Source: an uncultured virus (IMG/VR IMGVR_UViG_3300031227_016742)
Taxonomy: Duplodnaviria; Heunggongvirae; Uroviricota; Caudoviricetes
DNA: 64,000 bases
Reading direction: 5' to 3' (one strand)
Virus record (IMG/VR): IMGVR_UViG_3300031227_016742
The notes under the pieces: generated by a model
The model's input: the letters and a program-made list of their open reading frames with translations, nothing else
What the model was told of the DNA's origin: nothing
The model's database searches: none
Program-made: the position numbers and the translations under genes
Part shown: positions 1 to 64,000 of the stretch, piece after piece
Layout of the letters: every line of letters begins with the position of its first letter
Numbering within the stretch: the first letter of the stretch is position 1

Positions 1-810
1 ATGCGATTCCGCATCTTCTCCCTGATCTTCTTCCTCTGTGCCTGCACCACCGAAGACGCCGACGTCTCGAGCGAGGTCCCGCAGGAGACGCCAGTGGTCG
101 AGACCGAAGAGGTGGCCGAGGCCGTCACCGGCTGCCAGAGCGCGAAGAACGTCTGTCCCGACTACTCCGTCTACTGGGTCGAGGTCTGCCCCGAGAGCAA
201 GCGCTGTCTCTCCTTCCACAACGCCTCGGAGACCGAGACCGTCAGCCTCTCCTACCAGATCGGCTGCAACGGCGACGGCACCAGGGGTGCTCCCCAGTGC
301 GACTGCACCGCCGGCCCAGAGCTGAAGCCCGGCACCGACACCTTCTTCGTCATCACCGACGGCGACTACGAGAGCTGCCTGCCTTCCTGGCAGCCCCCCT
401 GCCTGACCGCGGGCCTGGCCGTGATGGCGAACACCGAAGGCGTGGACTGCACCAAGGGAACCCGCATCGGGCTGTCGGCCGGAAACAAGGCCGATGACTA
501 CGGCAAGTTCGACAGCTACGACATCGACGTGGAGAAGGACTTCTACTCCATCCCGGTGAGCTTCGCGCCCGATCTGGACTGTGCCGTGGACCACGCCAGC
601 CACGACTGCAGGCCCTTGTGGTGTGGCTCTGCAGACTGCCCCGATGCCTACGGCACCCCGACCACCGGCGCCTGCAAAGACGACCGCTCGCCCCAGGCCG
701 GCTGCCAGGACAGCTTCGGCCAGTCCAAGGGCTACACGGTCACGCTCTTCCCCGCGGACTGCACCGCCGAGAGCTGCCCCAGCTGCCAAGACGCCAAGCC
801 CTGCGAATAG
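1..810 (+). CDS. Cys-rich thaumatin-like (GH64/TLP fold) lipoprotein
   Basis: Signal/lipobox LCAC; FDSYDIDVEKDFYSIPV, CPDAY and YTVTLFP resemble thaumatin motifs DFYDVSLVDGYNLP, CPDAY and YTITFCP. Confidence 0.65.
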   Translation: MRFRIFSLIFFLCACTTEDADVSSEVPQETPVVETEEVAEAVTGCQSAKNVCPDYSVYWVEVCPESKRCLSFHNASETETVSLSYQIGCNGDGTRGAPQCDCTAGPELKPGTDTFFVITDGDYESCLPSWQPPCLTAGLAVMANTEGVDCTKGTRIGLSAGNKADDYGKFDSYDIDVEKDFYSIPVSFAPDLDCAVDHASHDCRPLWCGSADCPDAYGTPTTGACKDDRSPQAGCQDSFGQSKGYTVTLFPADCTAESCPSCQDAKPCE

Positions 811-909
811 GCGCGTAGCTACCCGCCACCGCCGTCGCGCCCCCTGTTGCCGAGGGCTCGAGAGCCCGAGATCCAAAAAGATGAAGCTTCGCGTCGACGA
901 AGAAACGTG

Positions 910-1821
910 TCAGGCGCGGCGAAGCCAAGCCCTGACCGTTTCGTAGTCGACGTGAAGCCTGCTCGTGTAGCACTCGGGGTAGTCGCTGCGTCTCTTCTGC
1001 CAGGTGATGTCCTTACGGGCCTTCTTCGCCCAGTCCTTGCCTGGGTTGTCCACGTCCCGCAGGTTCCCGATGCCCTTGAAGCCGGCCCCGTTGATGGTCC
1101 ACGAGCTGGCCTCGAGCGTCAGCATCTTGCCGGTCTTCGGATCCCAGTCGAGCACCAGGTAGCTGTGGCCCTTGGGCCAGCGGGTGAAGTCCTGCACCAG
1201 ATAGACCCCGTCCTTCGGTGCGGTCTTCTTGGGCTCGGGCACCATGGTGGCGAAGCCTGCCGCGACCGCAGCGCCCGGGCCATGGCTGGTCCCCTTGGAG
1301 CTCGCGTAGACCTGCCACCAGCCGTACAGGGTCGTGGTGATGGCGGTGTCCATAGCGTTGGTCACCAGGCTGCAGGTGAACAGGGAGCAGTTGGTGTACT
1401 TGGACCCGATGTGCCTCTTGGCGATGCACCGCTGAAGCCCCTTGGGGGCGATGGGCATCTGAGCGCCCTTTTGTTTGTAGGTCTGTGGGTGGTAACTGGG
1501 CAGCAGGCCGAGGAAGTCACCCCAGTCGACGAGGTCTCCAGAGATGGCGGGCGGCTCCAGCGACGGCTGCTCGATCCCCTCTCCGTCCTCGCCGTCCACC
1601 AGGTCCACGTAGTTGTGGCGGTGGCTGGACTCCACCACCCAGGATTCCTTGCCTTCGAACTCGATCTGGTACCAGTCGGTACGTGGGTCGTTGACGTCCT
1701 CCTGCTGCTTGACGAAGGGAAAACGTTTACCCTTCTGCGCCCTACCGAGTCTACGGCTGGAGGTGCTGGCGTCGTCGAAGACCGGAACGGTCTTCAGGAT
1801 CAGGGCCATGGTCTTGGGCAC
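910..1821 (-). CDS. SH3b-like domain plus Cys-His (CHAP/NlpC-like) peptidase, putative cell-wall hydrolase
   Basis: N-terminal ...DWYQIEFEGKESWV (SH3b-like); NCSLF, GHSYLV and LEAS motifs; GTG start with AGGAG SD. Confidence 0.55.
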   Translation of the reverse strand: MPKTMALILKTVPVFDDASTSSRRLGRAQKGKRFPFVKQQEDVNDPRTDWYQIEFEGKESWVVESSHRHNYVDLVDGEDGEGIEQPSLEPPAISGDLVDWGDFLGLLPSYHPQTYKQKGAQMPIAPKGLQRCIAKRHIGSKYTNCSLFTCSLVTNAMDTAITTTLYGWWQVYASSKGTSHGPGAAVAAGFATMVPEPKKTAPKDGVYLVQDFTRWPKGHSYLVLDWDPKTGKMLTLEASSWTINGAGFKGIGNLRDVDNPGKDWAKKARKDITWQKRRSDYPECYTSRLHVDYETVRAWLRRA

Positions 1822-1925
1822 GAGAATCTCCTGTTATGACTGTCACCTCGAGCATCGTAGCATAGAGCTCCAACGGTCGGCGGCGACAGCTGGCTTCATC
1901 GGGTGACCCAGGGTATCCTTCCGTC

Positions 1926-2498
1926 ATGGTCAACTTCGCCGAGATCCTGATGTGCACACCGCACCGTGAAGCGCGGCACAACGTCCTCTGGCGTCTATCC
2001 GGGCCTGTCTCGGCGATCCCCCAGAGGAACAGTCACCGTCACACCGAGCCTGTCTCCGGTGGCCTGTCCATCCAGATCGACATCGACCCGGACGACGGAA
2101 CGGTCAACGGCTGGCTGGTGGACGATGACGATGAGATGGTCGAGGACTCCTACGCCGAGGTCCGAACGATGTCGGCTACACAGCTGCAGCGGCTCTTCCT
2201 CGATGACTACTGCATCGACATCCCTGTGCAAGCCCTGGGCGATCCAGAGGATCGGGTCGGCTTCGTCACAGGGGTGGAGCTCCCCGATGAGCTTCGAGGG
2301 AGCGGCCTGGGGAAGAGGCTGGTGGACGCGGTGTTCTCGAAGTGCATCTCGTCTCTCTCGGCGCAGCGCATGTTTCTCGTCTCGGTCCACGGATCTGTGG
2401 GCTTCTGGGAAAAGATGGGGTTCTCCGAGGTCGAGTGGCCCGGGTTCTATTCCGTCGTTATGCCGCTTATGGTCAAAGGCGGAGAGGTGACGACGTGA
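1926..2498 (+). CDS. GNAT family acetyltransferase
   Basis: LRGSGLGKRLV acetyl-CoA motif and GFWEKMGF. Confidence 0.8.
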   Translation: MVNFAEILMCTPHREARHNVLWRLSGPVSAIPQRNSHRHTEPVSGGLSIQIDIDPDDGTVNGWLVDDDDEMVEDSYAEVRTMSATQLQRLFLDDYCIDIPVQALGDPEDRVGFVTGVELPDELRGSGLGKRLVDAVFSKCISSLSAQRMFLVSVHGSVGFWEKMGFSEVEWPGFYSVVMPLMVKGGEVTT

Positions 2499-4588
2499 CG
2501 AGCACGACCTTCGCGAGCATCCTGGCCTCCGAAAGTTCCCGTCGTGGCGCTCGCGGCGTGCTGCGCGAGCTGCAGGGTCAGCTCGGACAGCTGCGGCGCG
2601 CAGAGCCAGCGAACACCACCGGGTGGCTGAAGTGGATCGCCGAGACCTACGGCTGGCCCACGGCCAGGCTCACGGCCATCCTGCTGTGCTCTTATCCGCT
2701 CGACCCGGGGGTAGGGTTCACTCACCCATACCATCTGATCGGAGTCGCCTCGCCTCTGGCTGATCCCAGGGCTCTCGTGAACGACGAACGCTGGAACCCG
2801 ATGATGCGCTGGATCGGGAGAGAGCTGAACCGAGTGTGGGTCAGATCCCTGCGCATGGCCAAGCAAGGCGAGCTCACCCCTATCGCCAAAAAGTCGATCC
2901 TCGCCATCTCGAGCCCGGTTCTGCAGGTGAGCCAAGACCCGAACATGCTCGTGGGTGAGATGCTCGCTCTGGAGAGGAGGGCTATGGGCCCCCTCCGTGG
3001 AAACCTGTGGCTTCCGGGCGATCCGGGCGACATGGAGACCGAGATAGAGACCGAGTCGTTCCGTGACCTGCCCGAGATCCGCGACTGGCACAACGGGCTC
3101 CTTCCCACGCCGCAGCTGTCAAAGTTCACCATCGACACCGCGGCAGAGGCCGCTGAAGACTGGCACCATGTCCTGGGGGGCATCACCTTGCCGAGAGGTG
3201 CCGTGCGCCGTGGTGAGTTCGTCATGGTGCACCCGGACAGCGACGCGGAGGACGAGGACGGCTTCTGGACCATCCAGCGGCTGACCAGCAGGCACCAGTA
3301 CGAGGACGAGGGCAGCTACATGAGCCACTGTGTCGGCGGCGGTGGGTACTGGAGAGCCCATGAGCAGGGTGACATCGACATCTACTCGGTGCGCAACGAG
3401 AACGGCGATCCAACCATGACCCTCGAGGTGAAGCTCGATGCGGATGGTGAGCCGACCCATATAGTGCAGGTCAAGGGCAAGAACGACGAGACCCCCGTCA
3501 ACATCATCATGACCCAGAGCACCAGGACAGGGGACGACTGGGAGATGGTGCTCTCCGGGGCCAACGCGATCATCGAGCACCTCGAGAAAGAACACGGGGT
3601 AAAGCTCACGCGTGGGTCCGATGCCAATGAGCTGCAGCTGTTCACCGAGGGAGAGGGCTTGGCCAAGGTCATCGCCTCGGGTGACTTCGAGATCAACGAG
3701 GCTATTGGGCAGCAGATCTCCAGCATGATGGGAGAGGGCTACGACCCCGAGATCGTCGAGGCTTGGGCCAAGGCCGTGGAGGCCGGATACACAGAGGTGA
3801 TCGCTCCGGTGATGGCCTGGAACCAGGTCGCCATGTACAAGGACAAGCTGCCCGCCGGGATGCAGAACCTCGAAGACATCGTCTGTTCGGGCTCCGACCG
3901 CATCGACAGGAACGGAGGAAGCGACGAGGTTACCCCCTGGATCTGGCGCTTCGACAAGGTCATCTCCAGCTTCGGCGACGCTGTCCTGAAGGTCAGGGGC
4001 ATCATCGTTGTCGGGTATGCCACCGATGGTGACTACGACACGGACAGCCACTGGTTCTTGCTGGCGGACTCCGAGCTGCGCTTCGAGTCGATGGACGAGT
4101 CTTTCCAGACATCCGAGTACTCCGTGTTCGACGAGCACTACGATCCGGAGTGGCTCATCGGGCGGAAGTCCTACACCGCCTACACCTCCGACCGGGTCTC
4201 CCACTACATCAACTGGGATCCAGACAAGCTGCACCCCCGCTTCCCTGTCCGCAGCTCCCGCTGGAAGGAAGGAGATCGCATCGACCTGCATGACGTGGCG
4301 ATCGATGACTGGGAGGTCAAGTTCTCCGAGGTCGTCAAGAAGCTGAACGAGTGGTACCAGAAAGACTGCCTCTCCGAAGCCATGGAACAGCTCGGTGACT
4401 GGCAGCAGGCGGCTGTACTGGGAGCGTTCCCCAAGATAGACTCCGAGTGGCCGGAGATGTTCTCCGACACCGACACGGTCCTGAAACACAAGACCACCCC
4501 TGGGACCTGGCGCCCGGCTATCCCGGAGGACTGGGTGTCCGAAGAGACCAATCCACAGCGAAAGCTCTTTTTGTGGGACGAAGAATAG
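2495..4588 (+). CDS. PcfJ-like domain protein with N-terminal leader
   Basis: EG..MSHCVG, IYSVR, TLEV and QVKGKND motifs; GTG start overlaps the GNAT stop. Confidence 0.65.
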   Translation: MTSTTFASILASESSRRGARGVLRELQGQLGQLRRAEPANTTGWLKWIAETYGWPTARLTAILLCSYPLDPGVGFTHPYHLIGVASPLADPRALVNDERWNPMMRWIGRELNRVWVRSLRMAKQGELTPIAKKSILAISSPVLQVSQDPNMLVGEMLALERRAMGPLRGNLWLPGDPGDMETEIETESFRDLPEIRDWHNGLLPTPQLSKFTIDTAAEAAEDWHHVLGGITLPRGAVRRGEFVMVHPDSDAEDEDGFWTIQRLTSRHQYEDEGSYMSHCVGGGGYWRAHEQGDIDIYSVRNENGDPTMTLEVKLDADGEPTHIVQVKGKNDETPVNIIMTQSTRTGDDWEMVLSGANAIIEHLEKEHGVKLTRGSDANELQLFTEGEGLAKVIASGDFEINEAIGQQISSMMGEGYDPEIVEAWAKAVEAGYTEVIAPVMAWNQVAMYKDKLPAGMQNLEDIVCSGSDRIDRNGGSDEVTPWIWRFDKVISSFGDAVLKVRGIIVVGYATDGDYDTDSHWFLLADSELRFESMDESFQTSEYSVFDEHYDPEWLIGRKSYTAYTSDRVSHYINWDPDKLHPRFPVRSSRWKEGDRIDLHDVAIDDWEVKFSEVVKKLNEWYQKDCLSEAMEQLGDWQQAAVLGAFPKIDSEWPEMFSDTDTVLKHKTTPGTWRPAIPEDWVSEETNPQRKLFLWDEE

Positions 4589-4648
4589 CCAACAGCAGCC
4601 GACTACCGCTTACCGCTTACCGCTCACCGCTCGCTCGCCTTGCTCGCT
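4588..4648 (+). repeat. Heptamer-repeat intergenic element (TACCGCT)n
   Basis: TACCGCT x3, CACCGCT, then GCTCGC motifs. Confidence 0.85.
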
Positions 4649-4691
4649 CTGCCGGGACGAGGATCATCGTTTCGACAGAGTGAGCAAGAGG

Positions 4692-4720
4692 TTGCTACGT
4701 CCCGTGGCCGTGGTTACCGT
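4692..4720 (+). promoter_or_regulatory. Sigma70-type promoter overlapping palindromic operator
   Basis: TTGCTA-17-TACCGT; TGCTAC-GTCCC-GTGGCC. Confidence 0.6.
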
Positions 4721-4748
4721 CTCCGCACACCCATGAGCGGAGTCCAAC

Positions 4749-5327
4749 ATGTCCGAAGAGAGCGCCCCCCTCCCCCAGCCTGTCCTCGACATCCAGCGCA
4801 CCCAGTGGATCGAGCTGACCGGAGCCGACGACAACCGCCCACTGCGGCTCTCGTCGAACTCGATCGTCCGCTCCATCCAGAACGTCTGCGTCTCCGATAG
4901 CGATAGCCGCAGCCGGATCGAGGTGGCGTGGCCCATCTCCATGGGCCTGCTCGATGGCCTCGGTGGCAAGGCTCCGTCCGTCGGCATCTCGACCTACGAG
5001 GTCAAGGAGACGGTCGATGAGGTCATCGCCGCCATCGAGGGTGTCGGCAAGCGGGTCCGCAAGGCACGCCGAGACCTGGCCTGGAACCAGCACATCGCTC
5101 AGCTGCGCGCCGATCTGGCCGGCTACGGTGACGACGAGGAAGAGATCATGCCCGACATCCCGATGCCCTCCGGTTTCAGCCACCAGGGCCGAGCTCGCAT
5201 CCGCAAGATGCACCACAGGCACATGAAGGGCTCACTGAGCGGGATGATGCCCATGGGCCTCGAGCCCAGCTTCACCTTCGGTCCCGACAACGACGACCTG
5301 GACCTGGACCCGGGCGACTGCGGATAG
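4749..5327 (+). CDS. hypothetical protein
   Basis: ORF with GGAG SD and GC3-rich codons, downstream of promoter. Confidence 0.7.
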   Translation: MSEESAPLPQPVLDIQRTQWIELTGADDNRPLRLSSNSIVRSIQNVCVSDSDSRSRIEVAWPISMGLLDGLGGKAPSVGISTYEVKETVDEVIAAIEGVGKRVRKARRDLAWNQHIAQLRADLAGYGDDEEEIMPDIPMPSGFSHQGRARIRKMHHRHMKGSLSGMMPMGLEPSFTFGPDNDDLDLDPGDCG

Positions 5328-5377
5328 CGCTCACGACCGGCGGCTTCGTCTCCTGTTCCACCCGAGAGGATGTTTGG

Positions 5378-5794
5378 ATGTTCACCTTGACCTCACTGAG
5401 TCTCCCGCTCGAGACCGAGCGGCTGGTCCACCATGACGACGGTCCGTACAAGAGCGGTGAATGGATCTACTCGCCGGCAGATCTTCCGTCGCCCAAGAAC
5501 GAGCCTCCGTGGCCGAACATCAAGGCGCTGATCGTCAAGAGCAAGGACGGTGAACCCGTCAGGCTCAGATCGTGCAAGATCGGCGGGGGTGGCGAGCTGG
5601 TGAAGGTGCACGTCGGACTTGGAGCCAGCCATGAACTCCGCGGTCCTCCCTTCGACATCGTGTCCGGGAGAATGTACGTGTTCGAGAGGTTCCCGTTCGT
5701 GGGGGCCCCGAACCAGGCGATCGTGGTGCTCGCTGAGACCGATCGCATCGAGAGCGTCGAGCTGGTGTGCGAGCGACCTCCACCGCTGGATTGA
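5378..5794 (+). CDS. hypothetical protein
   Basis: ORF with GAGG SD. Confidence 0.6.
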   Translation: MFTLTSLSLPLETERLVHHDDGPYKSGEWIYSPADLPSPKNEPPWPNIKALIVKSKDGEPVRLRSCKIGGGGELVKVHVGLGASHELRGPPFDIVSGRMYVFERFPFVGAPNQAIVVLAETDRIESVELVCERPPPLD

Positions 5795-5823
5795 CCACTG
5801 CTCGTCCGTAGATGCTCACAACC

Positions 5824-5894
5824 AGCGAGCAAAGCGAGCTTTCAGAGAGCGGTAAGCGGTGAGCGGTGATCGGTAAGTGGCGAGCGCAGCTCGC
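5824..5894 (-). repeat. Heptamer-repeat/mini-hairpin element
   Basis: (AGCGGTR)n flanked by GCGAGC motifs and GCGAGC-GCA-GCTCGC hairpin. Confidence 0.85.
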
Positions 5895-6574
5895 TACACA
5901 AACGCGGGTCCGACATGCGACCTCGCCGGCATCAGTCCCTGTTCCCTAAGCGAGACGTAGCTCCCAGGCGTCACTACGATGTGATCGAGGAGCTCGACAC
6001 CGAGCGTCTTGCCCGCGTCCGTGCACCGCTGCGTCACCTCCACGTCCGAAGAGCTCGCCTCGGGCCTGCCGCTGGGGTGATTGTGGAACAGGATGACGGA
6101 GGAGGCTCCCAGGGCGATGGCGGGCCGGAAGACCTGCCTGGGATCGACGATGGTGTGAGCATCGTTGCCCTGGGTCAGGGTGCGCCTTCCGAGGACGTGA
6201 TGAGCTCGGTTCAAGTACAACGCGACCAGGGTTTCGTAGTTCTCGAGCCCCATCGCTCTGACATGTGCAACGGCCTCTTCAGCGCTGACGATCGTATCGT
6301 TCGCGGACAGCTTGCGGGTCGCCATGCGTCGGTACAGCTCACCGGCCGCCACCAGGCGGGCGTAGGCCGCTCCCTGGACGCCTGCTCCCTGGGCCACACC
6401 CAGGTTGTCGATGAGGGTCAGCCTCCCACCAGCCTCCATCAGCAGCCTCTCTGCGACCTCTCTGGGGGAGGCAGAGCCGGTGGATCCCGACAACAGCACG
6501 GACAGTAGATCCACGTCCGATGCGTCGTGGGGGTCGATGATGAACAGTCGTTTGTACAGCGGTAGGCTGGCCAT
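5894..6574 (-). CDS. radC: RadC family JAB/MPN domain protein
   Basis: SDVDLLSVLL N-terminus; VDPRQVF; HNHPSG..AS.SD; LLDHIVV. Confidence 0.92.
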   Translation of the reverse strand: MASLPLYKRLFIIDPHDASDVDLLSVLLSGSTGSASPREVAERLLMEAGGRLTLIDNLGVAQGAGVQGAAYARLVAAGELYRRMATRKLSANDTIVSAEEAVAHVRAMGLENYETLVALYLNRAHHVLGRRTLTQGNDAHTIVDPRQVFRPAIALGASSVILFHNHPSGRPEASSSDVEVTQRCTDAGKTLGVELLDHIVVTPGSYVSLREQGLMPARSHVGPAFV

Positions 6575-6687
6575 GGAGATCTCCTGTCGCTGACAGGGTA
6601 GCCTGACGGTGGGCTATCGCCCACCATGCGCCTTACGCTCTACACCCGTTCGCCACAGCTCACGCTGCCGGAACGAGGATCATCGTT

Positions 6688-6749
6688 CGCGAAGCTGACC
6701 GGCTGTTGGCTGTAGGCTGTAGGCTGTTAGCTGCTGACCAAAGGTCAGC
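6688..6749 (-). repeat. Heptamer-repeat/mini-hairpin element (GGCTGTW)n
   Basis: GGCTGTT/GGCTGTA x4, GCGAAGC and GCTGACC-AAA-GGTCAGC. Confidence 0.85.
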
Positions 6750-7186
6750 TACCATTCCAGCAGGTCCACCCCCCGCCGGCTCGCCTTGACCTGGCTGCGG
6801 CGTTTCTTCCCCTTGGCGCGCTGCTGCCCAACGGCAGGCCTTGGCGCAGCCTTCTCACGGGGTGGGTCGGGATGCAGGCAGGCCTTGACGATGTCGCACA
6901 GCCGCTGCCTCACGATCTGCTCGTTCCTGGACACGAGGCGACGTTTTTCGTGCATCAGCACCAGCTGACCACGCACGTTGACGTGGGATCGATAACGCTG
7001 TCGGATGCGAGCCTTGACGTCCTCCGAGACGGAGTCGTCAGCCGACATGTCCCAGTGCAGTCGGACCTTGGTCTTGTTGTGGTCCCGGTGCATCCCCCCG
7101 CTGCCGCTGGAGATTGCATAAGACCAGGCCAGGTGCCGGGTGGGGATGACGATCGTCTCGTCGATACGGATAGGTCCGCGGGCCAT
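6749..7186 (-). CDS. arfB: ArfB/YaeJ-like ribosome rescue factor homologue with GGM in place of GGQ
   Basis: SSGSGGMH..KV.L.W; G.LVL; R....RN; basic C-terminal tail KKRRSQVKASRR. Confidence 0.85.
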   Translation of the reverse strand: MARGPIRIDETIVIPTRHLAWSYAISSGSGGMHRDHNKTKVRLHWDMSADDSVSEDVKARIRQRYRSHVNVRGQLVLMHEKRRLVSRNEQIVRQRLCDIVKACLHPDPPREKAAPRPAVGQQRAKGKKRRSQVKASRRGVDLLEW

Positions 7187-7189
7187 GAT

Positions 7190-7256
7190 GTCTCCTGGTG
7201 AGGAGACCCTGCGCCTCCTCGGTTTATGTCGGGGTGAGGAGCGTGCGCAATCTCAT
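7190..7256 (-). promoter_or_regulatory. Putative translational attenuator with leader peptide MRLRTLLTPT (7224-7256)
   Basis: SD hidden in GTCTCCT-CACC-AGGAGAC hairpin; alternative pairings with GAGGAGGCGCA and the uORF segment. Confidence 0.65.
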
Positions 7257-7290
7257 GCGTGTCCGTTGCTCTCGCCAGGGGCGAGGTTGT

Positions 7291-7333
7291 GGGCTGATGG
7301 GCTGTTGGCTGTTGGCCGTGAGCGCAGCGAGCC
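7291..7333 (-). repeat. Heptamer-repeat element (GGCTGTT)n
   Basis: GGCTGATG-GGCTGTT-GGCTGTT-GGCCGTG plus GAGCGCAGCGAGC. Confidence 0.7.
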
Positions 7334-7429
7334 ATGGTGGTGGAGGCCCGGACCAGCAAAGGATTATGCCGGCCCGGACCCGAATAGGCTCCATCAGCAT
7401 AGCCACACAGGTATCGTGAGTCAAGAAGT

Positions 7430-7458
7430 TTGCCACCACCAGTAGAGATGGTTACCTT
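7430..7458 (+). promoter_or_regulatory. Promoter/operator upstream of tRNA
   Basis: TTGCCA-17-TACCTT; TGCCAC-CACCA-GTAGAG. Confidence 0.65.
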
Positions 7459-7469
7459 CTGTCGGGTAA

Positions 7470-7547
7470 GGGCTGATGGCCGAGTGGTCCAAGGCAGAAG
7501 GCTTTCAATCCTGAAGTGCGTGGGTTCGAATCCCACTCAGCCCTCCA
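7470..7547 (+). tRNA. Atypical tRNA (anticodon TTC/Glu or ambiguous TTCA loop; U73 discriminator)
   Basis: GGGCTGA/TCAGCCC acceptor stem, D-arm GCC..GGC, GTGGG-TTCGAAT-CCCAC T-arm, encoded CCA; anticodon stem poorly paired. Confidence 0.8.
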
Positions 7548-7623
7548 GATCCCCACTCAGCTCTCTATTTTTCGAACGACTCTTCCGTCGTTCCCACTCT
7601 GCGTCCGAGTCCAAAGAGCAAGA

Positions 7624-8148
7624 ATGATCCGTCCACACACGTACACCCCAGAAGAGCGACGCCACTTCGGCAGGCTGAAGGCCATGGGCGTCACCCTGCA
7701 GCCCGGTATGCATGTGCTGGACCTGCTCTACCCTCACCCGGACGAAGGCGGGGGCTCCCCTTGTGATCACATCGTCCTCACGACCTATATCGGGGGAGAC
7801 GGTTGCCACACGGGCCGGGAGAATGGGAGGGGCGGATCCTCGACGGTCACAGGCTACTACGTCCCAAAGCTGGCCCACCTCGAGACCTTCTGCGCCTGCC
7901 TGGCCGTCGCTGTCGCCCGTGGGGTCGAGTCCTTCCCCGTGAAGGGCTACAAGCACCGATACAAAGAGGTCGGAGGGCCAGGGGTCAAGGCGCTCCCCTA
8001 CTTCGACGATGACCAGTACCACGTGAACTACCTGGTCGGGGTCATCAAGCTGTGGCGGATGCCCGAGTGGAAAGAGCAAGTGATCGAGGGCCTCACCGAG
8101 GTGCTCATCCGCACCGCACCCAAAGACGAAGAGAGGACCGAGCCATGA
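7624..8148 (+). CDS. hypothetical protein
   Basis: ORF, start of coupled operon. Confidence 0.65.
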   Translation: MIRPHTYTPEERRHFGRLKAMGVTLQPGMHVLDLLYPHPDEGGGSPCDHIVLTTYIGGDGCHTGRENGRGGSSTVTGYYVPKLAHLETFCACLAVAVARGVESFPVKGYKHRYKEVGGPGVKALPYFDDDQYHVNYLVGVIKLWRMPEWKEQVIEGLTEVLIRTAPKDEERTEP

Positions 8149-8702
8149 ACGAACAGGTCAGCAACCACACGATGAAGCTTCTGCACATGCTGCCCTACGA
8201 GGTCGGTCAGACGCTGGCCAACAACACCGAGTACCCCACCGGCTGGCTGGTGGATAACAACGGAAAGGCCGTGGCCCGCTTCGAAGGCATGGCTGTCACC
8301 ATGCACGGGGACATCCGCATCCTGCCGGTGGACATCATGACCATCCTGGACGTCGCCGTGGGCATCGTGAACGACCAGCAGAAGACCACCACCGCGGCAT
8401 GGGAAGCCGAGAGCTACATCTTCGAGATTCTCTGGGGAAGTGACGCTGTCGGCCTGCGAAATGGAAAGCTGAAAGAACTGGAGCCGAGTGGAAGCATCAT
8501 GCAGACCACCGTCGGAGCCCAGCACTTCCCCTCGAAGGAAGACATGCGCCGCTGGATGGCCCTGTCCTTGCTGGCCCAGGCCTGTGGACTCGAGATCGCC
8601 GCACCGAACACCTGTTGGCGCTGCGGTGACACCCCCGAGCTCATCCCTGGCTACGGCTACACCTGTCCGTGCCGGCCGGGACCCGATACTCTCGAGGGAT
8701 GA
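8145..8702 (+). CDS. hypothetical protein with C-terminal CxxC...CxC
   Basis: ATGA overlap, GAGG SD. Confidence 0.7.
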   Translation: MNEQVSNHTMKLLHMLPYEVGQTLANNTEYPTGWLVDNNGKAVARFEGMAVTMHGDIRILPVDIMTILDVAVGIVNDQQKTTTAAWEAESYIFEILWGSDAVGLRNGKLKELEPSGSIMQTTVGAQHFPSKEDMRRWMALSLLAQACGLEIAAPNTCWRCGDTPELIPGYGYTCPCRPGPDTLEG

Positions 8703-8980
8703 ACCTCCAAGCCCCGCATCCGCAACTGAGCGTCCAGGCCTCCGTCATCGAAGAGTTCCTCGTGGTCATCGCCGCCTACATCAACGTCTGCCACAGGCGC
8801 GGCTTCGAGCCGAAGCTGTCACGGGAGGACTTGGACGACATCGTCCGCTTCTGTGATCTGTACCCGGGCGGCTGGCAGCGAGCGATCGAGGTGGCCTTCT
8901 CCCGTGTCGGCAACTCCTGCGCGGGCGCCAGGGACCAGATGGTGGCGCGCTACGCCCAAGGGCGCGGCGCTATGGCTTGA
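8699..8980 (+). CDS. hypothetical protein, PGG-motif paralogue 1
   Basis: DIVRFCDLYPGGWQRAI..AF. Confidence 0.7.
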   Translation: MNLQAPHPQLSVQASVIEEFLVVIAAYINVCHRRGFEPKLSREDLDDIVRFCDLYPGGWQRAIEVAFSRVGNSCAGARDQMVARYAQGRGAMA

Positions 8981-8993
8981 CTCCGAGGACAGC

Positions 8994-9257
8994 ATGACGA
9001 CGAGTCGGAAACACAGGATCGAAGCGATCGACCTCTGGCTGAGCGTCCACGCCTCGGGCATGGTCATCTACGCCGACCGCGGCTGGGAAGAGGACCTCGA
9101 GGTCCAAGACAAGCTGGACATCGCTCGGTTCTGCGACGAGTACCCGGGAGGATGGCAGGCGGCCATCGACAAGGCCTTCGAGGCGTATCCCAACCAGGAC
9201 ACCGCCAGGGCTATGATGGAGACGGCCTACGCCGAGGGAAAGGGACTGATGGCTTGA
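8994..9257 (+). CDS. hypothetical protein, PGG-motif paralogue 2
   Basis: DIARFCDEYPGGWQAAI..AF. Confidence 0.7.
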   Translation: MTTSRKHRIEAIDLWLSVHASGMVIYADRGWEEDLEVQDKLDIARFCDEYPGGWQAAIDKAFEAYPNQDTARAMMETAYAEGKGLMA

Positions 9258-9295
9258 TGGCTCCGTGATATCATGGATCTCGACAGGAGAACCCC

Positions 9296-9670
9296 ATGAT
9301 TATCGAGCTACTCATCGCTGCGGCCGCCATGGGTGCGGCCTACGGGGTCAGCCGTTCGAGATCTTCCAGGGACGGTTCCAAGTCAGCACGGATCGTCGAC
9401 GACGAGTACGGTCGCACCGAGTCCGAGTACAGCAGGCTCTCGTACTTCGCTGATGTCTTCATGCACATCGAGGAGAGAGGAGTCATGATCAGGCTTCGGG
9501 GCGCGTTCTTGGACAGCGTCGTCTCCGCGGTCGACGAGTGGCCCGGCGGCCCGCAGGACGCCATCCGAGAGGCGTTCTCGAGCCTCGATGGTGAGCTCGT
9601 GCCTGGAGCCAGGAAGCAGATGTGGACGACCTACCTGGAGCGGAAAGAGTATCTCGACAGCATAGAATGA
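9296..9670 (+). CDS. membrane-anchored hypothetical protein, PGG-motif paralogue 3
   Basis: N-terminal hydrophobic segment; DEWPGGPQDAIREAF; AGGAG SD. Confidence 0.7.
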   Translation: MIIELLIAAAAMGAAYGVSRSRSSRDGSKSARIVDDEYGRTESEYSRLSYFADVFMHIEERGVMIRLRGAFLDSVVSAVDEWPGGPQDAIREAFSSLDGELVPGARKQMWTTYLERKEYLDSIE

Positions 9671-9680
9671 TGTCGATGGC

Positions 9681-9709
9681 TTGACGCTGCCACCAGGAGT
9701 GGCTACTCT
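9681..9709 (+). promoter_or_regulatory. Promoter with operator in the spacer
   Basis: TTGACG-17-TACTCT; TGCCAC-CAGGA-GTGGCT. Confidence 0.7.
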
Positions 9710-9715
9710 CTTCTT

Positions 9716-9946
9716 GTCAGAGAGATCGACACGCCCGGTCAGAGAGATCGACCACAAGGACACCCTCATGAGACGACACTTCCTCGGCTTCTGGTGAATA
9801 CAGCGGCCCTGACTTCAGCAGGGGCCCTCCGGCCGTTCGGAACCAGGTAACGAACCACTCGTTTTACCCCCTTCCGAACATCATTACCCCATTCTGCACA
9901 CCCACGCGGCGACAGTCCGCGTACGCAGAGGGGACCGGAGAGCATC
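9716..9946 (+). promoter_or_regulatory. Structured 5' leader with uORF MRRHFLGFW (9768-9797)
   Basis: 15-bp direct repeat, AAGGA SD plus 9-codon ORF, several stems, CTCCGG/CCGGAG pairing over the downstream SD. Confidence 0.5.
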
Positions 9947-10633
9947 ATGAGCATCGAACTGAAGATCAAGTGTCACACGCTGACCGACGAAGCCCGCCAC
10001 ATCAAGCGCTGGGAGCGGAAGCTCAAGCGCAACCGCCGCAAGGCGGTCAAGAAGATGGACCTGACAGGCGAGGACAAGACTCGCGCCCAGAGTGGGGACT
10101 CTCGCCGAGAGAAAGAGCTGCGCCTGCGCGAGCACCGCATCGAGGTCGTGCGCCCCGCGGCCCGCATCTGCCATCTGGCCAAGGGTTTCCTGCGCGGCAC
10201 CCCCTACGCCAAGATCGAGGGACGCTGCGAGCACCGCCCGAACTTCGACAAGATCGAGAAGGAGGCGCGCCGCTTCTCCAGCCCTGCGGACTGGGGCGGC
10301 CCCGACAACGAGCTGAAGACCTCGTGGAAGAGCTGGCTGCTCGAGGCCAAGCACCACCTGGACCCTCAGCAGAAGGCCAAGTGGGCCGCAGAGAAGGCCC
10401 GTGACAAGGCCCTGGCCGAGCAGCGGTACCAGGAAGCGCTGAACAGCCACAGGCGCCGTGAGCTGGCCCAGCTGCGCTCCCTGGCGCTGAGTCACCCTGA
10501 CGCCCTGGCGGCCCTGGCCAGTGGTGACAAGGAGGCCATGGAGGCTGCAGGGGTGCCATCGGCGTTCGAGACCAAGAGCCTGGCGCGCCGCACCCGGCCC
10601 GTCCGCACCGTCCGCGTCCGCGAGGCGGTGTAG
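9947..10633 (+). CDS. basic phage-type hypothetical protein
   Basis: IELKIK...EAR.I...HR..VVR..AR..HLA.GFLRG.PY.KIE; strong codon bias. Confidence 0.75.
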   Translation: MSIELKIKCHTLTDEARHIKRWERKLKRNRRKAVKKMDLTGEDKTRAQSGDSRREKELRLREHRIEVVRPAARICHLAKGFLRGTPYAKIEGRCEHRPNFDKIEKEARRFSSPADWGGPDNELKTSWKSWLLEAKHHLDPQQKAKWAAEKARDKALAEQRYQEALNSHRRRELAQLRSLALSHPDALAALASGDKEAMEAAGVPSAFETKSLARRTRPVRTVRVREAV

Positions 10634-10635
10634 CC

Positions 10636-11229
10636 ATGCTGCGTGCCATCGGAGACCTCCTGGGCTTGTGCGGTGCCCGGGCGGATCAGGATTCGTCCAA
10701 CGCCGAGAAGGCGGCCAGGTCCGAAGCGCTGAGAGCGACCAGGGCCGACTACGAGCGCTGGCGACAGCGTGAGCTGCAGCTCATAGAGCTCGCCTGCCAG
10801 CCCATCGATCTCGAGAGCCTGTGGAATCGTGTCGAGGAGGCGGATCCGAGGGACGTCTTGCCAAAGCTGACCGAGGCCGAGGTGGCGCACCTGTGGAGGT
10901 GCTCCGAGCTGTTCCTCGACATCGTCAGGCTGCGCACGGCGATGCGCGACGACGCGGAAGAAGAGGAGGAGGAAGGTCGCTTCTCCAACCTGTCGCTGTA
11001 CGAGCTGTCCTATTTCTCTTTCCTCGATCCCAGGCGGCTCGAGCAGATGGGCAAGGTCTGGTGCGAGGACGAGAAGACCGGCAAGATGGGCTGGAACAAG
11101 CGCATGTTCACCTTCCCTCTCTCCGACCTGTGGACCCTGTCGTCCACAGGCGAGGGAACCGAGCCAGCGGTGAGCGGTGAGCGGGAAACGGTAAACGGGT
11201 GCCCCAAGGACACCGGAGGTGCCCCATGA
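10636..11229 (+). CDS. hypothetical protein (paralogue of next gene)
   Basis: LP.LTE..V.HLW, GRF..LS..EL, TFPLS.LWT. Confidence 0.7.
   Translation: MLRAIGDLLGLCGARADQDSSNAEKAARSEALRATRADYERWRQRELQLIELACQPIDLESLWNRVEEADPRDVLPKLTEAEVAHLWRCSELFLDIVRLRTAMRDDAEEEEEEGRFSNLSLYELSYFSFLDPRRLEQMGKVWCEDEKTGKMGWNKRMFTFPLSDLWTLSSTGEGTEPAVSGERETVNGCPKDTGGAP
11161..11225 (+). repeat. Heptamer-repeat element inside CDS 3' end
   Basis: AGCGGTG x2, AACGGTA. Confidence 0.65.
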
Positions 11230-11861
11230 AGATCGACTTCGATGATCTGAAGACCATGATGTCCAAGCTGATGGACGGTGAGGCCGAGGTCGAGCTGCCG
11301 ACGTTCACCGAGGAGCAGGTGCACCACCTGTGGCTCGCCGCAGAGGTCTACTACGACCTGCTGCAGCTCAAGCTCGCGGTCGACGAGAAGGCCCGGGGCA
11401 AGGTCAGAGGACGGTTCACGGAGCTGTCTGAGCTCGAGCTGCACGAGATGAGCCACATCGAGGCCATCGGTGACCAGATCGTCTTCGAGGGCAAGGTCTA
11501 CAAGGGCGCGATCCACGAGGGCCGTGATGAAGGTGGGTGGGTGACCGAACGCGCCACCTTCCCCCTCTCCGGGCTGTGGACCGAGCCTGTGCCGACCGAC
11601 AAGGCGATGGTCCGCTACCGTCAGCTCGCAGACAAGCTCACCATACTGCGGAGATCCGAGACCGAAGACCCTGAAGAGGACGGCATCCTCGATGAGCTGA
11701 TGGATCTCTGGAACGACTTCAGCGAAGCCCAGGTCGTAGCCGCTGACGCCTACTCGAGAGAGATCAGGCTCACATCAGGCGAGGCGCTACACACCGTCAG
11801 CGAGCCAACGGTAAGCGGTAAGCGGAAAGCGGTGAGCGGCGCCCCCGAAGGGGGTGCGTAA
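11226..11861 (+). CDS. hypothetical protein (paralogue of previous gene)
   Basis: Same motifs as 10636-11229; ATGA overlap. Confidence 0.7.
   Translation: MKIDFDDLKTMMSKLMDGEAEVELPTFTEEQVHHLWLAAEVYYDLLQLKLAVDEKARGKVRGRFTELSELELHEMSHIEAIGDQIVFEGKVYKGAIHEGRDEGGWVTERATFPLSGLWTEPVPTDKAMVRYRQLADKLTILRRSETEDPEEDGILDELMDLWNDFSEAQVVAADAYSREIRLTSGEALHTVSEPTVSGKRKAVSGAPEGGA
11801..11858 (+). repeat. Heptamer-repeat/mini-hairpin element inside CDS 3' end
   Basis: (AGCGGTA)n plus GCGCCCCC-GAA-GGGGGTGC. Confidence 0.8.
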
Positions 11862-12403
11862 TGGGCTACCTCGTCACCATTGTTCATGGCAACGGCTACT
11901 ACTGCTCCTGCTGCGGCACCACCTACGAGAACACCCACCGGCAGGACGAGCTCGAATACGCGCTGTCTCACCTGCCCACCATCGTGCGCCTGACCGAGGA
12001 CGATCCCATCGAGGACGAACACGGTGAGGACGCCATGGATCTGAGCGGAGACGATCCTTTCGATCTGCACGATCTACGTAAGGTGGAGATCGAGGATGCG
12101 GCCACTGGAGACGCCGTCGCCTGGGGCCGCATGAGCAGCACGCCTCACGACAGGAGGGTCGCCGGGCCGTCCTACCACCGCTGGAGCGGCTGGGGACGGG
12201 ATGGGCTCTTCGAGGTCATCTGGGCCAGCGGAAACGAGCGCATCACCGATCGTAGCTGGGATCAGCTGTACCACGAGGTGGAGGTCCACCAGGCCGAGGC
12301 TGTGCTATCGATGAAGGAGCGAGAGCTCGAGCGCAAGCAGGGTGAGGTCAGCGCCGCCAAGGGGCATCTCGAGACGGTCAAGGCCAAGGTGGTGGGCAGC
12401 TAA
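11861..12403 (+). CDS. hypothetical protein (CSCC motif, C-terminal coiled coil)
   Basis: TAATG coupling; GNGYYCSCCG. Confidence 0.7.
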   Translation: MGYLVTIVHGNGYYCSCCGTTYENTHRQDELEYALSHLPTIVRLTEDDPIEDEHGEDAMDLSGDDPFDLHDLRKVEIEDAATGDAVAWGRMSSTPHDRRVAGPSYHRWSGWGRDGLFEVIWASGNERITDRSWDQLYHEVEVHQAEAVLSMKERELERKQGEVSAAKGHLETVKAKVVGS

Positions 12404-12426
12404 TCCGAAGGCCCGCCTGGGGACGC

Positions 12427-12655
12427 CTATGGGCCCCGGGTGAATCCGCGTAGCAGGGTTCGGGTCACGTCGTCCAGGGCCTGGGCGACGTCTGTCGTTG
12501 TCTCTCTCGGGGTCCAGTAGTGGAAGACGTCTCCGGGGTCGTACTCTTCGCGGCGTGGTTGGAAGTGCTCGTTCTTTCAGCTCGCCAAGCACACCCCGGG
12601 GCCCACGGTGGGAGACCTCGGCGGCGACGGTGGTGGTGAGCAGGGTATCGAGCAT
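12427..12655 (-). pseudogene. Small leader-family protein with apparent single-base frameshift near 12575-12577
   Basis: Leader MLDTLLTTTVAAEVSHRGPRGVLGEL; codon usage shifts frame after CTG-AAA-G. Confidence 0.45.
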
Positions 12656-13980
12656 CAGCCCATCCGCTCGCCAGAGACGTGACCAAACCCGTGCAGCAGC
12701 TGGTGGATGGCGAGGACGGTCTCTCGGTGGGCGTCATCGTCCAGCTCTTTGATCTTTCGGACAGCGGTCCCAATCTGGCGTGCCTCGTATTCGTTCATGA
12801 TGAAGGCTCGCTCGAACTTCGCCGGGCTCGTCAGCCAGATCTCTCCGGTGACACGCCCATCGGGGAGCAGGGTGTCTGCAGGACAGATAGCCGTGACAGT
12901 CTCCGTGTTGGTGTACATCACCCAGACCGAAGGGCTCCAGCCGATATGACGGGACATCAGCTCTTCGCCCACCGCCGTGACCGTGCCTCTGTGCGTGAAG
13001 GTGCCACCGTCCGGATCGATGGCGTACATGGCCAGCTCTGGGCTCGGCCCACAGCACACTCGGGGGATGGTCCTGTCCTCCCCGAACAGCGTGGACTTCA
13101 TCCGACGCGGTTCGAAGGTGATGCTCTGCGGAGGTTCGACGTCCTGGTCGTCCGAGCTCTTGGGCTCCACGCTCACCTGGATCATGCGCCACAGGGTTCC
13201 TGGGGCAGCCTCGAAGGTCTCGCTCTCGGTCCTCCATGGTCCACGCAGCTCTGGTTCGATCCCCTTGTCGCGCAGCTGGGCGAACATTTGATCGAAGGAC
13301 GTCCCGAGCACGTCGACGTCCAGCAGCCCCAGTATCTCACCGCCAGCCCAGCACAGCGCCGCGAAGCTCATGCAGCCCTCACCCAGGATCGATGAGTCCT
13401 CTGGGCCGAAGTGGTTCTCGATGGCCTCGAGCGCCATCCAGTTGTCGAAGCAGATGGACAGCTCGAACTCCGGGTTCATCAGCGGAACCCAGCCGTCACG
13501 AGTCCAGACCTCGATGAGCTCGGGCTCGATGACCCTTTCGGTGTAAAACCCGGTGCGGGTGAAGATGTCACGCTTCTTTCCCAACAGGACACCGTCACTG
13601 CGAGGATCTTCTTCCGTGTCGTCTGGCCACGGGAAGCGCAACAGAACATCGTTCCAGGACAACGCGAAGCTGGGAGCAGGGCAAAAGTAGACCCCTGTCG
13701 GTTGCTGGAGGAACGGTTCCGGCTCCATGGGCGAGAGCCCATACAGGGCGATGGACGGCAAGTCGGTGTAGCGGGTGGCGTGGTAGGCGCAGGGACGATC
13801 CTTTTCTGGTCCACAGCTGTCGTCGAGCTCGCGCGTCAGTGGTGGGGGCGGAACCCTCGAGACACCTTTCTCGATCCCCAGTGCGTCCTTCAGTCGCTGC
13901 TGGACAGCCTGGTTCCTGGTGTCGCTGAACCACTTCGACACACCGGCAAGGATGATGGTGGTGAGAGGGATCAGGGGCAT
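12655..13980 (-). CDS. Leader plus two ADP-ribosyltransferase-like domains
   Basis: YHAT...LPSI...GL.P...GVYF; second domain LWR...FEPR...GEDRTIPRVC...PDG..TGEIWL. Confidence 0.55.
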   Translation of the reverse strand: MPLIPLTTIILAGVSKWFSDTRNQAVQQRLKDALGIEKGVSRVPPPPLTRELDDSCGPEKDRPCAYHATRYTDLPSIALYGLSPMEPEPFLQQPTGVYFCPAPSFALSWNDVLLRFPWPDDTEEDPRSDGVLLGKKRDIFTRTGFYTERVIEPELIEVWTRDGWVPLMNPEFELSICFDNWMALEAIENHFGPEDSSILGEGCMSFAALCWAGGEILGLLDVDVLGTSFDQMFAQLRDKGIEPELRGPWRTESETFEAAPGTLWRMIQVSVEPKSSDDQDVEPPQSITFEPRRMKSTLFGEDRTIPRVCCGPSPELAMYAIDPDGGTFTHRGTVTAVGEELMSRHIGWSPSVWVMYTNTETVTAICPADTLLPDGRVTGEIWLTSPAKFERAFIMNEYEARQIGTAVRKIKELDDDAHRETVLAIHQLLHGFGHVSGERMG

Positions 13981-13989
13981 GCGCCAGAC

Positions 13990-14727
13990 CTATGCGTTCG
14001 CTCTGACCATGGTCGACGGCAGCGTGGCGACCCTCAGGTCGGATCCGTTCTTGTACCAGCGCTCTCCCCGCTTGATGGCCTCGACGCGGTAGCCGTCTCT
14101 GACGCTGGAGTGGACCTTGAACATGTCACCGCCCTTTCCCATCCAGACCAGGTAGTGGTGGCCGCTATCCGGCCCCTCTGGTTTGGGCACGACCTCGTCT
14201 CCGGCCCGGTCCCATGACTGCACGAAGTGCCAGCGTTCGGGGGTCAGCGCGGGGGCTGCGTGCTGGATACCAACCTTGCGTTTCACCAGAGAGGACACCC
14301 CGTCGATGAAGTCGCTCAGGGCCGGGATGTTGTCCCACGGCCTGGAATGGTCTGTCAGGTTGATGCGGTCCCACAGCTCTGGATTCAGGTTGCGCCAGGC
14401 GTTGAAGTCCGTCCAATCCCTTCGGTCTCGGGGGCTCTCGCCAGACAACGCGATGGCCCATGCCGCCACCATGTGTGAGCACGGCCTGTTCTCGCTGGTG
14501 ATGAACGCCATGATGGGGCTGTGCTCATTCTGTAGCAGGTCCCAGCCGAGGTCCAGCAGCTCACCTTGCGAATCGGGCCTACGCAACCCTGTGGGATAGG
14601 GGGGCTCTCTCTTCGGAGGCTCCGGCCGCGCCGGGGCTGGCTGGGGGGACGAACCGCCACCACCGGCCATAGCCAGAGCGGCCAGGCCACCGAGGGCTAC
14701 GACTGCGACGATCGCCTTGCTGTCCAT
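13990..14727 (-). CDS. Membrane-anchored Cys-His peptidase-like protein
   Basis: N-terminal TM plus Gly/Pro linker; PCSHMV, HFVQ.W and GHHYLVW parallel 910-1821. Confidence 0.55.
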   Translation of the reverse strand: MDSKAIVAVVALGGLAALAMAGGGGSSPQPAPARPEPPKREPPYPTGLRRPDSQGELLDLGWDLLQNEHSPIMAFITSENRPCSHMVAAWAIALSGESPRDRRDWTDFNAWRNLNPELWDRINLTDHSRPWDNIPALSDFIDGVSSLVKRKVGIQHAAPALTPERWHFVQSWDRAGDEVVPKPEGPDSGHHYLVWMGKGGDMFKVHSSVRDGYRVEAIKRGERWYKNGSDLRVATLPSTMVRANA

Positions 14728-14838
14728 GCCTGATTCTCCGGATCGGTATCCATGGGCAGAGTAGCACGATGCCGTTCGATACGCCTCGAGTCACGACCCC
14801 GCCTTCCAGCGCGGATCGTGGACGACGTGACATACGTG

Positions 14839-14867
14839 TTGCTACTGACAGTGGAGAATGATAGGGT
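14839..14867 (+). promoter_or_regulatory. Promoter/operator
   Basis: TTGCTA-17-TAGGGT; TGCTAC-TGACA-GTGGAG. Confidence 0.6.
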
Positions 14868-14910
14868 TCTCTGGCCAGATCGTCCACTACGTCACCCTCG
14901 GATCTTTCCC

Positions 14911-15387
14911 ATGCCCGTCCTTTCGCTGCTGATCGTCTCCACCATCCTGGCCAGCCCCCCTGGCGACTTCCGCGGCATCCCCTTCGGGGCGCAGTGCTCG
15001 ACCCAGCGCGACTTCGCGCCCTACGCCGTCGAACACCGCGACACCCCTGTCGAGATCCAGGTCTACAGCCAGGACGGGGACCTGCTGAAGATGGGCATGA
15101 CGCCGGTGCGCACCATCAGCTACTGCTGCTGGCGCGATCGGCTCATCCGGGTCCACGTCGAGCTGGACAGATCCGCTGCCCCGATGCTGCACGCCTACCT
15201 GTCCGCCCAGTGGGGAGTGCCCATGCACATGACCGGGGGCAACGAGTACGGCTGGCTCTCACCGGGAACGATGGCGACCATGAGCTGGTCGGATCCGACG
15301 CTCCCCGCGGTGCTCGGGATCTTCGATCAGGCGCTGGTGGCGGAGTTCACCGACGTGATGATCCAGCAGCCGGTCACGGGGAACTGA
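14911..15387 (+). CDS. secreted hypothetical protein
   Basis: Hydrophobic N-terminus then DFRGIPFG. Confidence 0.6.
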   Translation: MPVLSLLIVSTILASPPGDFRGIPFGAQCSTQRDFAPYAVEHRDTPVEIQVYSQDGDLLKMGMTPVRTISYCCWRDRLIRVHVELDRSAAPMLHAYLSAQWGVPMHMTGGNEYGWLSPGTMATMSWSDPTLPAVLGIFDQALVAEFTDVMIQQPVTGN

Positions 15388-16627
15388 TCTTCTTCTTGTT
15401 CCACCTGTTCAGCTTGCCTGGCAGGATGCCGCCACGCGGTGCTGACCACTCCCCTTCGTCGTCCTGCCACCAGACCCCATCCAGCCCGAGCTTCTTGGCC
15501 CAGGCGAGGGCCGCCATGTCCAGCGCCAGGGCCAGCTCTACGGTCTCTCCTATCAGCCTGTCCAGCGTCCTGGTGGCGATGTGCCCGTCGAAGGGCTCCA
15601 CCGTCCCCTCGTTGAACTCCGCCTCTTCTTCGGCGTCTTCGGGGTAGTGGTGGATGGAGCTGACCTCTTCCTCTTCCTCGGAGTCCCACGAGGTGACCCG
15701 GTACAGGGTCATCGGCTCGAGCAGGCTGTTTTCCTCGCCCCAAGCGGCGATATCGGCGTCATCGAGCTGGTGACGGTCCAGGAAACGCCCACCGTCGTTG
15801 TTGTGCAGCTCCCACAGGGGCCAGCCGCCAAGCTTGGCGATGCGGCGCCAGTCATCGATGTGATCCTCATCGGTCACAGACAGAGTGTGGCCCTCCAGGC
15901 TCCGGCCCCGATTGTACTTGTCTTTGGGGTCCATGCTCCCGATGTGGTAGACGGTGTCGATGTTCCGGACCGGAGCCACGAGTCCCGCGGTGGGCGGCGG
16001 TGGCCCCTCGAGCGCGTAGTTCTTCCGGTCCAGCGTCAGCCGGCGCACGACGAAGTTTTGACCATCAGGCGCGCTGTAGTCGCGCTCCATGAGCGCCCCC
16101 AGCAGCATGTGCGGCGTGAAGTGCCTGGCCCGCCAGCTGGGCACGAAGACCGGCACGGGGACCAGCACATCGGGGCCGCACAGCTCCCGGACCACCGTCA
16201 TGCGATGTCGTCCCTCGTGGCCGACTATCTGGAAGCGCACCGGGCCGCCCTCGGAGCGGAGGCCCTGGTCGGACTCCCACCTGGCGTGCACGATGTTGGC
16301 GTCCAGCCATGGGGGTGCGATGGCGCGGCCCTCTCTGACCTGCTGCATGATCCAGTCGTAGTTCTTGTCTTTGCCTCTGAGCGGCTCGTTGAGCGCCAGG
16401 TACTCGTCCGGCGTCATCCAGGCCACGAACCCCAGGTAGTTGACGTTGCGGTTGATGGAGACGGCCCCGATGCCGCGCTGGCCGAAGACGACCGGCCCGA
16501 TACGGAAGGGCTGCTCTGGGTCGTACTCCACGCCCAGACGGTGAGCGAGCACCGATCCCTCGTCCTCTTCCTGGTCTCCGGAGAGGATGGCGGCCGCGAC
16601 GGCGATGAGGGGGAGGAGGATGGACAT
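15374..16627 (-). CDS. Leader plus ParB-like domain plus ART-like domain
   Basis: MSILLPLI leader; GHEGRHRM (ParB-type G.HR); VYHIG...LEG..LSVT. Confidence 0.55.
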   Translation of the reverse strand: MSILLPLIAVAAAILSGDQEEDEGSVLAHRLGVEYDPEQPFRIGPVVFGQRGIGAVSINRNVNYLGFVAWMTPDEYLALNEPLRGKDKNYDWIMQQVREGRAIAPPWLDANIVHARWESDQGLRSEGGPVRFQIVGHEGRHRMTVVRELCGPDVLVPVPVFVPSWRARHFTPHMLLGALMERDYSAPDGQNFVVRRLTLDRKNYALEGPPPPTAGLVAPVRNIDTVYHIGSMDPKDKYNRGRSLEGHTLSVTDEDHIDDWRRIAKLGGWPLWELHNNDGGRFLDRHQLDDADIAAWGEENSLLEPMTLYRVTSWDSEEEEEVSSIHHYPEDAEEEAEFNEGTVEPFDGHIATRTLDRLIGETVELALALDMAALAWAKKLGLDGVWWQDDEGEWSAPRGGILPGKLNRWNKKKISSP

Positions 16628-16629
16628 GA

Positions 16630-17184
16630 CTACTCTTCTATTCCGGATCCATAGTCGAACAGGCGCAGCTCTCCTCCATGGCATCCCCAGTTCGTGAAGA
16701 GCTCGGCATCCAGAACGCGCAGAGGGAAGTCGTCGATCTCCCTGGTGAGGCCTTCCTCGTCCGTGCATGCCCACGGCGAGCTCACACGCTCCATCACGAG
16801 GATCATTCCGTCGAGATGAACACTCACGACAGGCATGAGCGCTGGGATCTCGCCCTGATGGTCGAACCAGATCTGATCTTCTACCAGGTTGACCAGGCCT
16901 CGATAACGATCGATCTTGGCCACCCTGCCGTCTTCCAGGTCGATCACCGTACGGTGTGCGCCGGATCCGATCACGTCGAAGCCCACCCTGATGAGCATCG
17001 GCTCGAGCTGTTCTTCGGGAAGCCGTTTCCCCTCGAACGGCCTGATCAGTTCGATCAGTCTCTCGAGCACGGTCTTTGTGGGACGCACGCCCAAGCGGGG
17101 AGCGATCACCGATCCCTCGTCCTCTTCCTGTTCTCCGGAGAGGACGGCGGCTGCGACGGTGATGAGGGGAAGGAGGATGGACAT
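16630..17184 (-). CDS. Leader plus minimal protein-kinase-like domain
   Basis: IGSGAHRTV, VAKI, LVMERV, D....NWG, LFDYG. Confidence 0.65.
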   Translation of the reverse strand: MSILLPLITVAAAVLSGEQEEDEGSVIAPRLGVRPTKTVLERLIELIRPFEGKRLPEEQLEPMLIRVGFDVIGSGAHRTVIDLEDGRVAKIDRYRGLVNLVEDQIWFDHQGEIPALMPVVSVHLDGMILVMERVSSPWACTDEEGLTREIDDFPLRVLDAELFTNWGCHGGELRLFDYGSGIEE

Positions 17185-17430
17185 GAGCTCATCATATCCG
17201 ATCCTCACGATCGATGTCCTCGTTTTGAGCTCCGCTACTGGCAGTGGATATCGTATCATGATATGTTCCATGAACGGCCAGGTCAGGCCGAACCCTTCCG
17301 GCTCCCCCGCCCGGGACCGCTCGAGGGCAAAATGGTCTTGGACCATGGCTGGATTCATCCACCACCGGATCGAAACATCATCATCGGCGAAGAGGGCGGT
17401 CTTCGGACGGGGATGATGTGGAGTTCGATC

Positions 17431-18162
17431 ATGAGTGGAAACAAGAAAGTGAAGCGCCTGGTCCGTGAGCGTATGGACAGGACCGGCGAGAGCTACAGCA
17501 CGGCTCTGATGCACATCAGAGCGGCTCACGAAGGAGACGGCCAGGATGAACCCAGCCACCTGTCGTGGCTACCGCCCTACGTCACGTTGCCGGTGCCCGA
17601 GTGCGAAAGCGATGACGGTCCACGAGGGTACTGTCGCTGGTGCGGGATGAGCTACGCTCCTGATGTCCCTGCGGATATTGAACAACACCGCAGAAGGCAC
17701 GATGCCGTCACCGAGCTGGTGAGGCGTGGAGAGAAGCTCTGGCCACTCGCAGAGATCAACCTCATCGAGTTCACAGCCTATCACCGCATGAGGGATCGTC
17801 TCGATCCAGAGCGAGAGGCCGACCTGATCGAGGTCATATGCCGTTGCCACTTCCAGGCATCGATCGTACCCCCCGAAGATTCAGAGGATCACCCCCTGTT
17901 CGACAGGTACGTCAGGGCCTATAGCAACTCGACGATCTCCGTCATCAGTGACAGCTGGCCGGTGTTTCGGTCCAGGCACTCGTTCGAGCCAGACGAGGGG
18001 CTGTCACCTGGGTTCTCGCACTGGCTTCCGCCGTGCAAGGACAGGGATGGCAGAAACAGGCGCTTCGTCGAGACGTTCGAGGACGGGTTCTCGAACCCGA
18101 AACGAAGCGAAGACGCCAAGCTGTGGCTCGAGGCGTTCGGAGAGGGTTATCGCCGACGGTAG
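17431..18162 (+). CDS. hypothetical protein with C2H2-like zinc finger
   Basis: VRERMDRTGESYSTA N-terminus; CRWCGMSY...D...HRRRH. Confidence 0.65.
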   Translation: MSGNKKVKRLVRERMDRTGESYSTALMHIRAAHEGDGQDEPSHLSWLPPYVTLPVPECESDDGPRGYCRWCGMSYAPDVPADIEQHRRRHDAVTELVRRGEKLWPLAEINLIEFTAYHRMRDRLDPEREADLIEVICRCHFQASIVPPEDSEDHPLFDRYVRAYSNSTISVISDSWPVFRSRHSFEPDEGLSPGFSHWLPPCKDRDGRNRRFVETFEDGFSNPKRSEDAKLWLEAFGEGYRRR

Positions 18163-18259
18163 GCGAAGTCATCGTTCTTGGAACGACCCACCTGGCGGCA
18201 CCTTTCGAGAACGATCGCTCCCCTTCGCTGCCCAGTGAGTGTTTTTTGTGCTGGTGACG

Positions 18260-18288
18260 TTGCCACCACCAGTAGCAGGTGCTATGTT
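18260..18288 (+). promoter_or_regulatory. Promoter/operator
   Basis: TTGCCA-17-TATGTT; TGCCAC-CACCA-GTAGCA. Confidence 0.75.
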
Positions 18289-18316
18289 CTTGTCACCCAC
18301 CAGACAGGAGAACACC

Positions 18317-19858
18317 ATGCCCAGCGAAAACCCCACCGCCACCATCCACACCTCGGTCATCTGCGGCACCCAGGCCTACGCGGCCACCGTCACCGCCGAG
18401 ATCATGGACCGCCTGCCCGCGGTCCAGATCGTGGGCCTGCCGGCCAGCCGGGTGCGCGAGACCGCCGCCCGGGTGCGCTCCGCTGTCGCCGCCGCCGACA
18501 TCGAGTGGCCCCGCAAGCGCGTGGTCATCACCGTGGAGCACTATGCTCCCAGCATCGGCTCCACCACCCACCTGGACCTTCCCATCGCCATGGCCGTGCT
18601 CGTGGCCATGGGCGAGATCTCCGACGGAAAGCTGGATCACTGGCACCCCGCCGGTGAGCTGTCCCTGGCCGGCGCCCTGCGTCCCTTCTCCGGCGGCATC
18701 GCCATGGTGCGCCGCAGCTTCTCTTCGGAGACCGACCACCACCTCCCCCGCTTCCTGCTCCCCCGTGACGTGGCCGGGCGCGTCTCCCAGGTCACCGGCC
18801 TGGACGTGCTGCCCTTCGACGACCTCGCGGACGTCATCCTGTGGACCAAGGGGAAGGCCTACCGTACGCCGCTGCACGCCGGCTACATGCCCACCGACCA
18901 GACCGGACGCTGCATGAGCGAGGTGCGCGGTCAGGACAAGGCCAGGCGCGCCATGGAGATCTCCGCGGTCTGCGGTCTCCCCCTGCTGCTCGAGGGTGCC
19001 CCCGGCAGCGGCAAGACCATGCTGGCGGCTCGGATGAACGGCATCCTGCCGGCCATCAGCGAGCGCGAGCTGCTCAACTCGGCCCAGGTCCACGACGCCG
19101 CCGGCCTGATGCACGCTGGCAAGAACTCCTTCTGCCGGCCCCTCCGCGCCCCGCACCACACCATCTCCAGCGCGGGCCTCGTCGGCTTCTGCACCGGCGC
19201 CGTGCCCCGCCCCGGTGAGGCCTCCCTGGCGCATGCCGGGGTGCTGTTCCTCGACGATCTGCCCGAGTTCTCCCGTGCCGTCATCAACCAGCTGGCCTGG
19301 GTCCGAAGCAGCGTCGACAAGGAGGGTCACATCGCCTTTCACCGGGCCGCGGCCTCTGTGCGACTCCCCGCCGACTTCTCGCTGGTGGCCGCGACCAGCC
19401 CCTGCGCCTGCGGCTTCTCTGGTCATGATAGCCGCGCCTGCGCCTGCAGCGAGGCCTCCGTGGAGCGCTACCAGCAGCGGCTGAGCGGCCACGCCGAGTC
19501 CGTCGGCATCGCCATGCGCGTGGCCGTGGACCCCATCCGTTACGAGGATCTCATGGAGCTGCCCGTCGGGGACACCAGCGAGACCATCCGCGAGTACGTC
19601 TCCGAAGCCGCCATCCGCTTCCGTCGGCTGCGCAGGGACGGCACCATCACCTTCGGTGCCACCCGGCTGCTGGTCAACGACCCCCGGACCGGGCGTCCCT
19701 TCCCCGGCGGCCGCGACGCCTTCGACAAGGCCATCATCATCGCATGTGCGGTGGCCGCCCTGGATGACACCGACCATGTCTGTGAGCGTCACGTCGAGGA
19801 AGCCCTGGAGCTCCTGTGGGTCGCTGACAACGGCTCCGACGAGACCGGAGAGGAGTGA
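18317..19858 (+). CDS. comM: ComM/YifB Mg-chelatase-like AAA+ ATPase, degenerate motifs
   Basis: IVGLP...VRE, DLPIA, GELSL.G, GAPGSGKT, RAPHHT, PGEASLAH.GVLFLDD, PC.CG. Confidence 0.9.
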   Translation: MPSENPTATIHTSVICGTQAYAATVTAEIMDRLPAVQIVGLPASRVRETAARVRSAVAAADIEWPRKRVVITVEHYAPSIGSTTHLDLPIAMAVLVAMGEISDGKLDHWHPAGELSLAGALRPFSGGIAMVRRSFSSETDHHLPRFLLPRDVAGRVSQVTGLDVLPFDDLADVILWTKGKAYRTPLHAGYMPTDQTGRCMSEVRGQDKARRAMEISAVCGLPLLLEGAPGSGKTMLAARMNGILPAISERELLNSAQVHDAAGLMHAGKNSFCRPLRAPHHTISSAGLVGFCTGAVPRPGEASLAHAGVLFLDDLPEFSRAVINQLAWVRSSVDKEGHIAFHRAAASVRLPADFSLVAATSPCACGFSGHDSRACACSEASVERYQQRLSGHAESVGIAMRVAVDPIRYEDLMELPVGDTSETIREYVSEAAIRFRRLRRDGTITFGATRLLVNDPRTGRPFPGGRDAFDKAIIIACAVAALDDTDHVCERHVEEALELLWVADNGSDETGEE

Positions 19859-19861
19859 GTC

Positions 19862-20176
19862 ATGGCCCATCCAGATGCCCCCGTGGTGGCCCCCAGGGCC
19901 TTCTGTGTCGATCCGACCATGGAGTGCCTCGATCTCATGGGCATCTTGCACAAGGTCGGTCGCAGGGTCAGGACCGTCTCCTCACGGAACCCCATCAGCA
20001 TAACGACCTGCATGGTGGAAGAGCCTGGAGACGAGTCCTATGTCTGGGCGGTCATGCGTGAGCACTGGGTTCCGACACCCTGTCGAGACACCTTCGAGCG
20101 TGACGTCGCCACGCTGCACTACATTATCCGCAAAGACCTGGACCTCCCCATCGACATCGCCTGCCGCTACTCCTGA
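19862..20176 (+). CDS. hypothetical protein
   Basis: GGAG SD; shares W..M...W.PTP motif with next gene. Confidence 0.6.
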   Translation: MAHPDAPVVAPRAFCVDPTMECLDLMGILHKVGRRVRTVSSRNPISITTCMVEEPGDESYVWAVMREHWVPTPCRDTFERDVATLHYIIRKDLDLPIDIACRYS

Positions 20177-20185
20177 GACTGAACC

Positions 20186-20701
20186 ATGAACGAACCCCAC
20201 CCCGCCCGCCCCGCGCTGCCCCAGCAGAACTTCTGCATCCAGGCCACCCCCCACTCCTCCGAGTCCAGAGAGGCGCTGGCACAGCTCGAGCGCATCGCTG
20301 TCCTGGTCAACACCGTCATCGTCCCCGACCCCGACGGGACCCAGAGCATCGAGGGCGGATGGCTCCTACGGGACTGTGTGGTGGTCTGCCACGTCATCTT
20401 TCGCAGTCAGGAGATCTTCGCCTGGGAGCTGATGAAGCGCTTCTGGATCCCGACCCCCGGGTGGTTGGATCTCGATGAGGTCGCCGCCGGCCTGACACCG
20501 GACAAGCCCGAGACCGAACAGCCCGAGGCTCCGCCGGCCGCGACGCCTGTTGTCCCCGAGACGGTCGGCCAGCTGATTCAGCTGCTCGCGGGCATCGGGC
20601 CGGACAAAAAGCTCCGCTTCACCACGAACAGCGAGGGAGACCTGTCCTGGTACGGCCACGAGCTGGACGAGGACACGCTGGTGTTGTCGTTCGACACGTA
20701 G
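20186..20701 (+). CDS. hypothetical protein
   Basis: ORF in operon. Confidence 0.6.
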   Translation: MNEPHPARPALPQQNFCIQATPHSSESREALAQLERIAVLVNTVIVPDPDGTQSIEGGWLLRDCVVVCHVIFRSQEIFAWELMKRFWIPTPGWLDLDEVAAGLTPDKPETEQPEAPPAATPVVPETVGQLIQLLAGIGPDKKLRFTTNSEGDLSWYGHELDEDTLVLSFDT

Positions 20702-20738
20702 GATGGCGAAGCCTCTATCGAAGAGGTAGGATTGGACC

Positions 20739-21617
20739 ATGATCCTGCTCTTGGCCCCCCTCACCATCGTCTTCTCCCTGCTGAGCGAGCGGGAGCGTAT
20801 CGACGCTGTCGAGACGGTGGACAAGTCCTTGTCCGATGCCCTGTTCGGGCCCCCGGCCCACCGGGCTCTCGTTCTGATGGACGAGGACGCCGCGATTTCA
20901 TCGTGGTGGAGCCCTTCGATCTGGGACGAACAACCGGCAACGAAGCTGTCTCCCGGCTGGAGCGATGAGCTTCGAGCCTACCTGCGGGACATCGACCTCC
21001 CAGAAGGGTGGAAGTCACTGCTGACCAGGATGTGCGACCAGGCCCATAAACACGGTGGGGCTTGCCGCTACCACGACCCGGTCGAGACGATCCATCCACA
21101 CCGTCTGATGTACGAGTCTCTCGCTGACTTGGAAGACGCTTCCGATCGGGACACGTGGGCAGAGCTCGAGCCGTCCAGACGCATGTTCGTTCGGGCCACC
21201 TCCTTGCTCGAGCGCTTCGTTCCAGGTATTCGTTTTCATGGTGGTGCGGGAACCAGTCACATGAAGACCTGGTGGTCGGCACAGGAGGGTCTGACCCTCG
21301 AGTCGAGGAAAGATCCGTTCCTGGAGAGTTTCCCGTTCCCCGTCTGGACCGACGGAGAGTACGTGCTTGTCATGGAGCCTTGGATGGGGGAGTGTCTGGA
21401 GCTTAGGCCCGAGCTGGACGAGGCCTGCAGCGTGGCTTGGAATGCCAAGGATCTACGCGAGGTCGTTCGCGTCATGCTGGCCGAGGCACGCACTCGCGAA
21501 GAAGAAAAAGGCCTGAACAGGCCCATCGCAGAGCTCTGGATCCCGACTTGTTCGAGCGCGGATCACATCTTCCTACAGATCTCCGTCTACCGAGTGCCGT
21601 CACATGCCATCCGTTGA
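20739..21617 (+). CDS. hypothetical protein with hydrophobic leader
   Basis: MILLLAPLTIVFSLLS; TAGGAT 6 nt upstream of ATG. Confidence 0.65.
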   Translation: MILLLAPLTIVFSLLSERERIDAVETVDKSLSDALFGPPAHRALVLMDEDAAISSWWSPSIWDEQPATKLSPGWSDELRAYLRDIDLPEGWKSLLTRMCDQAHKHGGACRYHDPVETIHPHRLMYESLADLEDASDRDTWAELEPSRRMFVRATSLLERFVPGIRFHGGAGTSHMKTWWSAQEGLTLESRKDPFLESFPFPVWTDGEYVLVMEPWMGECLELRPELDEACSVAWNAKDLREVVRVMLAEARTREEEKGLNRPIAELWIPTCSSADHIFLQISVYRVPSHAIR

Positions 21618-22260
21618 CCGCTTCACCGTCTCCCCCCAGGAAGTCCGTGGCAAGATCGAGACCGCCCTGGACGGAGCCATCACCATCGCCAGGACCTACG
21701 GTGAGCAGTTCGAGCAGGCCGCCAAGCGCTATGAGCTCGACCCTCTCTACCTCATCGCCATCGCCGCGGTGGAGACCTCTGGGCTCGACAAGTGGATCTC
21801 GGGACCCGGAACGAGCGCCGTTGGCGCTGCCGGAATCGGCCAGTTCATGCCCTCCACTTGGAGCGAGATCTCCGCCAAGGTGTATGGCTCCGCCCTCCCC
21901 CAGCAGGACCGCTTCGACCCGGACAAGGCCATCCCCGTGCTCGCTCGCTACGTGCACGACCTGCTGTCCCTGTCGTGGGTAGACACGCTGACCGAGGCGG
22001 CCGCGGCCTACAACTGGGGCATGGGCAACGTGAGGAAGCTCAAGGACGGGCGCCTGTCGGCCATGCCCGCCGAGACCGCCCGCTACGTGCCCACCGTGAT
22101 GGGGGTCTACACCGACCTGGAGACCATGGCACAGGGTCAGCACGGATCCGCTGGGGTCGGCCCACGGCCCGAAAGCGGTGGAGGCGGTGGGGGTGGTGTC
22201 GCCATCCTGGCGCTGCTGGGCCTGGGAGCCGCGGCGGCTATCCTGAAGCGGCCACGGTAG
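21604..22260 (+). CDS. Lytic transglycosylase (SLT) with C-terminal membrane anchor
   Basis: IAAVETSG, GAAGIGQFMPST, AAAYNWG, ETARYV; Gly run plus TM plus KRPR. Confidence 0.9.
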   Translation: MPSVDRFTVSPQEVRGKIETALDGAITIARTYGEQFEQAAKRYELDPLYLIAIAAVETSGLDKWISGPGTSAVGAAGIGQFMPSTWSEISAKVYGSALPQQDRFDPDKAIPVLARYVHDLLSLSWVDTLTEAAAAYNWGMGNVRKLKDGRLSAMPAETARYVPTVMGVYTDLETMAQGQHGSAGVGPRPESGGGGGGGVAILALLGLGAAAAILKRPR

Positions 22261-22316
22261 ATACCGATCACCCGCTGCTGGGCTTGCGCTCTCTCCTGAC
22301 GCTCTTCCTGTCCGTC

Positions 22317-22691
22317 TTAGCTGTTGACCAGATCCGAGACGAAGTCCTCTCCAGCGTCCTCCATCTCCTTCTTGAAGACCATGGCCGCGGACCTGATGCT
22401 CGCTCCGATCATCGGATAACGGTTCCCGTCCGGACCCGTCGTGGTCTCGTTGATGAACTTGTGGCCCCCGGTGTCGTACAGGGAAGCTGCAGCCAAGAGC
22501 ACGACGCTCCTGGCGAACGACGGCTCCAGGTCCGTGAGCTCGAGCGATTCTCCCTTGACGAACGCCATGTGGCGAAGCGCTCCGACCACCTTCTTCATCC
22601 GCTCGATGGGGACCGCGAGCGCCATGGCGGTGGCACCGTACAGCGCGAACACGATGGCCATGGACGCCATAGCGGCGAGAGGCGGCGTCAT
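22317..22691 (-). CDS. hypothetical protein
   Basis: ORF. Confidence 0.55.
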   Translation of the reverse strand: MTPPLAAMASMAIVFALYGATAMALAVPIERMKKVVGALRHMAFVKGESLELTDLEPSFARSVVLLAAASLYDTGGHKFINETTTGPDGNRYPMIGASIRSAAMVFKKEMEDAGEDFVSDLVNS

Positions 22692-22715
22692 CTTCTTGGG
22701 AGCGTTCTTCTCCAG

Positions 22716-23042
22716 TCACCTGGAGTCTGCGCGGTTTCTATACATTTGAGCCAGGAACTGTTCACCGTCCCGGACCACCTTCTCTCCCATGTCGAGGGCC
22801 GCCCTGATGGCCCGTTGCTGCTGCGTCACCTTCAGGGCTCCCCGGTCCGGGCCGAAGCCCCAGGTGCTGTGTCCGCTCACGACCACGCCTGCGACGAGCA
22901 GGTCATCGGAGACCTCATCGAGCCACTCGGAGATCCAGGAGAGCTCGCTCGGGTCGATCTCCTCGACCCTCTCGACTCCGGCGATCTCCATCAGCTCTTC
23001 GATGAAGTCCTGCTTTGCCTGCTCTTCCATGGAATCGATCAT
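22716..23042 (-). CDS. hypothetical protein
   Basis: AGGAG SD. Confidence 0.65.
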   Translation of the reverse strand: MIDSMEEQAKQDFIEELMEIAGVERVEEIDPSELSWISEWLDEVSDDLLVAGVVVSGHSTWGFGPDRGALKVTQQQRAIRAALDMGEKVVRDGEQFLAQMYRNRADSR

Positions 23043-23159
23043 CGTGGTTCTCCTGTCTTGGTACTTGGAGGATAACATGGGTCGCTTCCGGAAGTTTGCG
23101 GAAGATTCCGGAAACGATCCTCACGATCGGTCGCGTACTGGTCTTTTTTTATGGTGAGC

Positions 23160-23188
23160 TTGCCACTGCTGGTAGCAGGTGCTATATG
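23160..23188 (+). promoter_or_regulatory. Promoter/operator
   Basis: TTGCCA-17-TATATG; TGCCAC-TGCTG-GTAGCA. Confidence 0.75.
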
Positions 23189-23220
23189 TGTTTCACCTTC
23201 ACCGGACAGGAGAACACACC

Positions 23221-24684
23221 ATGGCCAGCAAGACCCCCGCCTTCGAGATCATCGGCGCAGAAGCCCTCACCACCGGCGCCGTGCTCGACACGCTCCGCTT
23301 CACCGAAGGCGAAGGCCTCTCCGGTGCGAAGTGGACCGCCGAGCTGACCTCTCTCGTCCCCGGCCATGTCCCTGCCGACCTGTCCAGCGGCATCTACCTG
23401 GTGGAAGAGTACAAGCTGCCCTACCTGGTCGAGCGCCTGGGCAAGCTCCATCGTGTCGCCGCCAAGCTGGGCTGTGAGGCCCCCACCTGCTTCGCCATCG
23501 GCTGGGCCTCCCGCAAGGTCAGCCGCCGTGATGGTATCGATGCCGTCCGTGAGGTCACCCTCCGCCGGGTCATCATCTCCGTCACCGGCACGGCCCCGAA
23601 GCTGTCCGAAGACTGGGCCTTCGTCGCCACCATCGAGCACACCTTCCTCGAAGGTGAGTGGCTCAACATCCTGTTCACCTCTCCCAGCTGGGAAGGCGGC
23701 GACCTGCCCAAGAAGTTCCGCACCGACGGACCCTCCTGCGACCACTGCGGCAAGCACGTGCGCCGCAACAACACCTACGTGCTGTTCAACGAGGACCGCG
23801 GCTTCGTCCGGGTCGGCTCCACCTGCATCCGCGACTTCCTCGGCCACGTCAATCCCAGCCACATCGCCTCCCTGGCTGCCTTCGTGCGCGAGATCGCCGG
23901 GTGCCTCGAGGACGACGAGGGTGGCGGCTGGGGCGGCCGCGTGACGGAGATGACCGGCGTGGTGGACATGGTCGCTGCGGTCACCGTGGCCGCCGAAGAG
24001 GACGGCTGGCTGTCCCGCGGCAAGGCCCGCGACAGCGAGTACGACGCCACCGCCGACATCGCCTGGCGCCAGGAGATGATCCGCAAGGGCTACGCCGAGC
24101 GCGCCAAGGGCGAGAGTGCACCCCCCGTCATCACCGAAGATCACCTCACCTTCGCCCGCGACGCCGTGGCCTGGGCCCGGGACATCGAGCCGGACACCGA
24201 CAGTGACTACCTGCACAACCTGCGGGTGTCCTGCATGGGCGCCTACGTCGTCCTCGAGACCGCCGGCATCGTGGGCTCGGCCTACATCGCCTACCGCAAC
24301 GACCTCGAGCGTGAGGCCAAGCGTAGCGAGCTGGACAAGGTCCGCGGCGGCTCCCGTCACTTCGCCACCAAGGGCGACAAGATCGGCCGCAAGCTCACCG
24401 CCAAGAACAAGCGCGACGGCTGCACGGCCTACGCCGCCATGGACGTCGAGCTCGTCTCCAGCTTCCAGATCCAGACCGACTTCGGCATCTCCACCATCAT
24501 GGAGTTCCTGGTGCTCGAAGGTGAGCAGCAGGGCTGCGTCCTCAAGTGGTTCTGCTCCAGCCCCGACTCGAGCCTCGTCGGCTCCCGCTTCTCCCTGGCG
24601 GCCACCGTCAAGGGCCGCGACGAGTACAAGGGCAACCTGCAGACCCTCATCAACCGGGCGGTGCTCACGCCGCTGGAGGCCTGA
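23221..24684 (+). CDS. Large-phage-type hypothetical protein (CDHC zinc motif, possible C-terminal OB-like domain)
   Basis: CDHCG..RRN.TY...VGSTC..DFLG; strong C-ending codon bias. Confidence 0.8.
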   Translation: MASKTPAFEIIGAEALTTGAVLDTLRFTEGEGLSGAKWTAELTSLVPGHVPADLSSGIYLVEEYKLPYLVERLGKLHRVAAKLGCEAPTCFAIGWASRKVSRRDGIDAVREVTLRRVIISVTGTAPKLSEDWAFVATIEHTFLEGEWLNILFTSPSWEGGDLPKKFRTDGPSCDHCGKHVRRNNTYVLFNEDRGFVRVGSTCIRDFLGHVNPSHIASLAAFVREIAGCLEDDEGGGWGGRVTEMTGVVDMVAAVTVAAEEDGWLSRGKARDSEYDATADIAWRQEMIRKGYAERAKGESAPPVITEDHLTFARDAVAWARDIEPDTDSDYLHNLRVSCMGAYVVLETAGIVGSAYIAYRNDLEREAKRSELDKVRGGSRHFATKGDKIGRKLTAKNKRDGCTAYAAMDVELVSSFQIQTDFGISTIMEFLVLEGEQQGCVLKWFCSSPDSSLVGSRFSLAATVKGRDEYKGNLQTLINRAVLTPLEA

Positions 24685-24785
24685 TGATTCGTTTCATCAC
24701 CAACGCCCTCACGGCCATCGTCCTGATGGTCATCATCACTGACCTGGTCACCCGCGGCATGTTCGGCATGCGCATCGACTGCTGA
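24684..24785 (+). CDS. small membrane protein
   Basis: TGATG coupling; hydrophobic 33 aa. Confidence 0.5.
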   Translation: MIRFITNALTAIVLMVIITDLVTRGMFGMRIDC

Positions 24786-24796
24786 CGGAACCCATC

Positions 24797-25294
24797 ATGT
24801 CCACTGTCCCCGATTCGAACAGAGAAGTCTTTCTCACCGATATGGGTCCCTACTTCGAGCTGGCTCGTGAGCTCGGAGAGATCTTGGTTCGAGGCCTGGT
24901 GGATGTCGGAGCCATCGACGCCGACAAGCCCGTCGCCCACGGAAACGGCGTCAGCATCGTGGCAGACAAGCTGCTCGCCGATGGTTGCTGGCCGTGGGTC
25001 GAGGTCCGTCACCGGGTAGGCGTGGGCTTCGAGTTCGGGGGACTCACCTGCCACATGCGCATGACGGTGGCGCTGTACGGAATGCGTAGTCGCACTATCG
25101 ACGCGCTGCACCTGAAGGTCGCGATCCACTACCAGGACCTCGCCGGCTACAGCCATGACCCCGACGATGAGTACGATCTCGGCTGTGAGAGCTTCATCGA
25201 CGGCTGGAGAGAGGCAAGGGCCCACTGGCTGAGGATGCACGCCGATAAGAGCGCGGATCTCGCCAGAGCCGCCCACCCCCTCAGCGGCATGTAG
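24797..25294 (+). CDS. hypothetical protein
   Basis: ORF; similar layout to next gene. Confidence 0.65.
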   Translation: MSTVPDSNREVFLTDMGPYFELARELGEILVRGLVDVGAIDADKPVAHGNGVSIVADKLLADGCWPWVEVRHRVGVGFEFGGLTCHMRMTVALYGMRSRTIDALHLKVAIHYQDLAGYSHDPDDEYDLGCESFIDGWREARAHWLRMHADKSADLARAAHPLSGM

Positions 25295-25310
25295 CCGCAG
25301 GAGCCAGACC

Positions 25311-25799
25311 ATGAAGCCCAGCCCACGCAACATCCTCTTCATCAAGGATCTCGAGTTCGCCGTAGAGCTCGCTGACACCTTGCGCTCGGGCCTGACCGCC
25401 CTCGGTCACAAAGGGCTCGACGGCAGCTTCATCACCAAGCCTCGGACGACGCAGGACCCTCCCTCTCGCCTCGACTGGATCGAGGTGAGCACGACTCTCG
25501 ACTTTGGCTTCAGCGACAACTTGCCGGTCAGGGCCAAGGTGACCCTGCTGGGGACCGACATGTACGCCCACGGAAGCGACGAGTTCTCCACCAACCGCTT
25601 CAAAGTGGTCATCGAGGCGCTCGGCGTGCGGGCCTTCAGCGCGGACCCAGACGACATCTACGGCTCCGATGCTTCCAGCGTCGACAGCTTCGCCGAGGCG
25701 TGGAAAGCTGCCATGGAAAACTGGTGCACGACCGTGATTCGCCAACACACCATGCTGGCCATCGTCTCCGTTGGGCTCAACGGGAAGAGCAAGGGGTGA
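25311..25799 (+). CDS. hypothetical protein
   Basis: AGGAG SD. Confidence 0.7.
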   Translation: MKPSPRNILFIKDLEFAVELADTLRSGLTALGHKGLDGSFITKPRTTQDPPSRLDWIEVSTTLDFGFSDNLPVRAKVTLLGTDMYAHGSDEFSTNRFKVVIEALGVRAFSADPDDIYGSDASSVDSFAEAWKAAMENWCTTVIRQHTMLAIVSVGLNGKSKG

Positions 25800-25803
25800 T
25801 ATC

Positions 25804-26181
25804 ATGTCACGCTCGTCTCCGCCGATCGACGATGGTTCGTGCTTTGGCTCTGGTCCTTCTCATGACCGCTGTCCTGACTGTCAGGAGCTGGTGCTTGTCG
25901 TACACGGAAACCGTCTCGGCTTCCGTGGCCCCCTGGGTTTCGAAGAGTACATCGTCCCCCACGAGCGGCCAGATGGATCTTCGTGCCCCAAAGGCGGGAG
26001 CCAGCGCGAGGCCCCGAAGCCCCCACGCATCACATCTTGGCCCGATGGCGCCCTGCGATGCCCCGTGTGCACGTCTCCCAAGACACCCGCCGAGGGCCTC
26101 CACCCGTGGACAGCGGTGCCCGGTGTCCGCTGCAGGACCTGCGGTTTCCATGTCCCCACCCATCCCGAGGAGACACCATGA
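25804..26181 (+). CDS. zinc-ribbon protein (several CxxC)
   Basis: CPDC, CPVC, CRTC. Confidence 0.6.
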   Translation: MSRSSPPIDDGSCFGSGPSHDRCPDCQELVLVVHGNRLGFRGPLGFEEYIVPHERPDGSSCPKGGSQREAPKPPRITSWPDGALRCPVCTSPKTPAEGLHPWTAVPGVRCRTCGFHVPTHPEETP

Positions 26182-26528
26182 AGCTGTCCGAATGGATCAT
26201 CCTGTACAACTACTGTGCCTGCCGCGTGCCGGAGGGTGCCGACCCGATGGTGGTGGCCAACCGCATCGCCATGATCGAGAAGACCCCCAGGGTCCGAGTC
26301 GATGGCCCCGATGCGCGCCTGTCCTTCTCGGACAAGGTCCCCTACCGCAACCACGACGGCTCCTACTGGATGTTTGGCCCCAAGGGCAGCTCTTGCTCCG
26401 GTGAAGGCAGCCCGCAGGAGCGTGGTGGCTACGGCTTCTACGAGCCCAGCCGCGTCTGGTGTGACCGTGCCCTGCTCGAGCTGGGCCACGAGGTCCCCAA
26501 CCCTGTCATCGCGCACGGAGGTGAATGA
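26178..26528 (+). CDS. hypothetical protein
   Basis: GAGGAG SD, ATGA overlap. Confidence 0.7.
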   Translation: MKLSEWIILYNYCACRVPEGADPMVVANRIAMIEKTPRVRVDGPDARLSFSDKVPYRNHDGSYWMFGPKGSSCSGEGSPQERGGYGFYEPSRVWCDRALLELGHEVPNPVIAHGGE

Positions 26529-26878
26529 TGATCAAGAAGACCCTCACGGAAGCAGAAGCCGTGGCCGAGATGGAACGCGTCACGAAGATGTTCGACGAAC
26601 GAGGTGTCGAGTTCGAGCCGATGACGATCGACGCGGCCGATGTCGAGAGGAACCAGGCGCCTGCCACGATCAGGTTCATGAAAGCCGCCGACCCTCACTC
26701 GCTCAACATCATGCGTGGCGGCAAGGACTGGACAGGTGAGGACCTGGGCTTCATCCAGTGGCACCCGGGGCGCCCACCGCGGATGGTGATCATGGGACCC
26801 ATCACCGAGATCGCTCTGTCCGAGCTGCGCCAGATCATCGAGCGTCTGCAGGACGAGCACTCCAGGAGCACGTCATGA
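26525..26878 (+). CDS. hypothetical protein
   Basis: GGAGG SD, overlap coupling. Confidence 0.7.
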   Translation: MMIKKTLTEAEAVAEMERVTKMFDERGVEFEPMTIDAADVERNQAPATIRFMKAADPHSLNIMRGGKDWTGEDLGFIQWHPGRPPRMVIMGPITEIALSELRQIIERLQDEHSRSTS

Positions 26879-27087
26879 AGCTCCGCATCAACGGAATCCC
26901 ATGCAGGCTCGTTCGAAAGAAGGGCCGCAACCTCGTCATGATGCCCAGCGCCCCGTTCTGGATGCCGAGAATCCTTCGATGGCCATTCGGTCTGATCGAT
27001 CGTCTGGATCGACACAACCCTTGGGCCTGGATCCCCCTCGAGCCACGGTCACCTGACCACGGAACTCGCGAGAAGAGCGAGCCATGA
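26875..27087 (+). CDS. hypothetical protein
   Basis: AGGAG SD, ATGA overlap. Confidence 0.55.
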   Translation: MKLRINGIPCRLVRKKGRNLVMMPSAPFWMPRILRWPFGLIDRLDRHNPWAWIPLEPRSPDHGTREKSEP

Positions 27088-27338
27088 TCGACCGTGATCG
27101 TCTCGACATCCTCTGCGCTCAGGCTGTCGGTGAATCGATCCTCACCGGCTGCGATGCCTGTGAGGGTGAAGGGTGGGATGACAACCCCGACGGCCTCACA
27201 CATGGCCCTGGTGAGGGCTGCTGCACGGCCTGTGGAGGGACGGGGCGCGTGGTGCCACCCATGCTGGTTCCCGACCCGTGGGAGCGAGATGCTGTTGACC
27301 TGGAGGCGTTCATGGCCCAGGTGGCGATCCCCCGCTGA
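27084..27338 (+). CDS. small protein with DnaJ-type CxxCxGxG zinc repeats
   Basis: CDACEGEG and CTACGGTG. Confidence 0.6.
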   Translation: MIDRDRLDILCAQAVGESILTGCDACEGEGWDDNPDGLTHGPGEGCCTACGGTGRVVPPMLVPDPWERDAVDLEAFMAQVAIPR

Positions 27339-27348
27339 CATGACCACC

Positions 27349-27377
27349 TTGCCACTGGTGGTAGCAGGTGTTAGGTA
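27349..27377 (+). promoter_or_regulatory. Promoter/operator
   Basis: TTGCCA-17-TAGGTA; TGCCAC-TGGTG-GTAGCA. Confidence 0.65.
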
Positions 27378-27402
27378 CATGGCATCACCATTGGAGCGAG
27401 CC

Positions 27403-28095
27403 ATGCAGCACACCACCGACGACGGCTACACCCTGCGGGCCTTCAGCTCGATGTACGTCGACCAGGGCCTCGAGATCTCCCATCCCGACCACGACGGGCC
27501 CCTGTTCTACAACCCCTGTTGCCTCTCTGCCGAGAGCTATGGCCGCAAGCCGAACCCCGAGAGGGGCTTCGACGACCACGACGAGGCCGAGCTGGCCGAG
27601 ACAGAGGGAGACGAAGACGCCTTCGTGCCCTGGGACGAGGACGACTGGTCCGAGTGCTTGTCCTCCGAGGCTGGGGATTTTCTCGAGGCCTTTCTCCCCG
27701 AACATCTGCTGGGCACCAGCGCTCAGGAGGATCAGACCATGACCACCGGCAACGAGGCTGCCTGGCAGCCCTTCTTCTACGACTGCAGCTCCGGCTGGGG
27801 CCGCATCGACAGCGTCCATGCGTGGATCGGGCTGCTCGAGAACCTCGCTGCGACGCACAAAGAGAGGGCCCTCGAGCATGCGCTGGGCGGCCAGGTCGCT
27901 CCGATGGAGAACATCGAACAGGTCCCACGGCTCTACTTCCTGGGGGCTCCAGGGGTCTCGGAAGGCAAGCTGCCCAGCTTCGGCTGGCGCTGTGAGCACA
28001 CCGGCTCCTTCACCCTGCGTGAGTGGGCCGCGGCCCACGGCATGGACCTGGTGATGGGTGCCTACGAACACGAAGAGCTGGACGAGGAGAGGTAG
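27403..28095 (+). CDS. hypothetical protein (internal in-frame start at 27739)
   Basis: GGAG SD; internal AGGAGG plus ATG. Confidence 0.65.
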   Translation: MQHTTDDGYTLRAFSSMYVDQGLEISHPDHDGPLFYNPCCLSAESYGRKPNPERGFDDHDEAELAETEGDEDAFVPWDEDDWSECLSSEAGDFLEAFLPEHLLGTSAQEDQTMTTGNEAAWQPFFYDCSSGWGRIDSVHAWIGLLENLAATHKERALEHALGGQVAPMENIEQVPRLYFLGAPGVSEGKLPSFGWRCEHTGSFTLREWAAAHGMDLVMGAYEHEELDEER

Positions 28096-28098
28096 ATC

Positions 28099-28446
28099 AT
28101 GGCCAGCGTCTACGAGGTCCGCTGGAGCGCGGCCAAGAAGCTGTGGAGCGAGATCGCCGAGCTGTGCGACGACGGCCGCTTCGAGGTCCGCTACAGTGGC
28201 ATGATGGGAGAGGTCGTCATCGACGAGCAGGGCGGCTTCAGTGGACAAGGAGGCATCAGCTGGAAGCCGAAAGGCAACAGCACCTTCGTGGTGATGGACA
28301 GGTCTGTGGAGCTGGACAACGGCATCCGTGACACCGTTGCCGCGTACCGAGAGCACACGCTGGGCCAGGTCACCGTCAGCAAGCTGCTCGATCTGCAGAC
28401 CGCGCTGACCATGGTCCGGACCTTTCCGAAGAAGGACGAAGTGTAA
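28099..28446 (+). CDS. hypothetical protein
   Basis: GAGG SD. Confidence 0.7.
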   Translation: MASVYEVRWSAAKKLWSEIAELCDDGRFEVRYSGMMGEVVIDEQGGFSGQGGISWKPKGNSTFVVMDRSVELDNGIRDTVAAYREHTLGQVTVSKLLDLQTALTMVRTFPKKDEV

Positions 28447-28482
28447 AGCTCGTGATACCCTGGGGATCGACAGGAGGTCCTC

Positions 28483-29664
28483 ATGGACATGTCGATATTG
28501 GACATCGAGATCGAGCTGATGTTGGACGATCTGGGCGAAGACGATGATCTGTACGGCTGGACCGACGGTGGACGTCTCCCATACCGCAACCAGCCTGTCG
28601 GAGGAGTGGACGGCCAGCGCGATGACGACTACGGCGGAGTCGGCGAGGTCGACACCCGTGAGCTCATCGAGGGGACCTTCGAGATCGCGGGCTCTTCGGA
28701 CGCTCGTGGTGGATCTGCCCAGCTCCGCAACGTGGAGACCGGGGACATGTTCATCATCCAGGCCGGCGACCGGCTGGGCTATGCCGAGGTGAGCCACATC
28801 GACGCCTCCGGGGTGGAGATGGCCGGTGACGACGGGTCTCTGTACGTGGTGGGGGTCGGAGCGAGAAGAGGATCGAAGAGGAAGGAGGCCAGTTTTGGAA
28901 AGAAGCCGTTCCACCTCTGGCAACGTCCAAGCGAAATCAGCGAAGAGCACTGGGCCAACATCATCGACGAGCTCGAGTGCGACTTCATGCGTCGAATGCG
29001 TACCGTGAGGGAGCTTCGCCGAGAGGGCCTTCCTGTCGATCCGGAAGAACTACCTACCGTCCTTTTCCAGCAGGGGGCGTACAGCTATGCGGTAGAAGGC
29101 GCCAAGCTGGAGAAGCTCGGTCAGAAAATCCTGGAAGAGGATGGGGTCGTCCCGTCCTGCGATCCACGTTATCTCGAGCAGGACAAGATCGTCGAGAGGT
29201 ACGCCAGGATATGCGGTCAGTCGTTGGGGATGTCAGAACCGGATCGGTATGTCGAGATTCGGGGTGGGACCACCTGTAAACAGACAACTCCAGAGATAGC
29301 AGGGTGGACATTCAACGAACTCGATGAACGGTTCGACCAGGAAGAGTGCAACATCGAGTACGATAGGCTCACCTCTGGAATCACAGACGAAGACTGGGAG
29401 TCTGCGATCGCCGCGATCGAGTCCGGAGACCCGTCGGACTTCCGGCCAACGACCTCGGTGATGCCACCTCCCACCGTCAGATTTGGTGCGGTCGACACCA
29501 TGCTGCAGCACCGCTACGGCGGCACTTGGTCCGAGCAGTCCATCGCCCCGCCCGGGCCCGTGATGAAGACCAGCAGTGATCCGGTGAGCCCCGACGCCAT
29601 GGGCGCCATTCGCGCCGCGGGCTTCCTGGCTACCGGAGCCGGCGGCCAGCTGTACATCCCGTAA
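28483..29664 (+). CDS. acidic hypothetical protein
   Basis: AGGAGG SD; 393 aa ORF. Confidence 0.75.
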   Translation: MDMSILDIEIELMLDDLGEDDDLYGWTDGGRLPYRNQPVGGVDGQRDDDYGGVGEVDTRELIEGTFEIAGSSDARGGSAQLRNVETGDMFIIQAGDRLGYAEVSHIDASGVEMAGDDGSLYVVGVGARRGSKRKEASFGKKPFHLWQRPSEISEEHWANIIDELECDFMRRMRTVRELRREGLPVDPEELPTVLFQQGAYSYAVEGAKLEKLGQKILEEDGVVPSCDPRYLEQDKIVERYARICGQSLGMSEPDRYVEIRGGTTCKQTTPEIAGWTFNELDERFDQEECNIEYDRLTSGITDEDWESAIAAIESGDPSDFRPTTSVMPPPTVRFGAVDTMLQHRYGGTWSEQSIAPPGPVMKTSSDPVSPDAMGAIRAAGFLATGAGGQLYIP

Positions 29665-29821
29665 GAGCCTACGGCTAACAGCCTACAGCTCACAGCCGCT
29701 ACGCACCGGAAGAGCGGTGCTCGTCCCTGGCGAACAGAGTGAGCCCTTCAGGCTGTTGGCTGTCAGCTGTTGGCTGTCAGCTGTCGGCTGTCGGCTGTCG
29801 GCTGTTGGCTGTCAGCTCGCT
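29665..29821. repeat. Pair of oppositely oriented heptamer arrays between convergent genes
   Basis: (ACAGCCT/ACAGCTC) at 29665-29704; about 9 (RGCTGTY) units at 29751-29821. Confidence 0.85.
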
Positions 29822-29823
29822 CG

Positions 29824-30456
29824 TCACCGCAGGTGACCGAGCAAGGCGGCGACCGTTCGCTCCAGCTTCCACACCGCCGCGCCAAGGATCATGTCTCCGT
29901 ACGGGCTACTCACAGGCTGCTGCGGCCACCTGGCCACCGCCTCTTCTGCGGCCCGACCCAGGACCATCAAGACGGTGTACGCGGCCTGGGCAGCCTCGAG
30001 GACTGGACCAGGGATGCCTGCGCAGGCCACCAGCTCGGACTGACGCCTCCTGGCGAGCCCCGACAGTCTCGGGCCTTTCCTCCGCATGCTGTACACGGTC
30101 TTGCGCACCCACTCATCGTAGCCCTCTGGGGGATTGTTGATCTTCTGGGCATACAGCGGCCTGGCGTACTCGGTCATGCACTTGGTGACGATGCCTATCT
30201 CCTCGAGGATGTGGTCTTGCTCGTAGGGGAGCTCCTCGAGCCACAGGGACCACGCTGGGCCCTCTCCGTGGGTGACCCGGGCCAAGCTCCCCAGCGATCC
30301 CAGGATACAGTGGCAGGCCTCTGCGACGCGCTGAACACCGATCTCGTACTCGGTGTAGCTCTCGAATCCACCCCCGGTTGGCATGCCGCCGTACAGCAGG
30401 GACGAGAGGGGACACTGCACGTCGATGCCAAGGCGTCTGGAGAGGGTCTCATCCAT
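29824..30456 (-). CDS. hypothetical protein
   Basis: ORF with consistent codon usage. Confidence 0.6.
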   Translation of the reverse strand: MDETLSRRLGIDVQCPLSSLLYGGMPTGGGFESYTEYEIGVQRVAEACHCILGSLGSLARVTHGEGPAWSLWLEELPYEQDHILEEIGIVTKCMTEYARPLYAQKINNPPEGYDEWVRKTVYSMRRKGPRLSGLARRRQSELVACAGIPGPVLEAAQAAYTVLMVLGRAAEEAVARWPQQPVSSPYGDMILGAAVWKLERTVAALLGHLR

Positions 30457-30628
30457 TATTGTTTTCCCTGTCAGCCATGGTGAGCGAAGCGAGCCGAGCG
30501 GTTAGCGGTTAGCGGTTAGCGGTTATCTACGAGCGGAACGAGTATTGTTTTCCCTGTCAGCCATGGTGAGCGAAGCGAGCCGAGCGGTTAGCGGTTAGCG
30601 GTTAGCGGTTATCTACGAGCGGAGCGAG
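30457..30628. repeat. 86-bp tandem duplication, each copy containing (AGCGGTT)4
   Basis: Copies 30457-30542 and 30543-30628, one mismatch. Confidence 0.95.
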
Positions 30629-30639
30629 TTCGAGTGTCA

Positions 30640-32631
30640 TCATCTCGGATCCTCCACCCGGTCGAGGTCCTCGTCGTAGAACGACACAGACAATAGCGCA
30701 GCTTCGGGCACGGTGATCTCCGGTTCACGGTCTGTCAGAGACCCCGAGGTCACCGTGTCGGGATCGAAGCGATACCTTAGCAGGACGTTCATCTCGTGCC
30801 CAGCGTAGTGGTCGAGGCAATACTCGGCGCTGGGCGCCAAGAAGATTCCGGGACCCGGCATCCTGTGCAACGATCCGGGCTCGATGGCGAGGTCTATCCT
30901 CGAGTTGGCCCCAGAGACGACACGTCCAGACTCTGGATCGAAGCGCATGACCTTGTAGCCGACCAGGCCATCTCCATCGTGTTCCCAGTGCCAGAGACGT
31001 TCGAACGGATCTGGCCACTCTGTCTCTGGTTCGTCTCCACCGAGGGCCTCGGAGACCAGATCGCGGCCGTAGTCGGAGAACCATCCGAGCGCCATCTCGT
31101 CGTTCCCGCCGAACAACCTACCTGGCCTGCTGTCCGCAGAGCTTTGGTTCCACCAAAACGGCTCCTCGAGGCCCTCATGGCGCTGACGGATGCGGTGCAT
31201 GAAGATCGACAACCTGTCATGGGCCTGCTCGTCCCTGATGGATCCGTTGCCCGGTCCCTGGACGTCCTCTGTCGGTAGCGTTGGATCGACCCGGGCCTCC
31301 CAGGTTGCTTGGCTGCGTCCCGTGGGGTCCCTGTAGGAGAAGACGCGGACCTTTCCTTCCCGCAGCAGTCTGGGGTGGCCCCAGCGCTCGGTCCCGATGC
31401 AGTGGTTCATCCCTCTCCCCTCATGTCTCATCCCGAGGGTCGTGAGAACTTCGACGATCGACGCCCCGTCGGAGAAGGCACGCAGCGTGGTGAAGTCCTC
31501 GCCGAGCTCGGCATCCTCGATGTCTTCCTCTTCGTCTTCTCTCTCATCCTCGAGGAAGGCCTCTTGGTGGGTGGCCACCGCGTGGTTGATCAGCGCATGG
31601 ATCGGGCTCTGGAACCTCTGGGCCTCCATCATGGCGTCAGGACGAGCCCGCAGGTGGTCCCGGATCATCGAGATGGCCTGTCTCATGGGCTGCGCCATCA
31701 TCACGACCCTCTCGATCCACAGCGCAGTCATCAGCCGCAGCTTGTCGCGGACGACGAGCATGGCCTCCGAGTCCGAGTCGAGGTTATTGTCCATGGAGTC
31801 GAACCAGAGCAGCTCGTCTACCAGGCTCCGCCAATCTCCAGAGTTTTCCAGGCGCGCAATCCTTCCATCGAGAGCCCTCGACCCGGGCCCGCTCACTTCC
31901 GCCAGGAAGACGGCATAGGACAGGTCCGTGATGAAGGCGCTTCCGTCGGTGATGGAGATCAGGACGGACAGCGGCCCATCCGCTGTCTCGACCTCGAAGG
32001 TCTCGGTGAGAAGCGGGCTCTTCTCTCCGACCTCCCAGACCACGGTCGCTATCTTCCGAAGACGTCCGTCATCATCGGACAAGTCGGCGTGCAGCTGACG
32101 GTACCACCCGGGAGCATTACGGTACGCGGCCGAGATCCCGACCATATCCCAAGGGGCGTTGAACACGTCCTCGTAGCTCTGCTCCCATGCTGCTTCGTAC
32201 AGCTCGTCCGGGGCCAGGTCGACCCCGAGATCTTCGATGTCGCCGTAGGTCCGACCCGTCACGGTCTCGTGCATGTTGAAGTCCCACAGGTCTTCGGCAT
32301 ACGGGATGCCGTGCTCGGTGGCCATCTTCGCGAACCAGACCATCAACCGACCGATCTCGGGCCGGTCACCGAGGACGTTCCACATCTGATGCTCTGGGCC
32401 TGCCAGCAGGTTCCGTGTTGTGCGCTCGAAGATGTAGTCCAGCCACCCCATCACGTCGTCTGGGATGTTCTGGGTCTCGAGCCAGTCCCAACGACGCTGC
32501 AGCAGGCTGCGGGTGTCCACCGCGACCACCGGCGCCAGCTGTAGGCGCCCCTGCAGGTGCTGCAGTGTCCCGCGCCGGGTGTCGGCACTGGGAGAGCACA
32601 GCAGGACTGATGAGAGGGGCACGGCAATCAT
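30640..32631 (-). CDS. Leader plus PcfJ-like domain plus C-terminal ART-like domain
   Basis: EGRGMNHCIG, VFSYRD, ATWE, VQGPGN; C-terminal VGYKVM...GIFLA...EPE. Confidence 0.6.
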   Translation of the reverse strand: MIAVPLSSVLLCSPSADTRRGTLQHLQGRLQLAPVVAVDTRSLLQRRWDWLETQNIPDDVMGWLDYIFERTTRNLLAGPEHQMWNVLGDRPEIGRLMVWFAKMATEHGIPYAEDLWDFNMHETVTGRTYGDIEDLGVDLAPDELYEAAWEQSYEDVFNAPWDMVGISAAYRNAPGWYRQLHADLSDDDGRLRKIATVVWEVGEKSPLLTETFEVETADGPLSVLISITDGSAFITDLSYAVFLAEVSGPGSRALDGRIARLENSGDWRSLVDELLWFDSMDNNLDSDSEAMLVVRDKLRLMTALWIERVVMMAQPMRQAISMIRDHLRARPDAMMEAQRFQSPIHALINHAVATHQEAFLEDEREDEEEDIEDAELGEDFTTLRAFSDGASIVEVLTTLGMRHEGRGMNHCIGTERWGHPRLLREGKVRVFSYRDPTGRSQATWEARVDPTLPTEDVQGPGNGSIRDEQAHDRLSIFMHRIRQRHEGLEEPFWWNQSSADSRPGRLFGGNDEMALGWFSDYGRDLVSEALGGDEPETEWPDPFERLWHWEHDGDGLVGYKVMRFDPESGRVVSGANSRIDLAIEPGSLHRMPGPGIFLAPSAEYCLDHYAGHEMNVLLRYRFDPDTVTSGSLTDREPEITVPEAALLSVSFYDEDLDRVEDPR

Positions 32632-32663
32632 GGTCAGAGCATAACACCCAGGGGCCGGTGCCC

Positions 32664-33119
32664 CTATACCGGATCCGGGTCTCCAGCGATTCCCATGGAC
32701 AACATCACCGAGGAGGCAAAGCTGGGCTCACCGTCCTCCATCTTCGGCCGGAAACTCGGCACCATGAGCCCCACGATGTCAACGACGGCCCCTGCACGGT
32801 CCTTCCTGTCCCACATCGCCTCGATCTCCGCGGCGATCTCGGCTGGGTCATTGGGCATGCTCCTGTCTCTGAGAAAGTCCGCGCCCGCCTTACGAACAGT
32901 CTTCAGCACTATCCTGTGCGCCTCGACGAGACGCTCCGGGATCTCTTCTTCCTTCCGGGTCAAGGTCCAGCGGAACAGCATGTAGGTCTGGGCCATCTGA
33001 CGGTCTTTTTCGTTCGGATCACCGGCCAAGACCCTGCGCACCATGATGTCATTGAAGGCTATCCCGGCCTCGAGCTCGCGCTGCTTCCTGGTGGTCTTGG
33101 ACTTGGCGGCTTTTCCCAT
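32664..33119 (-). CDS. hypothetical protein
   Basis: AGGAG SD; shares E.G.AF.D and DP motifs with 33553-34203. Confidence 0.65.
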   Translation of the reverse strand: MGKAAKSKTTRKQRELEAGIAFNDIMVRRVLAGDPNEKDRQMAQTYMLFRWTLTRKEEEIPERLVEAHRIVLKTVRKAGADFLRDRSMPNDPAEIAAEIEAMWDRKDRAGAVVDIVGLMVPSFRPKMEDGEPSFASSVMLSMGIAGDPDPV

Positions 33120-33174
33120 GATGGCTCCTGTGCGCGATGGGTGTTCGATGAAGACTACGGAGCGAGCACCGGCA

Positions 33175-33549
33175 TCACTCGATCCCGAGTTGACCCATCC
33201 ACTTGGACGCCTCGGGCAGCTGCCAGCGGATGGTACCGGCCGCACTCCAAGCCCTGACGACCTTGCCGTACACCTTGCTCTCGTGGCACCAGCCGTTGAC
33301 CCGCCCGTGGTTGTTGGCGATCTGGTAGCGGTTCGGCTGGACCCCGTTGACCAGGTGGGTGAATGTAGACCCCTTCACCGTGCACAGCACGATGTCTCCG
33401 CGCTCGAGCTTTTCGCCCTCGGCGATGGGAGCGATCAGCATCCTGTCTCCCGAGTGCAACTTGGGCGTCATGGAGTTTCCGTGGCCTACGTGCACCACCG
33501 GACGCCCCGCCTTCAGCTCTGCGATCTCTCTGTGTGGGCTTCTTCCCAT
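33175..33549 (-). CDS. S24/S26 peptidase-like protein
   Basis: GNSMTPKL.SGD, GDIVL. Confidence 0.7.
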   Translation of the reverse strand: MGRSPHREIAELKAGRPVVHVGHGNSMTPKLHSGDRMLIAPIAEGEKLERGDIVLCTVKGSTFTHLVNGVQPNRYQIANNHGRVNGWCHESKVYGKVVRAWSAAGTIRWQLPEASKWMGQLGIE

Positions 33550-33552
33550 GTC

Positions 33553-34203
33553 TCACTCTCCTTCCTCGCTCTCGATAGAGCTGATGTACCGCTCGATCCC
33601 TTCTCCCGACCCGGTCAGGATACCCCTGGTGAAGCCTTCGTTCGAGACGGTGTTCGGCATCCTGTGAGCACTGACGACACCCGACCGCTCGCCCGTGAGT
33701 ATCCAGGCGATCGGATCATAGTTGATCGGAGCGCGCTTCATCTTGTGGCTGTCGTACAGGGCAAAGCCCGTGCTCGGGTCCACCAGCTTGGAGATGCTGA
33801 TGCCCTCTCCTTCGCTGTGGACGATGTCCAGCACCGCACGGTACTCCTCCATGGCCCGCCAGTAGGCTTCGCCGACATCATCGCGCTTCAACCCGTAGGC
33901 CTGGCACAGCTTCATGCTGCGCTTTCCCATCGAGGCGATGATGGATCTCCTGCTGACGAGCTCTTCGGCGGGGATCGTGGGGCACTCCTTCTCGGAGTCG
34001 AGCAGGTAAGGCCGGGTTCGCATGAAGTCCGTCAGGATCTCCCTGACGTTGTCCTCCCCCTCCTCCCGCAGCGCTATCCAGTCGGTGGCTTTGCAAATGT
34101 GATCGAGAAACGCGACTCCCGCCTCGACATGGAAGCGGTCCTTCTGGCTCTGCCTGTGCTTGCGGCGAGAGACCCGCCTGCGCTTGTCGTTCTTGCGGCT
34201 CAT
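33553..34203 (-). CDS. hypothetical protein
   Basis: ORF in coupled operon. Confidence 0.65.
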   Translation of the reverse strand: MSRKNDKRRRVSRRKHRQSQKDRFHVEAGVAFLDHICKATDWIALREEGEDNVREILTDFMRTRPYLLDSEKECPTIPAEELVSRRSIIASMGKRSMKLCQAYGLKRDDVGEAYWRAMEEYRAVLDIVHSEGEGISISKLVDPSTGFALYDSHKMKRAPINYDPIAWILTGERSGVVSAHRMPNTVSNEGFTRGILTGSGEGIERYISSIESEEGE

Positions 34204-34490
34204 GGGACCACCACCAGCCGCTGTGCACCTACCGCCTCGAGTAAGATGGCTGCGGTGTTCTTCAGGAACCAGACGACGTTGCCCTCGGTGGCCTGCAGCC
34301 ACCGCATCGGGCCACGCCTCATGAAGGCCTTCACCGGCCTGTACGGCGTCTGCTGCCCTCTGGTCGATGGTGTCAGGTGAAGGAAGGTCGCCAGGACCTG
34401 AGTGTGCTCGAGGCACATCTTCACGACATGCCGGTCACACAGCGCTCTGGCTGCCTCGGTGGGATCTTTGTCGATTCCGAACACGTTCAC
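34200..34490 (-). pseudogene. Pyrimidine-dimer DNA glycosylase-like N-terminal fragment
   Basis: MNVF.ID.DP..AA..LCD.HVVKM.LE..Q.L; only 96 aa. Confidence 0.6.
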
Positions 34491-34493
34491 CTC

Positions 34494-34634
34494 TCATTTC
34501 CTGTCGAAGATCCACCCGAGCACGCCGAGCACGATGCCGAATGCGAGAAAGAGCAAGACGAGGTGGATCCCCACGTCGCTCTCGGAGACCAGAACCGCGG
34601 ACTCGCTGGCGCGTACGACAAGCTCGCCTTTCAT
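34494..34634 (-). CDS. small membrane protein
   Basis: 46-aa ORF with TM segment, ATGA overlap. Confidence 0.5.
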   Translation of the reverse strand: MKGELVVRASESAVLVSESDVGIHLVLLFLAFGIVLGVLGWIFDRK

Positions 34635-35035
34635 ACAGTCGGCCCTGAGGAGGGCTTCTGCGTGGCCTGGGAGGACTGCAGCTCACCTTCTCGCATCGCT
34701 TTCACGATGAGCGCCGTCCGCTCGAGGCTGTCCCGCAAGGCCCCGGAGTCCTTGCCCGTGCCGTCGTGCAAGCACTCCTCCACGTGGTCTCGGGCGTTGG
34801 ACCAGTGGTAGATGCCCGCCGAGGTCATGAAACACACCAGGGCCGTGATGCGCTGCAGGTCAATCTTCAGCAGGTCCCGATCGGTGGAGTTCTTCACCGT
34901 GAAGTCGACGACCTGGTCGATCTGCCAGTACAGCAGCTGGTACCAGGGCGCCCTATCGTTCCATACCTGATGGACACGAGCGATGATGATGTCCTGGACA
35001 CCGGGGGTGGGCTGGGGGTAGACGGGCTTGGGCAT
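34631..35035 (-). CDS. hypothetical protein
   Basis: AGGAG SD downstream of promoter. Confidence 0.7.
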   Translation of the reverse strand: MPKPVYPQPTPGVQDIIIARVHQVWNDRAPWYQLLYWQIDQVVDFTVKNSTDRDLLKIDLQRITALVCFMTSAGIYHWSNARDHVEECLHDGTGKDSGALRDSLERTALIVKAMREGELQSSQATQKPSSGPTV

Positions 35036-35060
35036 GACTCTCTCCTGTCGTTGTGGAAAG

Positions 35061-35089
35061 AGCTTAACAGCTGCCACTGTCAGTGGCAA
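35061..35089 (-). promoter_or_regulatory. Promoter/operator
   Basis: TTGCCA-17-TAAGCT on minus; TGCCAC-TGTCA-GTGGCA. Confidence 0.75.
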
Positions 35090-35312
35090 GCTTCATCTCA
35101 TCCTTCGTGACAGATCCTCTGGATCGATCCTGTGCATGGGCGCCATTCGTCGCTCGATCTCCTCCCTGGCCAGGTCCCCCTCTTCAGCCAGGGCTCGTAG
35201 CGTCTCTTCGTCCCAGGTCACATCTTGTCCATGCGGCTGCGGGCATGTGTCGTCAGCGCCATCCTGACAGGTAGAGGCGGTGACTGTACCGATGGAGGAA
35301 TGGGAGGTGTGC

Positions 35313-35471
35313 ATGCGCTACGACTTCCGCTGGATCGAGGTCCAAGGAGAAGAGAGAGAAGGCCTGACGGCGGCCCTGAAGCTGAACGGAAACACGGGAT
35401 GGAGCCCGGCCTTCATCGAGAGAGCCGATGGGGCCTGGTGGGTGCTGCTGCAGCGCCAGGTCATTCGATAG
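35313..35471 (+). CDS. small hypothetical protein
   Basis: GGAGG SD; MRYDFRW...GWS. Confidence 0.5.
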   Translation: MRYDFRWIEVQGEEREGLTAALKLNGNTGWSPAFIERADGAWWVLLQRQVIR

Positions 35472-35856
35472 GGCTCCAGCCGTGCTTCGCGCAGACCTCG
35501 CGGAACGCTGTGATCTCGTCTGGCTCCAGCCGCAGACAGACCATCACGGCACCACCGCGCCAGGCATTGATCAGCGCCTCGGTGTCGACACCGTACGCTT
35601 CGATAGCCCGTACATGGACGCCGTTGACCGTGACCTTCCCAGGCATCGGGCCACTGCCCTGCCAGCCCAGCACTCCGATCTGTTCATCGAAGTCGTACTC
35701 GGTCTCGTTGTCGAGGATCGGCTGCCCGGTCTCCTCGTCGCACTCCATCATGCCATCATCGTGGAACCAGTCACCGGCCAGGATCTTGTCATCGCTCCAG
35801 TCTCGGTAGAAGGCCTTGATCTCAGCGCCGGTCATCATCGTTCGTACACGGCTCAT
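35461..35856 (-). CDS. hypothetical protein
   Basis: ATGA overlap. Confidence 0.65.
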   Translation of the reverse strand: MSRVRTMMTGAEIKAFYRDWSDDKILAGDWFHDDGMMECDEETGQPILDNETEYDFDEQIGVLGWQGSGPMPGKVTVNGVHVRAIEAYGVDTEALINAWRGGAVMVCLRLEPDEITAFREVCAKHGWSPIE

Positions 35857-36311
35857 CCGATCGCCATGTTCACGGGGTAGCCCTCGAAGGTCGCGAACAT
35901 CTCGCTCAACTCTTCGTACACCTCGCTGTCGACCTCTGCGTACAGCACCGGGCCACGGAGGATGTCCGTCACGATCTTGCCCTTGTACCCGGTCGCCCGA
36001 ACAGCTGTCCTGAACCTCAGGCGCACGCCCTTGTGCGCCTTCGGGTCTCGGGCCCTGGACTCTCTCGATGCCTGCTCCGGTCGGCTGTCGTACGGATCGA
36101 TGACCGGCAGGTCCCGCCCGCGGCGGGAGAGGTAGATCACGGACCCGCACTTCTCCCCGGTCCTGCGCTCGACCCTGCGGCCGATGGTGCGCCAGCCGCG
36201 CCTGGCTCTGGCGCAGTGGGCGCCCCCATGGTTCGGCTCGGAGTTCTCCCAGCGCGGCCCGTTGTCCTGGCGGTGCTTCTCGCCTCGGCGATGATTCGGT
36301 CCGTTGCTCAT
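35853..36311 (-). CDS. basic hypothetical protein
   Basis: GGAG SD. Confidence 0.55.
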   Translation of the reverse strand: MSNGPNHRRGEKHRQDNGPRWENSEPNHGGAHCARARRGWRTIGRRVERRTGEKCGSVIYLSRRGRDLPVIDPYDSRPEQASRESRARDPKAHKGVRLRFRTAVRATGYKGKIVTDILRGPVLYAEVDSEVYEELSEMFATFEGYPVNMAIG

Positions 36312-36330
36312 TGTCAGACTCCATACACGG

Positions 36331-36368
36331 CCTGTAGGACTCCAGACCCCAGACCCCAGAGCTACGCG
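36331..36368 (+). repeat. Heptamer element (CCAGACC)n
   Basis: CCAGACC x2 plus CCAGAGC, with CCTGTAGG and GCTACGC. Confidence 0.5.
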
Positions 36369-36397
36369 CTCAGGTCATAGATCTTGACATAAAAAGA

Positions 36398-36478
36398 TGG
36401 CACCCCTGGCGGGACTCGAACCCAATGCGACCTGCCGCTTAGGAGGCGGCTGCTCTAATCCGACTGAGCTACAGGGGC
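36398..36478 (-). tRNA. tRNA-Arg(CCT) with 3-nt insertion in T-stem
   Basis: GCCGC-CTCCTAA-GCGGC anticodon arm, GCTC/GAGC D-arm, TTCGAGT loop, CCA end. Confidence 0.9.
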
Positions 36479-36523
36479 ATGCTCTACCGTGAGTAGAGTA
36501 GCCCATCTTGTGACCGTCGTCCA

Positions 36524-37090
36524 TCATACAAGGCCGTGCCGTTTCTTCTTCCAGTATCCGCGTGGCGGTTTTGGTATCCCGAGACTCTTACATCTCCTTG
36601 CGACAGCCACGTCCGATACGCCGAGCATTTTCGCTACTTTTGTGGTTGGCATCGACCATACGAGATCAGCCAGAACTTCCGGCTCTATTTCGAACTTCCT
36701 GGTAGATCTTGTTCCGCACCTCAAAGAGCAGGTTTTCTGCCTTGATGATTTTGGCATAAACTCCTTTTCACAAACAGGACAAATAATAATCTCCAGCGCG
36801 CTTTTGTGATGCAGGAGAGCATGCTCTCTACTCGTCATCACAAACAGATTGGAATGGACATTGTCGGTTCTAATCTCGTTGTCGTGGTGTACGACCTCAT
36901 ATGGCGTAACCCACCTACCGATCTTCAACGATCCCTCGTGCCTGTGGTGAAAGATACGACCAGCGGCCCCCGTTGCGAGCGGGTGCTCTGGATCGATGAA
37001 ATACAAGTACCCGACAGCGACGTCGAGCACGAGCCGGAGCTTCTTGTCATAGCTGCACGGCGTCGGGTATTTTTCGAGTCGAATGTCCAT
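36524..37090 (-). CDS. HNH homing endonuclease-like protein with zinc ribbon/HTH
   Basis: HRH...VVHHDNEIRTDN..SNL...EH...H; CPVC, CS..C; visibly lower GC. Confidence 0.85.
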   Translation of the reverse strand: MDIRLEKYPTPCSYDKKLRLVLDVAVGYLYFIDPEHPLATGAAGRIFHHRHEGSLKIGRWVTPYEVVHHDNEIRTDNVHSNLFVMTSREHALLHHKSALEIIICPVCEKEFMPKSSRQKTCSLRCGTRSTRKFEIEPEVLADLVWSMPTTKVAKMLGVSDVAVARRCKSLGIPKPPRGYWKKKRHGLV

Positions 37091-37108
37091 GGTTCGACTC
37101 TATTATGA

Positions 37109-37354
37109 TCATCGATCTGTGTCCAGAACCTCGAGAATCTCCTGGGCCCTGTCGATGAGCCCAGCTTCGTCGGACACCCCGACAGCGCATGGCTCGAACT
37201 GGGGGGTTGGATCACGGCCGGTGGACCTGCGGATGTCGTTCTTCCTTCGCTGCATCCTGGCCACCAGCACCAGCTTGTCCTCGACCGGCAGCGCAGCGAG
37301 CTTCCGCCGAAGCCTGGCCTTGTCTCGAAGCGCCCTCTCCAGGAGCTCGTCCAT
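37109..37354 (-). CDS. hypothetical protein
   Basis: ORF with SD. Confidence 0.6.
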   Translation of the reverse strand: MDELLERALRDKARLRRKLAALPVEDKLVLVARMQRRKNDIRRSTGRDPTPQFEPCAVGVSDEAGLIDRAQEILEVLDTDR

Positions 37355-37376
37355 GGTTTCGTTCCTGCCTGTCGTG

Positions 37377-37435
37377 CGCGAAGCGGCTGTAAGCTGTCGA
37401 CTGTTGGCTGTAAGCTGGCGGTCTCCGACCGCCCG
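37377..37435 (-). repeat. Heptamer-repeat/mini-hairpin element
   Basis: CGC-GAA-GCG, (RGCTGTW)n, GGCGGTC-TCC-GACCGCC. Confidence 0.8.
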
Positions 37436-38704
37436 TCAGTCGAGCCTGACAGGCATCACCACGGTCATGCTGTTGTTCGACATCAACAACTGAGGGCTCA
37501 GCGGACCTCCAGCCCACGGCAGCTCCACCAGCTCGTGCCGGCTTGTCTTCTTCAGGGCCTCGAGCGCCTTGATCATCAGCTTCAGGTTGAAGCCAGCCGG
37601 GCCGTACTGTGGGATCTCGTCCATCTTCCACAGGATGACCTCGAGCGGAACGGACTCTTCGAAGCCATCCGCGCCGTCCTTCAGCGCGACGGTGGACAGC
37701 TCGCTGCCCGGGACCACGCCATTGGCGGTTCGCACCTCGAGCATGTCCGGATAATCCGACTTGGTGACGTTGACCGAGCACAGCGCCACGGTGGGGCAGT
37801 CGTCGTCGATGGCGTACAGCGAGGCACCCCGCTTCAACGCATCGAGCAGATCCTGGCGCTGAACCCTGATCACACGATCAGGGGTGGGTTGACAGATGAC
37901 ATCGCGCCAAGAGGGGAACGTGGGGACATCCGAGCGACAGGAGAGGATAGTGAATCCCGAGGTAGACAGTCTCCACCCTTCACGGCGACCTATCCCTGTC
38001 CAGCGAGACAGGTCCCAGCTCCCACGGAATCCCCGCAAGGCCTTGAGCAGCACCTTGGCTGCATCTATGCACAACGGACGGTGGCGGTAGAGGGGCTCAC
38101 GCGTAGCGCTCTCCATCTTTGGCTCACCCGTGCTCTCGAGCCGCAGCCAGCTGCCGTTGCTGCCTATCGCCTGGATCCAGGGAGCCTCGGACTCTTCGTG
38201 GAACATCTCGATCTCCACCACGTCCAGGCCGTAGCGGTAGTCGTTCTTGTCCACCGCCAGCATAGCGCCACCGACCAGGCGTTCGAGCTCCGCAGCGGCC
38301 ACCGACCCTTCTGGGATATCACCGACCACCTTCATCGGCTTCGGAGTGGACTCGAGGTGGCTGGCGGACAGACGCCAGGAGGATCGTCCGGATCGCACCG
38401 TCAGGGCGAAGTCGTCACCATAGCTCAAGTCGATGTGCTCACGCCCTTTCAGTGTCCGCACGACCTTGAGCAGCTTCCACAGCTTGACGGCGACATGCCC
38501 GTCCTCGGAGCGGGAGACGGGAACCTCGCTCTGGGCGCACATGCCTCTCGTGCCGATGCTGGTGGTGTGCATGGATAGCGTGTTTCCAGCCACCGTCATC
38601 GGTAGATGGTAGTGCCTGGGATTTTCTTTGTCGGCTATCCATAGGTGTGCTGCGTGCAGCTCGAGCGCTCGCGCCAGCTCATCGCGTCCGATGGTCATCT
38701 TCAT
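37436..38704 (-). CDS. dnaN: Divergent DNA polymerase III beta sliding clamp
   Basis: MKMTI.RDEL; D.RY.L; FPSWRDVI; DLLDALKR; GFN...M..AL; C-terminal VVMPVRL. Confidence 0.8.
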   Translation of the reverse strand: MKMTIGRDELARALELHAAHLWIADKENPRHYHLPMTVAGNTLSMHTTSIGTRGMCAQSEVPVSRSEDGHVAVKLWKLLKVVRTLKGREHIDLSYGDDFALTVRSGRSSWRLSASHLESTPKPMKVVGDIPEGSVAAAELERLVGGAMLAVDKNDYRYGLDVVEIEMFHEESEAPWIQAIGSNGSWLRLESTGEPKMESATREPLYRHRPLCIDAAKVLLKALRGFRGSWDLSRWTGIGRREGWRLSTSGFTILSCRSDVPTFPSWRDVICQPTPDRVIRVQRQDLLDALKRGASLYAIDDDCPTVALCSVNVTKSDYPDMLEVRTANGVVPGSELSTVALKDGADGFEESVPLEVILWKMDEIPQYGPAGFNLKLMIKALEALKKTSRHELVELPWAGGPLSPQLLMSNNSMTVVMPVRLD

Positions 38705-39279
38705 GGCGTGCGCTCCGTCCACCGCTCGGTCTCTGCTCGCACGACCACGATAGAGCAGTCCAGGTGCTTCACTGCCAGCTTTGCCAGGTCCTTGGCTCCC
38801 GCCACGCTGTTGTTGAAGCCGTAGCTGGCGCGAGGCCCGCTGTGTAGACGGATGACGTGCAGGACGCGTGCGAGCCGGTCGCAGCCCTCGGGTGCGATGG
38901 TCCCCTCCTGAATCAGCACGAGCGCCTCTGGGACACCCGCAGGGCCCATCTCGTCCTCGCCCCAGATCCAGCGGCCGGTAGGGCGTTGACACCAACACAG
39001 CCCGTCTTCATCCTCGTCGTCCTGGTCGTAACGAGGATCATCCTCGTGGCCATCGACGTCGAAGTTTCGCTCTCTCCAGACGACCGGAGGTCTCGAACCA
39101 CAGCGACCGCGGAGCAGCAGCCCATGAAGGCCCTCCACCGCTGGCACGACCAGTAGCTGCAGGATTCGACCCTTCTTCTCATCCGTCATGAGGAGCCGGA
39201 TGGACTCGGAGAGTTCTCCGAGAGGGCTGAACTCGATGGACGGAGGTCCGTACTCACAGACGATGGGGTCGTGGCTCAT
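38701..39279 (-). CDS. hypothetical protein
   Basis: ATGA overlap with clamp gene. Confidence 0.6.
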   Translation of the reverse strand: MSHDPIVCEYGPPSIEFSPLGELSESIRLLMTDEKKGRILQLLVVPAVEGLHGLLLRGRCGSRPPVVWRERNFDVDGHEDDPRYDQDDEDEDGLCWCQRPTGRWIWGEDEMGPAGVPEALVLIQEGTIAPEGCDRLARVLHVIRLHSGPRASYGFNNSVAGAKDLAKLAVKHLDCSIVVVRAETERWTERTP

Positions 39280-39303
39280 TGTTTTTCAGTCCGGCAGTTC
39301 AGA

Positions 39304-39351
39304 AGCGGTGAGCGGTGAGCGGTGAGCGGTAATCGGCGAGCGTAGCGAGCG
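39304..39351 (-). repeat. Heptamer-repeat element
   Basis: AGCGGTG x3, AGCGGTA, GAGCGTAGCGAGC. Confidence 0.85.
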
Positions 39352-39969
39352 TCATGCGTCGATCTCACTCTCGACGGTCTGTGTGGTCACGGTCTCTTTC
39401 ACGGTCTTGGTCAACAGCGTGACCTTGGTGCCCGGCATCCGCGCCGCGTAGCACACCGCCAGCGCCCAGGCCGACAGCAGCTCCGATGGTCCGGTGAACT
39501 CATCGAGGAGCGCAGGGACCGAGACCGGGTGGTTTCCGCTACCTCCGCCGCGGTCGGTCTTGGACGGGCGATACTCCTGTCTCCAGCACGACTGCCCGAG
39601 GGTGTTGATCCCGATGAGCTGTGGAGGGGCTATTTGGTCGATTCCGAACTGGGTACCGTAGCACCAGACGGGGCTGACGTGGCTCATCATGCCCTCCGTG
39701 CGGGCCAGAGCCAGGGTGACCCTCGCTATGGAGAGCCTGTCTACTCGCTCGTTCCAGACGACGACGAGCTCGTCTGATGGGACGTTTCTTGCGGGCGACG
39801 AGATGTGGCAGGCGTTGTTGATGCCCGGGCTCTTCCGTCCCAGGTACTTGCCGCACCGGGTGCATGTCCAGCGGGGGGCGAGCGGTGCTGTGCCACCATG
39901 CGAGTCGTGCAGGACCAGGTGCCTATCGCCCGAGCCGGGTGTCACCAGGACTCCGGTGAGAATCGTCAT
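39352..39969 (-). CDS. hypothetical protein (CxxC)
   Basis: AAGGA SD. Confidence 0.65.
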   Translation of the reverse strand: MTILTGVLVTPGSGDRHLVLHDSHGGTAPLAPRWTCTRCGKYLGRKSPGINNACHISSPARNVPSDELVVVWNERVDRLSIARVTLALARTEGMMSHVSPVWCYGTQFGIDQIAPPQLIGINTLGQSCWRQEYRPSKTDRGGGSGNHPVSVPALLDEFTGPSELLSAWALAVCYAARMPGTKVTLLTKTVKETVTTQTVESEIDA

Positions 39970-40002
39970 CTTGGGGTTCCTTGTTTCGTCTATCTGTTCG
40001 TC

Positions 40003-40045
40003 CCGCGAAGCGGCTGTTGGCTGTTGGCTGTTGGCTGTCAGCTGT
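40003..40045 (-). repeat. Heptamer-repeat/mini-hairpin element
   Basis: CCGC-GAA-GCGG then GGCTGTT x3. Confidence 0.85.
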
Positions 40046-40817
40046 GCTCTGGGGCCTCATCGGGCTCACTGGCCTCGCTGGTCACCGTGACGCCCGGGTC
40101 ACGAGAGAGCTCGGCGAGGGTGGTGCCGATGTTGACCGGCGCCATCGGGTCGCCGATCCTGGCGACCGGGGGCTGTGGGTCCGGGATCGGGGCCATGGAT
40201 AGCTTCGGGGTCGTGTCTCCGTCGGCAGGGGCGATGATCTCGCCCTTGGCGGCGAGCTCGCTCATAGCCGCCTCGGCGTCGAGCAGGCGCCCACTCTTGG
40301 CGGCCACGTTGTGTTCGTTGACCAGCCGGTCGACCTCGAGCTGTTCCTTGGTCTTGGGCTGCACGGGGCAGCGGTCACCGAGCATCTGGGCGATGATGGG
40401 GTTGACCTGACGGCGCTGCACCATGCCTTCGTACTTCCCGTCTCCGAGGCTCTCGAAGATCAGGATGACGCGCAAGCCCAGGTAGCGGCGCTCGCCGTCG
40501 TCTCCGGAGGCCTGCAGCCTGAACCTCTGCGGACAGACCGCCTCGAAGCATACACCGAGGAAGTGATCACCACTCTCATCGGTCTCGAAGCCGGAGATGC
40601 CCTCGAAGCTCACCTCGAGCGGGAGATGACGCTTCACGAAGCCTTCGAAGACGGGCACCATCCCGATGGGATCATCGCCGGCCCGCATGCGCGCCTCGAG
40701 ATCTTCGGCGATGCGTTCACAGATCGCCTCCTTGCGCGCATAGTCGCGAATCTTGGTGATCTGGCGCTGCTTTCGTTGGCTCAGCCTGCGGAACTTGAGT
40801 TCGGTTTGACGTCCCAT
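40038..40817 (-). CDS. hypothetical protein
   Basis: ORF with SD. Confidence 0.7.
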   Translation of the reverse strand: MGRQTELKFRRLSQRKQRQITKIRDYARKEAICERIAEDLEARMRAGDDPIGMVPVFEGFVKRHLPLEVSFEGISGFETDESGDHFLGVCFEAVCPQRFRLQASGDDGERRYLGLRVILIFESLGDGKYEGMVQRRQVNPIIAQMLGDRCPVQPKTKEQLEVDRLVNEHNVAAKSGRLLDAEAAMSELAAKGEIIAPADGDTTPKLSMAPIPDPQPPVARIGDPMAPVNIGTTLAELSRDPGVTVTSEASEPDEAPEHS

Positions 40818-40879
40818 GTCTTTTTCCCTCTCTCGTGGTCGATGGTCGGTTGTAGATAGTCAGCTACCGTGGGGCGCTC

Positions 40880-41485
40880 TCACTCGTCGATGGTGCCAGG
40901 CAGCTTCTCTGGCCAGTGGTGGTGTGTCAGCGCTTCGGTAGCGTAGAGCACGCCCATCATCATGTGCGGCTTGCTGGTCGCCACGTCCTTGTCGACGCGC
41001 TCGAACTCGAGCTTTGCGCAAAACATGCGGACCACCCCGTCCTCGTCCGGTTCACCAGAGTGGGACAGCCCGGCTACCAGGATACGCTCGACAGGCTCCT
41101 CGTCGTCTCTCGGTATCCAGAGACCATGGATCGTCCCCGCGTCCGAGGCGGCGATGACCTCGTTGATGGCATCGTCGATGCACTTGCGACCACAGTCGTC
41201 ATCGTTGTCATCGTCGTCATCGTCATCCTTGGCGCAGTCCGGGAGCCAGATCATCTGCTCGAGCAGCACGGCCCCGATGGACATCGCATCATGGTCGTCG
41301 ATCTCCTCGATCGAAGAACAGACGATGATCATCGGCAACATCGGGAACTTACCGGGAGGACCTTTGAGTCCCCGCGGAGAAGGAGGCTCGAACATGTCGA
41401 GCCCCAGCACATACAGGCCTTGCTCACGCTCGATAGTGAGGGGGGTGTTCTGCTGTTCGGTGCTGTCGGTGGTGGCGGTCATCAC
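40880..41485 (-). CDS. acidic hypothetical protein
   Basis: AAGGAG SD. Confidence 0.7.
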   Translation of the reverse strand: MMTATTDSTEQQNTPLTIEREQGLYVLGLDMFEPPSPRGLKGPPGKFPMLPMIIVCSSIEEIDDHDAMSIGAVLLEQMIWLPDCAKDDDDDDDNDDDCGRKCIDDAINEVIAASDAGTIHGLWIPRDDEEPVERILVAGLSHSGEPDEDGVVRMFCAKLEFERVDKDVATSKPHMMMGVLYATEALTHHHWPEKLPGTIDE

Positions 41486-41496
41486 GCTCTCCTTCT

Positions 41497-41513
41497 TGCC
41501 ACTACCAGTAGCA
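41497..41513. promoter_or_regulatory. Palindromic operator next to SD
   Basis: TGCCAC-TACCA-GTAGCA. Confidence 0.65.
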
Positions 41514-41519
41514 CATTGG

Positions 41520-42047
41520 TCATATCAGCGCAACCAGCGCACCAACTTTCTCGGTGGCAGCACGCTCTCCCCGGTCGGGTCGTGGTGCAGCAGCCGGCGC
41601 CACTGCAGTGAGCTCTTGCTCGAGCTCGGCCTGCTGCTGCGGAGTGCGGAAGCTCGTATCCAGAATGAGCGCGGTGGGCTCTTTCGGAGGGCGGGCGAGC
41701 CTGGTCACGAGCATCACCGTCCCAACGCTCTGATCGATGACATACTCCAGAACCTCTCCGTCTGGAATCACGTAGTCGTCGATGGAGTCCAGCTTCGGCA
41801 CGACCCGGCGGTGGTTCTCCTGGGTGATGGATCCCGCGTCGGGCTCGAGCGACGACTCTCCCAGCGCCTCCAGCACGGCGACGGCCTGGGCCTCGGTCTT
41901 CTCGAGCGCCGCCAAACGCGTCATGACGGCGGTGGTCTGGCGCTGAACCATCAGGTCCAGGTTCGGCACATCGGCCTTCTGGAGAAGGCTCAACTCCAGC
42001 CCGAGCCAGTGGCCGATGACGGTCAGGCTGGTGCGATATGTGCTCAT
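41520..42047 (-). CDS. hypothetical protein
   Basis: ATGA overlap. Confidence 0.6.
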   Translation of the reverse strand: MSTYRTSLTVIGHWLGLELSLLQKADVPNLDLMVQRQTTAVMTRLAALEKTEAQAVAVLEALGESSLEPDAGSITQENHRRVVPKLDSIDDYVIPDGEVLEYVIDQSVGTVMLVTRLARPPKEPTALILDTSFRTPQQQAELEQELTAVAPAAAPRPDRGERAATEKVGALVALI

Positions 42048-42592
42048 CGTACGATGTCCTCGCTGTCCAGGCTGTCCTTGGGTTCATTGAGCTGCCCAGA
42101 ACGCCAGGCTATCACCGCGGCCTCACGGCGGTCGACGAAGCGCCCGGTGGAGGTCTGGAAGCCCTGGTGCAGTCCCGCCAGCTGCTCGGCTCCGATCCTT
42201 TCGCGCTGCTCGAGCGGGAGGTTCTCGTCCCACGCCTCCAGGGAGACGAAGCAGTCTCCGTGACCGCGGCCACAGAACAGGATCCCGGTCTCAGGGTAGT
42301 TTTCGTGGGGCCGGCACGGAGAGGGGTAGCCGGTATCCACCCAGACGGCGGCGCAGAAGATGCGCTCGGTGCGTATGGGCCTTTCGCCTCCGAGGAATCG
42401 TTCACACCCACATCGTGGGCATCGATCCAGCGTGGACACCCTCGCTGCACAACACAGGCAGAACTTCGCCTCGATGGCGCTATCGGCCCGGGTCACGATA
42501 CGCGAACCTCCACAGCTCGGGCACCTCCAGCCATTCATCTCGGTGGACAGTAGAACGACCTTCTCGCAGTCGGCGCAGGCGTACTCGATCAT
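42044..42592 (-). CDS. zinc-ribbon plus phage-type domain protein
   Basis: CxxC x4; G.GH.DC, QGFQTSTGRFVDRREA..IA...GQ, L.SED. Confidence 0.7.
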   Translation of the reverse strand: MIEYACADCEKVVLLSTEMNGWRCPSCGGSRIVTRADSAIEAKFCLCCAARVSTLDRCPRCGCERFLGGERPIRTERIFCAAVWVDTGYPSPCRPHENYPETGILFCGRGHGDCFVSLEAWDENLPLEQRERIGAEQLAGLHQGFQTSTGRFVDRREAAVIAWRSGQLNEPKDSLDSEDIVR

Positions 42593-43527
42593 GAACTCTC
42601 CGGTCCGGTCAGCAGCGGTACGCCGCTGCCGGTGATGAGGCTCCGTTCGAGCTCGCTGACCTCGGTCTCGAGCACGAACTGTCGGATGACACCGTCCATC
42701 TGCCGGATCTTGTCCTGGAAGTCCCGCAGGGCTTGCCAGAGCTCGGGTGACCACGGCAGGTTCCTGGTTCTGGCGTCTCGACTGTAGGTGAAGCGGCTGC
42801 TGCTCGGATCTGACTCTTTGGCTTCGTAGCGGCCTGGCTTGGACCTGTCGCTCTTGTCACGGCGATTCTCGAAGTGAGACAGGCGAGTCTGATAGTCTTC
42901 CTCCCACTCACGGACATCGTACAAGCCATCGGGCCGTAGGGCCCGCTCGATACGGGTGAATCCCAGCGGGCCCATGGTGTCGCTCTCTGGGACTCCACGG
43001 GCGCCATGTTCATGGAAGTCTCTCACCAGTACGTGCCCGGCGTTCAGGTGGCCGGATCCGTAGCCGCCACCGCTTGGACGACCCGTGCGCCAGTCTGGCG
43101 GATCCTTACGAACCTGGGGATACGATATGCGGATGATACGCTCCCAGATACGCGTGTCGACAGGAAGCGACATTCCGACATGAGACTTCAAGGCCGTATC
43201 GAGAGCACGGCGCATCTTGGACAGACTGTCCTCGACGTACAGAGCGCCTTCGTTGTTCTCCGGCACCCGGCCGTAGAACATTCCACTGTCCGGTTCGAGG
43301 TAGATGCCCGCCGCGACGGACCCCGAGCCATCGGGGTAATCCTGGGAGCGCACATTTTGTTTTCCCGTCAGTCGCCAGCGCTTGACCAGCTTGCCTTCAC
43401 CGTACAAGCCGCTCGATGCGAGACCGTGATCGACGTTCTCGATCTCGGGCTCCATCACCTCACCGTCGATGTCGACGACGAGCGCTTCGGTGTCTCGGTC
43501 CGGGGAGCCCGGGGAGTGAGTGGACAT
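42589..43527 (-). CDS. hypothetical protein
   Basis: AGGAGG SD downstream of operator. Confidence 0.7.
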   Translation of the reverse strand: MSTHSPGSPDRDTEALVVDIDGEVMEPEIENVDHGLASSGLYGEGKLVKRWRLTGKQNVRSQDYPDGSGSVAAGIYLEPDSGMFYGRVPENNEGALYVEDSLSKMRRALDTALKSHVGMSLPVDTRIWERIIRISYPQVRKDPPDWRTGRPSGGGYGSGHLNAGHVLVRDFHEHGARGVPESDTMGPLGFTRIERALRPDGLYDVREWEEDYQTRLSHFENRRDKSDRSKPGRYEAKESDPSSSRFTYSRDARTRNLPWSPELWQALRDFQDKIRQMDGVIRQFVLETEVSELERSLITGSGVPLLTGPESS

Positions 43528-43547
43528 GACGACCTCCTGTTTCAATC

Positions 43548-43576
43548 ACCTCAACGCGCGCTACCACTGGTGGCAA
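43548..43576 (-). promoter_or_regulatory. Promoter/operator
   Basis: TTGCCA-17-TGAGGT (weak -10); CGCTAC-CACTG-GTGGCA. Confidence 0.55.
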
Positions 43577-43623
43577 GTGGGCTCATCGTGGACGCCGATG
43601 ACCGGCGGTGGTAGAATCCTGCC

Positions 43624-43929
43624 ATGATCGCGCTCATCGCCAGCATCGGGCTCGCTTCCGCCTTCGCTTCTTCCACCTTCGGGCAACGAAGCATGGAGGA
43701 GCACGAGGCCGAACTTCGCCGACTCATCGGCCTGGCTGTCGCATCAAAACCACCTGCCGATGCAGCCTATCGTCGCCTGAAGCAGCGTAGAACCCACGTC
43801 CGGCGTGACAACTACAGAGCAGCGGACGAAGCGCAGATGGACGCATGGGGACGTGTAGCCAGATACCGAAGAGCCGTCGTCGAACAGACAGGGCAGTGGC
43901 CAGACACGAGGACCACCACCCAGCGGTGA
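43624..43929 (+). CDS. hypothetical protein with hydrophobic N-terminus
   Basis: TAGAAT 6 nt upstream of ATG. Confidence 0.55.
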   Translation: MIALIASIGLASAFASSTFGQRSMEEHEAELRRLIGLAVASKPPADAAYRRLKQRRTHVRRDNYRAADEAQMDAWGRVARYRRAVVEQTGQWPDTRTTTQR

Positions 43930-43931
43930 GC

Positions 43932-44243
43932 TCAGCCACCCGTGGTACGCGACCTTTCTCGGCTCTTCTCGAGATCGATCGTCACGATCTCCATCCCCTC
44001 GAAGCGCTTCACGGCCGCCTCGAGCTCACCCCACCAGCACTCACATCCCCAGACCACGTCCCCGCAGTCCAGCTTGATCTTCGGATTGGCCCGCTCGGCT
44101 CCACGGCACATCTCGGCTATCAGGCCAGCCGCTTCGGGGCCTGGTACCTCGTTGCCGACATAGACGCCCTCACCGAAGACGTACACGTTTCCATCCTTGG
44201 TGTGGCTCACGGCCAGCACCCTGTCACCCTTGGCCGCCATCAT
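43932..44243 (-). CDS. phage-type hypothetical protein
   Basis: FGEGVYVG, NPKIKLD.G.VVWGCECWW. Confidence 0.75.
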   Translation of the reverse strand: MMAAKGDRVLAVSHTKDGNVYVFGEGVYVGNEVPGPEAAGLIAEMCRGAERANPKIKLDCGDVVWGCECWWGELEAAVKRFEGMEIVTIDLEKSRERSRTTGG

Positions 44244-44442
44244 CTCGCTCCTTGTCGGTTTTTGGTTTCGTGATCCCGTCGTCGATCCGGTAGCTGACAG
44301 CCAGTGGGCTCACAACGAGCTCGGTCCTGAGCCACTCGCAGCTGCCCGGGCAGCTCTCGCAGTGGTGGTCGGAGCGGCTGCAGGCGCAGCCAAAGCCTCC
44401 GACATCGTACAGGCACCTTTTCATCCACGCTCCCGTCTCGCC

Positions 44443-44913
44443 TTACCAGCTGATGTAGAGGAAGTCCCAGTCGTCTTCGGCCGATGGTGGGCGCCAGAAA
44501 CGTCCATCCTCGTCGTTCTCCGTGTCGACACCCTCGATGATCCAGCGTCCGATCTTGTCCTCGATCTCGCCCGGAAGAACGATCATCATCTCGTCGTGCA
44601 TACGCTCCCAACGATCGTACAGATCCGGATCATCATGAGACTCATCGGTGACGCTCTCCCGGTAGCGTCGGTGCCAGTCGTCGTTGAGGCAGTTGCGCCC
44701 GAGCCTCACCCACTTCTCGACACAGATAAAGCCCTTGGCTTGGATGGCATCGAGGGCCACGTTCTTCTCGACACAGATAAAGCCCTTGGCTTGGATGGCA
44801 TCGAGGGCCACGTTGTTTGTGACGAAGCAGCTGTCGAGCTCGGGATCGGCGGTGTAGATATCGGAGGCCTGCTCGGGGGGCACGACCTTGCACAAAAGGA
44901 TGTCGAGGCTCAT
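44443..44913 (-). CDS. hypothetical protein with 17-aa internal duplication
   Basis: NVALDAIQAKGFICVEK x2. Confidence 0.65.
   Translation of the reverse strand: MSLDILLCKVVPPEQASDIYTADPELDSCFVTNNVALDAIQAKGFICVEKNVALDAIQAKGFICVEKWVRLGRNCLNDDWHRRYRESVTDESHDDPDLYDRWERMHDEMMIVLPGEIEDKIGRWIIEGVDTENDEDGRFWRPPSAEDDWDFLYISW
44713..44814. repeat. Perfect 51-bp tandem duplication
   Basis: Copies 44713-44763 and 44764-44814. Confidence 0.95.
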
Positions 44914-45191
44914 GGTGTCTCTCTTTGTTGTTTCACTGTGTCACGCTTGTTCTCGAAGTCCGAGAGGGCCCTGAACAGCTCGGCGATCTCGTCCAAGGTC
45001 AGAAACTTGTAGATTTGAACAAGGCGCAGATCAGCCTTGCCGTTGAGGATGCGGTGCACCGTGGCCTGGCCGACGCCCATCAGCTTGGCCAGCTGGGGCT
45101 GGGTGAGCTCGCGGCGAGTCCTGATGATGTCCAGGGCGATACCGAGAGCTTCGCGCTCGGTCTCTGGGATCTTGATGGTCTTCATCGTCAC
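44910..45191 (-). CDS. XRE-family HTH regulator
   Basis: LTQPQLAKLMGVGQATVHRILNG. Confidence 0.85.
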   Translation of the reverse strand: MTMKTIKIPETEREALGIALDIIRTRRELTQPQLAKLMGVGQATVHRILNGKADLRLVQIYKFLTLDEIAELFRALSDFENKRDTVKQQRETP

Positions 45192-45457
45192 TCCGAATCG
45201 TCGATGCTGTCGTTCATGGCCTCGATCACAGTGTCCGCGGCTTTCTTGCCGAGCGCTTCCCTCACTTTGACGATGTCCAACTTGATGTCACCCTTGAACA
45301 TGCGCCATAGGGTTTGGCGGGTCACGCCCAGACGTGCCGCCGTGCGGTCTCTGCTCTCATGAAGGTTCAAGTCGATCCAGTTCTCGAGCGCGAGACCCAT
45401 TTTTTTACGAGCACGCTTGATGACACTGTCTCTGCTGACGCTTCCTCGGCTTCCCAT
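45188..45457 (-). CDS. HTH DNA-binding protein
   Basis: RTAARLGVTRQTLWRM. Confidence 0.7.
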   Translation of the reverse strand: MGSRGSVSRDSVIKRARKKMGLALENWIDLNLHESRDRTAARLGVTRQTLWRMFKGDIKLDIVKVREALGKKAADTVIEAMNDSIDDSE

Positions 45458-45463
45458 GGTGGC

Positions 45464-46060
45464 TCACTTCCCGTAGACGATCCAGGTCGGGGTGATGACG
45501 GTGATGACGTAGTGGTTGTAGCGAAGAGGGCCAGGCGTCCACACCCTGAAGCCCTTCTTGGCATCGCCGTCCGTGTCGGGATCCTCCTCGTACTCCGCCT
45601 GCTTCAGCCACTCCCAGGCCAGGGCGGTGGCCGGCGCGACACCCATAGGGTAGGGCAGCGGCTGGACCACGACCTCGCTGTCGAGGCGGTGAGCTCGAAC
45701 GTAGTCGGTGTTGTATCGACGGACGGCGGTCTCCCGACCCTTGTGTTCATCGTACACATGGGCGTACTCACCGTGATCCCACCACGGCTCGGCCGTGCAG
45801 GTGCTCTGCTCGCTGGTGGTCCGCATGGGGACACGGATCTTGACGGGGTCATGGCCGGACTTGACGAGCCAGAACAGCGTCATGCCCAGACCCGGGAGCT
45901 CGGCGAAGCCCTCGGCTTTGGGGTGAGTGCCAAACGCGATGGCCATGGCCATCTCGAAGGTCCACTGGGTGTCGGCCTGGACATCGAGCCTGTCGATGAC
46001 GCCCCAGTCGCGTTCGGGGACACGGAAGTCTTTGTCTTTTCTCACTTTTCTTCTCCTCAT
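45464..46060 (-). CDS. hypothetical protein
   Basis: EPD.DG..KGFRV, P.W..YGK motifs. Confidence 0.7.
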   Translation of the reverse strand: MRRRKVRKDKDFRVPERDWGVIDRLDVQADTQWTFEMAMAIAFGTHPKAEGFAELPGLGMTLFWLVKSGHDPVKIRVPMRTTSEQSTCTAEPWWDHGEYAHVYDEHKGRETAVRRYNTDYVRAHRLDSEVVVQPLPYPMGVAPATALAWEWLKQAEYEEDPDTDGDAKKGFRVWTPGPLRYNHYVITVITPTWIVYGK

Positions 46061-46407
46061 ACGTAGGTGCCCGGATCGGCTGAGTCCGCGCCTTGTCGTT
46101 CGTTTCCGCCGAGCTCGACGACCTTCAGGTCGAAGCTCAAAGCAAAAGTCAGCACCACCCCGACCACGCTCGAGCAGACGATCATCGCGAGCACTGGCTG
46201 GCCGAAGACGGGACCCCAGAAGTCGACGAGTATCCCGGTGTTCTCCATGCCCACGAGGCTCGTCGCCATCGGAAGCGTGAACAGCAGCAGGCTCAGCGCC
46301 TTGGTGCCATCGCTGGCGCCCTCACGCAGCCGATCTTTCCAGATCGCCGTAGCGGCACACAGGGCGAGAGTGACGAAGAGGACGAGGAGAGAAAGGAAAA
46401 GGCTCAC
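46057..46407 (-). CDS. membrane protein (about 3 TM)
   Basis: Hydrophobic segments. Confidence 0.65.
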   Translation of the reverse strand: MSLFLSLLVLFVTLALCAATAIWKDRLREGASDGTKALSLLLFTLPMATSLVGMENTGILVDFWGPVFGQPVLAMIVCSSVVGVVLTFALSFDLKVVELGGNERQGADSADPGTYV

Positions 46408-47201
46408 GGCGTCACCCGGGCCTTGTCGGCATCCAACCTCTCGAGGTACTGCAGCCAGTTGTTCCGTCCGACCGCGACAGGTCCGTCATGTTCGATCGAG
46501 TTGACGATACCGATGAGCTCGTTGCGAGCGTCCTCTCCGGACAGGCTGTCGAAGACCTCCTCACACTTGGTCTCGAGAAAAGTCCTCGTCTCCTTGTCGG
46601 CCACATCCTCGACGATGTAGTAGAACCAGTCGTCGACGGAGACGTCCACCGTGCGCATGCGGTGCATCATAGGGGTCACGCCATCGGGGGCGACCTCTCG
46701 GGGGTCGGTGTTCGCCGGGGTGTAGTCCTGGACATTCTTCAGGTGAAGAGCAATCTCGGACAGCAGCATCAAGGCACAGTGCCATTCATCGTGACCCCAG
46801 GATCCGAGGTTGAAGCCGTTGGATAGGTCCGTCTCGTCGGGGTGGATGTACCGCACCAGAGCTTCGATGTCGTGACCGTGGCGCCCATGGCGGCTGTCTT
46901 CGAAATCCATCCCGAACTCGACCACGTGCCACCCGTCCGCGGAGACCTGGCCCACGGCGAAGTCGATGATGCCCCAGGTGTTGCAGGGGATGCGGTGCAG
47001 CAGCGTGGCGCGGCCATCGAAGAGGGTCGGTGTACCATCAGACCGCTTGGGCGCGCCGGGGGCCAGCAGCTGCCGACCGGCGTGGTGCTGCCATAGCTCC
47101 CAGCAGGGAACGCTCATGCAGTACATGGCGTAGGCCCGATAGGTCTTGCTGTCGCTGAGCTGGCGCAGAACGCGGGAGGCGTGTTCGTGCTTCGGTTTCA
47201 T
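46404..47201 (-). CDS. hypothetical protein
   Basis: ORF in coupled operon. Confidence 0.65.
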   Translation of the reverse strand: MKPKHEHASRVLRQLSDSKTYRAYAMYCMSVPCWELWQHHAGRQLLAPGAPKRSDGTPTLFDGRATLLHRIPCNTWGIIDFAVGQVSADGWHVVEFGMDFEDSRHGRHGHDIEALVRYIHPDETDLSNGFNLGSWGHDEWHCALMLLSEIALHLKNVQDYTPANTDPREVAPDGVTPMMHRMRTVDVSVDDWFYYIVEDVADKETRTFLETKCEEVFDSLSGEDARNELIGIVNSIEHDGPVAVGRNNWLQYLERLDADKARVTP

Positions 47202-47455
47202 GACTCAGGCCCCTCGGGGAGGTGCTCGAGGTCCTCCTCCGTGAGATCGGCTACCTTCTTTTCGTCCACGTCTCGGACATCTATGGATAGGTCGGCCACC
47301 TCCCATGTCGTGTCCGCGTCCCGCGCGTCCCACGACAGCTCCGCTGAGAGGGCGTTGACGACGGCACGAAGACGTTCTTGGCTCCACCCTGCGGGGTGCC
47401 TCAAGGTGATGTCGTAGGCGGTGATGCGCTTCAGCGTCAGCTTGGTGGTGGTCAC
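47198..47455 (-). CDS. hypothetical protein
   Basis: ORF in coupled operon. Confidence 0.55.
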   Translation of the reverse strand: MTTTKLTLKRITAYDITLRHPAGWSQERLRAVVNALSAELSWDARDADTTWEVADLSIDVRDVDEKKVADLTEEDLEHLPEGPES

Positions 47456-47466
47456 TGGACTGGCCC

Positions 47467-47880
47467 CTACAGTGGCTGCAGCGGCTGCTTGGAGCAGACG
47501 GCGCCATCTGGACAGAATGGTGAACAGTCACGAAGGTCGTAGTGCGGACAGGCCCTGGAAATGTCGTTGTCTCTGGCCCTGATTCGATCAGGTAGCGACC
47601 CGGCCTCGATCTTCTGTGGCGTGTCGACGAACCGGGAGAAGCCGCCGAGCTTGGCCATGACGGTGGGGTCGAGCTCGAAGAAGGCACAGCTGGCCACGCC
47701 GATGCGGCAGATGGACAGAGGCCTGGTAGGCCCGGTGTGCTTGACGTGACTGTAGTGGTGGCTCTGACAGGAACCGAACAGGGCGTCATTCTGATAAAAG
47801 AAGGCGCTGACACACAGCCCGCACACCGGGGGGATGGTGTACTGCAGCGCTTCGAGCTGGCGGAGCTTCTCGGCGTCCAT
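47467..47880 (-). CDS. Cys/His-rich hypothetical protein
   Basis: GAGGAG SD; CGLC, HVKH. Confidence 0.65.
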   Translation of the reverse strand: MDAEKLRQLEALQYTIPPVCGLCVSAFFYQNDALFGSCQSHHYSHVKHTGPTRPLSICRIGVASCAFFELDPTVMAKLGGFSRFVDTPQKIEAGSLPDRIRARDNDISRACPHYDLRDCSPFCPDGAVCSKQPLQPL

Positions 47881-48371
47881 CAGGGCTCCTCCCCGATGCG
47901 CTGCACAACTCCGATGGTGTCTACGGGGACACACCGACTGTCGGTGCCATGGAAGCAGATGACGCTGGCGTTCCCCACCAGGTCGAAGGCAGCGGATCCA
48001 ACACTGCCGTCTGCCAGATCTGCCAAGACCGTGCAGCGGCCGGACTGTACCTCGTCGAGCAAGATGGGGAACTGGGAATGACCGGAGTGGTCATGACAGC
48101 GGTAGTGAACCCAGCCATCCTCTGCGACCCTGTCACCGGCGAACATCCGCAGGTCGAGCTGCGTCTCGCCGGCATCGGCGGAACCTTCCCGTAGCGTGTC
48201 GAGGGGCTGCGGACCCATCAACGCTCCAAACATGAACAGTACGGTGAAGCCCGCACTGACGAACCCAACGATGCATCCCTTGATGAAACCACGACGATGT
48301 GCTTCACGGAGATCGATCGCGCTGCATGTCTCGATGACGCTGCTCACGTCGTGCTTGTCGTCTGTGCTCAT
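47880..48371 (-). CDS. single-TM hypothetical protein
   Basis: RRGFIKGCIVGFV TM. Confidence 0.6.
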   Translation of the reverse strand: MSTDDKHDVSSVIETCSAIDLREAHRRGFIKGCIVGFVSAGFTVLFMFGALMGPQPLDTLREGSADAGETQLDLRMFAGDRVAEDGWVHYRCHDHSGHSQFPILLDEVQSGRCTVLADLADGSVGSAAFDLVGNASVICFHGTDSRCVPVDTIGVVQRIGEEP

Positions 48372-48607
48372 GGCTCGAGATCCTCGTCGCATACGTCCAG
48401 GCAGCGCCGCATCTCGGGGGAGATCCGCACGAGCGACGCGCTGTTGTTGTCGAGGGCCGTGAGGATAACGACACAGATCGTCCCCATCGACAGCGCCATG
48501 ATCAGCACACCCATGCGGAATCCACGCCACCAGCCTTTGTCATACATGGCGTTTCCGGCGTCTTGTACGAACCTATCTGCGTCTGGTGAGGGCTTGTTCG
48601 TGGTCAT
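48368..48607 (-). CDS. small membrane protein
   Basis: WWRGFRMG plus TM. Confidence 0.55.
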   Translation of the reverse strand: MTTNKPSPDADRFVQDAGNAMYDKGWWRGFRMGVLIMALSMGTICVVILTALDNNSASLVRISPEMRRCLDVCDEDLEP

Positions 48608-48882
48608 AACGAGTTGTCCCCGAACGAGAGGTGTCGCTCTTCGGCCTGCTCGGCCTGCTCGGTCCGTTCAGCTGGGTCTTCTACCAGAACTACATGGATA
48701 TCGGCGATCCCGACGACGCTGGCGAACAGCGAGATCAGCACAGCGAACATCCCGAAGGTGAACAGCGTGGCTGCAACGCCGCGCCAAAAAGCGCGAGCCT
48801 GATTCTTCTCGAGGTCCGCGTCGGTCCACTTGTACTCGGAGAGCCACGTGACACCGGGTTTGATCTTCCTCTCGCCGCTCAT
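48604..48882 (-). CDS. small membrane protein
   Basis: FWRGVAA plus TM. Confidence 0.55.
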   Translation of the reverse strand: MSGERKIKPGVTWLSEYKWTDADLEKNQARAFWRGVAATLFTFGMFAVLISLFASVVGIADIHVVLVEDPAERTEQAEQAEERHLSFGDNSL

Positions 48883-48928
48883 GGCTCGACCTCGATCTGC
48901 TCTGGTGACACGGGGTTTGGTGCCCTTC

Positions 48929-49312
48929 TCACCCATCGTCGGGTTCCGGTGCGTCATCGGGCTTGGTGGCGTCGTCCAGCATGGCCTCGGTGAGCATGTC
49001 TTGGCCCTCCGGGGTGCTGAGGATTTTCGCCGCCTCGTCCAGCATGAACTCGGTCATGAGATCCACCCCGGCCTTCTTCACGACAGCAGAGCCGGTGAGC
49101 TCTCCCAGGATACCGAAGAAGGTTCCCTCGAGCAGACGTGGGTCGATGGGGCTGTCATCTGGAAACATCCGAGAGAACGCTGTCTCGGACGCCGCGCAGC
49201 CCGGGCACTGGTCGGGTTCGTGCTCGATGTCAGGGGAGACCTCGAAGGATCCGCTCTCCACCATCGCATAGTGCCTCGGGCACCAGTTCTTGTCGCTGGC
49301 CGTGGTCATCAC
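48929..49312 (-). CDS. hypothetical protein
   Basis: ORF in operon. Confidence 0.6.
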   Translation of the reverse strand: MMTTASDKNWCPRHYAMVESGSFEVSPDIEHEPDQCPGCAASETAFSRMFPDDSPIDPRLLEGTFFGILGELTGSAVVKKAGVDLMTEFMLDEAAKILSTPEGQDMLTEAMLDDATKPDDAPEPDDG

Positions 49313-49743
49313 TGCTCCGGTGGGGCCTTCTCCAGCCCCTTGACTCTGGGTGAGTAGAACCAGGAGTTCAGCGGCTGGCCCCTGGCGCCGAAGCGCTTCA
49401 CCTCGACGATGACGCCTTCACTGGCAGGCACATCGAACTGCAGACAGTTGCGAGAAGCACCGATAAAGCGCTCTTTGGCGTCCTCCAGCCACTTTCCACA
49501 GCGTGCGCCGAACAGGTTGGGCGCATTGTCGAGCATGAGACGCCTGAACCCAAAGTCCTCTCTCCGGCCGACGTAGATCACGGTTCCCCGTTTGCCGGTC
49601 GTGTGTCCGCCGGCCTGGGAGAGCCAGAAGACCTCGTCACCGGGCTGAAAAGGGAACGCGTCGATGGTGTCGGGGCCCACACGGTGAGCAAAGTTTTTCA
49701 GCGGGGTGTTGTCGGCATCGACGGTCATCTCGGACTCCTTCAT
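49309..49743 (-). CDS. hypothetical protein
   Basis: GDEV.W.SQAGG..T.K.G. Confidence 0.65.
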   Translation of the reverse strand: MKESEMTVDADNTPLKNFAHRVGPDTIDAFPFQPGDEVFWLSQAGGHTTGKRGTVIYVGRREDFGFRRLMLDNAPNLFGARCGKWLEDAKERFIGASRNCLQFDVPASEGVIVEVKRFGARGQPLNSWFYSPRVKGLEKAPPEQ

Positions 49744-49752
49744 AGTGCCATG

Positions 49753-49781
49753 AAGCTAACGCGTGCCACTGTCCGTGGCAA
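49753..49781 (-). promoter_or_regulatory. Promoter/operator
   Basis: TTGCCA-17-TAGCTT; TGCCAC-TGTCC-GTGGCA. Confidence 0.75.
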
Positions 49782-49782
49782 G

Positions 49783-50343
49783 CTACTTCTTCCGACGCCG
49801 ACGATATCCAGCAGAGCCAACGCTCGTCCTGCTCGGCTTCGGGGCCGGGTCGAACATGGCCATGGTCTCGAGGCTCTCACGGTACTCCTCGAGTATGGAC
49901 GGCCAGTGGTTCCTGGCGGCCAGCAGCAGGCCAGCGACGATGACCTCGTCCTGGTCCGGCTTTCCGATGATGGTCAAGGTCACTCTCGCCGGGTTCCCGG
50001 GGATGCCAGGAACCACCGGGTCATCGCCGGTGACGAAGTCGAAGGCTGGGCCCCTCTTTCGTAGCGGCATGAGCAGCCCCTGCTTGCGGCCCGCGGTCCA
50101 CCACTGGGCGGAGGCCATGGAGCCAGAGCCACAGGTCGGGATGCCGTGCACGTCGTTGGCGATGAGCAGCCCCGCCGGACCTTTTTTGCCGGTCTCTCCG
50201 TAGACGGCCAGCGGGATGCCTGGCATCGACCCTGGCGCCAGCTGGTTCATGTGGACCATGGCCACCGGCATGGTGAAGCTCAATGTGGAGAGCAGGTCGA
50301 CCCTGATGATGGAGCCTGTTCGGAGCTTGTTCATGTTTTTCAT
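49783..50343 (-). CDS. hypothetical protein
   Basis: GAGGAGG SD. Confidence 0.65.
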   Translation of the reverse strand: MKNMNKLRTGSIIRVDLLSTLSFTMPVAMVHMNQLAPGSMPGIPLAVYGETGKKGPAGLLIANDVHGIPTCGSGSMASAQWWTAGRKQGLLMPLRKRGPAFDFVTGDDPVVPGIPGNPARVTLTIIGKPDQDEVIVAGLLLAARNHWPSILEEYRESLETMAMFDPAPKPSRTSVGSAGYRRRRKK

Positions 50344-51080
50344 TCCTCCTCTTCGGGGAAGCTCCTCTTCCATGGCCTCCACACCTTCGCCTTCCATTCC
50401 GGGCTCTCGTATCCGGGCACGTAGGCGTCCCTCGTCCTGACCGTGAGGCGCTGCTTGGCCTGCTGCAGCCTGAGCACCTGTGTCCGGTGGGCACGCGTCG
50501 AGCGCCACCCACTCAGGTAGGCCACAGCTCTGTCCACCGTCTCACCGATGAGCTCCAACAGACGTCTCCATGTCTGTATGGCCTTGTTCGCGGTGACAAA
50601 ATGTTCCACCAGCGTGGCCGGATCGAAGCGCGGGTTGTACTCCGCGACCTCGTGGTAGTTGACATATTCGTGGGCCCTCTCGAGTAGCAGGCCTCTCCAG
50701 GTGCTCTCCCGGCGAAGCGTGGTGCAACCCAATACCGACTGTCTCGGATCGAACTCGAGCCGCAAGAGCCAGACACAGGTAGAACCCAAGAGTACATGCC
50801 ACAACGACAAGAGCACGATGAACATGATGGTGTCGACAAAGAACACAGGACCCCAGGACAGATCCGGTCCGAGCCACGGCCGCAGCACCAGCATGTTGAA
50901 GGTCCCGAGCACCACAGGCATCCAGACCAAGCGGAACCACCACCGCTGCCAGAATCTCCCAACGTCCACATGGACAGGACCTTCCTTGGTGATGGAGCCG
51001 GTGAAGCTATCTTGGGCGATCCGGCCGAACATCTCGTTCAGCTCGGTGCGCAAGGCGAGGAGCTCTCTGGTGTCGATCAT
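50340..51080 (-). CDS. 2-TM membrane protein (paralogue of the N-terminal part of 51077-52285)
   Basis: WQR...RLV, W.VLLGS..W.L, NPR..P. Confidence 0.7.
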   Translation of the reverse strand: MIDTRELLALRTELNEMFGRIAQDSFTGSITKEGPVHVDVGRFWQRWWFRLVWMPVVLGTFNMLVLRPWLGPDLSWGPVFFVDTIMFIVLLSLWHVLLGSTCVWLLRLEFDPRQSVLGCTTLRRESTWRGLLLERAHEYVNYHEVAEYNPRFDPATLVEHFVTANKAIQTWRRLLELIGETVDRAVAYLSGWRSTRAHRTQVLRLQQAKQRLTVRTRDAYVPGYESPEWKAKVWRPWKRSFPEEEE

Positions 51081-52285
51081 GACGGCTCCTCACCCACCGT
51101 GGGCGATGCGGGAGCGGATGGCAGCACCAATATCTCGACCTCTCCGACCTTGATGAAACATCCTGGCTGGAAAGTTGCGTTGCTGATCGGCTCGTTGTTG
51201 AGCATGGTGCCAGCCACAGACCCGAGGTCGAGCAGCTGGGCTGTGCCACATTCGATGTTGATGACCGCGTGCAGGTTCGCGACCGATCCGTCCCGGACCC
51301 TCAGCATGGCCGCAGGACCGCTGCCAATGGTGACACTCTCTGCGGAGAATCCCTGCCGGAGCAGGTGCTGTCCGGGGATGCAGACCTCGAAGTCGATGCG
51401 GGACTTTCCGTTCACCGAAAACGGTCTCGGGTTCACGCTGTCATCCTGCGCCTCGTCTGGCCTCTCTTCTTCGGCCTCGTCTGGCCCATCTTCCCTGGCT
51501 TCGTCCTTGGTGACATAGATCTGCCCCATCATGCGCTCGAAGGTCACAGGATCGCCGTCGATGACCGCCTCGGCTTTTTTGGGGGCCCACTCATGGTCCG
51601 CGTCGGATCGCTCGAGGTTGCTCCAGCGTCGCCTCCACCAGCGTCCGACGAGCCATTGACCGATGGAACCGGGGGCAGTCTCGATGGACGATCGTAAGGA
51701 TCTTCGGGTGTCCAGGCGGCTCCTGGCCTTGGTGATGCGATCGCACATCACCTGGGGGGTGACGCGCGGGTTGTTGGCCGTGACCTGGTCCATGTTCACC
51801 CACGCGCCGTTCGTTCTGCCCCAGTCGTCCGGTGTCATGTCCAAAAAACCGATCCATTTGTTGGCCCGACGCAGGCTCACCCTGCGATCTGAACCGTTGG
51901 GCCACCATGAACTGGTGTCCTCACCTTCACTCCGCGGATCCAGTTCGACCTTGGGCTTCAGGCACCAGGCGTCCGAGGAACCTAAGAGAACCCACCAGAT
52001 CGCGTGGATAGGGACCTGGACGATGAGGTGACATAGAGAGACCAACGACCATGTCGTGTCATCCTGGCCGAGCAATAGGGTGATGACAGCGACGACCGGA
52101 ACCGCCATGAGGTAGACCGTCACCAGCCTCCAGAGAAAACGCTGGTGCCAGCGCCCGGCCCAGACCGAGAGCTTCGGATCGATGTCCAGCGACTCGAAGC
52201 GCTTGCGCATCATGCGCTCGAAGGTCGCGTTAATCTCATCGGCGATGTCACCGACACGCTCTTTGTCTTGTTCTGTCCATCCCAT
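51077..52285 (-). CDS. 2-TM membrane protein with C-terminal FHA-like domain
   Basis: VTIGS...VANLHA.I...LLDLGS..GT.LN. Confidence 0.75.
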   Translation of the reverse strand: MGWTEQDKERVGDIADEINATFERMMRKRFESLDIDPKLSVWAGRWHQRFLWRLVTVYLMAVPVVAVITLLLGQDDTTWSLVSLCHLIVQVPIHAIWWVLLGSSDAWCLKPKVELDPRSEGEDTSSWWPNGSDRRVSLRRANKWIGFLDMTPDDWGRTNGAWVNMDQVTANNPRVTPQVMCDRITKARSRLDTRRSLRSSIETAPGSIGQWLVGRWWRRRWSNLERSDADHEWAPKKAEAVIDGDPVTFERMMGQIYVTKDEAREDGPDEAEEERPDEAQDDSVNPRPFSVNGKSRIDFEVCIPGQHLLRQGFSAESVTIGSGPAAMLRVRDGSVANLHAVINIECGTAQLLDLGSVAGTMLNNEPISNATFQPGCFIKVGEVEILVLPSAPASPTVGEEPS

Positions 52286-53583
52286 CACGCACGCTCCTTG
52301 CTCGCAGCGCATGCCGCGGCGTTCTTCTTCGTGTCCCCGTCCTGCTTCTCATTGGCCTTCTCTTTGACCCGCTGCATGGAGCCATCCAAGGCCTCCATCT
52401 CCGCTCGGATCTCTTCTTCGAGCTGCTCCAGGGCGTCGTCCCGGTGTCGGTTCATGCTGGCCCGGGCACGCTCGGTCTCCATCTGCACAGCCATGTCGTC
52501 CAGCATCGACCGAGAGCCTGCCGTCTTGCGCAGGAGCTCCTCGTTTTCCTTTTCGGCACGGCGCTCGTCCTTGCGCTTCTCGTGCTCTATGGCCTGATCG
52601 ATGCGGTCGAGCAACCAGCGCATGTCGCGCTTCGGGAACTCGGAATGCATGACGTCCTTGTAGCTGTGGATCTCGTTTTGGACCTCGAAGAAGACCCTCT
52701 TCGGACCAGGCTTGACGACGATGCGCTTGTTGCGTCGACGCCAGAGCTCGACCAGCCCGACAGTGACACCGCCGAATATCATGCTCATCCCAAACCCCAA
52801 GACGAACGGGAGGTACCAGAGGGTCGCCTCTCCATTTCCGCGCAGGGGACAGACGAACCCTGCCAGCGCGGCTGCTGCCGGGATCAGCCTACCGAGCATC
52901 ACGTCGGTCCGGCTGCGGTGTCGGCTGTCGAAGCTCGGGTGCATGTTCAGATGATCTTCCCCCAGGCGCAGAGCGAGAGCCTGAGCGAAGGTGAGCTCGA
53001 TCTGCTCGTCGAGCTTCTCCTCTTCGTTCTGGCAGACGACGGTAGTGGGTTCGCTCGGTTCGAAATATTTGGCCGCGTCGTGCCGGGCCCGCTTCTGGAA
53101 GCTCAGGCGGCCCGCGGCCCGCTGGGCCTGCTCCTCGAAGCTCAGACGGCCCGCGACAGCCTCACCCGGCATGTGTGTGACCTCGTCGGTGCCTCCGCCC
53201 GGTGGGGCGCTGGCGGTGGACGAGACGGAGGAGAAGGGTCCAGGGACATCTTCATGCATCTGCGTGACGGCGGCTCGTTCACGCATCTGCGCGACGGTAG
53301 CCCGGAACATCTCTGTCTGCTCCCGGGTCATCCGATTCATCGCCTCTGTCTGTATCTCTATGTGCTCCTCCTCCATGGTATGCTCCATCTGGTGAATGAC
53401 CGTCGCCTCCAGCTCAGCGGCGCGCACGATGGCCCTCCTGGTCTTTCGTCTGGCGAGCCCATGTTGTCGGCTAGCCACATCGAGCAACTTTTTGCGCTGA
53501 TCGGCGAGCGCGCGTCGTTGATCCACGAGGTCTTGCATGACCTTCGACCGCAGCTCTGTGATCTTGTTGTAGCGGGTGGCCAC
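52285..53583 (-). CDS. coiled-coil membrane protein
   Basis: AGGAG SD, GTG start, 2 TM segments. Confidence 0.7.
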   Translation of the reverse strand: MATRYNKITELRSKVMQDLVDQRRALADQRKKLLDVASRQHGLARRKTRRAIVRAAELEATVIHQMEHTMEEEHIEIQTEAMNRMTREQTEMFRATVAQMRERAAVTQMHEDVPGPFSSVSSTASAPPGGGTDEVTHMPGEAVAGRLSFEEQAQRAAGRLSFQKRARHDAAKYFEPSEPTTVVCQNEEEKLDEQIELTFAQALALRLGEDHLNMHPSFDSRHRSRTDVMLGRLIPAAAALAGFVCPLRGNGEATLWYLPFVLGFGMSMIFGGVTVGLVELWRRRNKRIVVKPGPKRVFFEVQNEIHSYKDVMHSEFPKRDMRWLLDRIDQAIEHEKRKDERRAEKENEELLRKTAGSRSMLDDMAVQMETERARASMNRHRDDALEQLEEEIRAEMEALDGSMQRVKEKANEKQDGDTKKNAAACAASKERA

Positions 53584-53601
53584 GACGTGCTCCTGTCTCG
53601 A

Positions 53602-53916
53602 CTACGCGCTGCCCCAGGTGTACAGGCAGTACAGCAGCAGGGTGATGACGCCCACCGTGCAGCGCTTCTGGAAAGCCCCGAGAACGAGGGAGGGAAGATC
53701 GGCGTAGTTGATGCCCCGGACGATGGCCGCCAGCGGGTAGAGGAAGTACCCCAGGGCATACCAGAACAGCACGCTGCCCAAGACAATGCCGGGAGTGTAG
53801 GTGACAGCGGCATAGAGCGGCCCAGCGAACAGGAGGGCCACCCAGAAGGCTACCTGGATGAACTTCCAGGCGTACTCGAGGGGCTTGGCGCTGGGAGAGT
53901 AGCTGGTTCGACGCAT
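53602..53916 (-). CDS. membrane protein
   Basis: Hydrophobic; downstream of promoter. Confidence 0.65.
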   Translation of the reverse strand: MRRTSYSPSAKPLEYAWKFIQVAFWVALLFAGPLYAAVTYTPGIVLGSVLFWYALGYFLYPLAAIVRGINYADLPSLVLGAFQKRCTVGVITLLLYCLYTWGSA

Positions 53917-53945
53917 GATGGACTCCGTGTCCCGTGTTCCCAGAG

Positions 53946-53974
53946 AACGTAACACCTGCTACCAGCAGTAGCAA
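53946..53974 (-). promoter_or_regulatory. Promoter/operator
   Basis: TTGCTA-17-TACGTT; TGCTAC-CAGCA-GTAGCA. Confidence 0.75.
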
Positions 53975-54493
53975 CTACTTGCCCCGCATCTTCAGCAGGA
54001 TCTTGGTGACCTCCGCGGCCTTCTCGCTGCCGTCGTGCCTGTCGGGATGGCAGAGGAACAACATCTTGCGCACCATGTCCGTGGATAGTGGGGGAATCGC
54101 CGCTTCCCTGGCTTGTCTTCGCTCCTCGGCGATGGCCACCATCCGGCCTCTCACCCAGCTGGCGTCTTCCTTGACGCGATCCAGCTCTTGCTGTGTCGCC
54201 ACCAGCTCGGCCTGGACGGACTCGAGCCGCTGCAGCCACCACAGCGCGGATTCGGGCGGATCCTTCTGTTGTGCGGCCATCTTGTCGACCGCGACCATGA
54301 GCTTCTTCTGGAACCACAGATAGATCTTGTCGTTCAGGCCGATCTTACCGCCCTGACCGACCTTCCTGCAGACCAGGCACTGGCTGTAGCGCACGTCCCT
54401 CCTGGGAAATGGACGCCCACAGGTGACGCACATCGCGCCATGCCAGTCATCGACCTCGGCCTCGAGCTGTCTCCTGGTGATCATCTCAATCAT
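53975..54493 (-). CDS. zinc-finger, coiled-coil and C-terminal J-like (HPD) domain protein
   Basis: CVTC..CLVC; LCHPDRHDGS..A.EVT. Confidence 0.65.
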   Translation of the reverse strand: MIEMITRRQLEAEVDDWHGAMCVTCGRPFPRRDVRYSQCLVCRKVGQGGKIGLNDKIYLWFQKKLMVAVDKMAAQQKDPPESALWWLQRLESVQAELVATQQELDRVKEDASWVRGRMVAIAEERRQAREAAIPPLSTDMVRKMLFLCHPDRHDGSEKAAEVTKILLKMRGK

Positions 54494-54494
54494 C

Positions 54495-54914
54495 TCAGAC
54501 ACGCTCCAGTGCGTATTCCATGGCATCGAGAGCGTGGGCGAAGAACTTGCACGGACCGTGCTGGATCAGCCGAATCTCCCATCCGCTAAGACCGTCTGCC
54601 TGGCTCTCGTTGTCGACCCTATGCATGACCACGTACCTGTCATAGCACCAACATCCATGCTTCTTCTCGAACCACCAACCGTCTGGTGCCTGGCTCTCGT
54701 CCCCGCGATCGATCGCGAGGATCCGCTCGAGGCGTACTGCTCTGTTCTCTATCTCTCGACGCTCGAGGGAGCGCTTCATGAGCTCGAGGGTCAAGGGCCC
54801 GGTCCCGCAAGCTTCCAGCCCCTTGACCCAGTTGGTCGCATGCGTGTAATCGGAGAGGATCTCGTCGACGGTCATCGTCCGGTCTTCGTTCATCATCCTG
54901 CCTCGCTCGTCCAT
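54495..54914 (-). CDS. hypothetical protein
   Basis: GAGG SD. Confidence 0.65.
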   Translation of the reverse strand: MDERGRMMNEDRTMTVDEILSDYTHATNWVKGLEACGTGPLTLELMKRSLERREIENRAVRLERILAIDRGDESQAPDGWWFEKKHGCWCYDRYVVMHRVDNESQADGLSGWEIRLIQHGPCKFFAHALDAMEYALERV

Positions 54915-54931
54915 GATTGTTCCTCGTGTCA

Positions 54932-55004
54932 CCCCCCGAAGGGGCTGTAGGCTGTTGGCTGTGAGCTGTAGGCTGCGACCGAAGGTCGCCCTGACCGAAG
55001 GTCA
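54932..55004 (-). repeat. Heptamer-repeat/mini-hairpin element
   Basis: CCCC-GAA-GGGG, (RGCTGTD)4, GACC-GAA-GGTC x2. Confidence 0.9.
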
Positions 55005-55460
55005 ACTCTTCCAGCGGTTCATGACGATGCTCTCAATGGCCTTCAACGTGTTGAACAGGCTATCATTCACGAAGCTCTCGCCGTGCTCGTCCATGGCGAA
55101 GACCTCGTCGAGATGGGGCTCGATGTCGAGCAGAGTGACGAAGCTCGATGCCGAGGTGCGGAGATACTCGCCCACACGACCCGCAGCAGGCCCAATGGCC
55201 ATCAGATCGCCGAGATCGAGGAGCTCTAACGGCTTGACGGTGCCCCTCGTTCCATGGGGTGAGACATCGTTCCAGTGCCGCTGAGGCTCGAGCACACACA
55301 GGCCCAGCTCCTGCTTCGGAACGAAAAAACCATTGCCTCCGAAGATGGCCACACGGGCTCCCCGGGCGTAGCACAGGTAGATTCCCCCATGCTTCAGCTC
55401 ATGGACATGGAGCCAGTCCTCACGGTGCTTGGAGGGGAAGTCGGGTGGGAGGGCCGGCAT
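55002..55460 (-). CDS. hypothetical protein (paralogue of 55461-56165)
   Basis: HG..Y...R..GF...HW...P.E.L. Confidence 0.65.
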   Translation of the reverse strand: MPALPPDFPSKHREDWLHVHELKHGGIYLCYARGARVAIFGGNGFFVPKQELGLCVLEPQRHWNDVSPHGTRGTVKPLELLDLGDLMAIGPAAGRVGEYLRTSASSFVTLLDIEPHLDEVFAMDEHGESFVNDSLFNTLKAIESIVMNRWKS

Positions 55461-56165
55461 CTACGAATCTCCTCTCCTGGAGGCTTCCAGGGCCTCCAGG
55501 TGCGCGAACAGGGCACGGTTCGAGACACGGCGGGTCTTGCCTTCACAGGCCTCACCCGTGTCGAGATAGCAGCGGCGCCCAAGGATGTGCTCATCGTCCG
55601 CGGCCTCCCTGTTCCACCGAACAGCCCTGCCGGTGTCGATCTCTTCCGAGCCGAGATCTTCGTCGGGAAGTACACCATCGGGCAGCGGCCCCAGGTCCTC
55701 TGTTGGCCTGGCCGAGGCGAAGCTGCCACCGTAGTCCCAGTGGTGCTCCATGAAGACGAACCTCTCACCGAACTTGCTGCGGATGCCCGAGAACCCTTGC
55801 CGCTCCTCGTGCCAGGCCCCGATGGCCAGGTTGCGGCTGTGCAGCACGTAGACATTCCCGTGGACACAGTCGGCGATGGCGATGCGGGGCAGCGAGGCCT
55901 CACGAATCTCGGTCTGCAGCTTGCCCCAATCGAGCAAGAAGGAGTGCTTCTCACGGCCCTCTCGGCTCTTCTTGGACTCCATGTACTGCTCGTAGCTCAG
56001 CTCACGAACCAAGCCCTCGACTGTGTCGAGCCGATCTTCGAGTTCCTTCTTTCTGTGCGCCACCTGCGGGACGATCTGCCCGAGCCTTTCTCTGGTCAGG
56101 GCGATCTCGTCCATACGGGCATCGTACCGACGCCGGTAGTGCGCCTCGTTGTCGAGCGAGGTCAT
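55461..56165 (-). CDS. hypothetical protein
   Basis: HGNVY.LHSRNL..G, GF.GIR.KFG..F...E.HWD. Confidence 0.7.
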   Translation of the reverse strand: MTSLDNEAHYRRRYDARMDEIALTRERLGQIVPQVAHRKKELEDRLDTVEGLVRELSYEQYMESKKSREGREKHSFLLDWGKLQTEIREASLPRIAIADCVHGNVYVLHSRNLAIGAWHEERQGFSGIRSKFGERFVFMEHHWDYGGSFASARPTEDLGPLPDGVLPDEDLGSEEIDTGRAVRWNREAADDEHILGRRCYLDTGEACEGKTRRVSNRALFAHLEALEASRRGDS

Positions 56166-56225
56166 GAGCTCCTCTTCGTGTCTGTCGTCCTGTCTCGCTC
56201 ATCCATGATTGTCCCTCGTTCTACA

Positions 56226-56270
56226 CCGCGAAGCGGGCTGTTGGCTGTAAGCTGTAGGCTGTAGGCTGTT
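56226..56270 (-). repeat. Heptamer-repeat/mini-hairpin element
   Basis: CCGC-GAA-GCGG then (RGCTGTW)5. Confidence 0.85.
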
Positions 56271-56271
56271 C

Positions 56272-56910
56272 TCAGTTCTCCCCGATGGGACTTTCGTGGT
56301 CCTCACCGAGCAGCTGGACCCGGAAGCTCGGGTCCTTGGCCTCGGCGGCGAACATCTCGAGGATGCGTCGCCTGGCGGCGATGGGGTCCATGCCCTCGTG
56401 AACGTAGGTGTTGGACGCCAGCTGCACTATGTCGTGGAGCAGGATGCCCCAGTGACCCGGGTCGACGAAGCTGGTCAGAAGCGCGTGCCGGATGACAGGG
56501 CTGTCCTCGTCGTCCTGCTCGAAGGGGATACCGGAGATGAGCACGGCCTCGCAGCCCTTCAGGGTCTTCGCCATCTCCGAGGGGATCGCCAGCAGGTCGC
56601 ACTCGCGCTCTTCCTCCACGCTGGGCATCGCCTCGATCTCTGCGGCCGTCAGCGCCACCGTCTCCACCTCGAGCCGGCCGCGGCCGTAGTCCATGAAGAT
56701 CTCGCGCAGGGCCATCCAGGTGCCAGGGTCGTCGCAGTGGCCCAGCACGCTCCAGTCGTCATCCGGGGTGACGCGGTACTGGACGAAGATGTCCTCGTCG
56801 CCGTTTCCCGGGCCACCACAGGCTATGGGACAGTTCGGCGGATCGCCAAGCACCTCGGCCAGATCGGCGAGGGTCTTCACGTCTTCGATGGTCTTCTTCT
56901 CGTCGCTCAT
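56272..56910 (-). CDS. two-domain protein, C-terminal DUF5076-like
   Basis: WGILL.DI...A..Y...I..F.AE. Confidence 0.65.
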   Translation of the reverse strand: MSDEKKTIEDVKTLADLAEVLGDPPNCPIACGGPGNGDEDIFVQYRVTPDDDWSVLGHCDDPGTWMALREIFMDYGRGRLEVETVALTAAEIEAMPSVEEERECDLLAIPSEMAKTLKGCEAVLISGIPFEQDDEDSPVIRHALLTSFVDPGHWGILLHDIVQLASNTYVHEGMDPIAARRRILEMFAAEAKDPSFRVQLLGEDHESPIGEN

Positions 56911-57293
56911 GCTTTCTCCGGGTGGTCGTAGTCGTTGGGGTCCAGGCCGTCTCGCTCCATCATCTCGATGCCAGCGGCCTTGACCGCCCTTCCGATGGCC
57001 ACAGCCTGAGATGTGCTCCAGCCCTCACCGAACCAGCCCTTGTGGTTGCTGTCGCCTCCGGGCCAGGAGATGTCGACGCTGCGGTCAGGGTTGTAGATGC
57101 AGACACGCACGAGCCCAAAGCGGTACTCGATGAATCCGCAGGGAGGGTCGGGGTCTCGGTGTTCCTTGGCCTCGGCATGGCTCACGACGCGAGACAGCCA
57201 GCATGAGCCGAGGATGAAGTCGAGTTTCCCCATCAGCGCGTAGCGGTCGGAGAGGCTCATGCTGATCTTTTGGTCTGTGATACGTGTCGCCAT
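56907..57293 (-). CDS. hypothetical protein
   Basis: ORF in operon. Confidence 0.6.
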   Translation of the reverse strand: MATRITDQKISMSLSDRYALMGKLDFILGSCWLSRVVSHAEAKEHRDPDPPCGFIEYRFGLVRVCIYNPDRSVDISWPGGDSNHKGWFGEGWSTSQAVAIGRAVKAAGIEMMERDGLDPNDYDHPEKA

Positions 57294-57296
57294 GGT

Positions 57297-57845
57297 TCAG
57301 CTCTCTTGTTTGTCGTGCCAGAGGCTCACGGCCCTGACGTGTTCTGCTGCCACCCCATCCAGGACGGCACCGGCGAGGGCCACGAGGCGCCGAGTGGGGC
57401 AGTCTTCGGGGACGATGGCCCGGGAGAACTGCTTGCCGCAGTGCTTGCAGTAGGGCCTGTCGCACTCCGCGTACATCTCCTCGTGAGGGAGCACCGCGAT
57501 GCCCGATGGATGCCCAGGAGCACCCTCACCCCAGCGGAACCGGAGGTGGATGGGGTGAAGCAGAGACTCTGTGTTGCAGCCGATACGGCATCTACCTCCG
57601 ATCTCTCCGTCCCATCCCCACTGGTGGTTCCAGTCTTCCTTTTCGTCCTCGTCGCACGAGACAGCGGATCGAAGTGGAGGAAACTCGCTGGCTCTCCAGG
57701 GGGTGTCCCACAGGGCCTCTTCTCCTTCTGCATCCTCGGGTGTCCCTCTGTTCCAGATTCCTACGAGGTAGCAGTCGTCGAACCGCCAGGGCACCGTATT
57801 GTGAATCTCGAGCAGCCCGTGGAGTGTGGTGACGATCTCTGGCAT
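57297..57845 (-). CDS. hypothetical protein
   Basis: ORF; CKHCG. Confidence 0.55.
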   Translation of the reverse strand: MPEIVTTLHGLLEIHNTVPWRFDDCYLVGIWNRGTPEDAEGEEALWDTPWRASEFPPLRSAVSCDEDEKEDWNHQWGWDGEIGGRCRIGCNTESLLHPIHLRFRWGEGAPGHPSGIAVLPHEEMYAECDRPYCKHCGKQFSRAIVPEDCPTRRLVALAGAVLDGVAAEHVRAVSLWHDKQES

Positions 57846-57851
57846 GACTGT

Positions 57852-58223
57852 TCAGCTCCTGTGGGCCGCAGCGGTCAGCTCGAGCGCGAGCCGGGTGACG
57901 ATCTCATCGTCGTCCGCGGCACCCCTTAGAGCAGCACGGACCAGGCTCTTCGGGTCTTCTGCTTCTGAGAGCCTGGGATCGACGAGGTCTCGGACCTTGT
58001 CCGGCTCCGTCGTCAGCGCCGCGTTCACGCTGTCGAGCAGGTCGGCGGAGAGCGGGGCCAGACGGCCCTCGGAAGAGAGGAGCTCGAAGGTCGCTTCGAC
58101 ATCAGCGTCCTGCAGCAGGCTGATGAAGAAGTGGGCGACGATGACGTCTGCCAGGGTGTCGGTGCCGAGCCCGAGCGTGTACAGTAGCTCGACTTCGCCC
58201 ATGTGGGTCAGGGGGGTGGTCAT
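57852..58223 (-). CDS. hypothetical protein
   Basis: ATGA overlap. Confidence 0.6.
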   Translation of the reverse strand: MTTPLTHMGEVELLYTLGLGTDTLADVIVAHFFISLLQDADVEATFELLSSEGRLAPLSADLLDSVNAALTTEPDKVRDLVDPRLSEAEDPKSLVRAALRGAADDDEIVTRLALELTAAAHRS

Positions 58224-58606
58224 CGCAAAGGCCCGATCAGGACGCCTTCTTCGCCGTAGAGGCTTGGCAGCCCTTCGATCTCGCTGGTCCCGGCCTTGTG
58301 GTCGTTCCAGTCATCGAGCAGGCCGGCGTCCAGCATCTTGTCGAGCAAAAACGGAGAGGTCTCGGGCCACGGGGTCCACCCGAGAGCCTCGAGGCTCGGA
58401 CCAAAGCCAACGCTGACGCCGGTCTCACAGCCCCCTTCGAGGCTGTCTGCGATGCGCTCGAGGGCCTCGACCCGACGGGTGCTCACCGCGTCCTGGGCCA
58501 CGAGGGCCGCCTTCAGCTCGAGCATGCTCTCACCGCTGATGACCGCTATCACACACAGCGATACGGCCATCAGCTTCTGCGCGAGATTGCTCGGGTTCTT
58601 GCTCAT
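58220..58606 (-). CDS. membrane-anchored hypothetical protein
   Basis: GGAG SD; N-terminal TM; ALERIADSLE. Confidence 0.65.
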   Translation of the reverse strand: MSKNPSNLAQKLMAVSLCVIAVISGESMLELKAALVAQDAVSTRRVEALERIADSLEGGCETGVSVGFGPSLEALGWTPWPETSPFLLDKMLDAGLLDDWNDHKAGTSEIEGLPSLYGEEGVLIGPLR

Positions 58607-58627
58607 GGCTCTCTCCAATATCATGTG

Positions 58628-58686
58628 CCCCGAAGGGAAGCGGTAAGCGGTCAGCGGTGAGCGGTTAGCGGTGGCCGTAGGCCACA
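58628..58686 (-). repeat. Heptamer-repeat/mini-hairpin element (direct repeat A)
   Basis: CCC-GAA-GGG, (AGCGGTN)5, GTGGCC-GTA-GGCCAC. Confidence 0.9.
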
Positions 58687-58687
58687 C

Positions 58688-58912
58688 CTACCACCCATCG
58701 AACTCGCCGAGCTCTTCGACCTCGGCATCGGTCATCCACGCCAGCCCGACCTCGACGAAGTACCCGGGATCGTCATCGACACACGAGCCATGATGAGCGA
58801 GGAGCTCGGACTCGACGTTCTGCCACGTGACAGGGTCACCGATCGTTCCGATCGTGCACCAAGCACTCTCGCCTTGCGGTCTGATTTGCACCCTGGCGGT
58901 CTTCTCATTCAT
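58688..58912 (-). CDS. small acidic protein
   Basis: GAGG SD; ends ..MTDAEVEELGEFDGW. Confidence 0.7.
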   Translation of the reverse strand: MNEKTARVQIRPQGESAWCTIGTIGDPVTWQNVESELLAHHGSCVDDDPGYFVEVGLAWMTDAEVEELGEFDGW

Positions 58913-58932
58913 GGTGTGTTCCTCGTTCTGTT

Positions 58933-58985
58933 CCCCGAAGGGAGAGCGGTAAGCGGTAAGCGGTAAGCGGTGGCCGTAGGCCACA
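58933..58985 (-). repeat. Heptamer-repeat/mini-hairpin element (direct repeat B)
   Basis: CCC-GAA-GGG, (AGCGGTR)4, GTGGCC-GTA-GGCCAC. Confidence 0.9.
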
Positions 58986-58986
58986 G

Positions 58987-60486
58987 TCATCCCTTGACGT
59001 TGGCGACGGGCCATAGTCGGTTTTCCACGGTGCAGATGCCAGCTACGACCAGGGTGTTGAGCACCGGGTCCAGCTTCTTGTAGACGTGCCGGCACTCGTC
59101 CAGCGGGATCTGCCGGTGATTGGAGAGCACGCCGACCACTTCGACGCCACCCAAAAAGCGGGTGATCGTCTTCATCTCGCGGTCTATTTCCTTGCCGCGG
59201 CCCTTGAGGCCGCCCTCCGCTGGGCGCTTCTTCTTGGCAGCCATACGCCCCAGCACCCGTCCAGCGCCGTGGTTGACGGAGAAGCACGACAGAGCGGAGT
59301 GCTGCCACATGAACTGGCGCAGCTCTTCGGAGGCGGAGTCTCGGTCGTAGGCACTGCGTAGCTCGGGCTGCAGCAGGCGTGGAGGCATGGCGCGCAGCAG
59401 CGCTGCGCCCTCGAACATGGAGCCCGGGACGATGATGGGGTGGCCATCGTTCTGCCAGCGGGTCCCAGTCAACATAGGGTGGCCCGCCGGGAAAGCACGG
59501 GTCGCGCCCTTGCGATGAACCCAGGCCTCTCTCCAGTGCTCGCCATCGAGACACACCTGTTCGCGCTGGACCAGGTTATGGCTGATCTCGTAGACCGGCT
59601 CGGGGCTGCAGTCGGAGAAGACCTCAGTGGAAGCCTCGGCGACAGCGCGCTGCATGACCCAGCGGTTGGCCGAGGCGTAGTTGGCCGCGGCGTTGTGGTG
59701 GTCGATGTACAGCAGGCCGAGCTCGGAGTCGTCGTGGATGACGGCCTCGTCTCCACGTACGCCGGTGAGCTCCTTGTTGGTCCGGAAGAACCAGTCCGCG
59801 GTCTTGTAGCCGAAACCGCGAGAGCCGGAGTGTACGATGGCGTAGGCCTGGCCGTCGTCCTCGTCACACAGAAGCTCCACGAAGTGGTTGCCCGATCCAA
59901 GCGATCCGAGCTGGACGGCGGCCGAGTCGAAGGCCAAGGGCACCATCTTTTGGTCGTAGCTGTCGCTGACCTCGAAGTGATGCCGCTCGCAGAAGCTGGT
60001 GTCCACGCCGAGCACAGAGGGTCCGTGTCGGATGACATCCGCTATCTGGCGCTCGGAGAAGCTCGCCATCAGTGAGGTGCGGTGCTTGCCGATCCCCAAT
60101 GGGATGCGGGCTGCCACCGCGTCGATCCAGGCCCGACGCACGACGGGATCGACGATGTGTTCTGCGGTGACACCGCACAGCTTCATCGCTATCATCCCGC
60201 AGCCGATATCGAAGCCTGCTCCACCGAGAGCCAGGGTGCCTTCCGTCGCGATGACCATCCCGATGGGCACCCCGTAGCCGGGGTGGGTGTCGGGCAGCAG
60301 CCACGCACCGAGGACGCCCTCGACGGACGCTCCAAAAGCCGCCTGACGCCACAGGGGCTCGTCGCTCATGGCGAGAGCGTACAGCTCATCGTCGAGAAAC
60401 GCTGTCACCGGCACCTTCATCTCGCCCACAGCCCGCAGCTGGACCGTGGACTCGTCGAGGCGCTGTACCTGGCTCATGTAGGACAT
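58987..60486 (-). CDS. rtcB: RtcB family RNA ligase
   Basis: PDTHPGYGVPIG, DIGCG, GSLGSGNHFVE, HSGSRG, HN, HRKGAT, HGAGR. Confidence 0.95.
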   Translation of the reverse strand: MSYMSQVQRLDESTVQLRAVGEMKVPVTAFLDDELYALAMSDEPLWRQAAFGASVEGVLGAWLLPDTHPGYGVPIGMVIATEGTLALGGAGFDIGCGMIAMKLCGVTAEHIVDPVVRRAWIDAVAARIPLGIGKHRTSLMASFSERQIADVIRHGPSVLGVDTSFCERHHFEVSDSYDQKMVPLAFDSAAVQLGSLGSGNHFVELLCDEDDGQAYAIVHSGSRGFGYKTADWFFRTNKELTGVRGDEAVIHDDSELGLLYIDHHNAAANYASANRWVMQRAVAEASTEVFSDCSPEPVYEISHNLVQREQVCLDGEHWREAWVHRKGATRAFPAGHPMLTGTRWQNDGHPIIVPGSMFEGAALLRAMPPRLLQPELRSAYDRDSASEELRQFMWQHSALSCFSVNHGAGRVLGRMAAKKKRPAEGGLKGRGKEIDREMKTITRFLGGVEVVGVLSNHRQIPLDECRHVYKKLDPVLNTLVVAGICTVENRLWPVANVKG

Positions 60487-60998
60487 CACCAGCGCCTGTC
60501 GTCGGGCTTGTAGCAGTCCGGCATCGTCACCGGACCCAGCGGGAGAGCTTCCTCGTTCCAGGGCTCCCAGGCGTCGATAGCGCCGCAACCAGAGCAGAGG
60601 TCATGTGCACCAGGGTCTGTCGCGACGGTCTCCTCGCACCAGGAACACCGATGAGTGTGCCCGAAGCCGGAGACCTCGGTGATCTCCACCGAGGCGACGC
60701 TCACGTTATCGACCTCGTCGATCTCTCCCCACGCTCGGCGCTCATCGTAGCTGCTGTAGTCGAGATCTTCGGTGTACTGCAAGACGCGGCGCATCTTGAC
60801 AGTGGGGATGACGCCGACCGGACCAGAGGGTGTCCATTCCGGCTTTTCGGAGAACTGACGGTTCCCCTTGATGCGCTTGTCGCCCATCCTGGCATCCACC
60901 GGGCTCCACGGGCCGTAATCGTGGCGCTGAAACACCTGGATCCAGCAATCAGTGGTCTGTTCCCACATCCACATGGTCTTGTCGTCGGTCGAGCTCAT
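60486..60998 (-). CDS. hypothetical protein with C-terminal zinc ribbon
   Basis: AGGAG SD; CSWC, CSGC. Confidence 0.65.
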   Translation of the reverse strand: MSSTDDKTMWMWEQTTDCWIQVFQRHDYGPWSPVDARMGDKRIKGNRQFSEKPEWTPSGPVGVIPTVKMRRVLQYTEDLDYSSYDERRAWGEIDEVDNVSVASVEITEVSGFGHTHRCSWCEETVATDPGAHDLCSGCGAIDAWEPWNEEALPLGPVTMPDCYKPDDRRW

Positions 60999-61022
60999 CT
61001 TCGGTCTCCTGCTTGCTTCTGA

Positions 61023-61051
61023 CAGGTAACACATGCCACTGTCGGTAGCAA
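61023..61051 (-). promoter_or_regulatory. Promoter/operator of the rtcB-containing operon
   Basis: TTGCTA-17-TACCTG; TGCCAC-TGTCG-GTAGCA. Confidence 0.65.
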
Positions 61052-61092
61052 GCAGAAGGCACTACTTCCGTCTACTCTTTGTTGGAGCCCTG

Positions 61093-61542
61093 CTACAGCT
61101 GGCTGTGGTGCCATCTGTCCCAAGCGACATCACCGTAGCCAGCTTCGACACAGGCAGGGCAGATGCCACGACCTCCGCATCTATTGTCTCCATGGGGAAT
61201 GGAGGTCCTCAGCGACGGATCGCCAAGAACCACCAACCTGGACTCGTCTCCACCGTACGGCGACCCGCACAGCGGACATGGTATCCAGAAAAAGCCATGA
61301 GTCAGGCATACCTTCCCGTGCCGGCGCCTGGCCTTACCTGGCGTCAACCACAGGGTGATGCGCTGCAGCGCCAGGCCAAAGTATCCCCCTGTGCGGAAGC
61401 AGATCGTCCGCAGGAGACCGTCCTCTTCGAAGCGGAAGCCCAGCGCGATGATGTCCCCTTCGACGGTGTGAGCCCAGAGGACCAGCGCCATGACGCCCTT
61501 GGGTGACGGGAGCTCAACGTCTGGGTGAGGAATGCCAGGCAT
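61093..61542 (-). CDS. hypothetical protein with zinc motif
   Basis: GFFWIPCPLCG..GG.E, GICPAC. Confidence 0.6.
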   Translation of the reverse strand: MPGIPHPDVELPSPKGVMALVLWAHTVEGDIIALGFRFEEDGLLRTICFRTGGYFGLALQRITLWLTPGKARRRHGKVCLTHGFFWIPCPLCGSPYGGDESRLVVLGDPSLRTSIPHGDNRCGGRGICPACVEAGYGDVAWDRWHHSQL

Positions 61543-61547
61543 GGCTC

Positions 61548-62090
61548 TCACTTCTTCTGTTCGATGATGCTGGTATCGAGCCCGGTCTCGAGACGCCCCA
61601 GCGCGTCCTTGGATATGGCCATGCTCGCCGAAGCCATCTCGGCCAGCACACGGCTCCGCTCTTTGGAGAACGTCTCTGCAAAGACAGGCTCGAGGACACT
61701 GTTCGGGCCCCACGCTTCTCCGACCTTGTCCGTGCCGTCCCAGACCGACAACCGCCAGCTGCGACCGAAGTCCACCTCCATCCCCACGAGCATGATCGCC
61801 GCGTCGCTGCCCGTGGAGATCCTGTAGTGCACCTTGTCGCCGTCATACCGGAACGAATGAGGGATCTCCCACCTCAACGCCCTCGAGACGATGGTGAGCG
61901 CCTTGCGCAGCGAGTCGGGGTCGATGTCGTCCGAGCGGAACTCTTTAGCGAGCTCGAGCCATCGGTACAGGTCTCCGGCCCTCAGTAGGCCGACGCGCTC
62001 CTTGCGTCGCCTGGACTGTACTATCGTCCAGGCGACGGAGGCTACGATAGCCACGCCAAGCGCGAACGCGAAGAGCAGGTGCATGCCCAT
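61548..62090 (-). CDS. membrane-anchored hypothetical protein
   Basis: GAGG SD; N-terminal TM. Confidence 0.65.
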   Translation of the reverse strand: MGMHLLFAFALGVAIVASVAWTIVQSRRRKERVGLLRAGDLYRWLELAKEFRSDDIDPDSLRKALTIVSRALRWEIPHSFRYDGDKVHYRISTGSDAAIMLVGMEVDFGRSWRLSVWDGTDKVGEAWGPNSVLEPVFAETFSKERSRVLAEMASASMAISKDALGRLETGLDTSIIEQKK

Positions 62091-62110
62091 GTCTACCTCG
62101 TCGCCCAATA

Positions 62111-62162
62111 CCCCGAAGGGAGAGCGGTGAGCGGTAAGCGGTAAGCGGCGACCGGAGGTCGC
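62111..62162 (-). repeat. Heptamer-repeat/mini-hairpin element
   Basis: CCC-GAA-GGG, (AGCGGTR)3, GCGACC-GGA-GGTCGC. Confidence 0.9.
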
Positions 62163-62779
62163 TACTCGTCTTCGTTCGGCTCGCTACCCAGCGCCTCGAC
62201 GCACAGCTTGCCCATGCGCTGGGCGATGTCCTTGGACAGCTTGGGGGCCACCATCTCGTCCCAGGACAGCCACAAGAGCATCGGAGCACTGAGGGGGTTG
62301 CCACCGTAGGCGATGGGCAGGCCGTAGTGCAGGTGATGCTCGAGACTGGCCAGCTTGATGACGATCGAGATTCTCTCGGGCATGGTCAGGTGACCAGCAG
62401 GGGCGACGCCAGGCCGCTCGTCGTCGAAGTGGTAGCTGATGACGATCTTGTCCCGCTCGTAGCGGCCTGAGACGGCCTTTCCCTGGATGACGACCTCGGC
62501 CCGCGAGTCGGACAGCTCGGACAGCACCAGCCCGGCGCTCTCGTCCTCGCTGTCCATCAGGGTGATCTTCTCCTGCAGCATGCCACCGGCCATGGTCAAC
62601 ATGCACAGGTCAGCCTGCAGCTGGACACGCTGCTCGAGGCTCAGCTCGTCCACGTCGTCGGAGGTGGCCCGGGCGTTCAGCCTGGCCCACTCGGCGGCCA
62701 CCAGCTCTCGCAGGGGGACCTCGAGGATGACCCCGGTCTCGGGTTCGGACTTTCTCGTGAGCAGATCTCTGAGGGACAT
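62162..62779 (-). CDS. hypothetical protein
   Basis: GAGG SD. Confidence 0.65.
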   Translation of the reverse strand: MSLRDLLTRKSEPETGVILEVPLRELVAAEWARLNARATSDDVDELSLEQRVQLQADLCMLTMAGGMLQEKITLMDSEDESAGLVLSELSDSRAEVVIQGKAVSGRYERDKIVISYHFDDERPGVAPAGHLTMPERISIVIKLASLEHHLHYGLPIAYGGNPLSAPMLLWLSWDEMVAPKLSKDIAQRMGKLCVEALGSEPNEDE

Positions 62780-62836
62780 GATTCTTTCCTCTCTCGGTTT
62801 GCCCCATAGGGCGGTGATGTGTCGATGAATATGTGG

Positions 62837-63943
62837 CTACCAGGTGCACTGGTCGTAGTCACATGTCCCAAAACATGCGATGTCGGAGCCACTCCTGATT
62901 CCGCAGACGTGAGCCTGACCTGTCTCGATCATGGAAAATCCAGACCCAAACGACCCGGGACCAACGCCAGAACAAGACGCCTCACCAGACACGGTCAAGT
63001 AGCAACGTCCGTAATATCCTGCCGAGACCGAGAGATGATTTCCAACCGTGAGCGACTCTGTCCCATAGATCTCGTTCTCCCCCCAGCAGTACAGGTCACC
63101 ACCGTCACCGATTCCGCAGGCCAGGTAGTTCCCAAGCGAGACAGATCTCCAGGGCTCCGAGATGAGCGGAGGTGTCGTGACCCCCTTGGAGTCGTCTCCG
63201 GAGCAAGACATGGCGCCAGATGGATCGACGGCACAGGTGGTGTACAGGCCGGTCGAGATGTCGATCCACGGACCGTTTCCAAGGTCCGTCTCACCGTAGT
63301 AGGAACTTCCCCAGCAGCGGCTCTGTCCGGACGGTAGCAGTCCACAAGCGTGCCCTGCTCCCATGTCTACGGAGACAAAGGCGTCAGAGGGAGGGTTACA
63401 GAGAGATCCCTGACAGCCTCCCCAGCATACCACTGAGCCCGACGAGTCCAACGCACAGGCCGTGGTTCCTCCCGCTGACTCCATAGACACCTGCCGCCAT
63501 TGGTTCCCGGACGGCACCGAAGCCAGCCCAGAAGAATCAAGCCCCTTGCACTCCATCGTTCCATCCTGGTGAACCACACAGGTGTTATTGGTCGAGACCG
63601 CCACCCATGGAAGCTGCATATCCTCTCCGTCGCAGTCCTGGTCGATGTCGTCCCACCCGACCTCTTCGGCCTCTGGGTGGATGAGCGCGTCCTCGTCGTT
63701 GCAGTCGGTCTCCTCGGGCCACCCGTCTCCGTCACGATCCACAGGATCGGTGTCCGCGTCGGCGTCGGTGTCAGCGTCGGCGTCGGCGTCGGTGTCGGAG
63801 TCGGTGTCGGAGTCGGTGTCCGTGTCGGAGTCGGAGTCGGTGTCCGTGTCGGTGTCACCCTCGATGACAGGATCGCCTGTGCTGTCAATCTTGGTATCGC
63901 AGCTGGCGAGGGCAAGGAGGATGGTCAGAAGAACAAGGCGCAT
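62837..63943 (-). CDS. Lipoprotein with acidic DT/DS/DA linker, MopE-like metal-binding motif and RCC1-like repeats
   Basis: LASC lipobox; DRDGDG..DCND....IHP.A.E...D.IDQDCDG; repeated ..ACG.....C.G. Confidence 0.8.
   Translation of the reverse strand: MRLVLLTILLALASCDTKIDSTGDPVIEGDTDTDTDSDSDTDTDSDTDSDTDADADADTDADADTDPVDRDGDGWPEETDCNDEDALIHPEAEEVGWDDIDQDCDGEDMQLPWVAVSTNNTCVVHQDGTMECKGLDSSGLASVPSGNQWRQVSMESAGGTTACALDSSGSVVCWGGCQGSLCNPPSDAFVSVDMGAGHACGLLPSGQSRCWGSSYYGETDLGNGPWIDISTGLYTTCAVDPSGAMSCSGDDSKGVTTPPLISEPWRSVSLGNYLACGIGDGGDLYCWGENEIYGTESLTVGNHLSVSAGYYGRCYLTVSGEASCSGVGPGSFGSGFSMIETGQAHVCGIRSGSDIACFGTCDYDQCTW
63746..63856 (-). repeat. Low-complexity 6-nt repeat encoding (D-T/S/A)n
   Basis: GACACC/GACTCC/GACGCC runs. 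Confidence 0.85.
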
Positions 63944-64000
63944 GGTTTATTCCTTATCGGTTCGTGCCATGTGGACGTCACCGGCTCTATGTGTCGAAAA

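Follow-up and report, generated by a model that had tools for sequence, protein, structure and literature searches.

Are the different enzymes encoded at this locus sent to a common destination by what stands at their N-termini? The window, by which we mean the whole analysed stretch of 64,000 nucleotides, comes from an uncultured giant phage-like element in which different enzyme genes open with one of two conserved leaders of about 30 residues, here called L1 and L2. That the 385-kb contig belongs to a phage is weakly suggested by faint PHROG and tblastn matches and by its tRNAs. The window carries two tRNAs and several PHROG families, and the top tblastn matches of a 501-aa protein encoded near the leader genes are jumbo phages. 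No capsid, portal, scaffold, head protease or terminase was recognisable in Pfam/PHROG-type scans of the 88 window genes called, and no T4SS ATPase, coupling protein or relaxase was found in the window.

The initial annotation had proposed one shared leader on seven genes, designated A to G in the following. Our translations match all seven of the N-termini that it quoted. The gene at 2495 (A) was correctly placed but begins with GTG rather than ATG, and the genes at 12655 (B), 13980 (C), 16627 (D), 17184 (E) and 32631 (G) are on the minus strand. The single leader was replaced by two separate families, L1 and L2, together with two lone hydrophobic N-termini (C and F).

Two leader families

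The L1 profile (34 columns) comprises nothing but G and three foreign orthologs and was searched against 1,149 six-frame ORFs. It matches residues 5-31 of A (E 1.1e-5) and residues 2-29 of B (E 2.1e-4), both N-terminal, after which the next match has an E value of only 0.011. A significant motif, linking A, B and G, is found beyond the pair at 16627 and 17184. The profile also matches two foreign orthologs of A, P0035 (E 2e-8) and P0034 (E 2.8e-7), both of which retain L1, and in A, B and these two proteins the match always begins at residue 2-7. Between A and G the similarity covers the leader and the PcfJ core only, with no alignment in between.

The leader of A (2495..2590, plus strand, about 32 codons) is followed by a PcfJ-like payload (2591..4588, plus) in a protein of 697 aa. 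Its GTG start is preceded by a GGAG-type ribosome-binding site and shares 4 nt with the stop of a GNAT acetyltransferase gene just upstream (1926..2498, plus; Pfam Acetyltransf_1 E 1.6e-6). Four foreign homologs of A have a precomputed PF14284 assignment, and two of these (P0034, P0035) span 92-100% of A. The N-terminus of the GNAT protein resembles L1 by eye only; its Smith-Waterman score against G (50) equals the shuffled-null maximum, and the G-family leader profile does not match it.

G carries the most hydrophobic copy of L1 (32530..32631, minus, 34 codons), which is recovered by a leave-one-out profile (E 6.5e-6) and kept in the orthologs P0007-P0009, where R20, L23, L26 and L30 are invariant. 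The payload (30640..32529, minus) completes a protein of 663 aa, of which about residues 353-461 form a PcfJ-type core. The leader of B (12560..12655, minus) gives 48% over 27 aa in a BLASTP comparison with A (E 0.005), and its ATG shares 1 nt with the stop of C. B is without a clear payload because the frame loses its coding look about 27 codons in. The remaining open frame (12305..12559, minus) has GC2 and GC3 values of 0.79 and 0.56, compared with about 0.45 and 0.80 in real genes, and three-frame translation reveals a coding-like stretch of 49 codons one base out of frame, so that B resembles a small leader-bearing gene that has been frameshifted or has decayed. The carriers of L1 are two different PcfJ-type families and one small third gene.

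L2 is found on the adjacent genes D and E, in both cases as 33 codons on the minus strand (16529..16627 in D, 17086..17184 in E). The two leaders are identical at 28 of 33 residues (85%; BLASTP E 6.5e-13), and the payloads that follow them (15374..16528 and 16630..17085, both minus) are unrelated. The boundaries are sharp: DNA identity begins 2 nt upstream of the ATG and ends abruptly after codon 33. Nine of the 99 leader nucleotides differ, comprising about four silent changes and about five conservative replacements in a codon-by-codon reading by eye. The L2 profile, made of three D-family leaders, recovers the leader of E with an E value of 1.3e-19. The leader of D consists of a hydrophobic helix, an acidic linker and a short second helix; in its model the helices lie at residues 4-15 and 23-30, and residues 1-62 have a pLDDT below 40. 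The leader of E (residues 1-33) is modelled at pLDDT 51-59 without secondary structure. Both lie beside payload models of pLDDT 83-98 and are set apart from the folded part of the protein.

Such discrete, transferable N-terminal modules are real, with L2 on two unrelated payloads and L1 on three genes. The D orthologs P0002, P0003 and L001-L003 retain L2. A phmmer search with E in 1.84 billion cluster representatives found the L2 leader elsewhere only on D, and among 68 distinct N-termini of proteins with the C-terminal domain of D an L2-type start was seen, by eye, only in the D ortholog L001. Orthologs from other metagenomes retain L1 and L2 about as well as their payloads. Within the D family the leaders are 64-79% identical and the remainder 57-58%; the corresponding values for the G family are 34-39% and 32-43%. 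That orthologs at 32-58% identity keep their leaders as they keep their payloads indicates that the leaders are under selection.

L1 and L2 do not find each other, since the L1 profile misses the L2 members and the L2 profile misses those of L1. C (12655..13980, minus, 441 aa) and F (20739..21617, plus, 292 aa) have in common only a hydrophobic start, at residues 1-15 and 1-16 respectively. Leave-one-out leader profiles miss both (E 5.2 for C, 120 for F), as does the D-family leader profile. Their layout resembles that of the leaders: after a first helix and a polar linker comes a second, short helix that closes with L-x-G or the like. Of 89 proteins, only C, D, E, F and G have near the N-terminus a pattern of P-L, seven or eight residues and S, a result that is circular because the pattern was derived from these same sequences. 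In C, F, G and the D orthologs of L001 and L002 the leader methionine is the earliest possible start past the upstream stop.

C matches phrog_5043 (E 3.3e-8), and a relative of its C-terminal half adjoins the D ortholog in L002 (tblastn E 4.5e-31). The payload of F was without a match in family and Atlas searches. The end of F overlaps the start of a lytic transglycosylase (SLT) gene (21604..22260, plus; Pfam SLT E 7.2e-16), the PHROG matches of which are to a lytic tail protein, an endolysin and an internal virion protein. In L001 the reading frame at the 3′ end, past the D ortholog, likewise looks SLT-like by eye. Between C and D lies a gene (13990..14727, minus) with a longer Ala/Gly/Leu-rich hydrophobic N-terminus (KD 13-mer 2.68; best 19-mer 2.18 at residue 5) and a Pro-rich linker, for which family scans gave no match.

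Payload families and folds

The payloads are solo forms of domains found in polyvalent proteins, comprising an ART-like fold, a truncated kinase fold, PcfJ, GNAT and possibly ParB/Srx. Their initial assignment to the domain types of phage polyvalent proteins agrees with the domain context of D and the kinase fold of E, as these types are described in PMC5512222. The view that the payloads are mutually unrelated holds for D and E (BLASTP) and fails for A and G, which have a PcfJ-type core in common (E 2.7e-4 for BLASTP of G against the PcfJ region of A). As to the PcfJ labels, that of A is borne out by Pfam (E 3e-9; 37.3 bits, cut-off 25), and that of G only weakly so (E 1.4e-3; 18.9 bits, under the cut-off).

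D had been read as a ParB-like domain plus an ART-like one. The best nine VIA-align rows for residues 216-417 are all ART-superfamily toxins at Z 5.2-7.2 (below 8), including MbcT (7.2), RES toxin (6.8) and the catalytic domain of diphtheria toxin (6.6), with 114-133 residues aligned at an rmsd of 3.9-4.6 Å. Foldseek gave nothing significant for this domain and Pfam no match. It belongs to a widespread family in which H228, E245 and S250 are nearly invariant and which also occurs inside polyvalent proteins of up to 3,232 aa; these long proteins also hold ART-PolyVal, PARP, NUDIX, GNAT and ParB_N. The N-terminal domain (about residues 64-200) is ParB/Srx-like only weakly, the VIA-align matches of residues 58-208 being Osa (Z 4.6), SerK (3.9) and sulfiredoxin (3.6). 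It has no Pfam match even at E 0.1, and a G-H-E-G-R-H-R stretch within it is invariant in three sequences. The description of C as carrying two ART-like domains is kept here as a lead only.

The kinase-like label of E is upheld by 18 Foldseek matches at E <= 1e-3, and the 50 matches listed are all kinase-like enzymes, e.g., RIO, APH and eukaryotic-type kinases. With no more than about 146 aa (model pLDDT 88), the payload appears, judging from this model, to be a truncated kinase-like fold of the kind described for polyvalent proteins in PMC5512222, a form that retains the N-lobe and catalytic core, including the Gly loop, Lys and Asp, and lacks the C-terminal subdomain. It has 22 phmmer homologs among 1.84 billion cluster representatives. 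Across 23 sequences there is no variation at G75, R78, K90, E102, G167, D177 and Y178, and almost none at G73, N165 and W166. Going by the predicted folds, one would expect the kinase-like and ART-like payloads to depend on ATP and NAD, both cytoplasmic.

Virion loading and known address peptides

What could such leaders be for? Most likely they would serve as address tags by which different enzymes reach a single destination. This destination may be the assembling virion, from which the enzymes would enter the next host together with the DNA, much as happens in T4 and P1 by means of capsid targeting sequences. Loading into the virion is the best reading of the leaders that we have, and we hold it tentatively, since both the tag role and the virion address are inferred. 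A leader sequence that is common to unrelated payloads, lies outside their fold and is not Sec-like argues for a tag.

One precedent is the capsid targeting sequence (CTS) of T4, described as an N-terminal peptide on the diverse internal proteins IPI-III and Alt, the genes of its cargo changing quickly (PMC3012670, PMC8442874, PMC5694885). As these sources describe it, it resembles our leaders in being a short N-terminal peptide, outside the fold, that is common to diverse proteins of one phage, among them an ADP-ribosyltransferase. One short N-terminal peptide on different proteins is what we find for L2 (D, E) and for L1 (A, B, G). The T4 peptide has about 10 residues, whereas the leaders here have about 30 and fall into two unrelated families, one strongly hydrophobic. 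A T4-CTS-like start (of the type M-[KR]-x(1-3)-[EDQ]-[IFLV]) occurs in 0 of 170 window ORFs, and by eye no (L/I)-x-E or (S/A/G)-x-E cut site keeps the same position from one leader or ortholog to the next. A parallel comes from 42 low-GC marine phage loci that encode the D domain, where M-[KR]-x-x-E-[IF] begins 41 of 411 distinct ORFs, as compared with 20 of 2,555 internal methionine positions; these starts are found on D-domain proteins and on unrelated neighbours.

According to PMC9024508, the first 30 residues of the DarB protein of P1 suffice for a reporter to be loaded into the capsid; there too a peptide of about 30 residues stands at the N-terminus, in that case of a large anti-restriction enzyme. 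The DarB signal is described as unshared and as having no consensus with other Dar proteins, whereas each leader here stands on two or three genes. The giant phages SPN3US and phiKZ offer a further likeness, in that paralogous head proteins have identical N-terminal residues, and their propeptides are thought to target proteins to the prohead (PMC5694885). In that account these propeptides end at A/S-x-E prohead-protease sites and many exceed 100 residues; here no A/S-x-E site looks conserved by eye, and D and E, which share a leader, are not paralogs.

The repertoire of ART-type, truncated kinase, GNAT and ParB-like domains is that described for polyvalent proteins by Iyer et al. 2017 (PMC5512222), who argue that the phage-encoded forms are likely packaged in the capsid. 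In their account the domains make up one long polypeptide; here separate genes encode them, and every gene has a leader of its own. The main text of that paper contains neither "signal peptide" nor "transmembrane". It is conceivable, though improbable, that this lineage tags its effectors with leaders where others build a polyvalent protein: separate effector genes would each carry a lineage-specific leader of about 30 residues, the two classes (polar L1, hydrophobic-acidic L2) would correspond to two docking sites or loading steps, the small Ser-Lys peptidase encoded two genes upstream of G would trim them, and the hydrophobic N-termini of 10 of the 22 foreign kinase homologs would be the same device in other lineages. 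With separate genes and address leaders, recombination at the leader would let the phage acquire, drop or exchange effectors one at a time.

Several observations count against virion loading. Each leader stands on just two or three genes, unlike the ten or more of T4-type cargo sets; no head gene is recognisable in the window, no consistent cut site was seen by eye, and L1 is unlike L2. The absence of T4-CTS-like starts among the window ORFs, the finding of L2 on D, E and D orthologs only in the searches given above, the faint phage identity of the contig, the hydrophobic N-termini of 10 of 22 kinase homologs and the membrane-bound look of the neighbours g18 and g28 point the same way. Moreover, A and G both have a PcfJ core, so that L1 there could be the N-terminus proper to the PcfJ family. 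If the leaders are loading tags, they would mark, readably from sequence alone, the proteins of an uncultured giant phage that travel with the DNA into the host, and the marked set would be the likeliest first agents against the defences of the host. Capsid-address peptides would then extend well beyond T4 and P1, in 30-residue, hydrophobic-acidic forms that current searches would call signal peptides. D and E, with one leader on two unrelated enzymes, are a natural swap experiment and a ready-made test construct.

Alternative readings of the leaders

The foremost alternative, possible but on balance unlikely, is that the hydrophobic class (L2, C, F and in part G) consists of membrane anchors or of uncleaved or weak signal-type segments, tethering enzymes to the host inner membrane or releasing them as SAR domains do, with L1 being something else. 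Kinase and ART-type effectors would then be placed at the inner membrane. Like Sec, SAR and signal-anchor domains, C, D, E, F and G have a hydrophobic N-terminal stretch of 13-17 residues ended by a small residue: their KD 13-mer values are 2.0-3.0 (2.05 in C, 2.59 in F), their uncharged runs are 15-17 residues long, and a Ser at residue 15-16, which from the sequence could be a -1 residue, ends the hydrophobic run. Ten of the 22 homologs of the E payload from other sources have a hydrophobic N-terminus of their own, followed in eight of the ten by net positive charge, as is usual for a membrane anchor; hydrophobicity that is kept where sequence is not is as expected of anchors. Hydrophobic N-termini of greater length are present in the neighbours g18 and g28, which look membrane-bound, an SLT gene overlaps F and an SLT-like frame follows a D ortholog, and a signal-peptidase-like gene is nearby.

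Unlike Sec signals, the leaders have no basic n-region. The earlier statement to this effect is confirmed by the count of K/R ahead of the uncharged run, which is zero in all of A to G and in nine of ten foreign leaders (P0009 has one). A single-pass anchor would have at least about 19 apolar residues and a basic cytoplasmic flank. Runs of at most 17 residues with an internal proline are short for a stable transmembrane helix, and the L2 run is followed by five or six acidic and at most one basic residue; several foreign homologs of the E kinase payload come closer to an anchor. The acidic linker and second helix, for which an anchor would have no need, are kept in D, E and the D orthologs. 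The L1 of A and B is not hydrophobic (KD 13-mer 0.66 and 1.05; uncharged runs of 9-12 residues), with L1 maxima ranging over 0.40-2.04. In addition, the payloads would, as judged from their folds, need cytoplasmic ATP and NAD.

It is less probable still, and we consider it improbable, that the common N-termini have no sorting role and arose as a side effect of duplication within the locus, of gene conversion or of recombination at conserved 5′ ends, like cassette exchange in polymorphic toxin loci, or that L1 is merely native to the PcfJ family. D and E are adjacent, and the leader of D is closer to that of E (85%) than to those of its orthologs (64-79%), which suggests recent copying; A and G share the PcfJ core, B resembles a decayed fragment, and either leader stands on merely two or three genes. 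Cassette-like small ORFs beside polyvalent genes are also described (PMC5512222). The D/E module, however, begins at the start codon and not upstream of it, with 9 of 99 nt different, the likeness of A and G is confined to leader and PcfJ core, and foreign orthologs at 32-58% identity retain both leaders as they do the payloads.

Lastly, the leaders would be tags for an address other than the capsid, which we regard as quite improbable: conjugative or other secretion transfer with the DNA, if the element is a megaplasmid, or docking to a phage-made compartment or complex, possibly with removal by a Ser-Lys peptidase. Known T4SS signals are C-terminal, which counts against secretion transfer, as do the lack of T4SS ATPase, coupling protein and relaxase in the window, the jumbo-phage matches of the 501-aa neighbour, the two tRNAs and the PHROG families. 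In its favour, conjugative elements, too, typically carry PcfJ, RadC, SLT and ParB-like modules, no head genes are recognisable in the window, and about 40% of polyvalent proteins are given as plasmid-borne in PMC5512222. A small S24/S26-type (Ser-Lys clan) peptidase-like gene (33175..33549, minus) lies two genes upstream of G. Its matches, all under curated cut-offs, are to Pfam Peptidase_S24 (E 2.3e-4) and S26 (E 1.7e-3) and to NCBIfam signal peptidase I (E 1.7e-5) and NiSOD maturation protease (E 2e-5), and one may speculate that it is a candidate leader peptidase.

Two families of N-terminal leaders

Modular leaders are real in this window, and they are of at least two kinds. The seven N-termini quoted in the initial annotation are all present in the translated window, but one leader common to all seven genes is rejected, since profiles fail across groups. 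One leader (L1) is carried by genes A (2495, + strand), B (12305-12655, -) and G (30640-32631, -), and the other (L2) by the adjoining genes D (15374-16627, -) and E (16630-17184, -), so that the claim of shared N-terminal modules holds for these five; genes C (13980, -) and F (20739, +) are recovered by no profile (leave-one-out E values of 5.2 and 120, respectively). The L1 profile does not recover the L2 members, nor the L2 profile the L1 members.

The DNA identity between D and E sets in 2 nt before the ATG, extends for 99 nt and ends abruptly. Mismatches occur at 9 of these 99 positions and, read codon by codon, represent about four silent changes and about five conservative replacements. 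The protein leaders are identical at 28 of 33 residues (E 6.5e-13), while the rest of the two proteins is dissimilar. A profile made from three D-family leaders recovers E (E 1.3e-19) and none of C, F and G. The D orthologs P0002 and P0003 from marine metagenomes (loci L001-L003) are 57-60% identical to D, and the leader is kept at 64-79% identity compared with 57-58% over the remainder of the protein. A phmmer search of 1.84 billion cluster representatives with E gave a leader match on D only (E 1.9e-5); the alignments to 22 homologs of the E payload, that is, the protein beyond its leader, begin at query residue 25-70. No second copy of L2 was found near the D ortholog in L001, or within 10 kb upstream of it in L002.

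The neighbours of the D orthologs in L001 and L002 carry other hydrophobic N-termini. Upstream of the ortholog in L002, a 733-aa protein (7795-9996, +) and a C-like protein (approximately 6900-7749, +) start with a hydrophobic stretch of about 15 residues and then a charged linker, in sequences unlike L2. The C-terminus of the orthologs (L001, 2638-4278) is about 130 residues longer than that of D and includes a second stretch that, read by eye, may be ParB-like. Another gene of the 57.6-kb L002 contig (4755-5960, -), 4 kb from the D ortholog, matches the type I-G CRISPR Cas7g/Csb1 model above cut-off (E 1.8e-13).

Three foreign orthologs of G (P0007-P0009; 32-43% identity) retain its leader, with four invariant positions. 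A 34-column L1 profile, built from G and these orthologs only and searched against the 1,149 ORFs that the window yields in six frames, recovers the N-termini of A (E 1.1e-5) and B (E 2.1e-4), the runner-up ORF standing at E 0.011. The same profile also detects the A orthologs P0035 (E 2e-8) and P0034 (E 2.8e-7), and a 75-column profile of the G family aligns with A in the leader alone. B retains the leader, loses coding-like composition some 27 codons in, and is followed by a coding-like stretch of 49 codons one base out of frame. Its sequence suggests that B is a small gene that has been frameshifted or has decayed, or else that the assembly is wrong here.

Two further candidates were rejected. 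The N-terminus of the GNAT gene was not significant as an L1 member in profile searches, and an origin of the leaders in the RadC/UPF0758 N-terminal motif found no match, eight 70-residue N-termini giving zero Pfam matches even with E values as high as 10 allowed (the RadC of the window itself matches UPF0758_N at E 0.093 at best).

Physical character of the leaders

L1 is polar, with a maximum KD hydropathy over 13-mers of 0.40-2.04 (A 0.66, B 1.05). L2, at 2.35-2.96, is strongly hydrophobic, and five to six acidic residues come after it. C, D, E, F and G are alike physically, not in sequence: each begins with an uncharged hydrophobic run of 15-17 residues from the Met, with P-L inside and Ser at its end. 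A pattern written from these starts matches none other of 89 proteins, a result that is circular because the pattern was derived from the same five sequences.

The leaders had been described as lacking a basic n-region, and indeed none has Lys or Arg before the uncharged run. In C, F, G and the D orthologs of related contigs, no start codon lies between the preceding stop and the leader Met, and there is thus no hidden basic n-region upstream. The GTG start of A and the GNAT stop overlap by 4 nt, and the ATG of B and the stop of C by 1 nt. The first ORF of the window (1-810, +) contrasts with the leaders: its N-terminus combines basic residues with a hydrophobic run and a Cys, and appears lipoprotein-like by eye.

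AlphaFold predicts the payloads with confidence and the leaders beside them as appendages of low confidence. In D, pLDDT stays below 40 over residues 1-62, where helices span 4-15 and 23-30; in E it is 51-59 over residues 1-33. Two genes upstream of G lies a protein of 124 aa (33175-33549, -) resembling Ser-Lys-type peptidases of the S24/S26 kind, which matches S24, S26, signal peptidase I and the NiSOD maturation protease, every one below cut-off, and has neither an HTH nor a membrane segment. An uncontrolled complex prediction of this protein with residues 1-45 of G scored 0.00 and carries no weight either way.

Payloads

The payloads had been called unrelated. This stands for D and E, which have nothing alike past the leader, but not for A and G, which have a common PcfJ-type core (E 2.7e-4). 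The payload of A is PcfJ (Pfam, 37.3 bits against a cut-off of 25), that of G is PcfJ only weakly (18.9 bits, below cut-off), and the gene upstream of A is the GNAT gene (Pfam). For the E payload the fold is that of a kinase, its model having a pLDDT of 88 and 18 matches in Foldseek at E <= 1e-3; a kinase-family profile had no significant match among PDB sequences and Pfam, the best being the SteC kinase (E 0.59). At only about 146 residues, the E payload fits in size the truncated kinases that PMC5512222 describes among polyvalent proteins.

Residues 216-417 of D probably adopt an ART-type fold, judging from VIA-align, the best nine rows being ART-superfamily toxins (Z 5.2-7.2), while Foldseek with the whole D model gave no match at E <= 1e-3. 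The N-terminal domain of D is weakly ParB/Srx-like (VIA-align, Z 3.6-4.6); Pfam gave zero matches to it and its MAG relatives. For the C payload Atlas offered no more than a lead (Arr-type ART, at 0.86), and the F payload had no match in Atlas. The C-terminal domain of D represents a widespread family (90 relatives in metagenome contigs, of which 80 loci were kept), and occurs both in proteins of about 210 aa and within far longer ones reaching 3,232 aa, the large ones also carrying ART-PolyVal, PARP, NUDIX, GNAT, ParB_N and SET domains.

Possible destination of the leaders and nature of the element

The most economical reading is that the leaders are address tags: the modules are sharply bounded, foreign orthologs conserve them, they stand apart from the folded payload, and their similarity within one genome is concerted. 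From analogy and the type of payload, the virion is our leading, though tentative, candidate for the address. According to PMC3012670, PMC8442874 and PMC5694885, the internal proteins of T4 and Alt are diverse and have the capsid targeting sequence (CTS) as their sole common part; for P1 DarB the first 30 residues suffice for capsid loading (PMC9024508). Among the papers listed in literature searches on ejected-protein packaging signals and on polyvalent proteins, none describes leaders of the L1 or L2 type.

We compared 42 low-GC marine loci fetched with the D domain (411 distinct ORFs). These loci are phage, encoding DNA polymerase, a baseplate hub-lysozyme, a tail protein and an RNA ligase of the T4 tail-fibre-attachment type. 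A T4-CTS-like start, M-[KR]-x-x-E-[IF], is present at 41 of the 411 ORF starts versus 20 of 2,555 internal Met positions; it was found in 5 of 855 cases in high-GC loci and in none of 170 ORFs of the window. D-domain proteins and their mostly unrelated neighbours alike carry it, as in L016 (9779, 11347, 12261), L033 (7236, 9569, 11721, 12902) and L069 (9136, 9956, 10634), and also elsewhere among the low-GC loci. Across four of the low-GC loci, a single pair of tagged neighbours is otherwise related. Elsewhere, therefore, the D payload family is one of a neighbouring gene set with a shared short leader.

The nearest rival to the virion, at lower probability, is a role at the membrane for leaders of the hydrophobic class. 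Several observations speak for such a role or against a virion tag. Ten of the 22 E kinase homologs from other sources (P0011-P0032) have a hydrophobic N-terminus of their own, rich in Ala, Gly and Leu, and in 8 of these 10 a net positive charge (Arg/Lys) comes next. One homolog, P0014, has an L2-like start (7 bits only) ahead of a different domain and the kinase. The neighbouring genes g18 and g28 have a membrane-bound look, F overlaps an SLT gene, and the frame after the D ortholog in L001 was read by eye as SLT-like. That the shared leaders have no sorting function at all is unlikely, and an address other than virion or membrane is unlikelier still.

The window has a G+C content of 62-65% along its whole length. 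Gene calling by codon-position G+C gave 88 genes, most without a family assignment in Pfam or PHROGs. Pfam matches comprise GNAT, PcfJ, RadC, a YifB/ComM-type ATPase, SLT, beta-clamp, an HTH protein, FHA and RtcB; PHROGs adds chiefly families of unknown function. Neither database revealed a recognisable capsid, portal, terminase, tail or conjugation gene among the 88. The window is part of a 385,225-bp contig and has two tRNA genes, tRNA-Glu (UUC; 7470-7547, +) and tRNA-Arg (CCU; 36398-36478, -), and the best GenBank phage matches of a 501-aa neighbour protein are to jumbo phages (25-27% identity). For these reasons we provisionally class the source as a giant, phage-like element. Close relatives of A, D, the 501-aa protein and the G family were not found in IMG/VR; GenBank phages yielded no near-identical DNA, and zero tblastn matches to the D and E payloads.

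Two adjoining genes (58220-58687, - and 58688-58990, -) resemble each other over a short stretch close to where their starts were called, with a Smith-Waterman score of 54, as high as that of A versus B; either a repeated element upstream or miscalled starts could account for it. Close to the N-terminus of the predicted protein of 44443-44913 (-), about 17 residues are exactly duplicated in tandem.

What the first reader, a model, noticed from the sequence alone, without database searches (positions are those of the whole stretch)
7190..7256. Four-segment translational attenuator controlling the arfB-like gene
Seen on the minus strand: uORF MRLRTLLTPT (7256-7224) contains seg1 UGCGC-ACG-CUCCUC (7249-7236), which pairs with seg2 GAGGAG-GCGCA (7220-7210) across the uORF stop. 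Seg3 GUCUCCU (7207-7201) pairs perfectly with seg4 AGGAGAC (7196-7190), the arfB SD. Seg2 GAGGAG can alternatively pair with CUCCUC (7205-7200), freeing the SD. Known: this 1:2/3:4 versus 2:3 logic matches ermC-type attenuators. Inference: ribosome stalling on the uORF switches on the rescue-factor homologue, giving the element a translation-stress sensor. The uORF SD is weak.
Basis: partly seen in the sequence, partly recalled or inferred. Interest (0 to 1): 0.8.

Follow-up and report, generated by a model that had tools for sequence, protein, structure and literature searches.

The report
Conserved uORF switch before ArfB-like gene
A ten-codon upstream reading frame and mutually exclusive RNA helices precede a ribosome-rescue-factor-like gene on an uncultured salt-lake genetic element and recur in its only known relative, so they look like an erythromycin-resistance-type translational switch, but this is untested.

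Summary
On the minus strand lie a 10-codon uORF (7256-7224), hairpin 1:2 (7250-7236 with 7220-7209), the SD-sequestering hairpin 3:4 (7207-7201 with 7196-7190) and the ArfB-like start (7186).

The protein has one known relative lineage (62% identity, locus L001). Its leader keeps a promoter-like site, a 5' stem-loop, a 10-codon uORF (UAA becomes UAG), the exact 70-nt spacing between the two AUGs, hairpin 1:2 (one double compensatory change), an 8-bp 2:3 helix (two A/G changes opposite U) and an identical hairpin 3:4.

An erm-type, ribosome-dependent translational attenuator is therefore the best reading (about 0.45). Four things count against it:
- The uORF has no convincing SD.
- Its peptide is not conserved (RLR arrest motif in the window only).
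- Equilibrium folding with segment 1 masked does not reliably open the RBS.
- Only two lineages exist, and there are no expression data.

The gene itself is unusual: full-length ArfB-like, but with GGM in place of GGQ. Verdict: a real, conserved leader; the mechanism is plausible but unproven; a new variant of a known kind.

The parts
7396..7424 (-). Promoter-like site: -35 TTGACT (7424-7419), 17-nt spacer, -10 TATGCT (7401-7396). The expected transcript start is about 7390-7388.
   Evidence: the only sigma-70-like site in 6500-7700 (1 found; shuffles give a mean of 0.1). L001 has TTGACA-17-TAAGCT at the aligned place, with a diverged spacer.
7344..7381 (-). Very stable 5' stem-loop of the leader (arms 7381-7367 and 7358-7344).
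   Evidence: -30.5 kcal/mol (window) and -26.0 (L001). The 12 of 12 pairs listed are kept in both. One double compensatory change (G-C to A-U at 7380/7345) and four one-sided changes all keep pairing.
7260..7317 (-). About 58 nt present only in the window. It holds a heptamer array (CAGCCAA-type, 7320-7288) and a small hairpin CUCGCC/GGCGAG (7285-7271).
   Evidence: alignment gap in L001; heptamer arrays; fold.
7224..7256 (-). uORF, 10 codons plus stop: MRLRTLLTPT*. Weak SD (GGA at -8 to -6).
   Evidence: L001 has MNLRPSPMIR* at the same columns, and UAA becomes UAG. The SD duplex is -3.2 kcal/mol.
7236..7250 (-). Segment 1 (UUGCGC 7250-7245, bulge ACG, CUCCUC 7241-7236), inside uORF codons 3-7.
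   Evidence: pairs with segment 2, -15.7 kcal/mol.
7209..7220 (-). Segment 2 (GAGGAGGCGCAG), SD-like, with no start codon behind it in the window. It pairs either with segment 1 or, through 7220-7213, with segment 3.
7200..7207 (-). Segment 3 (GUCUCCUC), the anti-SD arm. It pairs with segment 4 (7 bp) or with segment 2 (8 bp).
   Evidence: Identical in L001.
7190..7196 (-). Segment 4 (AGGAGAC), the Shine-Dalgarno sequence of the ArfB-like gene, 3 nt (AUC, 7189-7187) before the ATG.
   Evidence: SD duplex -7.4 kcal/mol. SD core unpaired probability 0.19 in the full leader.
6749..7186 (-). ArfB-like protein, 145 aa. GGM replaces GGQ (G30-G31-M32, codons 7099-7091). The basic C-terminal tail is kept.
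   Evidence: NCBIfam ArfB NF006718 at 81.8 bits (cut-off 100), profile positions 3-137 of 140. Pfam RF-1 at 25 bits (cut-off 35); alignments.

Best explanation
The leader of the ArfB-like gene is a ribosome-dependent translational attenuator of the erm type.

Transcription starts at the conserved promoter-like site near 7390. The mRNA begins with a stable 5' stem-loop.

By default, segment 1 (inside the 10-codon uORF) pairs with the SD-like segment 2, and segment 3 pairs with segment 4. That buries the AGGAG Shine-Dalgarno sequence of the ArfB-like gene: the OFF state.

A ribosome that dwells on uORF codons 1-7 covers segment 1 but not segment 2. Segment 2 is then free to form the 8-bp helix with segment 3, and the SD and start codon are released: the ON state. 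A ribosome that reaches the uORF stop also covers segment 2, so smooth translation does not induce.

The signal is slowed or arrested elongation. In the window's copy the uORF begins M-R-L-R, a known macrolide/ketolide arrest context. The relative's copy does not, so the sensor is more likely generic.

Shown here: the anatomy, the energies and the conservation. Inferred: translation of the uORF, the switch itself, its signal, and the benefit of inducing a rescue-factor homologue.
For: Anatomy at the stated coordinates. Hairpins 1:2 and 3:4 are in the MFE in three contexts.

Helix energies:
- Window: 1:2 -15.7, 2:3 -14.5, 3:4 -10.4 kcal/mol.
- L001: -14.4, -13.3, -14.4 kcal/mol.
- RNA from segment 2 to the start codon, folded alone, gives the 2:3 helix as the MFE in both sequences.

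Conservation in the only other lineage (P0003, 62% identity):
- The locus is syntenic over about 8 kb.
- The distance from uORF AUG to main AUG is exactly 70 nt in both, with 21 substitutions and no indel.
- Closed structure: 92.1% of 38 cells are paired, against 42-66% when partners are slid, with one double compensatory change (U-A to C-G).
- 2:3 helix: 100% of 16 cells are paired, against 50-69% when slid. The two changes are A/G opposite an unchanged U, as expected of a strand with two partners.
- Hairpin 3:4 has no substitution in 18 nt (chance 0.0005 if the 21 changes were scattered over the 70 nt).
- The uORF keeps its ATG, its length and a stop (UAA to UAG) although 15 of its 33 nt differ. 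Simulated chance is 0.029 at the local substitution rate and 0.14 at the overall rate.

Shuffle controls: 9 of 2000 and 31 of 2000 for 1:2; 16 of 2000 and 24 of 2000 for 2:3.

The conserved promoter-like hexamers put the uORF inside the transcript.

Literature:
- For the genuine ermB attenuator, passages print comparable energies (-17.69 for the anti-sequestering hairpin, -12.15 for the sequestering one). They also say that full-length folding shows only the closed hairpin (PMC11264731).
- Arg-Leu-Arg with Leu in the P site and Arg in the A site is a macrolide/ketolide arrest site (PMC8298421 passages).
- arfB is among the genes most strongly induced by translation inhibitors in Streptomyces coelicolor, through WblC, which is itself under a uORF attenuator (PMC7157823 passages).
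Against: - The uORF has no convincing SD (-3.2 kcal/mol against a median of -5.9) and none is conserved in L001. Known erm leaders, as I recall, have their own SD.
- The peptide is not conserved: 3 of 10 residues are identical, and RLR is present in the window only.
- At equilibrium with segment 1 masked by a 27-nt footprint, the cost of opening the RBS stays at 4.1-9.1 kcal/mol (window) and 6.6-9.9 (L001), depending on how much downstream sequence is allowed. In L001 hairpin 3:4 (-14.4) is not weaker than 2:3 (-13.3).
- SD bases stay mostly paired for 9 of 10 footprint positions in the window and 10 of 10 in L001.
- By a genome-wide 'masking shift' metric the leader ranks 25 of 74 gene starts.
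- Only two lineages exist, so the covariation statistics carry no weight (254 of 500 shuffles reach the observed score).
- The 2:3 complementarity could be a by-product of two neighbouring SD/anti-SD hairpins.
- There are no expression data.
Confidence: 0.45

Rival explanations
1. There is no ribosome-sensing switch. Hairpin 3:4 is a constitutive RBS-occluding hairpin that keeps translation of the ArfB-like protein low. Hairpin 1:2 is a separate structural element, for example for stability or processing. The uORF is not translated, and the 2:3 complementarity follows from two adjacent anti-SD/SD hairpins.
For: - The uORF SD is weak and unconserved.
- The peptide is not conserved.
- The equilibrium stays closed with segment 1 masked.
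- The rank is 25 of 74 in the masking metric.
- Other genes here also carry small SD hairpins. The radC start has CCUGUC..GACAGGAG, kept in L001, and the motif recurs at three other starts.
Against: - It does not explain why an SD-like GAGGAG with no start codon behind it (window) is kept and kept sequestered in both lineages.
- It does not explain why the ATG, the 10-codon length and the stop of the uORF survive 45% divergence.
- It does not explain why both changes in segment 2 keep pairing with both partners.
Confidence: 0.3
2. The alternative helices form a switch thrown by a trans-acting factor rather than by a uORF ribosome. Candidates are a small RNA, an RNA-binding protein (possibly the basic ArfB-like protein itself as an autoregulator), or a 30S subunit docking on the SD-like segment 2 as a standby site.
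For: - The alternative helices are conserved.
- The whole 18 nt of hairpin 3:4, including its CACC loop, is conserved exactly. That suggests sequence-specific recognition beyond pairing.
- The uORF lacks an SD.
Against: - No candidate factor was identified.
- No Rfam family matches the leader.
- It does not explain the conserved uORF frame.
Confidence: 0.12
3. The inverted repeats act at the DNA level as operators for a dimeric repressor. The 7+4+7 palindrome GTCTCCT-CACC-AGGAGAC overlaps the ribosome-binding site only by coincidence.
For: Exact conservation of the 18-bp palindrome, including its spacer.
Against: - It lies about 190 nt downstream of the only conserved promoter-like site.
- Its 3' arm is the SD at the right distance from the ATG.
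- Hairpin 1:2 is kept by compensatory and wobble changes, including G-U pairs, which make sense only in RNA.
Confidence: 0.05

Closest known systems
erm-type translational attenuators (ermC four-segment model, recalled; ermB two-hairpin model as described in PMC11264731, passages read; ermD/ErmDL in PMC8298421, passages read)
   Same: - A short leader ORF overlaps the first strand of an upstream hairpin.
- The main gene's SD and start are buried in a second hairpin.
- The middle strands can pair with each other, so a ribosome arrested in the leader ORF unmasks the main RBS.
- The helix energies are of similar size.
- The window's uORF starts M-R-L-R, the arrest context of ErmDL.
   Different: - The regulated gene is an ArfB-like release-factor-family protein, not an rRNA methyltransferase.
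- The uORF lacks a good SD.
- The peptide differs between the two lineages.
- No drug or other signal is known.
- There is no sequence similarity to erm leaders.
- It sits on an uncultured salt-lake element.
cat/cmlA-type attenuators (single hairpin melted directly by a ribosome stalled in the leader ORF; recalled, not read here)
   Same: A leader ORF plus an SD-sequestering hairpin.
   Different: Here the uORF stop (7224) lies 16 nt (7223-7208) before segment 3 (starts at 7207). A uORF ribosome cannot reach hairpin 3:4 directly, so an intermediate strand (segment 2) is needed.
uORF-sensed induction of ribosome-rescue or ribosome-protection factors. Examples: hflXr (PMC6310831), vmlR (PMC9226507) and the toiL uORF (PMC12121999), all seen as search listing and abstract start only; and wblC/whiB7, whose regulon includes arfB (PMC7157823, passages read).
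   Same: A short uORF senses impaired translation and raises a factor that acts on troubled ribosomes. In S. coelicolor, ArfB rises 50- to 150-fold with tetracycline.
   Different: Those systems act mainly through transcription attenuation or through a transcription factor. Here no intrinsic terminator is present (0 found), the switch is at the RBS, and the sensor is wired directly to the arfB-like gene.
[quoted passage not shown]
   Same: Expression of a rescue factor is coupled to the state of the translation machinery through a feature of its own mRNA.
   Different: arfA uses a non-stop mRNA and tmRNA tagging, not a uORF with alternative helices.

Membership tests
erm-type leader-peptide translational attenuator | A short leader ORF on the same transcript, upstream of the regulated gene | tested here: met
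   A 10-codon ORF lies at 7256-7224, downstream of the conserved promoter-like site. An ORF of the same length is at the same columns in L001. Translation itself was not tested.
erm-type leader-peptide translational attenuator | The leader ORF has its own functional ribosome-binding site | tested here: inconclusive
   The best anti-SD duplex is -3.2 kcal/mol, against a median of -5.9 over 75 starts. Thirty-nine of those 75 putative starts are also weaker than -6. No SD is conserved in L001. The region is moderately unpaired (0.61 and 0.51).
erm-type leader-peptide translational attenuator | The SD and start of the regulated gene are sequestered in a hairpin | tested here: met
   7 bp (window) and 9 bp (L001), at -10.4 and -14.4 kcal/mol. 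The SD core unpaired probability is 0.19 in both full leaders.
erm-type leader-peptide translational attenuator | A mutually exclusive alternative helix (2:3) of comparable stability | tested here: met
   8 bp in both, at -14.5 and -13.3 kcal/mol. All 16 of 16 cells are paired.
erm-type leader-peptide translational attenuator | Segment 1 lies in the leader ORF, so that an arrested ribosome masks it and leaves segment 2 free | tested here: met
   Segment 1 covers codons 3-7. With a footprint reaching about 14 nt past the first base of the P-site codon (recalled value), P-site codons 1-7 spare segment 2 and codons 8-10 cover it (layouts).
erm-type leader-peptide translational attenuator | Masking segment 1 opens the RBS | tested here: inconclusive
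   Folding from segment 2 onward gives 2:3 as the MFE in both. With flanks allowed, however, the opening cost stays at 4-10 kcal/mol and the SD is mostly paired. ermB behaves similarly in silico according to PMC11264731.
erm-type leader-peptide translational attenuator | A defined arrest peptide or inducer | not testable with these tools
   The window has the R-L-R (+X+) context and L001 has N-L-R.
ArfB (NCBIfam NF006718, alternative ribosome-rescue factor B) | A full-length match above the curated cut-off | tested here: not met
   81.8 bits against a cut-off of 100, though it covers profile positions 3-137 of 140. Pfam RF-1 scores 25 bits against 35.
ArfB (NCBIfam NF006718, alternative ribosome-rescue factor B) | The catalytic GGQ motif | tested here: not met
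   GGM in both lineages. Of the 154 proteins held, a pattern search found the glycine motif followed by Q in 142, by M in 4 (all of this subfamily), by G in 2, and found no motif in 6.
ArfB (NCBIfam NF006718, alternative ribosome-rescue factor B) | A basic C-terminal tail that probes the empty mRNA channel | tested here: met
   R110, R123, K127, K134 and R137 are invariant across 16 aligned sequences, including both GGM proteins. The function of the tail is recalled from the ArfB literature.
Intrinsic-terminator transcription attenuator | A G+C-rich hairpin followed by a U run in the leader | tested here: not met
   0 terminator-like sites in 6500-7700. No U run follows 1:2 or 3:4.
Any curated cis-regulatory RNA family (Rfam 15) | A covariance-model match in the leader | tested here: not met
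   In the leader of either locus no family reaches its gathering score. One weak, sub-threshold match touches the window's promoter end (S-element, 7419-7478, 22.2 bits against 47, E 0.57). The tRNA is the only match that reaches a gathering score.

The most novel reading that the evidence does not exclude
A large uncultured salt-lake mobile element or phage carries a self-contained translation-stress module.

A cis-acting uORF switch senses stalled host ribosomes, for instance after attack on tRNAs or ribosomes by host defence or by antibiotics. It then turns on a remodelled ArfB whose catalytic glutamine is replaced by methionine.

Next to it lies an odd tRNA whose anticodon arm fits an 8-nt loop, and the same 64-kb window carries an RtcB RNA ligase. 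The GGM protein would then be a counter-defence factor that is either independent of glutamine methylation or altered in function. The attenuator would be the first direct uORF sensor wired to a ribosome-rescue-family gene.
Probability: 0.15. Interest if true: 0.8.

Novelty: new variant of a known kind. Interest (0 to 1): 0.55.

Why it matters
How alternative ribosome-rescue factors are switched on is well understood only for arfA. Among the papers seen here, arfB appears only as induced by ribosome-targeting drugs. In Streptomyces this runs through WblC (PMC7157823); in Pseudomonas it is reported in biofilms exposed to tobramycin (PMC13159725).

Four full-text searches found no cis-acting leader or uORF described for an arfB-family gene. 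A direct uORF/alternative-helix switch in front of an ArfB-like gene would add a new output to the erm-type attenuator logic. It would also suggest that mobile elements carry their own sensor of host translation arrest.

The GGM substitution, kept in both known lineages together with the ribosome-binding tail, gives a natural variant with which to ask what the GGQ glutamine is needed for. The leader is compact (about 70 nt from uORF AUG to main AUG) and can be tested directly by reporter fusions and toeprinting.

Tried and rejected
**More homologous leaders**
- blastn against phages and plasmids gave no match.
- Protein-guided scans of viral contigs with either protein found none.
- The exact 18-mer of hairpin 3:4 has 0 matches in viral contigs.
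- A degenerate GGMHRDHN-coding pattern gave 1 locus in viral contigs and 4 in genome contigs. None of the 5 encodes a release-factor-like protein.
- The metagenome scan with the window protein found none. With P0003 it found two loci carrying the same sequence.
- Word-indexed protein searches with both proteins found only these two lineages plus one weak GGQ hit.
- The HMMER scan of 1.84 billion representatives gave P0003 at 1.9e-45, and the next hit at 3.6e-18 is an ordinary GGQ protein.

**Context and expression**
- No whole genome is held for the window.
- There are no earlier notes of this scan.
- No RNA holder is listed among the sequencing runs.
- Contigs of the 4 runs laid are identical to the window where they cover it, so they add no natural variants.

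**Readings rejected**
- Transcription attenuation by an intrinsic terminator: 0 terminator-like sites.
- Direct melting of the SD hairpin by a uORF ribosome (cat type): rejected on distance.
- A start codon behind the SD-like segment 2: L001 has GUG 5 nt after it, opening a 15-codon frame, but the window has none. It is not conserved and was dropped.
- A longer in-frame uORF (71-aa ORF 7439-7224): its upstream starts lie at or before the -10 hexamer.
- The ATG at 7335 in another frame is absent from L001.

**Metric that did not help**
- My 'masking shift' metric did not single the leader out (rank 25 of 74). It rewards direct unmasking of distant anti-SD strands, so it is a poor detector, but the negative result stands.

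**Not attempted**
- Structure prediction of the protein and complex prediction.

Full report
**1. What is there**

- An ATG at 7256 opens ten codons (MRLRTLLTPT) that end at TAA 7226-7224.
- UUGCGC-ACG-CUCCUC (7250-7236) lies inside that frame.
- GAGGAGGCGCAG (7220-7209) follows the stop.
- GUCUCCU (7207-7201), a CACC loop and AGGAGAC (7196-7190) come next, and then the ATG of a 145-codon gene at 7186.

RNAfold puts the two hairpins (1:2 and 3:4) into the minimum-energy structure in all three contexts tried: 131 nt, 88 nt and the 233-nt putative full leader. The alternative pairing is better than reported. GAGGAGGC (7220-7213) pairs with GUCUCCUC (7207-7200) over 8 bp with a 5-nt loop. Evaluated alone, the helices are 1:2 -15.7, 2:3 -14.5 and 3:4 -10.4 kcal/mol.

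**2. The gene and its setting**

The gene product matches NCBIfam's ArfB model over its whole length (positions 3-137 of 140). It scores 81.8 bits, below the cut-off of 100, and Pfam RF-1 scores 25 bits against 35. Its nearest solved relatives are ICT1/mL62 and ArfB/YaeJ.

The catalytic GGQ is GGM (SGSGGMHRDHN). The basic C-terminal tail residues are invariant in a 16-sequence alignment.

The window has about 63% G+C and is made mostly of ORFs without family matches. The exceptions are a few phage-associated or mobile-element families: PcfJ-like, RadC, SLT, a ChlI/ComM-like ATPase, a sliding-clamp-like protein, RtcB and several PHROGs of unknown function.
- No whole genome is held.
- The protein's own cluster was seen on 4 contigs, the longest 385 kb.
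- Runs that hold the DNA are salt-lake metagenomes.

A tRNA gene (7470-7547, + strand) diverges from the leader.

**3. The decisive comparison**

A HMMER scan of 1.84 billion representatives found one close relative, P0003 (62% identity, also GGM). Everything else is at 37% identity or less, and those fetched have GGQ. Its locus L001 (an 80-kb metagenome contig; L002 is the same sequence) is syntenic with the window over about 8 kb. The order is tRNA, leader, ArfB-like gene, radC, PcfJ-like gene. Coding regions are 68-76% identical at the DNA level, so non-coding conservation is informative.

The leader aligns with these features kept:
- (a) TTGACA-17-TAAGCT, where the window has TTGACT-17-TATGCT (the only sigma-70-like site found in 6500-7700), with a diverged spacer.
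- (b) A very stable 5' stem-loop (window 7381-7344, -30.5 kcal/mol; L001 -26.0). All 12 of 12 listed pairs are kept, through one double compensatory change and four one-sided changes.
- (c) A ten-codon uORF at the same columns (MNLRPSPMIR), with UAA changed to UAG.
- (d) Exactly 70 nt from uORF AUG to main AUG, with 21 substitutions and no indel.
- (e) Hairpin 1:2, at -14.4 kcal/mol.
- (f) An 8-bp 2:3 helix, at -13.3 kcal/mol.
- (g) Hairpin 3:4 with all 18 nt identical, extended to 9 bp, at -14.4 kcal/mol.

The window alone carries about 58 extra nucleotides between the 5' stem-loop and the uORF, including a heptamer array.

**4. Is the conservation meaningful?**

- In the window's register, 92.1% of the 38 pair cells of the closed structure are standard pairs, against 42-66% when partners are slid by 1-3 columns. 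One pair changes on both sides (U-A to C-G).
- All 16 cells of the 2:3 helix pair, against 50-69% when slid. The two substitutions in segment 2 are A to G and G to A opposite unchanged U residues of segment 3. These are the only changes that keep pairing with an invariant partner.
- If the 21 substitutions fell at random over the 70 nt, hairpin 3:4 would escape them with probability 0.0005.
- The uORF interior is the most diverged part (15 of 33 nt). A simulation at that local rate keeps ATG, open frame and stop in 2.9% of trials, and in 14% at the overall rate.
- Composition-preserving shuffles reach the observed 1:2 hairpin in 9 of 2000 (window) and 31 of 2000 (L001) trials. They reach the 2:3 helix in 16 of 2000 and 24 of 2000.

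With two lineages that share ancestry, none of this amounts to a covariation proof. The tool's own shuffle control is uninformative (254 of 500).

**5. Does the switch work on paper?**

The geometry fits. I recall a ribosomal footprint reaching about 14 nt past the first base of the P-site codon. On that basis, P-site codons 1-7 cover segment 1 and spare segment 2, while codons 8-10 and the stop also cover segment 2 (layouts). So only a ribosome that lingers early in the uORF could free segment 2.

The energetics are balanced rather than decisive:
- RNA from segment 2 to the start codon, folded alone, gives the 2:3 helix as the MFE in both lineages.
- When flanking sequence may pair, the ensemble cost of opening -14 to +3 with segment 1 masked remains 4.1-9.1 kcal/mol in the window and 6.6-9.9 in L001. 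Unmasked, it is 7.4-10.7 and 12.6-13.6.
- SD bases stay mostly paired at 9 of 10 footprint positions in the window and at 10 of 10 in L001.
- A crude genome-wide metric of how much a 27-nt upstream mask lowers the opening cost ranks this leader 25th of 74 gene starts.

For comparison, passages of PMC11264731 give -17.69 and -12.15 kcal/mol for the two ermB hairpins. They also say that full-length folding predicts only the closed hairpin. Equilibrium folding is therefore not expected to show the induced state of a real attenuator either.

**6. Weak points**

- The uORF has no convincing Shine-Dalgarno sequence (-3.2 kcal/mol; median of 75 putative starts -5.9; 36 of 75 at -6 or better), and nothing SD-like is conserved in L001.
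- The peptides share 3 of 10 residues.
- The window's M-R-L-R is the context in which macrolides and ketolides arrest ribosomes, with Leu in the P site and Arg in the A site (PMC8298421 passages). That position would cover segment 1 well. L001 has N-L-R, so I treat this as a lead for the window only.
- No RNA data exist (reported only as tried).

**7. Mechanism and rivals**

I commit to a ribosome-dependent, erm-type translational attenuator (0.45). By default 1:2 and 3:4 form and the SD is buried. A ribosome dwelling on uORF codons 1-7 frees segment 2, 2:3 forms, and the SD and AUG are exposed.

The anatomy, energies and conservation are shown. uORF translation, switching and the signal are inferred.

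Rivals:
- Two independent hairpins with an untranslated uORF (0.30).
- The same helices thrown by a trans-acting factor or a standby 30S subunit (0.12).
- DNA operators (0.05).

An intrinsic-terminator attenuator is excluded (0 sites). A cat-type direct-melting attenuator is excluded by the 16 nt between the uORF stop and segment 3.

**8. Relation to what is known**

It works like erm leaders but is not a member of any erm leader family. The target gene differs, there is no sequence similarity, and no inducer is known.

The physiological logic has precedents:
- arfB is one of the genes most strongly induced by tetracycline in Streptomyces coelicolor. The increase is 50- to 150-fold, through WblC, whose own expression is under a uORF attenuator (PMC7157823 passages).
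- arfB was reported as upregulated by tobramycin in Pseudomonas aeruginosa biofilms (PMC13159725 passages).
- hflXr, vmlR and topAI are controlled by stalling-sensitive leaders (search listings only).

Four full-text searches turned up no cis-acting uORF or leader described for an arfB-family gene. That is the basis for calling this a new variant of a known kind. Subscription-only papers are not covered by these searches.

**9. Verdict**

The leader is real and under selection, and the specific mechanism is plausible but untested.

Interest is 0.55. It is a compact, testable element in front of an unusual GGM ArfB-like gene, and the evidence is limited to two lineages.

Noticed in passing
window 7099-7076 (-), within CDS 6749-7186: The ArfB-like protein reads GGMHRDHN where relatives read GGQHVNK. 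GGM is present in both known lineages, and in 4 of the 154 proteins held (all of this subfamily). The C-terminal basic residues stay invariant.
   Followed up: partly
window 7470-7547 (+); L001 3697-3774 and 3528-3601 (-): The tRNA that diverges from the leader has a poor anticodon stem. ARAGORN calls it Glu(UUC) in the window, but gives an 8-nt anticodon loop with 'ttca' (Glu|SeC) in L001. The 8-nt-loop register is supported by an A-U to U-G change. All three copies encode CCA and keep the loop UUUCAA. It could be a suppressor-like or quadruplet-type tRNA, or a decaying gene.
   Followed up: partly
window 6701-6728, 7300-7320, 29677-29697, 29751-29813, 37385-37412, 40012-40046, 54943-54977, 56236-56270; and 4604-4631, 5848-5875, 30497-30524, 30583-30610, 39304-39331, 58945-58972, 62123-62150: There are two families of tandem heptamer arrays (NACAGCC and NACCGCT, 3-9 units). 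All 8 arrays of the first family and 7 of 10 of the second lie in intergenic spacers, and these read C-rich and G-poor on the strand of an adjacent gene. The ArfB-like gene is flanked by two of them, and L001 lacks both. They may be RNA-level signals such as Rho-loading or protein-binding sites. That is speculation.
   Followed up: partly
window 4599-5873: Two genes (4749-5327 and 5378-5794, + strand, no family match) lie between 50-nt inverted repeats (4599-4648 and 5824-5873, 82% complementary). They are absent from L001 between radC and the PcfJ-like gene, which looks like a cassette insertion.
   Followed up: partly
window 4642-4671 and 6658-6687: A 30-nt repeat (90% identical) contains the 14-nt near-palindrome ACGAGGATCATCGT. 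It looks like an operator and lies in two spacers.
   Followed up: no
window 6575-6600 (-); L001 4460-4486: The radC start is also preceded by a small hairpin that includes its SD (CCUGUCAnCGACAGGAG), and this is kept in L001. The motif CGACAGGAG (GAGACAGGAG at the last) recurs before the starts at 9296, 28483 and 52285.
   Followed up: no
window 58987-60588 (-), 36398-36478 (-): An RtcB RNA ligase (Pfam 1.7e-69) and a tRNA-Arg(CCU) lie on the same element as the ArfB-like gene. Together they are a set of translation-repair or translation-supply genes.
   Followed up: no
window 30457-30629 and 44713-44814: There is an 86-nt unit repeated twice (98% matches) in a spacer. A perfect 51-nt tandem duplication lies inside the ORF 44443-44913.
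   Followed up: no
L001 3977-4024 (+): In L001 only, a GUG lies 5 nt after the SD-like segment 2. It opens a 15-codon frame that overlaps the ArfB-like start. The window has no start codon there.
   Followed up: partly
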